Below, piece after piece: positions 1-21,666 of a DNA stretch of 21,666 nt. Every line of letters starts with the position of its first letter. The first letter of the stretch is position 1. Source of the stretch: Candidatus Micrarchaeota archaeon. GTDB lineage: Archaea > B1Sed10-29 > JAJRYS01. The notes below the pieces were generated by a model. The model saw only the letters and a list, made by a program, of their open reading frames with translations, had not been told where the DNA came from and did not search any database. The stretch covers positions 1-21,666 of the forward strand of contig CAZXTN010000009.1 of NCBI GenBank assembly GCA_964643685.1. The letters run 5' to 3'. Both the position numbers and the translations under genes were made by a program.

Positions 1-205
1 ACATTGCATTCAACGCGAGTTGAATGTCTTCGGTTATGATTGTTTTTCGTCCAGCATGATGAGCCAGTAAATTTGCTTTTTTGGCTATTTCAACTGCTTT
101 TTGTTCTAGTATTTTAGTCATTTCAATTGCAGCTTCTTCGCTTACTCTTTTTGCTCCTGCTTTTCTAATTAGCCTGTCTACAGGTGCTATTGGCAAATCA
201 GTCAT
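1..205 (-). CDS. Archaeal histone (HMf/HTk family), 68 aa; stop codon probably straddles the window edge
   Basis: Manual translation from ATG at 205: MTDLPIAPVDRLIRKAGAKRVSEEAAIEMTKILEQKAVEIAKKANLLAHHAGRKTIITEDIQLALNAM. Contains the LPIAPV.R, GA.RVS and HAGRKTI..EDI.LA histone-fold motifs. GGAGG RBS upstream. Not in the ORF track. Confidence 0.96.
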   Translation of the reverse strand, partial: MTDLPIAPVDRLIRKAGAKRVSEEAAIEMTKILEQKAVEIAKKANLLAHHAGRKTIITEDIQLALNAM

Positions 206-284
206 TGATACCAACCTCCGCACGGTTATTTTAATTTAACTGATTTTACCAGAATTCGTCACATTAAATAATTCTAAACAACTT

Positions 285-300
285 AGTATAAAACCTTTTC
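285..300 (-). promoter_or_regulatory. Putative BRE/TATA promoter of the histone gene
   Basis: Minus strand reads GAAAAGG-TTTTATACT (purine-rich BRE followed by a TATA box), about 80 nt upstream of the ATG. Confidence 0.55.
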
Positions 301-398
301 CTGCAAAAACCTTGCAAAACCCTTGTTTTTTTAAATAAAACCCTGAGAAACCTTTAATTACTTAAAAAAGCTTAAATAAAGCAGTGTAAAAAGTTAAA

Positions 399-2621
399 GT
401 GGATTATTTTAAAATGGCTTCATTCGTAAATCTTCCCCTTCTTCGGAAGGATGTGATTGAAAAGCGAGAGTATCAAGAGGAATTAGTTGACTCTTTTTTC
501 AGCAAAGGCAATACTTTAATAGTTGCTCCAACTGCTCTTGGAAAAACAGTAATAGCAGCTCAAGTAATTGCAAGATTACTAGATGAAAAAAAAGGCAAAG
601 TGCTGTTTTTAGCTCCTACTAAGCCTCTTGTTGTCCAGCATTATGAAAGCCTGAAGAAGTTCCTTAACTTGCCTGACGAGGAATTTGCTGTGATGACAGG
701 GGCAGTTGCGCCTCATAAAAGAAAGCCTTTATGGGACGCTAAGATAATTGCTGCAACTCCGCAGACGATAGAATCAGATATCATAAATGGAGTTGCAAGA
801 TTAAGGGATGTCGAGCTGGTGATTTTTGACGAAGCTCATCATGCAATGCGCGGCTACTCCTATGTATTCATAGCTGAGAAGTACTTGAAGGAAAAAAAAG
901 ACGGCTCCATACTCGGCTTGACTGCTTCTCCTGGAGCTACTCGCGAGAAAATTCAAGCAATTTGTGACAATTTGTTCATTAAAAATATTGAAATCAAGAC
1001 AGACAAAGACGCTGACGTGACTCCTTATGTTTATGAAAAAAAAGTGGAATGGGTTAAAGTCAAGTTTCCGCAGGAGTTTCAGGAAGTTAAAAGCAATTTG
1101 GAAGAAGCAATTGCAGAAACAGTTAAGAAACTGAAGGAATTGGATGTGAGGATAAGCGCAAAGCCGAACAAAAAGCACTTGCTCTTGATACAGCAAAGGC
1201 TGATGAGTTACCATAACAAGAACTTTCAGACTTTCCAGGCAATTTCACTCGTGTCAGTTTTAATCAAATTGAATCACTTATTAGAGTTATTGGAAACGCA
1301 GGATGTAAAACCTGCTGTTGATTACTTGAAAAAAATCAGAAGAGAGAAGACAAAGTCAAGCAAGAAAATTCTAGAAAACCTTAAAGTGCAGAAGGCAATG
1401 GTTTTAATGGACTTGCTTAGGGAGAAAAACAAGCACCACCCCAAGCTGGACAAATTAGTTGAAATAATGAAACAAGAAAAAGACAAGAACGAGAGGATTA
1501 TTGTTTTTTCGCATTACAGGGACATGGCTGAGACAATCAGAAAAACCCTTGAAAAAGAAGGCATTACTGCAAAAAAGTTTATCGGGCAAGCTGCAAAAGG
1601 GCTTGAGAAAGGATTGACTCAGAAAAAGCAAATTGAAATTTTAAATGACTTTAAGGAATCCAAGTTCAAGACTCTTGTCTGCACTTCTGTTGGAGAAGAA
1701 GGATTAGATATTCCTAATGTTGACTTGATTATTTACTACGAGCCAGTGTCTTCTGAAATTAGAAACATTCAAAGAAGAGGTAGAACAGGAAGAAAAAAAC
1801 AAGGAAGAATCATTGTTTTGATGACTGAAAACACGCGCGACGAAGCTTATTACTGGATAAGCAGAAGCAAAGAAAAGAAAATGAAAGAACTGCTGAAAGA
1901 ACAAGACAAAGTGCTGAAGTCAAAGCCAGAGAAGCAAGTTACCCTCGGCTCTTTCATTGAAGAAAAGTCAGAGCAGGAGAAACTGTTGATTTTCGTGGAT
2001 CATAGGGAAAGAAGCTCAGGCTTGATCAGGGAACTAGTGAAAAAAGAAGGAATAGTCATAAAGTCGAAGCAGCTGGAAGTAGCTGATTACTTATTATCAG
2101 ACAGGGTGGCTGTTGAAAGAAAAAGCGGAAACGACTTCATACAATCAATAATAGATGGGAGGCTGTTCAAGCAAGCTAAGGAATTGAAGCAGAATTTTGC
2201 AAAGCCATTGTTTGTAATTGAAGGAGAAGTATTTGGCATCAGGAAAGTAAGCGACGCTGCAATCAGAGGAGCTCTTGCTTCTCTTTTAATTGACTTCGGA
2301 ATTCCAGTGATTCAAACCAAAAACCAAGAAGAAACAATTGAATTCCTATTGACTTTAGCTAGAAAAGAGCAGTTTGAAGAAAAAAGAGAAGTTGCATTAA
2401 GAGGAGAAAAAAAAGCAATGAACTTCGAAGAACAGCAGAGGTTCATAGTAGAGTCATTGCCTGGCATCGGGCCTTCAATGGCAAAGTCCCTGCTGAAGCA
2501 TTTTAAGTCAGTTGAAAAAGTATTCACTGCCTCCAAGCAGGAATTAAAAGAAGTTGAAGGAATAGGAGACAAAAGAGCAAAAGAAATAAGAGAAGTGGTT
2601 TCAAAAGAATATGAGGAATGA
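399..2621 (+). CDS. hef: Hef/FANCM-like DEAH helicase fused to an ERCC4 (XPF) nuclease and HhH domain
   Basis: Walker A APTALGKT, FLAPTKPLV, DEAHH, LGLTASPG, TSVGEEGLDIP, QRRGRTGR; ERCC4 VDHRE and VERKSGNDF; C-terminal HhH SLPGIG and VEGIG. Start is GTG 399 or ATG 414. Confidence 0.95.
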   Translation: MDYFKMASFVNLPLLRKDVIEKREYQEELVDSFFSKGNTLIVAPTALGKTVIAAQVIARLLDEKKGKVLFLAPTKPLVVQHYESLKKFLNLPDEEFAVMTGAVAPHKRKPLWDAKIIAATPQTIESDIINGVARLRDVELVIFDEAHHAMRGYSYVFIAEKYLKEKKDGSILGLTASPGATREKIQAICDNLFIKNIEIKTDKDADVTPYVYEKKVEWVKVKFPQEFQEVKSNLEEAIAETVKKLKELDVRISAKPNKKHLLLIQQRLMSYHNKNFQTFQAISLVSVLIKLNHLLELLETQDVKPAVDYLKKIRREKTKSSKKILENLKVQKAMVLMDLLREKNKHHPKLDKLVEIMKQEKDKNERIIVFSHYRDMAETIRKTLEKEGITAKKFIGQAAKGLEKGLTQKKQIEILNDFKESKFKTLVCTSVGEEGLDIPNVDLIIYYEPVSSEIRNIQRRGRTGRKKQGRIIVLMTENTRDEAYYWISRSKEKKMKELLKEQDKVLKSKPEKQVTLGSFIEEKSEQEKLLIFVDHRERSSGLIRELVKKEGIVIKSKQLEVADYLLSDRVAVERKSGNDFIQSIIDGRLFKQAKELKQNFAKPLFVIEGEVFGIRKVSDAAIRGALASLLIDFGIPVIQTKNQEETIEFLLTLARKEQFEEKREVALRGEKKAMNFEEQQRFIVESLPGIGPSMAKSLLKHFKSVEKVFTASKQELKEVEGIGDKRAKEIREVVSKEYEE

Positions 2622-3132
2622 GGATGAAATGGCAAGAAGGAAAAAAACAGTAAGAGGAAACTTAGAGGAAATGAAAAGAAAATTTGAAGAAAAAGCGCTT
2701 GAAACAAAAGCAATAAGAGAAAGCATTGAAGAAAAAATAAAAAAAGAAGGGCTGAACCCTCCTGAAGAAAAATACTTAGTTAAGTTAGGTGAAGAGATAA
2801 CAAGGAGCATGCAAACAAACCCGCAGAAAGCAAAAGAACTTGAAGAACTTTTCAACAAAGTAGTTGAGATAAGAAAGCAGGCGAAAGCAAAGCAAAACAG
2901 GTTAGAACTGAAAGAGCCTCAGCAAATAGCTGAAGAAACATTAAAAGAACTTGAAAGAATTGAAAATGATTTTCAAATAAACTTGGTTAAGAACAAAGTG
3001 CCTGTAAAGCAAGCTGAAAAACTTGCCTTGTTTCTGCTGAAAAAGCAAAGCGCTTTGACAAAACAAGAGCAGGAGAAATGGAACAAGGAAGCAATGAAAG
3101 AGCTTGCAAAAATGATGCGGGAAAAAGCTTGA
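2611..3132 (+). CDS. Hypothetical Lys/Glu-rich helical protein
   Basis: 173-aa ORF overlapping the hef stop, with host-like codon usage. Likely start is ATG 2629 (MARRKK) after GAGGA. Confidence 0.7.
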   Translation: MRNEDEMARRKKTVRGNLEEMKRKFEEKALETKAIRESIEEKIKKEGLNPPEEKYLVKLGEEITRSMQTNPQKAKELEELFNKVVEIRKQAKAKQNRLELKEPQQIAEETLKELERIENDFQINLVKNKVPVKQAEKLALFLLKKQSALTKQEQEKWNKEAMKELAKMMREKA

Positions 3133-3141
3133 AAAAAGAAG

Positions 3142-3249
3142 TGGACTCGCCGCGATTTTCAAAGCAAACGCAACTTGTTGCGTTGATGTTTTTGAACGCG
3201 GGACATCCTGCATGCGAAGCAGGTATTCTACCAACTGAATTACGAGCCC
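3142..3249 (-). tRNA. tRNA-Ala(CGC) with a 35-nt intron in the T-loop (59/60); CCA not encoded
   Basis: Acceptor GGGCTCG/CGAGTCC with G3:U70, D-arm ATTC/GAAT, anticodon arm CCTGC-TT-CGC-AT-GCAGG, T-stem CCGCG/CGCGG. Removing 3156-3190 restores the T-loop TTCAAAT and gives 73 nt. Confidence 0.95.
3156..3190 (-). other. Non-canonical tRNA-Ala intron (59/60) with a relaxed BHB motif
   Basis: Central helix TTCA/TGAA, bulges AA|A and AA|T, internal palindrome AACGCAAC-AA-GTTGCGTT. Confidence 0.9.
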
Positions 3250-3254
3250 TTTCT

Positions 3255-3668
3255 TCAGTAAATTTTTCTCATTTTCTTAATGTGCTTCCTGAGGTTTAAG
3301 AACAAACCAGGAGCCCTTTGTTCATATTCTTTGATTATTTTTCTTATCTGCTCTGCTTGCTTCTGGTTTTCTTTTTTAATTTCTTTTTTGTTGTTAAGCA
3401 CTGCGTTTCTCACGTTTTTCACTATTTGCTCAGAGTAAAAACCAGCTTCATACAGCATTGTTTTCAGCTCGTCTGCTTCAAAGTTCACTGAAAGGATCAG
3501 TTTTCTGTCTTCATGCAGAAGAGAAGGGCTTGATTCAAGGTAATCTTCTATCAAGTCATTTAATTTTTTTAAGTTATCTTCAAGCTCCTGCAAGTAAGTA
3601 GGAGAATAGTTATACAGCTCGTTTATTTTTTTCTCTATTTTTTCATCAACGTTTAAAGACTCTGCCAT
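3255..3668 (-). CDS. Hypothetical helical protein, paralog of 3700-4116
   Basis: 137-aa ORF with a GGAG RBS. Aligns by eye with the upstream neighbour. Confidence 0.75.
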   Translation of the reverse strand: MAESLNVDEKIEKKINELYNYSPTYLQELEDNLKKLNDLIEDYLESSPSLLHEDRKLILSVNFEADELKTMLYEAGFYSEQIVKNVRNAVLNNKKEIKKENQKQAEQIRKIIKEYEQRAPGLFLNLRKHIKKMRKIY

Positions 3669-3699
3669 TTTAACAAATCATCTCCTTCTGATTCTTGTT

Positions 3700-4116
3700 T
3701 TAAATTATCGGCTGCTTTTTTTCATAATTTTTCAAACTAGTTATGAATTTTTCAGTGTTTTGTATAAGCTTAGCTATTCTTTTTTTTAGCTTTTTTTTAA
3801 ATTTAAGAATTTTGTTAACTTCTTTCTCTTCAATAACTGCTTTTTCATTAAGCTTTACCTTCTTATATTTTTCAATCAAATCACTTGTAAGCATGTACAA
3901 TTCATTGAATTCAAGAAACAAGTTATCTGCTTCCATTTTAATTCCTGATATTTTTTTACGCATCTGGTCTGGAAAAGCAGCTGAGTTGCTGGAATACTTT
4001 TCAATTATCTCGTTTGTCTGCGTAAGCACGTCATACATTTCATTAAGAGACTCAGGAGTAAACCCGAAATTAGCTAATATTTCTTCATCGAAACTACTTA
4101 TTTTAATTTTTTTCAT
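3700..4116 (-). CDS. Hypothetical helical protein, paralog of 3255-3668
   Basis: 138-aa ORF starting 7 nt after the HIT gene stop. Shares the pattern P..L.E..D.L...N..IE.Y...S......RK.I.....EAD.L. Confidence 0.75.
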   Translation of the reverse strand: MKKIKISSFDEEILANFGFTPESLNEMYDVLTQTNEIIEKYSSNSAAFPDQMRKKISGIKMEADNLFLEFNELYMLTSDLIEKYKKVKLNEKAVIEEKEVNKILKFKKKLKKRIAKLIQNTEKFITSLKNYEKKQPII

Positions 4117-4123
4117 TTCTTCT

Positions 4124-4528
4124 TCAATCCATTTTCAACTGCTTCTTAATAACTTCACTTAATTCAGCTAGTTCCTTCTGCTCTGGTTTTTCTCCAGCAG
4201 GTATTCCAAGATATTCTCCTTGCCTTATTGGATACAGCTTTACATGAACATGAGGCACTTCAAGCCCTTCAATAACCAAAGCAACAACCAGCGGCTTGAA
4301 AGCCTGCTTCATAGCTTCAGCTATTTTCCTGCTTAATTTCATCAAGTCAAGGTAATCTTCTTCCTGCATATCCAAGTAATTTTTCACATGCTTTTTTGGA
4401 ATAACAAGCACCTGTCCTTTCAAGTAAGGAAAGCCGTCCATGAAAACAAGGTGCTTATCATCTTCGTATATCTTAGCTACTTCAATTTCTCCTTTTACCA
4501 TTTTGCAAAAAACACAATCATCAACCAT
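4124..4528 (-). CDS. HIT-family nucleotide hydrolase (HxHxK variant)
   Basis: N-terminal CVFCKMVKGEI, KIYED, FMD.FP..KGQVLVIPKKH, and motif VPHVHVKLYP. GGTGG RBS. Confidence 0.92.
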   Translation of the reverse strand: MVDDCVFCKMVKGEIEVAKIYEDDKHLVFMDGFPYLKGQVLVIPKKHVKNYLDMQEEDYLDLMKLSRKIAEAMKQAFKPLVVALVIEGLEVPHVHVKLYPIRQGEYLGIPAGEKPEQKELAELSEVIKKQLKMD

Positions 4529-4559
4529 TCATAAACCACCTTGAAATAACACAAGAGAC

Positions 4560-4727
4560 TTAATCAACAGAATTTCCCTGCTTGTTAAAAATTGAATCAT
4601 CAGGCTCTTCAATTTCGTCTTCTTCGTCTTCTTCATCTTCTTCTGACATCAAGTCCACAATATCCTCTCTTAAACCCTTAATTTCTTCAAGTATTTGCTT
4701 CAATACATTCAGTTCTTCTTCAGTCAT
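4560..4727 (-). CDS. Small highly acidic protein (55 aa)
   Basis: Manual translation: MTEEELNVLKQILEEIKGLREDIVDLMSEEDEEDEEDEIEEPDDSIFNKQGNSVD. Strong AAGGAGG RBS, co-oriented with neighbours. Below the ORF-track size cutoff. Confidence 0.8.
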   Translation of the reverse strand: MTEEELNVLKQILEEIKGLREDIVDLMSEEDEEDEEDEIEEPDDSIFNKQGNSVD

Positions 4728-4779
4728 TTTTCAATTCCCTCCTTTGATCAATTGCCTGGTTAATTAAAAACAAGTTCAA

Positions 4780-5532
4780 CTATTTAAATTCTTTTTCAAG
4801 CAATTCATCAACTTTTTTCTTAACTAATTCAGCGGCTTTTTCAGAAGAAACTTCTCCCTTGCCATGCCTCTTAATTAATTTATCAACATCAATTTCAATG
4901 ACTTTGACCCCCTTGTTTTCCAAATCCTTAATTAAACTATCAAGAGCCTTATCCATTTTCCTTAAATCCGCAATGTTCTCATGCTTGTCTTTGACACCTT
5001 TCCTTTTTGAAATGTCTTTCATTGCTTCCTCTGGTTTTCTACGCGGGATAACAACGATATCAGGATAAGCAGTTCCAGAAAGAGTTTTAAGCAAAGGATA
5101 CAGCACTTTCGTCCTTTTCTTGTTATTATGAATCTCTTTGAACAACTCCAAGTCAAGACGAGGGTACCTGTCATTAACCATTATGTCCTTGCCTTTCTCT
5201 TCCATGATTTTAATAACAGGAAAAGACAAGTAATAAAAAGTGTTTTTAAGGCTTTCGAAAGCTGTTTTTTCAGAAGGAATTCTTCCAATAGCGTCAAAAA
5301 CCTTGCCTGCCTTGCGAGCAACCTTGCCTGAATTAGAATAGCTTCCAAGCTTCAAATAACCTGCTTTTTCACCATACTCCTTTTCATATTCCCTTGCTAC
5401 TTTTCTTGAAATTGAAGACTTGCCGCTGCTGTCAATGCCTATGAACGCAACACGCAAAGGCCTTTTCCTTGAATTTTTAAATTCCCTGCTTCTGTTCTTT
5501 TCCCTTAATTGCTTCAGCTTCTGCCTGAACAT
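4780..5532 (-). CDS. Divergent thymidylate kinase-like P-loop NMP kinase
   Basis: VAFIGIDSSGKSS P-loop, VNDRY (the DRY motif of dTMP kinases), YPDIVV, PEEAMKDISKR and lid region DKHEN. Basic N-terminal extension. Confidence 0.7.
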   Translation of the reverse strand: MFRQKLKQLREKNRSREFKNSRKRPLRVAFIGIDSSGKSSISRKVAREYEKEYGEKAGYLKLGSYSNSGKVARKAGKVFDAIGRIPSEKTAFESLKNTFYYLSFPVIKIMEEKGKDIMVNDRYPRLDLELFKEIHNNKKRTKVLYPLLKTLSGTAYPDIVVIPRRKPEEAMKDISKRKGVKDKHENIADLRKMDKALDSLIKDLENKGVKVIEIDVDKLIKRHGKGEVSSEKAAELVKKKVDELLEKEFK

Positions 5533-5597
5533 CAAATAAAATTAAGGATTTTCAGCAATAAAAAACAAGAAGAAAAAAAGAAGGAATAAAAAGAATT

Positions 5598-5750
5598 CTA
5601 TTCTTCTTCTGCGAATTTTTTAATTTCTTCAAAATTTTCCACTATCAGCCTTGCTTTGTTTTTTCCAAAACTGAATGGAAACTTGTCTTCTTCATTCCTT
5701 TTCAATCTTATTATTTTATTTCCTTTAAATTCACCGAATTCAACTGTCAT
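5598..5750 (-). CDS. Small protein (50 aa), possible minimal PC4-like fold
   Basis: Manual translation: MTVEFGEFKGNKIIRLKRNEEDKFPFSFGKNKARLIVENFEEIKKFAEEE. GAGG RBS and a downstream U-tract. Not in the ORF track. Confidence 0.8.
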   Translation of the reverse strand: MTVEFGEFKGNKIIRLKRNEEDKFPFSFGKNKARLIVENFEEIKKFAEEE

Positions 5751-5797
5751 TTTATTTCCTCAACTCCAATTCTAATTTTTTTTCTAACGCGGTCTAC

Positions 5798-5929
5798 TTT
5801 TTCTGAATGCAGGGGATCCTCACCGAAACGCGAGGGGCTTGCTGCCCCTCTCATTTCTAGGGAGTTTCTGATCTTCCCGCAGACCACATGCGCTTCGCTT
5901 AGTGACCTGGTTTTTCTGAATGCAGGGGA
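5798..5929. repeat. 19-bp direct repeat duplicating the tRNA-Leu 3' end and flanking a 94-bp hairpin-rich insert
   Basis: TTTTTCTGAATGCAGGGGA at 5798-5816 and 5911-5929. AGGGAGTTTC also recurs at 5859-5868 and 5930-5939. Confidence 0.92.
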
Positions 5930-5934
5930 AGGGA

Positions 5935-6045
5935 GTTTCGTCAGCTGTCCCCAACTGAAAGCGGACTATTTTTCTTTTTTAAAAAGAAAACCAGACGACT
6001 GAACGAAGTGAACGTCGTCTCAGCCCGCCAGCCGGATACGGCTGT
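5935..6045 (-). other. Long, highly structured T-loop intron (59/60) with a BHL-type splice motif
   Basis: Central helix TTCG/CGAA, bulge AC|T, 5' site AA|A opposite a single A. Contains four hairpins and an 8-bp enclosing stem. Confidence 0.88.
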
Positions 6046-6077
6046 TTCGAACCCTCGAACACACTGAGTGAATGGAT

Positions 6078-6109
6078 AACCCATCACCAGCTTTTGTTTA
6101 GATGGAGAT
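6078..6109 (-). other. Canonical tRNA-Leu intron (37/38) with a BHB motif
   Basis: Central helix CTCA/TGGG, bulges AG|A and TT|A, inner helix TC/GA. Confidence 0.92.
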
Positions 6110-6162
6110 CTTGAGTCCATCGCCGTTGACCGCTTGGCTACCCCTGCATTGTTGTGTGTTTT

Positions 6163-6185
6163 TTTATATATGCACTTCTTTTAAA
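6163..6185. promoter_or_regulatory. Overlapping divergent TATA boxes (endonuclease IV on +, probably leaderless; tRNA-Leu on -)
   Basis: TTTATATA at 6163-6170 lies 22-29 nt before ATG 6192. Minus-strand TTTAAAAG at 6185-6178 lies upstream of tRNA G1. Confidence 0.5.
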
Positions 6186-6191
6186 ATCATT

Positions 6192-6974
6192 ATGGTTGAA
6201 CTTTTGCTAAGCGGCTTGCATGGGATAGCTCCAAGTTTGCTTGAAGGACTTGAAGTGATTAAAAAAAGAGGATGGGGCTTGGAAGTTGAATTTACACACG
6301 GCATCAACATTAAAAAAGAATTAGCTGAAAAAATAGGAGAAAAGTCAGAAATACCTTTGACTGTGCATGCTCCTTATTTCATCAACTTGAATTCCCCTGA
6401 AGCTCAGAAGGTAAAGGCAAGCAAAGCAAGAATTTTAAAAACATTAGAGTACGCTGATCTAATGAAAGCAAGAGATGTTGTAATTCACGCTGGTTTTTAC
6501 ATGAAAAAAAATCCAAAAGAAGTTTATAATAAAATGAAAAAAGAATTGAATGAAATACAAGATAAGATTAAAGAAAAGAACTGGAAGGTTAGATTAAGCC
6601 CTGAGACAATGGGCAAGAAAACGCAGTTCGGAACCCTTGAAGAACTGCTGAATTTAATGAATGACGTGCCTGGCTTGGGCATGACAGTTGATTTCACGCA
6701 TTTATGGGCAGTAAGCCAAGGAAAAACAAAGCCAAGCGAAGTGCTTGAGAAGATTGAACAACAGGACAAAAGTTTTTTGAAAAGGTTTCATGGTCATTTT
6801 TCAGGCATTGTTTACGGCGAGAAAGGAGAAAAATACCATGTTGATTTGAGGGAAAGCGACTTTCCTTATGAAAACTTGGCTCAGGCCCTTAAGGATTTCA
6901 AAGTAAAAGGCACCTTAACATGCGAATCGCCTGACGCTATCTCTGACATTGAATTTTTTGAAAAATTACTTTAA
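6192..6974 (+). CDS. nfo: Archaeal-type endonuclease IV (AP endonuclease 2, TIM barrel)
   Basis: VHAPYFINLNS, VIHAGFY, PETMGKKTQFGTLEE, DFTHL, HGHFSG, CESP. Start moved to ATG 6192 because the track's first 30 aa partly overlap tRNA-Leu. Confidence 0.92.
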   Translation: MVELLLSGLHGIAPSLLEGLEVIKKRGWGLEVEFTHGINIKKELAEKIGEKSEIPLTVHAPYFINLNSPEAQKVKASKARILKTLEYADLMKARDVVIHAGFYMKKNPKEVYNKMKKELNEIQDKIKEKNWKVRLSPETMGKKTQFGTLEELLNLMNDVPGLGMTVDFTHLWAVSQGKTKPSEVLEKIEQQDKSFLKRFHGHFSGIVYGEKGEKYHVDLRESDFPYENLAQALKDFKVKGTLTCESPDAISDIEFFEKLL

Positions 6975-8306
6975 TTTTTTAATGAGCTTGTCTACTGCTT
7001 TTTTGATTTCGTTTCCTTTCTTTTCTCTTATTTCATACCTTACTCTGATTATTGGCTTGTTTGTTTTGACAAGCTTGGCTAAATTGATTGGCGTGCCTGA
7101 AACAATGTAATCAGCTTCTGCTTTGTTTAAAGTTTTTTGCAAGTCCTTCAACTGCTTTTTTGAGTAGCCCATTGCAGGCACTATTTTTTTCAAATGAGGG
7201 AATTTTTCATAAACTTTTTTCAAGCTTCCTGTCAAGTACTTTTTAGGATTGATTATTTTAGCTCCTTGTTTTTCAGCGTAAATGAAAGCTGCTCCGAATC
7301 CAAGCCCGCCGTGAGTTGTTGTAGGCCCATCTTCAACTACAATTACTTTCTTGTTTCTAATTTTGAACTTTTCATCAGCTGCTATCAAAGAGTTTGCATG
7401 AATAATTTTTGCTTTCGAGTTTGCTTTTTCAGCGTTTTTCAGGATTTCAACGACTTGCTTTTTAGATGCAGAATTTTCCTTATTGATGACTATGTAGTCA
7501 GCGCTTCTGAAATTAACTTCTCCTGGATGAGATTTTAATTCATCTCCAGCTCTCAGGGGATCTGCTATGACAAACCACAAGTCTGGCTTGAAAAAAGGAA
7601 CTTCGTTATTGCCTCCGTCCCATACAATTACATCAGCTTCTTTTTCAGCTTGTTTTAAAATTTTTTCATAATCAACTCCTGAATAAACAACCATTCCTTG
7701 TTCAATGTACTGCTCGTACTCCTCCCTTTCTTCAATAGTGCAATTATATTTTTTTAAATCATTGTAAGTTTCAAACCTCATTACAACTTGTTTTTTCAAG
7801 TCACCGTAAGGCATTGGCTCCCTTACAGCAACTGCCTTAAGCCCTTTCTGCTTCAAATAAGACATCAGGTATTTTGACAGCTGTGATTTTCCGCATCCTG
7901 TTCTCACAGCAGTCACTGCTATTACTGGTTTTTTTGATTCAATCATTAAATTTTCAGGCGAAATTAACTTGAAATCAGCTCCTGCTGACAAGGCAATTGA
8001 AGCCAAATGCATCAAGTTTTCATGTGAAACGTCAGAATAAGCAAAAACGCACAACCTTATTTTATTTTTTTTAATAAAGTTTTTCAAACTTGATTCAGGA
8101 ATTGTTGGAATGCTTTTCTTGTAAAATTTTCCAGCTAATTCTTTTGGATAGCTTCTTAGCTTCTTATTAGTGGTGCCGAGGTTCTGTTCTTCAGCCATTG
8201 TAAAAGCAGCAACTTCATAAGAGGGGTTGTTTCTGAAAATCATGTTGAACACATGATAATCCATTCCTGCTCCGCCTATGATTACTGTTTTAGTTTTTTT
8301 AATCAT
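6966..8306 (-). CDS. COG2403 P-loop protein of the cyclic 2,3-diphosphoglycerate synthetase / arginine synthetase (ArcE)-like family
   Basis: IIGGAGMDYHVFN, YPKELAG..Y, FAYSDVSH, AVRTGCGKSQ, REPMPYGDL, CTIEEREEYE, WDGGNN, VVEDGPTTTHGG, PAMGYS. Confidence 0.85.
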   Translation of the reverse strand: MIKKTKTVIIGGAGMDYHVFNMIFRNNPSYEVAAFTMAEEQNLGTTNKKLRSYPKELAGKFYKKSIPTIPESSLKNFIKKNKIRLCVFAYSDVSHENLMHLASIALSAGADFKLISPENLMIESKKPVIAVTAVRTGCGKSQLSKYLMSYLKQKGLKAVAVREPMPYGDLKKQVVMRFETYNDLKKYNCTIEEREEYEQYIEQGMVVYSGVDYEKILKQAEKEADVIVWDGGNNEVPFFKPDLWFVIADPLRAGDELKSHPGEVNFRSADYIVINKENSASKKQVVEILKNAEKANSKAKIIHANSLIAADEKFKIRNKKVIVVEDGPTTTHGGLGFGAAFIYAEKQGAKIINPKKYLTGSLKKVYEKFPHLKKIVPAMGYSKKQLKDLQKTLNKAEADYIVSGTPINLAKLVKTNKPIIRVRYEIREKKGNEIKKAVDKLIKKLK

Positions 8307-8361
8307 TCAAGCACCTATTTCAGCACTTATTTTTTTCACAATTAAAAAAATGAAAATGAAG

Positions 8362-8444
8362 CGTAGGGGACGGGATTCGAACCCGCGCATCCGAAAGGAA
8401 ACTGGCTTAGCAGGCCAGCGCCGTAACCACTTGGCTACCCCTAC
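8362..8444 (-). tRNA. tRNA-Ser(GCT), intronless; CCA not encoded
   Basis: Acceptor GTAGGGG/CCCCTAC, discriminator G, anticodon arm CTGGC-CT-GCT-AA-GCCAG, long variable arm, T-arm GCGGG-TTCGAAT-CCCGT. TTTAAATA box at 8488-8481. Confidence 0.97.
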
Positions 8445-8520
8445 TTTTGAATTTTGCTGAAAAGATTGTATTATTACTATTATTTAAAAGAAGCGCTCAA
8501 TATTTTTTTTTAACAGCTTG

Positions 8521-9216
8521 TTAGTAAGTCATTTTTTCAAAAGCTTCATCAAGGGTTTCAACGCATTCAACGTTAATTGAAACATTTTCAGGAACTTCAT
8601 TGCATTGGCTTGATGGAATTAAAATTTCCTCCACTCCTTTTTGTTCAGCTACTTTTATTTTTACATCAAGCCCGTCGATTTTCAAAATCTTGCCTGTTTT
8701 AGTCAAAGTGCCTGTTAAAACAATTGACTTGTTAATGTTCTTGTTTTCAAGCAAAGCAATCAAGCCAATTGCCATAGTAGCTGAAGCTGAACTGCCGTCA
8801 ATGTCATGTGAAATTGAATCAAGCCTTATGAAAACGTCTTCGTTTCTTAAGCTCGTGTTTGTTTCTTTTTCAACATTGTAAATGACAAGAGGAATTGAAT
8901 CTTGAATAGAGCTTCCGAAAGCATGATTGGTCGTGTCAAAATAAATCCTGCCTTCCCCTGGTTTAAGAGTCAAGTGAATGTCAATCAATTCACCTGTCTT
9001 GTTATCGTCATGCACTCCAACTCCAAAAACAGTGACTGTTCTTCCTGATTCATTAAAAGGGCATTTTATAATTTTCTGAACAACCTGAGGACCCTGCTCC
9101 TGCAAGTAAACGTATTTAATCTGCTGTTCAGGCTGAGTAAAACGCACTCCAACTATGAAAAAAGTTTCAAACAAAATCACTGAAACCAAAATAGCAAAAA
9201 ACTTAACTAACTTCAT
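8521..9216 (-). CDS. Membrane-anchored S16 (Lon C-terminal domain) Ser-Lys protease without an ATPase domain
   Basis: N-terminal hydrophobic helix, PGEGRIY, catalytic DGSSASATMA, LTGTL...G.I..IDGLDVK (catalytic Lys), ILIP, VETLDEA. Confidence 0.88.
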   Translation of the reverse strand: MKLVKFFAILVSVILFETFFIVGVRFTQPEQQIKYVYLQEQGPQVVQKIIKCPFNESGRTVTVFGVGVHDDNKTGELIDIHLTLKPGEGRIYFDTTNHAFGSSIQDSIPLVIYNVEKETNTSLRNEDVFIRLDSISHDIDGSSASATMAIGLIALLENKNINKSIVLTGTLTKTGKILKIDGLDVKIKVAEQKGVEEILIPSSQCNEVPENVSINVECVETLDEAFEKMTY

Positions 9217-9307
9217 CAAATCAACTTTTTTACTTCCTTTATTTTTGTTTAGAAACAGTTATTGTTTTTAAAAACAACTGATAAAACCCACAACTTAAAA
9301 AAAACAA

Positions 9308-9752
9308 TTACTTTTCCTCTTTAACAAGTTCATTATAAGCATTATTCCATTTTAAAACAACTTTATACTCATCAAGCCATTTTTCAGGATGCTTCAAGCC
9401 CATTTCCCCAGCTATCCTCACAGCCTCTTCCTCATCAATAGCTCCTTTACCAAGCAATGAATTAACAGAACGAAATACTTTCAAATTCCTTTTAATAACA
9501 TCAACATCTTCAACTTCCTTCTCTTTTTTCAATTTCCTTCCTTCTTTCCTCTGCTTTTCAACTTTTTCAAAAAAAAACCTTTTTCCCTAAGAAACCCCCC
9601 TGCTGCAACCTTAAATTGCTTTTAAACAAAGAAGAAGCCTTAAAGCCATGTTTTTTCAATTCAGCAAGAGCATCAGGAACGCCGATTTTACCTTTCCTAA
9701 CTTCTTCAGACAATCTTTTTTGCATTTTTCTTTTCTTTAAAAAATTAAGCAA
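9308..9752 (-). pseudogene. Single hypothetical gene of about 147 aa interrupted by a +1 frameshift in a T9 run (track ORFs 9567-9752 and 9308-9532)
   Basis: Deleting one T from the run at 9569-9577 joins ...GKKVFF through EKVEKQRKEGRK to LKKEKEVED in frame. An AGGTGG RBS precedes the upstream start. Confidence 0.75.
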
Positions 9753-9808
9753 ACTACAACCACCTTACTTAGCTTGATTTAAAATCACGCAAAGTAAAAA
9801 GCAAAAGC

Positions 9809-10078
9809 GGCGGGAAGCTCTGGAACGCCCCCAATGCCTCAGGTTCAGTTGACTGCAGCTGCCCTCGTTTCTGCAACCCCAAAGACATCCAATGACCTTG
9901 TTATGGCTGCTCCGATCAAGGCCTGACCAGGTTCCAAAGCCACTGAATCCAATGGGACAGAAAGTCAGCAGGCAGTTGCAGGCTGAAGCCCTTGGCATGG
10001 AAACTGCTTCCAGGATTCGGCTCTCCCTAAAGCAGATTTGAAGACAGGGGACTGCTAACCCCCAAGCCTATTCCCGCC
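9809..10078 (-). ncRNA. ffs: Archaeal SRP (7S) RNA, about 270 nt
   Basis: Helix 1 GGCGGGAA/TTCCCGCC; Alu domain GGGGG-TTAGCAG-TCCCC-TGT with AGCAG/CTGCT loop-loop complementarity; helix 8 GGTCAGGCC..GGAGCAGCC; upstream TTTAAAAA box; downstream U-tracts. Confidence 0.93.
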
Positions 10079-10283
10079 AATTAAATTTATTGCCTTTTGT
10101 TTTTTAAAATACCTACTGCCTATGAAAATTTACTTGAAAAAAGCTGAAAAATAGTGAAAGTTGAAGCAGAAAATTTTTTGAAAAAAATCTCCTTGAAATT
10201 GAAAAAAGCTGAAAAAATTCAGCTTCAATACTTGCCTTGCTGTTGCTGTTTTTTCGTTTGACTTGTTTTGCTCTTGTTGATTG

Positions 10284-10332
10284 TAATAATGTTTATATAT
10301 TAGAAGGGTGTAAATTATGTAGTGAGGTGACG
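10284..10332 (+). promoter_or_regulatory. ftsZ promoter (TATA box) and Shine-Dalgarno sequence
   Basis: TTTATATA at 10292-10299. GAGGTGA at 10324-10330, 6 nt before the GTG start. Confidence 0.7.
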
Positions 10333-10336
10333 ATAA

Positions 10337-11416
10337 GTGGAATCTATTGTAAGAAATGCTATTAATGCAGAAAAACCAACACCCTCAGCAGTAAACTACG
10401 CAGAGGGACCAAAAATAATTGTTATGGGCTGCGGTGGAGCAGGAAATAACACTTTAAACCGTATGGCAAGACTTGGCGTTGCAGGAGCTGAGTTGATTGC
10501 TGTAAACACAGACAAGCAACACTTGACTTTGATACACGATTCTGTGAAAAAACTTTTAATAGGACAATCTGTTACTCGTGGACTAGGTGCAGGTGGTTAC
10601 CCTGACGTAGGAGCAAAAGCAGCTGAAGTATCCAGGGCAACTTTGTCACAAGCACTTGACGGAGCAGACATGGTCTTCCTAACAGCAGGTATGGGAGGAG
10701 GAACAGGAACAGGAGTAGCTCCAATAGTAGCTGACATTGCAAAAGAACAAGGAGCAATAGTAATTGCAATGGTTACTTACCCATTCAGACTAGAAAGAGC
10801 AAGGCTCATAAAAGCAGATGAGGGTATCCAAAAACTAAGAAAAGTAGCAGACACTGTAATCATAATCGACAACAACAGGCTAGTTGAACTAGTTCCAAAC
10901 TTGCCAATTGAACAAGCATTCTCAGTTGCAGACGAAGTCATTGGAAGAGCAGTTAAAGGAATAACAGAAACAATCACAACACCTTCATTAATCAACCTTG
11001 ACTACGCTGACGTAAGAAGCATCATGACACAAGGAGGCGTCTCAGTCATTTCAGTTGGAGAAGCAAAAGGACACCAGAGAGTAGAAGAAGTAGTTGAAGA
11101 CACTATGAGAAACAGCTTGCTTGACATTGACTACACTGGAGCAACTGGAGTATTAATACACATTACAGGTGGACCTGACTTGACAATGGGAGAAGCAAAC
11201 CAAATCGGAGAAAGGCTAACAGAGGCAGTTGACCCAAAAGCAACAGTCATATGGGGAGCAAGAATCATCCCAGAATACGAAGGCAAAATTGAAGTAATTT
11301 CAATCATGACAGGAGTCCAATCATCGCATGTAAGAGGCCCAATGGGAAATGCAATAGCAAGCGGAGCATCTGACAAGGATTTGGATTCAATGCTTGGAAT
11401 AAGCTACTTGAAATAA
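10337..11416 (+). CDS. ftsZ: Cell division protein FtsZ, archaeal FtsZ2 type
   Basis: [73 protein letters not shown]. The NTDKQHL, ERAR and LDYAD variants are typical of FtsZ2. Confidence 0.97.
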
Positions 11417-11459
11417 AAAAAACCAGTTTTTTTAAATTAAAAACAAGAAGAAGGAAAAA

Positions 11460-11525
11460 ATTAACAGGAAGCGTTTTTGATTCCACGCTTTTTCTCACCT
11501 CCTTCACTCTTTTTCTTTTGTTTTT
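11460..11525 (+). ncRNA. Candidate sRNA or 3'UTR element complementary to the ftsZ translation initiation region
   Basis: TCACCTC, GATTCCAC and AGCGTTTTT pair colinearly with the ftsZ SD, start codon and codons 6-8. TTTAAATT lies at 11431-11438 and a U-tract at 11510-11525. No expression evidence. Confidence 0.45.
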
Positions 11526-11573
11526 CAATTCCCACTTAGTTTTAATAACTTGCTTAAACTTAAGTTTGTTTCA

Positions 11574-12581
11574 ATGAAAAAATTAAAAATAGGCAAAGTA
11601 AAGCTAGACAACCCTTTAGTATTGGCTCCTATGGCTGGAGTAACAGACCACGGGTTCAGGCTTCAGGCAAGAAAATATGGAGCTGGGCTTGTATTCACTG
11701 AAATGGTTAACTCCATTCAAGTTATAAGGGCGCATGAAGCATTGGAACTGTTTAAAGGCAAGTCAGTGATTCCCTTGAATGAGTCAATTGACAGGCTGAA
11801 AATTACTGATGAAGAACGCCCAGTTACTATTCAATTATTCGGAGCTGAAGCTAAGACAATGGCTCAAGCAGGGCAAATACTTGAAAAAACAGCTGACATT
11901 ATTGACGTGAACCTCGGATGCCCTTCTCCTAAGATAACACAAGGCGACATGGGTTCAAAACTCCTAATTTACCCTGACAGGATAAAAAAAATATTAAATG
12001 AATTAGTGTCAACTGTGAAAAAACCAGTTACAGTTAAAATGAGGACTGGCTACACTTCAAACAAAAACGCTGTGAAAATAGCGAGGATATGTGAAAAAGC
12101 AGGAATTGACGCTTTAAGCGTTCATGGCAGGACTACAAAGCAAGGTTATTCAGGCAAAGCAGACTGGAACACCATTCTTAAAATAAAAAAAGAATTAAAC
12201 ATTCCAGTGATTGGAAACGGCGACATAACTACCCCTCAACAAGCAGTTGAAAAGCTTGAAAAAGTTGACGGAGTGATGATTGGAAGAGCAGCCAGAGGAA
12301 ACCCATTCATTTTCTCAAGAACAATTCACTTGATTAAAACAGGAGAGTTATTGCCAGAGCCAAGCAAAGAAGATAAAATTGAAGCTTTTAAAGAATATGT
12401 AAGGCTATCTGAAACTAGTTTAACCAAAGGCAAGACAAAATACGAGCAGAGAATTAACAAAAATTTTAAAATGCAAGCTGTTTTTTTCATGCGCGGGTTT
12501 GACGGAGCAGTTGAAATCAGAAGAAAAATAACTTCAATTAAAACAAATGAAGAGCTAATGAAATACTTAAACAGTCTTTAA
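11574..12581 (+). CDS. dusB: tRNA-dihydrouridine synthase, DusB/NifR3 type
   Basis: LAPMAGVTD, TEMV, IQLFG, IDVNLGCPSPK, PVTVKMRTG, VHGRT..QGYSGKADW, IGNGDI, GVMIGRAARGNPFIF. ATG 11574 preferred as the start. Confidence 0.93.
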   Translation: MKKLKIGKVKLDNPLVLAPMAGVTDHGFRLQARKYGAGLVFTEMVNSIQVIRAHEALELFKGKSVIPLNESIDRLKITDEERPVTIQLFGAEAKTMAQAGQILEKTADIIDVNLGCPSPKITQGDMGSKLLIYPDRIKKILNELVSTVKKPVTVKMRTGYTSNKNAVKIARICEKAGIDALSVHGRTTKQGYSGKADWNTILKIKKELNIPVIGNGDITTPQQAVEKLEKVDGVMIGRAARGNPFIFSRTIHLIKTGELLPEPSKEDKIEAFKEYVRLSETSLTKGKTKYEQRINKNFKMQAVFFMRGFDGAVEIRRKITSIKTNEELMKYLNSL

Positions 12582-12600
12582 AAAAAGAGTAGTTACTTCT

Positions 12601-14187
12601 TCAGTTTCTTATTTTCAAATACCATTTTTTAATAACTTGCCCAGCTGGCTTTCCAGTGAACGGGCCGTCTGAGTCACGCAACTGCCACTTCATGTCATCA
12701 CTTGGCTGGATTAAATACCAAGCCCATGGGTAAGTGCCTACAATCCATGACTTGTTTTCAATTGCTTCAAACATTGCCTCATACTGCTCTGACTGCTCAT
12801 ACAAATCCAATTCAGGGTTTTGAGGTGAGTTAAGCTGATAAATGTTAGAGCCATTCCAGCTGTGGAAAGACAATTCAGTGAACACAACAGGCTTGCCGTA
12901 TTTCTCATATAATTGCTTGGCGCAAGTATATTCAGCTGAATCTAGTTTTTCACTGAAGCTTTTCACAAGCTCATCTATTGAAGGATCCTTGTCAAGAGTT
13001 AATGGGAAGTAAGGCTCGAATCCAATGTAATCCAAGTCATCCCAGAACTTGATGTTCTTCGGCGCGTGGCAAGGAAACTCATTCCAGTTTGTCGGATTGT
13101 TTAACTGGCATGAAATTGAAAAAGTAATTTTTCCACTGTAATGCTTCCTAACTTCGCTTATGACTTTCCTCCACCTGTCAGTCGCATCGCTTGGAGCACC
13201 CATGTTTGCTAATTCTTCAATTGCAGAAGTGTCAAGCTCAGTCCCAATTGCATACATTTCAACGTGATTCTTCTCAGCTAAGTCAGCGAAGTGAACAGCG
13301 AACTTAGTGTATTCCTCGAACCAGTGGTCCCAGCCAGTGCTTGGAGCCACGTCACCACCTTCATGATTACTTGGCCCGTATCCAAAGTTAGTTATTCCTG
13401 GTTTTAGGAATACTTTCATTCCCCTTGCATGTGCTTTTTGAATAATTTCTTCTAATTGCTCGTCTGTTAAAGTTGGCGTGCTCCAGCCGTCAGTGTCGGG
13501 GTAGTCTCCGTCAGTTGCGTAAAATGGCTTGATTTCCTGCATGTCAGATGAGTTTGGGAAAGTGTACCAAGTGTTGACAAGTGAAATCCATTCAACTCCA
13601 TAGCTTTTAGCCAAATCCAAGTTGTAGTCAATGATATTAGGCGTGTTTAAGTCCTCTTGCCTCCAAAGCATTCCGCCAAACACAACTCCCTTCTGAAAAC
13701 CAGGCTTATCAATCACCTTGTTTGAATCAATCCAGTCAGAAACAGCATACAAGCCCCTTGGAAGAGAAGACAAGTCAAATGACTCAACTGATTTTGTGTT
13801 TAAAGAACCGCGTGAGAAGTAAAACTTTTTATTCATATCAAGCTTTGCCTTTCCTTCATAAATCACCTTGTCAATTTTGTTAAGTTTTAAGACAGTCGCG
13901 TTATCCCCTACTCCTAAATAAACATCTCCTTGGGTCCAGTAAGGCACTGAAACAATCAAGTCAACATCAATTAATTCAGGAATTGAAACATTAGAACCAG
14001 AGCCGTTTGCTGCTTCATTTCCCTCTCCTATTGAAGGTGAGCAGCTTCCGTCGCTGCAAACCAAGCCGATCGAGCAGTCAGAGTCAGTTGAACAAGAAGC
14101 TCCTGGCCCATTGTACCCAGTGCAACCAATTAAGAAAAAAGAGCCAAGCAGGAGGAATAACACAAATAATAACTTAATTTTTTTCAT
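12601..14187 (-). CDS. Lipoprotein glycoside hydrolase, GH113-like (clan GH-A TIM barrel), with a Cys-rich and a putative CBM module
   Basis: Signal peptide ending in FLIGC, AHARGMKVFLKP, WFEEY..F..HFA, YAIGTEL (acid/base), FWDDLDYIGFEPYFPL, KPVVFTEL (nucleophile). Start ATG 14187. Confidence 0.82.
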   Translation of the reverse strand: MKKIKLLFVLFLLLGSFFLIGCTGYNGPGASCSTDSDCSIGLVCSDGSCSPSIGEGNEAANGSGSNVSIPELIDVDLIVSVPYWTQGDVYLGVGDNATVLKLNKIDKVIYEGKAKLDMNKKFYFSRGSLNTKSVESFDLSSLPRGLYAVSDWIDSNKVIDKPGFQKGVVFGGMLWRQEDLNTPNIIDYNLDLAKSYGVEWISLVNTWYTFPNSSDMQEIKPFYATDGDYPDTDGWSTPTLTDEQLEEIIQKAHARGMKVFLKPGITNFGYGPSNHEGGDVAPSTGWDHWFEEYTKFAVHFADLAEKNHVEMYAIGTELDTSAIEELANMGAPSDATDRWRKVISEVRKHYSGKITFSISCQLNNPTNWNEFPCHAPKNIKFWDDLDYIGFEPYFPLTLDKDPSIDELVKSFSEKLDSAEYTCAKQLYEKYGKPVVFTELSFHSWNGSNIYQLNSPQNPELDLYEQSEQYEAMFEAIENKSWIVGTYPWAWYLIQPSDDMKWQLRDSDGPFTGKPAGQVIKKWYLKIRN

Positions 14188-14243
14188 GGTATAAATTAAA
14201 ACACTCAAGTTAATAAACTTTTGTCAACAAAAATAACAATTGA

Positions 14244-15269
14244 ATGGGAGTCAATTTAAGCGACGTCATTGAAAAAGAAAAAATAACAATACAGCAATTG
14301 AACGCAAGAGTAATAGCAGTAGACGCATTCAATTCCCTTTACCAATTTCTATCTACAATAAGGCAATTTGACGGCACTCCCTTAATGAATTCAAGAGGAG
14401 AAATCACTTCTCACTTGTCCGGATTGTTTTACAGGACAGTTAAACTAATTGAAAATGAGATAAAGCCAGTTTATGTCTTCGACGGCAAGCCGCCGGAACT
14501 GAAGCATGAGACAATAAATGAAAGAATTCAAGCCAAAAAAGAAGCTCTTGAAAAATACGAAAAAGCAAAACAAGAAAATGATTACGATGGAATGAGGAAA
14601 TACGCGCAGGCAACATCAAAGCTTACAAGTGAAATGATTTCAGAGTCAAAAGAGTTGCTGAAAGCAATGGGCCTCCCTGTTATCCAAGCACCTGGTGAGG
14701 GAGAAGCGCAAGCAGCTTTCATGGCAAGCGAAGGAAAATGCTGGGCAAGCGCGTCACAAGACTTTGATTCACTTTTATTCGGTTCCCCTAGATTAGTCAG
14801 GAACATGACTATAAGCGGCAGGAGAAAGCTTCCTGGAAAGCAAATTTATGTAATGGTTGAACCTGAATTAATAGAGCTTCAGAAGAACTTAAACAAGCTT
14901 GGGTTAACAAGAGAACAGCTTGTTGAAATCGGCTTGATGATAGGAACTGACTTCAACAAAGGAATCAAGGGAATAGGCCCTAAAAAAGCGCTGGAAGCAG
15001 TTAAGCAAGGCAAAACAATAGAAGAAGTAGCGAGTGAAAATGAAGTTGAACTGGAAGTCGACGCAGAAGAATTGAGGAAAATTTTCCTAAAACCCAACGT
15101 GACAAAAGAGTATGAAGTCAAGTTTAAAAAACCTGACACTGACAAGATAAAGGAAATTCTTGTGGAAAAAAACGACTTCTCAGAAGAAAGAATAAGGAAC
15201 TCGATTGAAAAGCTTGTGAAGTTCAGCGAGCAGAAAAACACGCAGTCAAAGCTTGACAACTGGTTTTAA
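14244..15269 (+). CDS. fen: Flap endonuclease 1
   Basis: MGV start, DAFNSLYQFLSTIRQFDGTPL, TSHLSGLFYRT, VFDGKPP, APGEGEAQAA, SQDFDSLLFG, GTDFN.GIKGIGPKKA, C-terminal PIP box QSKLDNWF. Confidence 0.98.
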   Translation: MGVNLSDVIEKEKITIQQLNARVIAVDAFNSLYQFLSTIRQFDGTPLMNSRGEITSHLSGLFYRTVKLIENEIKPVYVFDGKPPELKHETINERIQAKKEALEKYEKAKQENDYDGMRKYAQATSKLTSEMISESKELLKAMGLPVIQAPGEGEAQAAFMASEGKCWASASQDFDSLLFGSPRLVRNMTISGRRKLPGKQIYVMVEPELIELQKNLNKLGLTREQLVEIGLMIGTDFNKGIKGIGPKKALEAVKQGKTIEEVASENEVELEVDAEELRKIFLKPNVTKEYEVKFKKPDTDKIKEILVEKNDFSEERIRNSIEKLVKFSEQKNTQSKLDNWF

Positions 15270-15296
15270 AAAAAGAAAATTTATTACTTGGTTTAA

Positions 15297-16025
15297 ATGA
15301 AAAGAAAAGTGATTTTAGATATTGGAACAGGAAAAGGAGAAAGGGCAGTTGAATTAGCTCTTAAAAATCCAGATGCTGATGTTTACGCAATGGACTTGAT
15401 TAATTATGAAAAAGAGATTAAAGGAGTAGAAGCAGGAAATAATCCTTTAAGAAAAAGAATTAAAAATTTACATCCAATATTAGGAAAAAAAGGGGATGCA
15501 AGAAAAAGTAAAAATTTTGATTTTTTAGGAGACAGAAAAATTGATGAAATTGAAATAAATTTCATTGGAGTTGGAGTTCATAAAATTCCAGAACATTTGC
15601 TTGAAAAGCTATCTAAAAATGCAAAAATAACAATAAGAATAGACCCACAGCATTTAGGTGAAGTATTTGAAGGAATTAAATATGCACAGCAGCCAGAAAA
15701 TAAGAAAGAATTTAACAAAATACAACATGTAACAACAGAACAAATAAAAAATTTCATAGAAGAAGAATTGAAAGACCCCAATTCTTTCACAAGCAAATCA
15801 AAAAAAGAATACGAAGAAGAACTAAAAGAAATGCAAGAAGAATTAAGAAAAAAAGGATTCAGAGTCGTGCTAAAAAAACAATACCCATTTAGAAGAAAAC
15901 CAATAACATCCTATGAAAAAGAAATAACAGAAACAAGAGGTTATTACCATTCAATAATAGCAACTAGAGGAAAACATCATCCTTTAATAGAAAAACTTCG
16001 TTCTAAATTAAGGAGAAGAAAATGA
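15297..16025 (+). CDS. Divergent class I SAM-dependent methyltransferase-like protein
   Basis: N-terminal motif I VILDIGTGKG, then VYAMD and GDA. The remainder is not recognisable. Confidence 0.55.
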   Translation: MKRKVILDIGTGKGERAVELALKNPDADVYAMDLINYEKEIKGVEAGNNPLRKRIKNLHPILGKKGDARKSKNFDFLGDRKIDEIEINFIGVGVHKIPEHLLEKLSKNAKITIRIDPQHLGEVFEGIKYAQQPENKKEFNKIQHVTTEQIKNFIEEELKDPNSFTSKSKKEYEEELKEMQEELRKKGFRVVLKKQYPFRRKPITSYEKEITETRGYYHSIIATRGKHHPLIEKLRSKLRRRK

Positions 16026-16585
16026 CTGAAAAAATAAATGAAAAAGAAGCTGACGAGTACTTAGATGACTTGATAACAGCATTCAGCAGAAGCGACTCCT
16101 TCTGGCTAAGGCAACTGAGCAACAAGTTAATAGAAGAAGCAATAGTCAAAGACAATAAAAAACTAGCAAAATTATCCTTGATTGCCTATGCTTTGTCAAA
16201 ACTAACTTCAAAACCTCACTTCACTTACTTGAAAAACTGGGAAACATTCAGAAAAAACTTGCTAATCTTATTCGCAACTGAAAAGCAAGAGATAAACACA
16301 GCTGAAAAATTCAACCTGCTTCTTGAAAACGTAATAAGCGAAATAAGAAGTTTTGACACAGAAGCAAACAATTACATAAGAGACGTGATTGAAAAAGCAA
16401 GGATAAAGCAAGCTTCCCGAGCTTATGCATTCGGATTAAGCTTAAGCAAAGCAGCTGAGTTAACAGGAGCTGACAAAAGCAGTTTAATGGACTATGTTGG
16501 AAGCACTACAATACACGACCAGCCATTTACCCTTACAAAACCATTGAAAGAAAGATACAAAATGGCTCAAAAAATACTGGAGTGA
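16022..16585 (+). CDS. Helical protein with a C-terminal UPF0175-like HTH (antitoxin-like)
   Basis: AYAFGLSLSKAAELTGADKSSLMDYVG resembles the G.SL.KAAEL.G HTH. Lies 4 nt upstream of a PIN gene. Confidence 0.7.
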   Translation: MTEKINEKEADEYLDDLITAFSRSDSFWLRQLSNKLIEEAIVKDNKKLAKLSLIAYALSKLTSKPHFTYLKNWETFRKNLLILFATEKQEINTAEKFNLLLENVISEIRSFDTEANNYIRDVIEKARIKQASRAYAFGLSLSKAAELTGADKSSLMDYVGSTTIHDQPFTLTKPLKERYKMAQKILE

Positions 16586-16589
16586 TGAA

Positions 16590-17249
16590 ATGGCTGAAAA
16601 GATAATATGCGACGCAGGACCATTAATTTCACTAGCTGACAACTGCGCAATCAACCTGCTGTCAAAATTCAACAACAATTTTTACATAACAAAAAGCGTT
16701 GAAAAAGAAATAGTCAACCACCCGATGGACACTAAAAGATTCAAGCTAAAAGCAATAATGCTCAAAGAAGCAATTCAAAAAGGAGAAATAAAAAGAATAG
16801 AAGAAACAAGCAAAATGCAGCAAGAAGCAAGAGAAGTGATTGAATTAGCAAACAACCTGCTTCATGTCCAAGGAAAAGCAATTAAAATAGTTCATGAAGG
16901 AGAAGCAAGCGCAATAGGCGCCTTAATTGCCCTAAATGAAAAAAACTTGTTAATAGATGAGAGGACAACAAGGCACTTGATAGAAGACCCTGAAAAAGTA
17001 AAAGAATACATGCAGTCAAAAACAAAATACAAAATCAAAATGAACGAAAACGTCCTAAGAGAACTGCAGAAAAAATTCAAAGGAATAAAAGTAATCCGCT
17101 CATCTGAACTAATTGCAAACGCTTATGAAAAAAACCTACTGCCATGGAAAGACGCAAAGTCACTTGAAGCAGCTTTATATGCAGTGAAATTCGCCGGCTG
17201 TTCAATAACAAAAGAAGAAATAAAAGAATACGTCAGAATGCTCGGGTGA
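16590..17249 (+). CDS. PIN-domain protein (DUF3368/COG2405-like)
   Basis: IICDAGPLISLA, ITKSVEKEI, HEGEASAI and LLIDERTTR supply the acidic PIN active-site residues. Confidence 0.85.
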   Translation: MAEKIICDAGPLISLADNCAINLLSKFNNNFYITKSVEKEIVNHPMDTKRFKLKAIMLKEAIQKGEIKRIEETSKMQQEAREVIELANNLLHVQGKAIKIVHEGEASAIGALIALNEKNLLIDERTTRHLIEDPEKVKEYMQSKTKYKIKMNENVLRELQKKFKGIKVIRSSELIANAYEKNLLPWKDAKSLEAALYAVKFAGCSITKEEIKEYVRMLG

Positions 17250-17255
17250 AAAAAA

Positions 17256-17927
17256 GTGTTCCACGTCATCTTTGTAGAGCCAGAGTCAAGCGGAAACATC
17301 GGTTCCCTCACAAGAGTCATGAAAAATTTCAACCTGAAAAACCTTATTCTAATAAACCCCAAATGCGAAGTTGAAAGCCAAGAGTCAAGAAAAATGAGCA
17401 TGCATGCTTGGGACATAATAAAAAATGCGCGAGTAGTGAAGGATTTTAAAACAGCAGTAAAAGGAATAGATTTTGTTATAGGCACAAGCGCCAAGACAAA
17501 AAAAGAATACGACGCAATCAAAACAGCGTACTCGCCAAGAGAGATACTTCCAAAACTAAAAGAAGTTAAAGGAGAAATAGCAATAGTTCTGGGAAGAGAA
17601 AGCAGAGGTTTGACAGACGAGGAATTAAAACAATGCGATGTAAACCTGTTCATACCAACAAACCCTGAATATCCCACCATGAACATTACCCACGCAGCAG
17701 CTGTACTGTTCTACGAATTATTCTCAGCAAAAGAATCAAAAACAAGAAAAGCAAACTTGAAACAAAAACAAGCCCTGATTAAAACAGCTGAACAACTAAT
17801 TGAAAAAACTGATTTTAAAAACAAGAAAGAAGCAAAGCAAGTAATGAAAAATGTGATTAACAGGGCTCTTGTATCAGGCAAAGAAGCGCAAACTCTGATA
17901 GGGGTGCTGAAAAAATTTGTGCAATAA
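17256..17927 (+). CDS. trmJ: TrmJ/LasT-family SPOUT RNA 2'-O-methyltransferase
   Basis: VEPESSGNIGSLTRVMKNF, VIGTSA, LGRESRGLTDEEL, IPTNPEYPTMNITHA. GTG start. Confidence 0.9.
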   Translation: MFHVIFVEPESSGNIGSLTRVMKNFNLKNLILINPKCEVESQESRKMSMHAWDIIKNARVVKDFKTAVKGIDFVIGTSAKTKKEYDAIKTAYSPREILPKLKEVKGEIAIVLGRESRGLTDEELKQCDVNLFIPTNPEYPTMNITHAAAVLFYELFSAKESKTRKANLKQKQALIKTAEQLIEKTDFKNKKEAKQVMKNVINRALVSGKEAQTLIGVLKKFVQ

Positions 17928-18010
17928 TTCCACCAAAATCTTATTTATAAACACTTGTTAATAAATGTTTATAAAGAAAACTTGGTTTTTCTTTACTCGG
18001 TGACGCAAAA

Positions 18011-18340
18011 ATGCCTTTGATAGCTGATATTATCAGAAAATATGAAAACCAAAATGCAGCAGCAAGGAAAGTTGACAAGTCCACTTATGCCTCAAACAGG
18101 GAAGACATTTTCCTAAAAGTTGAACCAAGAGGAGACCCAGTGGGAGACATTACAATCGGACTTGGAGCAGGTTCTATTTGGAAAGCAAAACCAATAAAGC
18201 TCAAAGAACAAAAACCAGCAAAAATTCTGTCAGACGAAGAATGGAAACAAAAAAGAATGAGCTTAGAGCAAGAAGTTGAAATGCTAAAAAAAGAAAACCA
18301 AGAGCTGAAGCAAAAGCTCCAGCAACTAAACCTTGCTTGA
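18011..18340 (+). CDS. Hypothetical protein with a C-terminal leucine-zipper coiled coil
   Basis: Has its own TATA box (TTTATAAA) and GGTGA RBS, heptads LEQEVEMLKKENQELKQKLQQL, and a pyrimidine-rich terminator downstream. Confidence 0.8.
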   Translation: MPLIADIIRKYENQNAAARKVDKSTYASNREDIFLKVEPRGDPVGDITIGLGAGSIWKAKPIKLKEQKPAKILSDEEWKQKRMSLEQEVEMLKKENQELKQKLQQLNLA

Positions 18341-18431
18341 CTGCAACAAAAACCCCCTCTTTCTCTTTCTTTTGTTTTATTTTCAGCAAAACAATTCAAT
18401 TTAAAAACTTAAATTGAGTTATAAAAAATCA

Positions 18432-18656
18432 ATGAGCAAAACAAGCGACTACCTTAAAGAAAAAATAAACAAAACAGAACACTTAACAACAACAATCCTA
18501 ATTTACGTAGCAATGGGGATATTGGTTGGAGAAGTTTATTCATACATCTGTTCAACAACAGAATGCTTATTTTACCCTGTTTACGCACTTATGATACTCC
18601 TTGCAATAAGAACTTACCAGGATTATCTAGCAGGAAAAAAAGAAAAGAAGAAGTGA
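18432..18656 (+). CDS. Small membrane protein with two TM helices
   Basis: Two hydrophobic segments and a basic C-terminal tail. ATG 18432; stop lies 4 nt before the next gene. Confidence 0.7.
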   Translation: MSKTSDYLKEKINKTEHLTTTILIYVAMGILVGEVYSYICSTTECLFYPVYALMILLAIRTYQDYLAGKKEKKK

Positions 18657-18660
18657 CAAA

Positions 18661-18897
18661 ATGAAAAAAGAAGAGTTAATAAAAGAACTAATTAATTTCA
18701 TAGGATTTGAAGAGGAAATAACAATAGATCTAGTGAAAAATTACTTGAAAAAAGTAGAGAACAGCGAATTAACAAAAGAAGAAAAAAAAGAAATTAAAAA
18801 GAGACTATCTGTACTAATGAAAGAAACAGAAGAACACACAGAAAAATTCACTAAACTGCTTGAAAACGTCAAAAAATCAAAAAAAAGAGAGTTTTGA
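18661..18897 (+). CDS. Half ferritin-like (two-helix) protein
   Basis: Helix 1 FIGFEEE, helix 2 LMKETEEH (ExxH). Confidence 0.65.
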   Translation: MKKEELIKELINFIGFEEEITIDLVKNYLKKVENSELTKEEKKEIKKRLSVLMKETEEHTEKFTKLLENVKKSKKREF

Positions 18898-18899
18898 AA

Positions 18900-19145
18900 A
18901 TGGACATAAAAATTAACCATAAAACGACAAGAAAAGAACTGGAACTCGCATTTAAAGAATTAAAACCAATAGAAGAACAAGCAAGAGACCAATACAAGGA
19001 ATTAGCCTCACAATTAAAAGACAAAGAAATAATTGACATACTTCTATTCATTTCAGGACAAGAGCAAAAACACGCAGATTTAGTGCAAGAAATGATAGAA
19101 ATAATTGAAAAAGGGAATAAAAAAACAAAACTCAACTATTTATAA
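18900..19145 (+). CDS. Half ferritin/rubrerythrin-like (two-helix) protein
   Basis: IEEQARDQYKELA..LKDKEIIDILLFISGQEQKHADLV matches the E..A...Y...A....D.......I...E..H pattern. ATG 18900 (alternative TTG 18894). Confidence 0.8.
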   Translation: MDIKINHKTTRKELELAFKELKPIEEQARDQYKELASQLKDKEIIDILLFISGQEQKHADLVQEMIEIIEKGNKKTKLNYL

Positions 19146-19170
19146 ATATAAAAAGTTTCTTTAAAAAAAT

Positions 19171-19917
19171 ATGAAAAAAACAATAATACTGCTAATTCTA
19201 ACACTAACAATAGCACAAGCAACAGACTACTATGCAGACATAAACATAAAAATAGACAACCAAGGATACACCACAATCACAGGAAACACAAACTACCCAA
19301 ACCTCACAACAACAGACAATCCAACATACACTTCAAAAAAAGCAAACTACTGGACGTTCAACATGACAAAACCAGAGCAATTCTCAGAATTCATATACGC
19401 AATACAACTACCTGAAACAGCTTCAATAAACTACATAAAAACAACAGGAACTTTCACAATAACAAACAACGGCAACAACCTAGAGATAAAAGGCTACGGA
19501 GAAAACAAGCCACTTGAAATAACCATACAATACCAAATAAACAAAGAAACAAGCAACCTGCTGATAATGGCAGTGGCAATAATCCCCTTAATAATAATAA
19601 CAGCAGGAGCACACTACTTATACAAAAAAAAGAAAAAAGCAGTAAAAAAACAAACGAAAAAAAAGACAAACAAAAAAACAAAAAAAGAAAACACAGCACA
19701 AAAAAAGAAAATAAAACTACCTCCCCTCCCAAAAAGACAGAAAAAAATAATACAGTTGTTAATAGACAAGAAAAAACCACTTACTCAAGCTCAAATAAGA
19801 AAAGAACTACAATTGCCCAAAGCATCAACCACAAGAAACATAAACGCACTTGAATTAAAAGGACTAATAACAAAAGAAAAAATAGGAATAACAAACCTAA
19901 TAAAAATAAAAAAATAA
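19171..19917 (+). CDS. Membrane-anchored winged-HTH transcriptional regulator (signal peptide, extracellular beta domain, TM helix, Lys-rich linker, wHTH; COG2512-like)
   Basis: Signal MKKTIILLILTLTIAQA, TM LLIMAVAIIPLIIITAGA, wHTH LPKRQKKIIQLL....LTQAQIRKELQLPKASTTRNINALELKGLI.KEKIG.TN.I. Confidence 0.85.
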   Translation: MKKTIILLILTLTIAQATDYYADINIKIDNQGYTTITGNTNYPNLTTTDNPTYTSKKANYWTFNMTKPEQFSEFIYAIQLPETASINYIKTTGTFTITNNGNNLEIKGYGENKPLEITIQYQINKETSNLLIMAVAIIPLIIITAGAHYLYKKKKKAVKKQTKKKTNKKTKKENTAQKKKIKLPPLPKRQKKIIQLLIDKKKPLTQAQIRKELQLPKASTTRNINALELKGLITKEKIGITNLIKIKK

Positions 19918-19920
19918 AAA

Positions 19921-19962
19921 CCGTTCCGGTTCGTTCCGGATAACAACCTTATAAACCGTTCC
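19921..19962 (+). promoter_or_regulatory. Tandem CGTTCC(GG) repeats around a TATA box
   Basis: CCGTTCCGG 19921-19929, TCGTTCCGG 19931-19939, CTTATAAA 19948-19955, CCGTTCC 19956-19962. GGAGGT RBS further downstream. Confidence 0.7.
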
Positions 19963-20009
19963 TCGCACAATAAAAAACATAAAAACTTACAAAAGGAGGT
20001 AAGCAAAAA

Positions 20010-20975
20010 ATGAAAACAAACATACTAAGTGCATTTTTAATAATGGCACTAACAATAAGCCTGATTCCAGCAGCAATGGCAGCAGACACACAACAAAACA
20101 CCCTCCCCCCAAATGAAGAAACACAACTTCAAATAGAAGTACAAGTAATGAACAACGGATTAGGAGCACAAATAAGACTACTTCAGCTGGAAAAAACCCT
20201 AGACATACAAATAACAATAGGAAACAAAGTAATAGAAAAAGCACAAGAACTTGAAAAAAACACAACAGAACTAGAAGCAATACTAACAGAAATGGAACAG
20301 CTTAAAATAGAAGTACAACAAGCAGACCCAAACTCAGAACAAGCAGTGCAAGAATTCATAGACTACAAACAAGAAGCAATAAACCTAACAAAAGAATTCA
20401 GAGAAACAGCAAGAAACTTATTCACAGACGAAGAAATACAACAACTCAGAGAAGAACAAAAACAAATAAGGCAACAGAAAAAACAAGAAGCACAAGAAAT
20501 AAGAGAAAAAATAAGACAATACAACCAGCAAAGACTAGAAAAATTAAAAGAAAAACTAGGAATCAACATACACACAATAATAGAACAAATGAAACAAGGA
20601 GACATAACAACAGAACAAGCAAAAGAAATGATTAAAGAAGAAATAAAAAAAATGCCTAAAGAAAAAAGAATTGAAATTTACAACAAAATAAAAGAAGAAA
20701 AAATACAATCAAGAATACAAGCAAAAGAAAAAATAACAGAGATAATGAAAGAATTCAATAAAAGATACAAAGAAAGGCTAGAAAAAAGACTAAACAAATC
20801 CTTGGAAACAAGCCAAGAAGTTAAAGAAATGGTTCAAAAAAGACTAAGAGAACAAATAAGCGAAACAACAGCATCTGAAAACACAACAAAAGCACTGAAC
20901 AATTCACCACAACAACAAATAGAAAAAACAATAAACCAAACAGAAAACATAATAGGAGGGCATTTAAATGGATAA
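20010..20975 (+). CDS. Secreted coiled-coil protein
   Basis: Signal peptide ending in AMA-A, E/Q/K-rich all-helical body, strong AGGAGGT RBS. Confidence 0.85.
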   Translation: MKTNILSAFLIMALTISLIPAAMAADTQQNTLPPNEETQLQIEVQVMNNGLGAQIRLLQLEKTLDIQITIGNKVIEKAQELEKNTTELEAILTEMEQLKIEVQQADPNSEQAVQEFIDYKQEAINLTKEFRETARNLFTDEEIQQLREEQKQIRQQKKQEAQEIREKIRQYNQQRLEKLKEKLGINIHTIIEQMKQGDITTEQAKEMIKEEIKKMPKEKRIEIYNKIKEEKIQSRIQAKEKITEIMKEFNKRYKERLEKRLNKSLETSQEVKEMVQKRLREQISETTASENTTKALNNSPQQQIEKTINQTENIIGGHLNG

Positions 20976-21162
20976 CAAAACAGCTTTAATAGCAATTGCT
21001 TTAGTAGGAGTTATCCTAATAAGCGGATGCATAGGAACAACAACAAACAACAACACAACAACAAACAACGAACAAGTAACAGCAGACACAGTATCCAACA
21101 GCATAAACCAAGAACTCATAGACGAAAACCAAACAACAGTTGAAATAGGAGACATGATATAA
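20968..21162 (+). CDS. Small lipoprotein
   Basis: Lipobox LISGC, Thr/Asn-rich linker, C-terminus VEIGDMI. GGAGG RBS; overlaps the previous gene. Confidence 0.8.
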   Translation: MDNKTALIAIALVGVILISGCIGTTTNNNTTTNNEQVTADTVSNSINQELIDENQTTVEIGDMI

Positions 21163-21223
21163 AAACCACCCCCTCCTATTTTTTCTTATTTTTTAAAAAA
21201 AAAACAAAAGATGATGAATTAAA

Positions 21224-21493
21224 ATGAACACTTCAAAAGCAAGAGCAATAACCTCAACACTCCTAATAATAACCTTCATAATAGTAACAATCACAGGAAT
21301 AGGATTATACAAAAGCCTACAAGGATGGCTCGCTAAAACAACAAACTGGACATTCCTAGGAATGGACAAAGAAAAACTAGAAACACTACACACAAACACA
21401 GGATTCTTCATGGCAGCATTAATCATAATACACCTAGCACTCAACTACAAAATGTACCTCGCAGAACTCAAAACACTAAAAACTGCCTTTTAA
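21224..21493 (+). CDS. DUF4405-like small membrane protein (cytochrome b-like His pair)
   Basis: TM1 ending in ITGIGLY, FLGMDK..LETLH..TG, IIIHLALNY. Confidence 0.75.
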   Translation: MNTSKARAITSTLLIITFIIVTITGIGLYKSLQGWLAKTTNWTFLGMDKEKLETLHTNTGFFMAALIIIHLALNYKMYLAELKTLKTAF

Positions 21494-21504
21494 ACAAAAG
21501 GCAG
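21483..21504. terminator. Perfect 9-bp inverted repeat over the stop codon
   Basis: CTGCCTTTT-AAAC-AAAAGGCAG. A terminator role is unproven because archaea mainly use U-tracts. Confidence 0.4.
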
Positions 21505-21515
21505 CTCAAAAACCA

Positions 21516-21666
21516 GAGGCATTCGCCACGCTCAGCCCCATTTAAAAACAACTAAAAACATAATAATAAAACGCTGCAATGACGACACCAGGCTGAATGA
21601 CAGCAGCCGTATCCGGCTTCGTTTCGCTCTTGCTTTGCAAGATGCGAGAACTGGCGGGAATAAGCT
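21516..21666. repeat. Cluster of palindromic modules shared with the tRNA-Leu locus
   Basis: 14-nt-loop hairpin at 21516-21539; CAGCCGTATCCGGCT at 21604-21618, identical to the intron (minus strand 6044-6030); hairpin at 21621-21651. Confidence 0.75.

Follow-up and report, generated by a model that had tools for sequence, protein, structure and literature searches.

What kind of element is a small hairpin that occurs both inside a tRNA intron and directly behind the same tRNA gene, and by which route could it have reached the two places? The window, that is, the whole stretch of 21,666 nucleotides of Candidatus Micrarchaeota archaeon DNA analysed here, contains two such copies and a third one near its other end. 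All three, noticed earlier from the sequence alone, were confirmed at their positions (Table 1). Hairpin 1, which runs antisense to the tRNA, caps the T-loop intron of tRNA-Leu(CAA); hairpin 2 makes up the first bases of an insert directly 3' of the same gene. The tip heptamers are ACGAAGT in hairpin 1 and GCGTGGC in hairpin 3, and hairpin 2 contains GCGAAGC. The earlier note had all three abutting AAAACCAG. The contact itself is real, but it is 5' (in the loop sense) at hairpins 1 and 2 and 3' at hairpin 3, where the minus strand reads GCCTC-TGGTTTT. Nor is it general: CCAG occurs in only 4 of 15 aligned copies, and what usually precedes the hairpin on the 5' side is an A-run and then AG.

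Table 1. Features of the window; coordinates are counted from its first nucleotide.
Feature	Position	Strand	Description
tRNA-Leu(CAA) gene, two introns	5921..6147	-	ARAGORN cloverleaf, 84 nt, after in-silico removal of introns
Intron 1 of tRNA-Leu(CAA)	6109-6078	-	32 nt, after position 37
T-loop intron of tRNA-Leu(CAA)	5935..6045 (reads 6045-5935)	-	111 nt; contains hairpin 1
Hairpin 1	5993..6020	+	stem AGACGAC / loop TGAACGAAGTGAAC / GTCGTCT; 7 perfect pairs; loop 14 nt; model R1 E 4.4e-8
Direct repeat copy 1, TCCCCTGCATTCAGAAAAA	5911..5929	-	last 9 nt of tRNA + 10 nt trailer
94-nt insert: hairpin 2, then module A	5817..5910	-	nhmmer E 2.3e-19; 13-copy alignment
Hairpin 2	5880..5909 (reads 5909-5880)	-	CAGGTCAC / loop TAAGCGAAGCGCAT / GTGGTCTG; 8 pairs incl. 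two G.U; model R1 E 5.6e-9
Direct repeat copy 2, identical 19 nt	5798..5816	-	directly behind insert
Probable insertion unit of hairpin 3	21470..21559		~61-nt two-hairpin insert 21484-21544 between imperfect direct repeats
Hairpin 3	21516..21539 (reads 21539-21516)	-	GGGGC / loop TGAGCGTGGCGAAT / GCCTC; 5 pairs incl. one G.U; E 9.3e-7
AT-rich second hairpin (CTGCCTTTT..AAAAGGCAG)	21483..21504	-	partner of hairpin 3

The hairpin is a dispersed repeat, as had been proposed. The loop pattern TRARCGNRGYGMAY occurs 16 times in the 695-kb genome, compared to a mean of 0.3 and a maximum of 2 in 100 dinucleotide shuffles. Seven of these matches have at least five directly adjacent Watson-Crick pairs, and the shuffles have none. 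These counts are far above the shuffles, and thus chance is excluded. The covariance model R1 finds 23 copies of the hairpin in the genome. In 15 aligned copies 91.3% of 126 stem cells pair and eight of the nine pairs are changed on both sides; no shuffle out of 500 equalled the real alignment in pairing or in covariation, and the pairing in slid controls was 23-46%. The covariation extends to the inner mini-hairpin, in agreement with the earlier observation: the inner pair G-C is replaced by A-U in the two copies with the loop TGAACGAAGTGAAC, and the replacement recurs in other genomes with different stems. The commonest loop type, seen in 12 of the 15 copies, has exactly the GCGAAGC tip of the d(GCGAAGC) mini-hairpin. 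Mini-hairpins of this kind (heptamer GCGNAGC) have a sheared G.A tip and are extremely heat-stable; for d(GCGAAGC), PMC13037366 gives a melting temperature of 76.5 C and an occurrence at sites where single strands are primed. The mini-hairpin does not explain the conserved loop positions outside it, T1, A3, G11 and A13.

The same hairpin was found in 4 of 31 genomes of the same phylum and in 25 of 49 genomes of an archaeal order from a different phylum, with up to 27 copies per genome. In an alignment of 27 copies from the latter order, which was fitted to the covariance model, 98.9% of 189 cells pair and seven of nine pairs covary. At least two archaeal phyla share this conserved module.

The surroundings of hairpin 2 show how a copy is embedded. 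The insert that it opens contains no ORF and lies between two identical copies of the end of the tRNA gene. In a syntenic relative (L031; the neighbour protein is 74% identical) tRNA-Leu(CAA) has a single 3' end and no insert; this orthologous comparison covers one site. The remainder of the insert, module A, is a GC-rich two-stem module of ~66 nt with ~14 copies in the genome (nhmmer). An exact repeat (10-32 nt) of the upstream sequence was found by a script behind 11 of 14 module-A copies, and no exact repeat of at least 10 nt at the other three; the script undercounts, and the repeats read by eye are from 19 to ~60 nt. Over all inserts the repeats range from ~14 to ~60 nt. The duplicated targets are the 3' ends of tRNA genes and the C-termini of four protein genes, and the second repeat copy mostly starts within the T-loop or T-stem or close by. 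In three clean cases (window position 5910, C3:6654 and C3:66391) the stem of the hairpin begins 0-1 nt past the first repeat copy, which ends in an A-run also present in the second copy. The inserts are extra DNA with a stretch of the target duplicated on both sides, and the suggestion of small non-autonomous insertions is borne out by these repeats and by the absence of the insert from the relative.

The flanks of hairpin 3 are similar. The two-hairpin insert is bounded by direct repeats of ~14 nt, AAAACACTAAAAAC (21470-21483) and AAAACAACTAAAAAC (21545-21559). This is weaker evidence than that at hairpin 2, as the repeats are short, A-rich and imperfect, with a 1-nt indel. The AT-rich partner of hairpin 3 overlaps the stop codon of the ORF 21224-21493. 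The layout, consisting of the hairpin, a T-rich spacer and a second hairpin of the type NNCTTTT..AAAAGNN, recurs in other genomes.

The inserts are mosaic. The hairpin is combined with unrelated partners, module A at hairpin 2 and an AT-rich hairpin at hairpins 1 and 3, and it is missing from three of the 14 module-A copies (C2:1837, C6:731, C1:166577). Most copies of module A share the 3' end GCGKTTCGG, and such a fixed end fits a defined molecule better than a random drop-off of a polymerase. The copies of module A differ from each other by 9-25% (blastn), and some of the repeats that flank them are perfect (38/38 at C3:44342). This combination is not predicted by a simple recent burst; gene conversion or selection on the repeats could account for it. 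No polymorphism between empty and filled sites was found within one population: contigs from four runs showed nothing but breaks at the repeats.

The tRNA-Leu(CAA) gene itself is missed on raw DNA by both ARAGORN and Rfam. Removal of the introns in silico restored a canonical tRNA, which upholds the placement of hairpin 1 within an intron and antisense to the tRNA. The T-loop intron belongs to a family of 110-114 nt with 82-85% identity over 127-238 nt at C1:112160, C6:17228 and C1:32508, and there too intron removal restored canonical hosts: tRNA-Leu(CAG), tRNA-Trp(CCA) and tRNA-Ile(UAU). In this one genome, introns above the 80% identity expected of transposed, paralogous introns are thus common to at least four tRNA types, the three above and Leu(CAA). 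Two of the six full-length intron copies, C6:36298 and C2:13290, have a different hairpin at the tip. Thus the hairpin is an add-on to the intron rather than its core. Other introns are made of the same modules. In tRNA-Gln, module A forms the 3' part of a T-loop intron of 139 nt, and the 67-nt intron of tRNA-Pro(TGG) in genome G044, which belongs to the other archaeal order, is essentially one two-hairpin unit. At the T-loop splice sites, read by eye, exon TTCG would pair with intron CGAA beside 3-nt unpaired stretches, with one extra A, as a candidate bulge-helix-bulge motif.

The enrichment near tRNA genes, suspected earlier, is strong: 16 of the 23 hairpin copies lie inside or at most 250 nt from tRNA loci. 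The loci counted, 31 in all, make up 2.6% of the genome, and 11 of them were found via these same elements.

These observations make it probable that the hairpin is the signature module of a family of mosaic insertion elements that are short (~60-170 nt), encode no protein and occur in the very small DPANN archaea. Each insert consists of the hairpin and one or more other small stem-loops; in the hairpin the outer stem covaries, the 14-nt loop hardly varies and the tip is C-GAA-G. Landing behind a gene, as at hairpin 2, an insert leaves the gene whole and a dead copy of the 3' end after the insert. Within a tRNA gene, as at hairpin 1, the same modules persist as a part or all of an intron, and the tRNA may be rescued by protein-dependent splicing at a bulge-helix-bulge (BHB) site. 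The copying could be guided by annealing at short homologies, the A-run at the hairpin side and a T-loop-like sequence at the other, as suggested by junction microhomologies read by eye in a few cases. It may involve template switching or be target-primed, and be performed by enzymes of host replication or repair, or by some enzyme supplied in trans. Folded on a single strand, the hairpin might stall or prime the copying or serve for recognition; the conservation of the loop speaks for a protein that recognizes it.

The enzymes usually associated with mobile DNA were sought in the genome carrying the window, which is 92% complete. No matches were obtained with the profiles of the reverse transcriptase RVT_1 (PF00078), Y1_Tnp (PF01797; the control profile matches in 6 of 14 known genomes), GIY-YIG, the tyrosine integrase Phage_integrase (PF00589) and DDE_Tnp_1 (PF01609, the only DDE family searched); these searches yielded only a sub-threshold zinc-ribbon match. 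A classical DDE-type MITE was rejected: instead of terminal inverted repeats the insert has the hairpin at one end and an unrelated module at the other, the repeats are not of a fixed short length, and PF01609 has no match. SINE/LINE-type target-primed insertion resembles the present case in the variable length of the target duplications, the A-run junctions and the short non-autonomous elements. However, here there is no poly-A tail, as the A-run at the hairpin side belongs to the target, and RVT_1 has no match in the five other hairpin-rich genomes either, so that none of six hairpin-bearing genomes gave a reverse transcriptase match of its own.

One alternative is that the hairpin is a functional RNA motif, transcribed with the upstream gene as a signal for 3'-end processing, stabilization or protein binding, similar to REP/BIME sequences protecting mRNA, and kept in the sense orientation by selection. 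The earlier note's view that orientation is independent of transcription is not supported: with flanks read by eye, 16 of the 23 copies run in the direction of the gene upstream, five are intronic and all antisense, and two are unclear. A loop constant across phyla on covarying stems is a usual mark of RNA hairpins bound by proteins. In module A, the long stem has 18 G.T and three A.C on the strand running from the hairpin into the module, and all 13 of 13 copies keep one U.G pair; judged from such sequence counts, folding of this strand is favoured. In the hairpin stems, the G.U counts do not discriminate for or against an action at the DNA level, as suggested in the earlier note. However, this explanation does not account for the duplicated gene ends or the absence of the insert from L031. 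The intronic copies are opposite in sense, and in other genomes the orientation differs: copies in L063 and L064 duplicate the 5' ends of tRNA genes, and a copy in L066 is in the sense orientation inside a tRNA. Rfam has no family at gathering score on the hairpins, the best hit in 5600-6300 having E 0.12 and all hits being miRNA-type noise. We consider this explanation unlikely. A function of the inserts could also be a secondary acquisition. The hairpin is not a terminator, since most copies are not followed by a T-run. The orientation rule (co-oriented behind genes, antisense in introns) has no explanation in the insertion model.

Another possibility is that the inserts are scars of site-specific integration, the remnants of an element with a tyrosine or serine integrase that targeted tRNA genes and decayed or was excised imprecisely, leaving att-like repeats and the hairpin. 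Sugahara et al. 2012 (PMC3293823) propose tRNA disruption by an integrating element, and in the attL/attR repeats of their model a direct repeat of the tRNA 3' end is likewise present on both sides of foreign DNA. Duplicated tRNA 3' ends are the classic att signature, and the start of the second repeat copy in or near the T-loop or T-stem fits as well. On the other hand, the inserts are gene-less, uniformly tiny (60-170 nt) and have defined ends, unlike random remnants. Many specificities would be needed for so many unrelated targets, including the four protein C-termini, the repeat length is not constant, and the genome has no Phage_integrase match. All this makes such an origin quite improbable.

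Kinship with REP elements and their RAYT transposases, suggested in the earlier note, fares worse. According to this explanation the hairpin is a REP-like or IS200/IS605-derived palindrome (REP/RAYT, PATE) that a Y1/HUH transposase moves in single-stranded form. There is a likeness to REP/BIME and PATE sequences: the hairpin too is a short, GC-rich, imperfect palindrome in many copies, located behind genes and forming mosaic arrays with small motifs, and it has a conserved loop. Y1_Tnp genes were found in two of the five other hairpin-rich genomes, G069 and G044, and an IS200-like end in G044 contains a hairpin with a C-GAA-G tip. However, the predicted linkage to Y1/HUH or GIY-YIG genes did not materialize. 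The 92%-complete genome with 23 copies gave a match to neither, and Y1_Tnp is also absent from G081, G082 and G083 (9, 5 and 5 hairpin copies; 79-88% complete). The 4.3 kb surrounding tnpA-tnpB of G069 gave no R1 match with an E-value of 0.01 or lower; in G044 a single match is ~800 nt from tnpA, beyond another ORF, and none is at the IS ends. Finally, HUH single-strand transposition is not known to make target duplications, and the present inserts are flanked by target repeats and have a conserved 14-nt loop with covarying stems instead of a conserved stem sequence. Such an origin is very improbable.

The idea that nothing is mobile, and that the hairpin is a structural part of a single old family of tRNA introns, which spread among tRNA genes only through duplication and gene conversion, with copies elsewhere as chance relics, is hardly credible: four of the 23 copies are indeed paralogous intron copies and most copies are at tRNA loci, but it is contradicted by copies behind four protein genes with duplicated C-termini, by the unrelated partner modules and the other contexts in a different phylum, and by the two introns with another tip.

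For the preferred reading, a family of mosaic mini-insertions, the closest known systems include tRNA introns. The paralogous "transposed" introns of Thermoproteales (Fujishima et al.) are also nearly identical, occupy the same non-canonical position and occur in several tRNA types. However, here the modules are also found outside tRNA genes, flanked by a duplicated target, and have in common a hairpin whose conserved loop is found in more than one phylum. Neither flanked inserts of this type outside tRNAs nor a phylum-crossing hairpin was found in the literature searched. The position agrees with that in Candidatus Micrarchaeum ARMAN-2, whose introns are also in the T-loop; in the present genome exon TTCG or TTCA can pair with the intron-final CGAA or TGAA, forming a central 4-bp helix. 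In 2011 Fujishima et al. reportedly described T-loop BHB introns in ARMAN-2 (59/60) and a three-unit splicing endonuclease; the work is said to have dealt with splicing, not with the origin of introns.

A further step, which we offer tentatively, is that the hairpins mark a class of prokaryotic mobile DNA not described before: tiny, modular, self-copying hairpin cassettes without a transposase, integrase or reverse transcriptase of their own. Such cassettes would rely on annealing-guided template switching or on some enzyme able to read the hairpin, duplicate 6-60 nt of the target and become BHB introns when landing in the palindromic T-loop or anticodon loop.

In practical terms, standard finders miss tRNA genes such as the one considered here, and contigs end in these repeats, i.e. 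the assemblies are broken there. The arrival of introns in archaeal tRNA genes is a current question: a 2026 preprint on Asgard tRNA genes (10.64898/2026.10.13.758758), which examined copying from one tRNA to another, mobile elements and reverse transcription as routes, concludes that "how they arrive remains open". Here the same hairpin modules are found in both states within one genome, as flanked inserts behind genes and as tRNA introns. The 32-nt hairpin is a concrete object, and insertion polymorphisms, junction microhomologies and binding proteins could reveal the mechanism of arrival. Thus the mini-insertions may show how archaeal tRNA introns arise, and if the cassettes are indeed self-copying, they would provide a long-sought route to these introns and perhaps to split tRNA genes.

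The genome comprises 695,104 bp in 12 contigs (36% GC, 91.75% complete), and the window represents all of contig C9; C1, C2, C3, C4 and C6 below are other contigs of the same genome. An archaeal SRP RNA is present in the window (Rfam). The three hairpins are confirmed: all of them were located at the positions and on the strands claimed for them in the earlier note. Each consists of a stem and a 14-nt loop, the tip being C-GAA-G in hairpins 1 and 2 and GCGTGGC in hairpin 3. The same note had AAAACCAG abutting all three. The contact does exist in each case, but at hairpin 3 it is on the opposite side with respect to the loop polarity. The motif CCAG occurs in only 4 of the 15 aligned copies of the hairpin, the general feature of the flanks being an A-run plus AG.

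Features of the hairpins, the insert and the interrupted tRNA gene in the window
Feature	Position	Strand	Description
Hairpin 1	5993-6020	+	7-bp stem, loop TGAACGAAGTGAAC
Hairpin 2	5909-5880	-	8-bp stem including two G.U pairs, loop TAAGCGAAGCGCAT
Hairpin 3	21539-21516	-	5-bp stem including one G.U pair, loop TGAGCGTGGCGAAT
tRNA-Leu(CAA), first intron	6109-6078	-	32 nt, after position 37
tRNA-Leu(CAA), second intron	6045-5935	-	111 nt, in T-loop
Repeat copy 1	5929-5911	-	TCCCCTGCATTCAGAAAAA; last 9 nt of the tRNA and 10 nt of the trailer
Insert	5910-5817	-	94 nt, hairpin 2 and GC-rich module A
Repeat copy 2	5816-5798	-	19 nt, identical to copy 1

The loop pattern of the earlier note occurs 16 times in the genome, well above the shuffled controls (mean 0.3, maximum 2 in 100 dinucleotide-preserving shuffles). 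At least five perfect pairs directly adjoin the loop in seven of the 16 occurrences, and in none from any shuffle. The claimed covariation of the stems holds as well. In the 15 aligned copies 91.3% of 126 stem cells are paired, and eight of the nine stem pairs are changed on both sides. The observed pairing or covariation score was reached by none of 500 shuffles, and sliding the partner by 1-3 columns, as a control, left only 23-46% pairing. The change of the inner pair from G-C to A-U is real and was seen again in other genomes with unrelated stems. A covariance model of the hairpin (R1) was built on the 15 aligned copies; it matches the genome 23 times at E up to 1 and 22 times at E 0.01 or better.

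Hairpin 2 and its partner, the two-stem module A, form an insert between identical direct repeats. About 14 copies of module A were found in the genome (nhmmer), and 13 of them were aligned. An exact repeat, 10-32 nt in length, of the sequence upstream of the insert directly follows 11 of the 14 copies and does not follow the other three; this scripted count is an undercount, because the module coordinates overlap the repeat. Flanking repeats determined by eye are 19 nt long at the window copy, approximately 60 nt at tRNA-Ile, C3:79728, 38 nt at C3:44342, approximately 27 nt at C3:66391 and approximately 52 nt at C3:6654, the duplicated target being a protein C-terminus at the last three sites. 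At tRNA targets, the second repeat copy starts mostly in or beside the T-loop or T-stem. The inserts are insertions with target duplications of variable length.

A syntenic relative, represented by a metagenome contig (L031), encodes a 74% identical neighbour protein, tRNA-Leu(CAA) and the same small downstream ORF. Its tRNA-Leu(CAA) has one 3' end, and the insert is absent. Thus the hairpin 2 unit is an insertion in the lineage of the present genome. The T-loop intron of the relative occupies the same site as that of the window and is unrelated to it in sequence, which means that T-loop introns turn over. At L031 2240-2350 (-), the intron of the relative is similar in length to that of the window and begins with GAAAGGATTACAC..., a sequence like that at the beginning of the tRNA-Gln T-loop intron of the present genome (C1:166). 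This hints at a second family of introns and at turnover in a single position.

The tRNA-Leu(CAA) gene of the window was not called on raw DNA by ARAGORN or Rfam. In silico excision of the two introns restores an 84-nt tRNA-Leu(CAA) cloverleaf at 6147-5921 (ARAGORN). Hairpin 1 lies in antisense orientation within the second intron, just as the earlier note had placed it. This intron is a repeat: copies with 82-85% identity in the same T-loop position were found at C1:112160, C6:17228 and C1:32508, and after their removal the hosts were recognized by ARAGORN as tRNA-Leu(CAG), tRNA-Trp(CCA) and tRNA-Ile(UAU), each with one further canonical intron. The intron core CAGCCGTATCCRGCTGGCGGGCTG...AGTCYGCTTTCAG is common to two more copies, C6:36298 and C2:13290, where a different small hairpin takes the place of hairpin 1 and its AT-rich neighbour. 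Hairpin 1 is thus a replaceable module at the tip of a spreading intron rather than its core. On the - strand hairpins 1 and 3, taken with their flanks (5993-6045 and 21483-21539), have the same layout, namely the hairpin, TGGTTTT and an AT-rich hairpin. Despite this common layout their loops are mutual reverse complements, as though the loop had been inverted inside the palindromic stem. A weak tRNA match of Rfam in the window at 3193-3249 (-), with 30.3 bits at a gathering score of 29, is absent from the ARAGORN calls and may be another interrupted tRNA gene.

Hairpin 3 is followed on its strand by TGGTTTTTGAG and then by the AT-rich hairpin at 21504-21483, and imperfect A-rich repeats (14/15 nt) stand on both sides of this unit. 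The same layout of a hairpin, a T-rich spacer and an NNCTTTT..AAAAGNN hairpin occurs between direct repeats in genomes of other families. The stop codon of the ORF at 21224-21493 lies inside the AT-rich hairpin, and the frame thereafter is open for 57 codons up to the contig end (21494-21666). A longer ORF may have been cut by the two-hairpin insert, or the open frame may be due to chance. The window ends (21612-21666) in the same 55 bases with which C3 begins, and it is therefore probable that these two contigs adjoin; a stretch with 87% similarity to these bases was observed at C1:236951-237004. The stretch given by 21580-21666 of the window and 1-120 of locus L067 contains the box C/D-like words ATGACGA, CTGA and ATGACAG, and over 15 nt (CAGCCGTATCCGGCT) it matches the core of the T-loop intron family. 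Rfam on L067-L069, the DNA continuing the contig end, gave nothing at E 0.1 or better.

Three copies of module A lack the hairpin (C2:1837, C6:731, C1:166577), several hairpins have partners other than module A, and at C4:96, C3:71137 and C6:17483 small palindromes on either side make the hairpin part of a longer string. Module A also supplies the 3' part of the T-loop intron (139 nt) of tRNA-Gln. The same modules occur both behind genes and in introns. At C6:36230-36620 (locus L015) two hairpin-module inserts lie one after the other behind a single tRNA gene; the 3' exon is present in three copies, all of which include TGAAAC, the six bases that end the intron, and the second insert has a third loop type, TTCGGCGGGAGCCGAAC. 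The same insertion of about 44 nt (ATCAATCGCCTAAAGACTCAAACGTTTTTCCTTAACAGGAAAAAC) resides in the linker of four copies of module A (C1:114098, C3:26813, C6:731, C1:32284), and at C1:32170 the loop of the long stem of module A harbours a hairpin and an AT-hairpin. In all these cases one insertion has entered another.

The orientation of the hairpins had been considered independent of transcription. This is contradicted by the 23 copies, 16 of which have the same direction as the gene whose 3' end adjoins upstream (flanks read by eye), while all five intronic copies, four of them paralogues, are antisense to the host tRNA; for two, including hairpin 3, the orientation is unclear. The intronic status of the fifth copy, at C2:3369, was assigned by eye, as ARAGORN gave no confirmation of the host after removal of the T-loop intron; the reading of this host as tRNA-Ser was rejected on the same ground. 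The proposed enrichment near tRNA genes was observed: the 31 tRNA loci make up 2.6% of the genome, and 16 of the 23 copies lie inside them or no more than 250 nt away (P about 1e-20, binomial). This figure is inflated because 11 of the 31 loci were found through these elements. Four copies adjoin tRNAs that were found by ARAGORN independently.

The exact loop TAAGCGAAGCGCAY occurs in one of 41 genomes, the present one. The lineage-specific hairpin suggested by this search was overturned by R1 matches in relatives. Such matches were found in 4 of 31 genomes of the same phylum. The order to which another archaeon, G044, belongs has them in 25 of 49 genomes, with up to 27 copies per genome, many of them at contig ends; kinship labels place this order in another phylum. 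In an alignment of 27 copies from this order, fitted to the model, 98.9% of 189 cells are paired and seven of nine pairs covary. A 67-nt intervening sequence of G044 corresponds approximately to one two-hairpin unit in antisense orientation, and its removal restores tRNA-Pro(TGG). At L020 1313-1445 of the same genome, a duplicate of the first 15 nt of tRNA-Pro(TGG) lies about 118 nt upstream, and the duplication surrounds a further two-hairpin unit, in which the first hairpin is a different one. The orientation rule is not universal, as this order has copies that duplicate tRNA 5' ends or lie in the sense orientation inside a tRNA. R1 had no matches in 101 kb of metagenome sequence, comprising 26 loci that surround the neighbour gene. 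Of the eight public runs with sequence, none of them RNA, the contigs of four were compared; no empty-site variant was found in them, the unitigs break at 5845-5998, and a few joints (e.g. 5904 to 6005) look repeat-driven.

A possible linkage with Y1/HUH transposase or GIY-YIG genes was not borne out. The 91.75% complete genome has no matches for either gene, nor for reverse transcriptase, tyrosine integrase or DDE_Tnp_1, and a single zinc-ribbon match is below threshold (23.6 bits, cut-off 26.3). As Phage_integrase (PF00589) has no match at all, even a recombinase of the Xer type is missing from what was seen of the genome. Among five other hairpin-rich genomes RVT_1 occurs in none and Y1_Tnp in two. 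The tnpA-tnpB locus of the archaeal genome G069 has no R1 match at E 0.01 or better; in G044 a lone R1 match lies about 800 nt from tnpA, with another ORF in between. At L071 585-610 in G044 the IS200-like tnpA is flanked by a hairpin, GCGCCCGC-GAA-GCGGGCGC, which has the C-GAA-G tip of the R1 hairpin but not its 14-nt loop architecture.

Rfam produced nothing on the hairpins or the module at the gathering score, nor by E-value in the region 5600-6300. The K-turn or K-loop, box C/D and UAA/GAN motifs were rejected, as none fits the 1-nt by 2-nt asymmetry of the loop (compared by eye with the consensus geometry). A terminator was rejected too, since a T-run follows only hairpin 3 and some foreign copies, and TGCRGGG follows most copies in the genome. 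The RNAalifold energies of module A are alike on both strands (-19.6 vs -18.7), and the hairpin stems, with three G.U pairs against two C.A and five G.G mismatches, favour neither strand; a leaning, towards the hairpin-to-module strand, shows in the long stem of module A alone. The REP-like reading is not supported.

In three clean cases the hairpin stem starts 0-1 nt past an A-run common to both repeat copies, so that the 5' junction could be placed at any of five or more bases. At its 3' end module A reads GCGKTTCGG, in many cases continued by TGAAAC-TCC, which is similar to a T-arm plus the end of a T-loop intron. Together, these A-run junctions and the T-arm-like 3' end suggest a joining step in which short homologies anneal, as could happen in template switching or target-primed copying, and the stable single-strand hairpin would then be the stalling or priming structure. 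The hairpin tip GCGAAGC has the sequence of a known mini-hairpin, which has a Tm of 76.5 C and is described at sites of single-strand priming (PMC13037366). The conservation of the outer loop bases speaks for a protein reader. Pure polymerase slippage as the source of the inserts is disfavoured, as the 3' end of module A is constant, and some flanking repeats are perfect while the module copies differ by 9-25%.

The nearest phenomena include the transposed introns of Thermoproteales, the 59/60 T-loop introns of ARMAN-2, REP/BIME and IS200/IS605 palindromes, integrase att repeats at tRNA genes and target-primed retroposition; each has one or two features in common with these elements, whereas others fail. 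No description of the hairpin or of target-duplicating hairpin cassettes in DPANN archaea was found in the open-access literature searched. According to a 2026 preprint, the route by which tRNA introns arrive in Asgard archaea is still open (10.64898/2026.10.13.758758). On the best reading, the hairpin is the hallmark module of a family of tiny mosaic insertions that has not been described before and that is also a source of tRNA introns.

Follow-up and report, generated by a model that had tools for sequence, protein, structure and literature searches.

The last positions of the stretch of DNA analysed here (the window, 21,666 nucleotides, which is contig C9 in its entirety) hold the beginning of a tRNA intron for a second time, outside a tRNA gene and interrupted by a hairpin, and the question raised by this locus is what gene it belongs to and how such a sequence came to lie there. 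The host is Candidatus Micrarchaeota archaeon, a genome-reduced member of the DPANN archaea, whose assembly (G000 below, with C1, C2, C3 and C9 among its contigs) is archaeal, consists of 12 contigs and 695 kb at 36% GC, and is 92% complete. Our answer is that positions 21604-21658 are probably the core of a lineage-specific, intron-derived insertion of about 67 nt, tolerated by a box C/D sRNA for C34 of tRNA-Leu(CAA). Directly supported are the position inside the sRNA, the absence from six relatives and the exact identity to an intron module, along with a second composite copy on C1 and a third "filled" junction in a sister genus.

The interrupted intron sequence

On the plus strand, 21604-21658 reads as a 15-nt arm, a 32-nt insert, CT and GGCGGG; the minus strand at 6044-6024, the 5' end of the T-loop intron of tRNA-Leu(CAA), has the same arm followed by GGCGGG without the insert. 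The 15 nt at 21604-21618 are identical to positions 6044-6030 of that intron. The pair of an empty and a hairpin-interrupted site that the preliminary description had seen in these two places is thus borne out. The parts of the composite are:

21602..21618, plus strand: left arm, 17 nt identical to an intron copy at C1:112265-112281
21619..21650, plus strand: 32-nt hairpin (12 bp, a single bulged U, loop UUU)
21651..21658, plus strand: right arm, CTGGCGGG, which here pairs back onto the left arm

Allowing up to 3 mismatches, the 15-mer of the arm matches the window four times; owing to its near-palindromic sequence, each of two sites is counted on both strands. With an expectation of 0.03 and none of 100 shuffled sequences reaching four, chance does not explain the recurrence, as had also been argued from the sequence at the outset. 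Throughout the genome, CTGGCGGG gives six hits at five distinct loci (C3:40 and C9:21651 being one site), all of them in the intron family: four T-loop introns, where it forms the 5' strand of a helix designated P2, and the site considered here. The 32-nt insert, searched for genome-wide with up to 8 mismatches, gives three hits at two loci, and its only other copy, with 3 mismatches, lies at C1:236966-236997. The 55 nt as a whole are predicted to fold with -22.2 kcal/mol (z = -2.42; equalled or bettered by 3 of 200 shuffles), and the two stems proposed earlier for the insert, TCGC/GCGA and TCTTGC/GCAAGA, are both present in the minimum-energy fold.

A box C/D sRNA gene across a contig joint

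The site lies in the final 63 nt of C9, and the assembly break falls exactly there. Since the terminal 55 nt of C9 are identical to C3:1-55, the sequence can be read onward into C3, and across this joint it is collinear with one RNA gene of related genomes. That gene runs from position 21573 of the window to C3:89, and the interrupted arm occupies its central spacer. In order along the RNA, the following elements have been assigned:

21540..21548, plus strand: TATA-like A/T-rich box, the putative promoter, about 25-30 nt upstream of the 5' stem of the sRNA
21573..21577, plus strand: 5' strand of the terminal stem, GCTGC, with its partner GCAGC at C3:85-89
21579..21585, plus strand: box C, AUGACGA, a variant of RUGAUGA, with the same position and sequence in G001, G002 and G004
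21586..21596, plus strand: D' guide, 11 nt, whose core CACCAGGCU is identical in 7 of 7 genomes
21597..21600, plus strand: box D', AUGA, forming the C'/D' kink-turn with AAU-GA-UUU at C3:61-68
21601..21604, plus strand: canonical stem of the kink-turn, CAGC, with its partner GCUG at C3:57-60
C3:69-80: D guide, 12 nt
C3:81-84: box D, CAGA
C3:85-89: 3' strand of the terminal stem, GCAGC

Homologues were sought in 41 genomes with a 107-nt query. It matches G001, G002 and G004, of the same family, with E values of 1e-5 or below, and G005, G007, G014, G015 and G017, of the same order, at 0.01-0.035; the upstream stretch, roughly 21573-21600, is conserved in other genomes. Seven matched loci were opened; six hold the same small gene, and the seventh, in G029, proved to be unrelated, coding-like sequence. 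The side-by-side comparison covers seven genomes (G000, G001, G002, G004, G014, G015 and G017).

Within this set the terminal stem covaries: it is GCTGC/GCAGC in G000, G001, G002 and G004, and has an ACCGT/ACGGT core with different flanking pairs in G014, G015 and G017. Box C reads AUGAAGA or AUGAGGA in the latter three, and the relatives have NNGA as box D' at the same distance from box C. An A/T box stands at an equal distance upstream in G002, G004 and G015 as well. Box C' is AUGAUUU at C3:62-68. Read by eye, the C'/D' region would form a kink-turn in which tandem G:A and A:G pairs lie beside the CAGC/GCUG stem and opposite a three-nucleotide bulge, AAU (C3:61-63, which includes A62 and U63); G64-A65 would supply the tandem pairs, followed by U66-U68. 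This agrees with the rule, as worded in a figure legend of PMC6009581, that tandem G:A/A:G pairs adjoin the canonical stem. Boxes C (AUGACGA) and D (CAGA) are each one position off the consensus (RUGAUGA and CUGA).

The locus thus has C and D boxes with a terminal stem, an internal D'/C' kink-turn, guides of 11 and 12 nt and a target opposite the fifth nucleotide of one guide, and the assembly encodes L7Ae, Nop5 and fibrillarin. More precisely, fibrillarin, Nop5, two proteins of the L7Ae family and a splicing endonuclease have all been identified in it. From these features the gene is a predicted, conserved archaeal box C/D sRNA gene. No family in Rfam matches the locus, and a strict box-pattern scan of the genome for other C/D sRNAs gives a single candidate, at C1:220313-220376, too few for a background distribution of spacer lengths in this genome.

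Targets of the two guides

The D guide is complementary to the anticodon region of a gene for pre-tRNA-Leu(CAA) in the window:

6106..6116, minus strand: target of the D guide in pre-tRNA-Leu(CAA), 11-nt complementarity

The fifth nucleotide upstream of box D sits opposite C34 (position 6113), and the guide also pairs with 4 nt of the canonical intron; the duplex has a predicted energy of -16.9 kcal/mol. When the 12-mer complement of the guide is searched with up to 2 mismatches, 21 hits are found, and tRNA-Leu(CAA) is the only one outside the sRNA itself with at most 1 mismatch; one of the hits with 2 mismatches is a gene resembling tRNA-Leu(UAA). The guides of G002 and G004 pair likewise with their own tRNA-Leu(CAA), which makes 3 of 3 genomes in which this tRNA was located; gene-shaped and 11-nt patterns did not locate it in G001, G014, G015 or G017. 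The D guide is therefore predicted, from these pairings taken together, to direct 2'-O-methylation of C34 in tRNA-Leu(CAA). In Pyrococcus, guides are known for position 34, the wobble position, of both tRNA-Leu(CAA) and tRNA-Leu(UAA), according to the pertinent section of PMC7994747. The predicted target of the guide, tRNA-Leu(CAA), is also the tRNA that carries the "empty site", as its T-loop intron.

No convincing RNA target was found for the D' guide in two registers, with G:U pairs allowed, across the whole 92%-complete assembly and the rRNA operon. The nearest candidate is a gene resembling tRNA-Lys(UUU) at C1:239354, with 1 mismatch and in another register. An orphan D' guide fits with what the same section of PMC7994747 gives as usual for tRNA-directed sRNAs, namely that one of their guides is an orphan.

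The insertion in the central loop

G000 has 80 nt between box D' and the core of the D guide, against 21 nt in G004, 23 in G001, 16 in G002, 14 in G015, 12 in G014 and 15 in G017. In G001 a loop of 6 nt closes the same CAGC/GCTG stem, and G000 has about 67 nt in place of that loop; the 55 nt at 21604-21658 are the main part of this excess, and the insert is absent from the sRNA genes of all six relatives. In the predicted fold of the whole sRNA, which is one long irregular hairpin, the insert lengthens the kink-turn stem. The right arm runs on into a further recognisable stretch:

21652..21666, plus strand: the last 15 nt of C9, matching in 14 of 15 positions the 5' end of the SRP RNA at 10079-10065 (minus strand)

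The archaeal SRP RNA itself lies within the window at 9808-10079. Given this SRP-like stretch, the insert may have been put together, mosaic-like, from parts of several abundant RNAs.

Two copies of a 9-nt direct repeat, GCTGAATGA, at 21592-21600 and C3:57-65, enclose 67 nt (20 of 2000 shuffles give one as good). The first copy coincides with the end of the guide and box D', the second with the stem and box C', and G001 has a weaker form of the same similarity; for these reasons we prefer not to take the 9-nt repeat for a target duplication, though it could be one. At the borders of the insert (21604 to C3:56), reading by eye for a bulge-helix-bulge motif, strict or relaxed, showed no complementary 4-nt helix, the flanks being direct repeats, and since no such motif was seen the insert is probably not spliced. 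Nor does it resemble a MITE or other palindromic transposable element: inverted termini are absent, the composite has two copies in 695 kb, and CT is duplicated in two copies, T alone in the one from G004. The preliminary description had suggested a 2-bp target duplication of CT; the single T that the G004 copy can share speaks against this, and a CT duplication is in any case indistinguishable from a 34-nt insert that starts or ends with CT by chance.

The 59/60 T-loop intron family

The "empty site" belongs to a tRNA gene with two introns:

5921..6147, minus strand: tRNA-Leu(CAA) gene
6109-6078, minus strand: its canonical 37/38 intron, 32 nt
6045-5935, minus strand: its T-loop (59/60) intron, 111 nt, the "empty site"

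ARAGORN calls no gene in the unspliced sequence; once 6045-5935 has been removed it calls a tRNA-Leu(CAA) with a 32-nt canonical intron. Read by eye, the splice junctions of 6045-5935 lie in 3-nt bulges, AA|A and AC|U, on either side of a 4-bp helix, TTCG/CGAA, which puts the intron at 59/60; facing the 5' bulge is one additional A. Introns at 59/60 and a broad-specificity endonuclease are known from ARMAN-2, as the relevant text of PMC3239211 describes. At 5798-5816 and 5911-5929 there is a 19-nt direct repeat, by which the 3' end of the tRNA-Leu is present on either side of a 94-nt insert.

With at most 1 mismatch the arm occurs eight times in G000, seven times directly after the T-loop sequence GGTTCRAA and once in the sRNA, and six times in G004, of a sister genus, five of these after a T-loop and one elsewhere. 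It was found in 2 of 18 genomes of the order and is absent from the other 16. A scan with trial junctions gives tRNA calls at 7 of 7 arm sites in G000, of which five are clean (Leu-CAG, Ile-TAT, Trp-CCA, Tyr-GTA and Leu-CAA) and two, at C2:13289 and C2:39880, are rated unreliable; for G004 there are calls at 4 of 5 sites, the one on C22 being odd, and the fifth site was missed by the T-loop pattern. The reading of the "empty site" as a single intron has consequently to be widened: it is a real intron, and the sequence shared with the sRNA is actually the conserved 5' module of a whole family of 59/60 introns.

The arm forms a hairpin of its own, P1; of 12 intron copies, 10 are paired throughout it and two have a single mismatch each, and one change, from C-G to A-U, is compensatory. 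Further along in the introns, GGCGGGCU is paired with AGUCCGC, which lies downstream of it, and the hairpins enclosed by this helix vary. Compared with the intron consensus, the arms at the sRNA site are equal in 23 of 23 positions, and those of the copy on C1 differ in 5 of 23.

Copies outside tRNA genes

Apart from the sRNA site, two loci carry the arm outside tRNA genes, which upholds the earlier claim that intron sequence is not confined to the tRNA:

C1:236951-237004: copy 87% identical to the 55 nt
G004:C9:5347: copy in the sister genus, 148 nt downstream of the G004 SRP RNA

The C1 copy starts right behind the stop codon of a gene for a 145-aa pilin with a class III signal peptide. Its hairpin is more perfect (-28.3 kcal/mol, z = -5), and no significant flank duplication was found there (1151 of 2000 shuffles give one as good). 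Its alignment with the sRNA extends 11 nt further upstream, into box D' and the stem common to G001. Because it thus reaches into sequence that is ancestral in the sRNA, the C1 copy looks like a partial copy of the sRNA interior, as judged from the alignment, and not like an independent insertion of the module.

In the G004 copy the same 15-nt arm is separated from TGGCGGCT by about 47 nt that form two different hairpins. A large structure is predicted for the region (z = -6.3), which has nothing else in common with G000 and matches no family in Rfam. Arm position 16 is T in all three non-tRNA copies, and all three have extra hairpin sequence where ...CGGCT would meet GGCGG, a junction at which the 12 intron copies are without a hairpin. 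A separate lineage of elements would fit the non-tRNA copies at least as well as three independent copyings from introns.

The preliminary description had pictured palindromic modules that spread and nest inside one another. Nesting holds in the sense that extra hairpins occur at one junction of the arm in three non-tRNA loci; free mobility is not supported, and neither is the 32-nt hairpin as a free-standing module, since it is present only together with the arms and at two loci in the genome. Of the further copies then expected, the second composite on C1 was found; a constant CT flank was not, and scans of GTDB and JGI data with the patterns chosen brought up no relatives. A 22-nt pattern from the hairpin has no match in the GTDB species genomes, and one from the 5' half of the sRNA none in the metagenome collection. 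"Filled" arms at 15 loci in JGI metagenomes were all judged to be chance matches, on unrelated contigs of 43-69% GC; several of the 15 are one and the same bacterial gene.

Origin of the insert

The explanation that we favour, and consider probable, is that of a lineage-specific insertion which the sRNA tolerates. The insertion site would be the apical loop of the C'/D' kink-turn stem, and the insert would be a mosaic: 15-17 nt and an 8-nt stretch copied from the 5' module of the 59/60 introns, a hairpin of 32-34 nt between these intron-like pieces, and the following 15 nt resembling the 5' end of SRP RNA. Copying would have gone from intron to sRNA, since the intron family is the only context of the module that is conserved in both genera and is under visible structural constraint. 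It may have taken place at the DNA level between the GC-rich helices of RNA genes, through recombination or template switching via the CAGC...GCTG ends; this route is proposed because a splice motif and a consistent duplication are both lacking and a search of the assembly for reverse transcriptase (PF00078) found none. A cut-and-paste element making a 2-bp target duplication appears less likely than such copying. The insert would be kept as a passenger in a mature sRNA of about 125 nt, and the guide RNP probably still assembles, because in the predicted structure the insert stacks on and extends the canonical stem of the kink-turn. Counting against this explanation are the deviations in boxes C and D and the orphan D' guide in a 92%-complete assembly, together with the contig break at the site, the 9-nt direct repeat and the traits that set the non-tRNA copies apart from the intron copies.

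An alternative, which seems to us unlikely, is that the modules are mobile: the arm would have transposed from the intron, and the hairpin later into the arm, each with a short target duplication. It would account for three non-tRNA copies in two genera with hairpins at the same arm junction, for the placement of the second composite copy on the stop codon of the pilin gene, for the 9-nt direct repeat around the sRNA insert and for the 19-nt repeat that duplicates the tRNA-Leu 3' end around a 94-nt insert in the window. Against it, the hairpin never occurs apart from the arms and has only two copies; the CT duplication is not common to the G004 copy, the insert ends lack terminal inverted repeats, and the C1 copy, with its 11 nt of additional upstream alignment, resembles part of the sRNA gene. 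The modules also have no known transposase-like partner, and no reverse transcriptase was detected in the assembly.

A more far-reaching form of mobility can be imagined, though we think it rather doubtful: the 5' module of the 59/60 introns may be the terminal part of a non-autonomous element that is still active and moves among the structured-RNA genes of these DPANN archaea. Such an element would have reached the T-loops of tRNAs, the kink-turn stem of a C/D sRNA and the neighbourhood of SRP RNA, landing at the ends of CAGC/GCUG helices and taking up nested hairpins at one fixed junction; it would be an intron where its flanks form a splice motif, and elsewhere an expansion of the host RNA. 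If true, the rise and spread of non-canonical archaeal introns would here be seen directly.

The arm might instead be a functional RNA motif under selection, for instance a protein-binding hairpin or a tether in which the near-palindromic arm of the sRNA would pair with the arm of an intron-bearing pre-tRNA and keep guide and substrate joined until splicing, and this we hold to be quite improbable. The arm is identical in 15 of 15 positions at non-orthologous places in two genera, and the arms in the sRNA show 0 of 23 changes from the intron consensus, as against 5 of 23 in the C1 copy. The predicted target of the sRNA is an intron-bearing pre-tRNA, with 4 nt of whose canonical intron the guide pairs, and methylation on an intron-containing precursor is known for tRNA-Trp, according to the part of PMC7994747 that deals with it. 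However, the occurrence of the arm in seven different tRNAs leaves it no specificity, it is predicted to be buried in the long hairpin of the sRNA, and the sRNAs of six relatives do without it. For the tether, a crude duplex of the spacer with pre-tRNA-Leu has an energy of -50.5, which is no better than shuffled sequence (mean -49.7, sd 4.5).

That the insert is a bulge-helix-bulge intron of the sRNA gene, whose removal by the endonuclease would leave a normal 60-nt sRNA, is very unlikely. The insert does start like the T-loop introns, its terminal GCTG pairs with the CAGC at its start as in the inner helix of the introns, a splicing endonuclease is encoded, and enzymes of broad specificity occur in related ultrasmall archaea, as reported in the text concerned of PMC3239211. 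Yet neither border, read in the sequence, has a 4-bp helix between two 3-nt bulges, the flanks are direct repeats and not complementary, and excision between the repeats would leave D' and C' without a loop. A chimeric or collapsed contig end is scarcely credible as the explanation, in spite of a site in the last 63 nt of a contig and a terminal 55-mer common to two contigs, for the halves of the sRNA stand on both sides in the right order, pair with each other and are collinear with six relatives, and the complete module lies inside C9, with most of it repeated in C3.

Relationship to known systems

The preferred reading, an intron-derived insertion in a guide RNA, can be set beside several known systems. 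Like the archaeal C/D guides for position 34 of tRNA-Leu treated in one section of PMC7994747, the predicted sRNA has a dual-box architecture and a 12-nt guide that lies on the anticodon loop with position 34 at its fifth nucleotide; like the tRNA-directed sRNAs of the same review, it has a second guide without a target, which the part consulted calls usual. Unlike the known tRNA-Leu guides, it has a D'-C' spacer about 67 nt longer than in its relatives, forming a long hairpin with no short K-loop, its boxes C and D are degenerate, and its host is a genome-reduced DPANN archaeon.

The "empty site" is of the same type as the non-canonical bulge-helix-bulge introns at 59/60 described in the ARMAN-2 passages of PMC3239211, and in the "intron transposition" of Thermoproteales, as cited there, a near-identical intron module is likewise found in many tRNAs. 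In contrast to both, the module described here also occurs outside tRNAs with no splice motif (in the sRNA, behind the pilin gene and 3' of the G004 SRP RNA). From Pyrobaculum, MITE-like elements resembling sRNAs have been described, with circularisation and re-insertion of C/D sRNAs proposed (PMC6009581, in the portion devoted to them). The C1 copy is comparable in that it places sRNA sequence, aligning from the D' region on, in another locus with no relation to the first; the differences are that there is one extra copy, that inverted repeats are lacking, and that the spacer insert and not the whole sRNA has been copied. A further comparison is offered by the intron of tRNA-Trp, which encodes a box C/D guide (PMC7994747, under that tRNA): here too tRNA intron and C/D guide are closely linked and an intron-containing precursor would be the substrate, but the topology is reversed, in that a free-standing guide gene contains intron-derived sequence.

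The ingredients are therefore known, as far as the cited texts go: wobble guides for tRNA-Leu, 59/60 introns, near-identical introns across tRNAs, and dispersed elements resembling sRNAs (PMC6009581 for the last, in the portion named). A search of the open-access literature, covering main texts, found no description of tRNA-intron sequence in a C/D sRNA and other non-tRNA loci with nested hairpins at one junction.

Significance

The origin of non-canonical archaeal tRNA introns is unsettled, with transposition between tRNA genes and integration of mobile elements both put forward in the passages concerned of PMC3239211 and PMC3293823. In the present case the start of an intron family is found word for word in non-tRNA genes with no splice motif, and the same junction carries different hairpins in two genera. 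These copies of the arm point to copying at the DNA level and to a sequence that is modular and can be nested, and the loci that hold them are concrete places in which to seek presence/absence alleles. For the organism, the locus adds a predicted guide RNA for wobble methylation of tRNA-Leu to the repertoire of a genome-reduced DPANN archaeon, and by its example an insert roughly equal in length to the RNA proper can apparently be accommodated in the central loop of a guide of this kind.

Similarity between the SRP RNA and the insert flank

The last 15 nt of the window (21652-21666), which form the right flank of the insert in the central loop of the box C/D sRNA, are the same at 14 of 15 positions as the 5' end of the SRP RNA gene (10065-10079, minus strand), and one additional copy of this 15-nt sequence, with one mismatch, lies on another contig of the same assembly, at C1:53339-53353. 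In the sister-genus genome G004, an element of about 135 nt with strong predicted folding (G004:C9, ~5278-5414) lies in the interval that separates the SRP RNA from a multi-intron tRNA. It includes the intron arm, the 15-nt module conserved in the T-loop introns, along with two hairpins, and matches no Rfam family.

A strict box C/D pattern scan gave a single match, a candidate for a second C/D sRNA:
C1:220313-220376, minus strand, 5-bp terminal stem, 18-nt spacer

Sequence shared between contigs

In the Micrarchaeota assembly, 70-nt contexts on contig C1 recur unchanged on contig C8, each time with the same offset of 75,789.

Positions of identical contexts in C1 and C8
C1:76465 and C8:676
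C1:79973 and C8:4184
C1:90654 and C8:14865
C1:91804 and C8:16015

These matches with their unvarying offset show that C8 repeats a segment of C1 at least 15 kb long. The duplication reflects either contig redundancy or a large repeat. C3 also shares sequence at its end with the start of C6.

tRNA genes, their 3' ends and introns

A perfect 19-nt direct repeat, consisting of the final 9 nt of tRNA-Leu(CAA) and 10 nt of its trailer, occurs at window positions 5798-5816 and 5911-5929, with a 94-nt GC-rich insert between the copies; a comparable duplicated 3' end is seen downstream of the tRNA at C6:36297.

Elsewhere in the window, 3193-3249 (minus strand) gives a weak tRNA match in Rfam (30.3 bits, barely over threshold) whose alignment lacks most of the T arm, and ARAGORN reports no tRNA gene there; this may be one more interrupted tRNA gene. 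The tRNA-Trp(CCA) gene on C6 (~17130-17240) carries both a T-loop intron and a 54-nt canonical intron. Within the latter there is a GATGATGA box, and this canonical intron may be an intron-encoded C/D guide, as known from other archaea.
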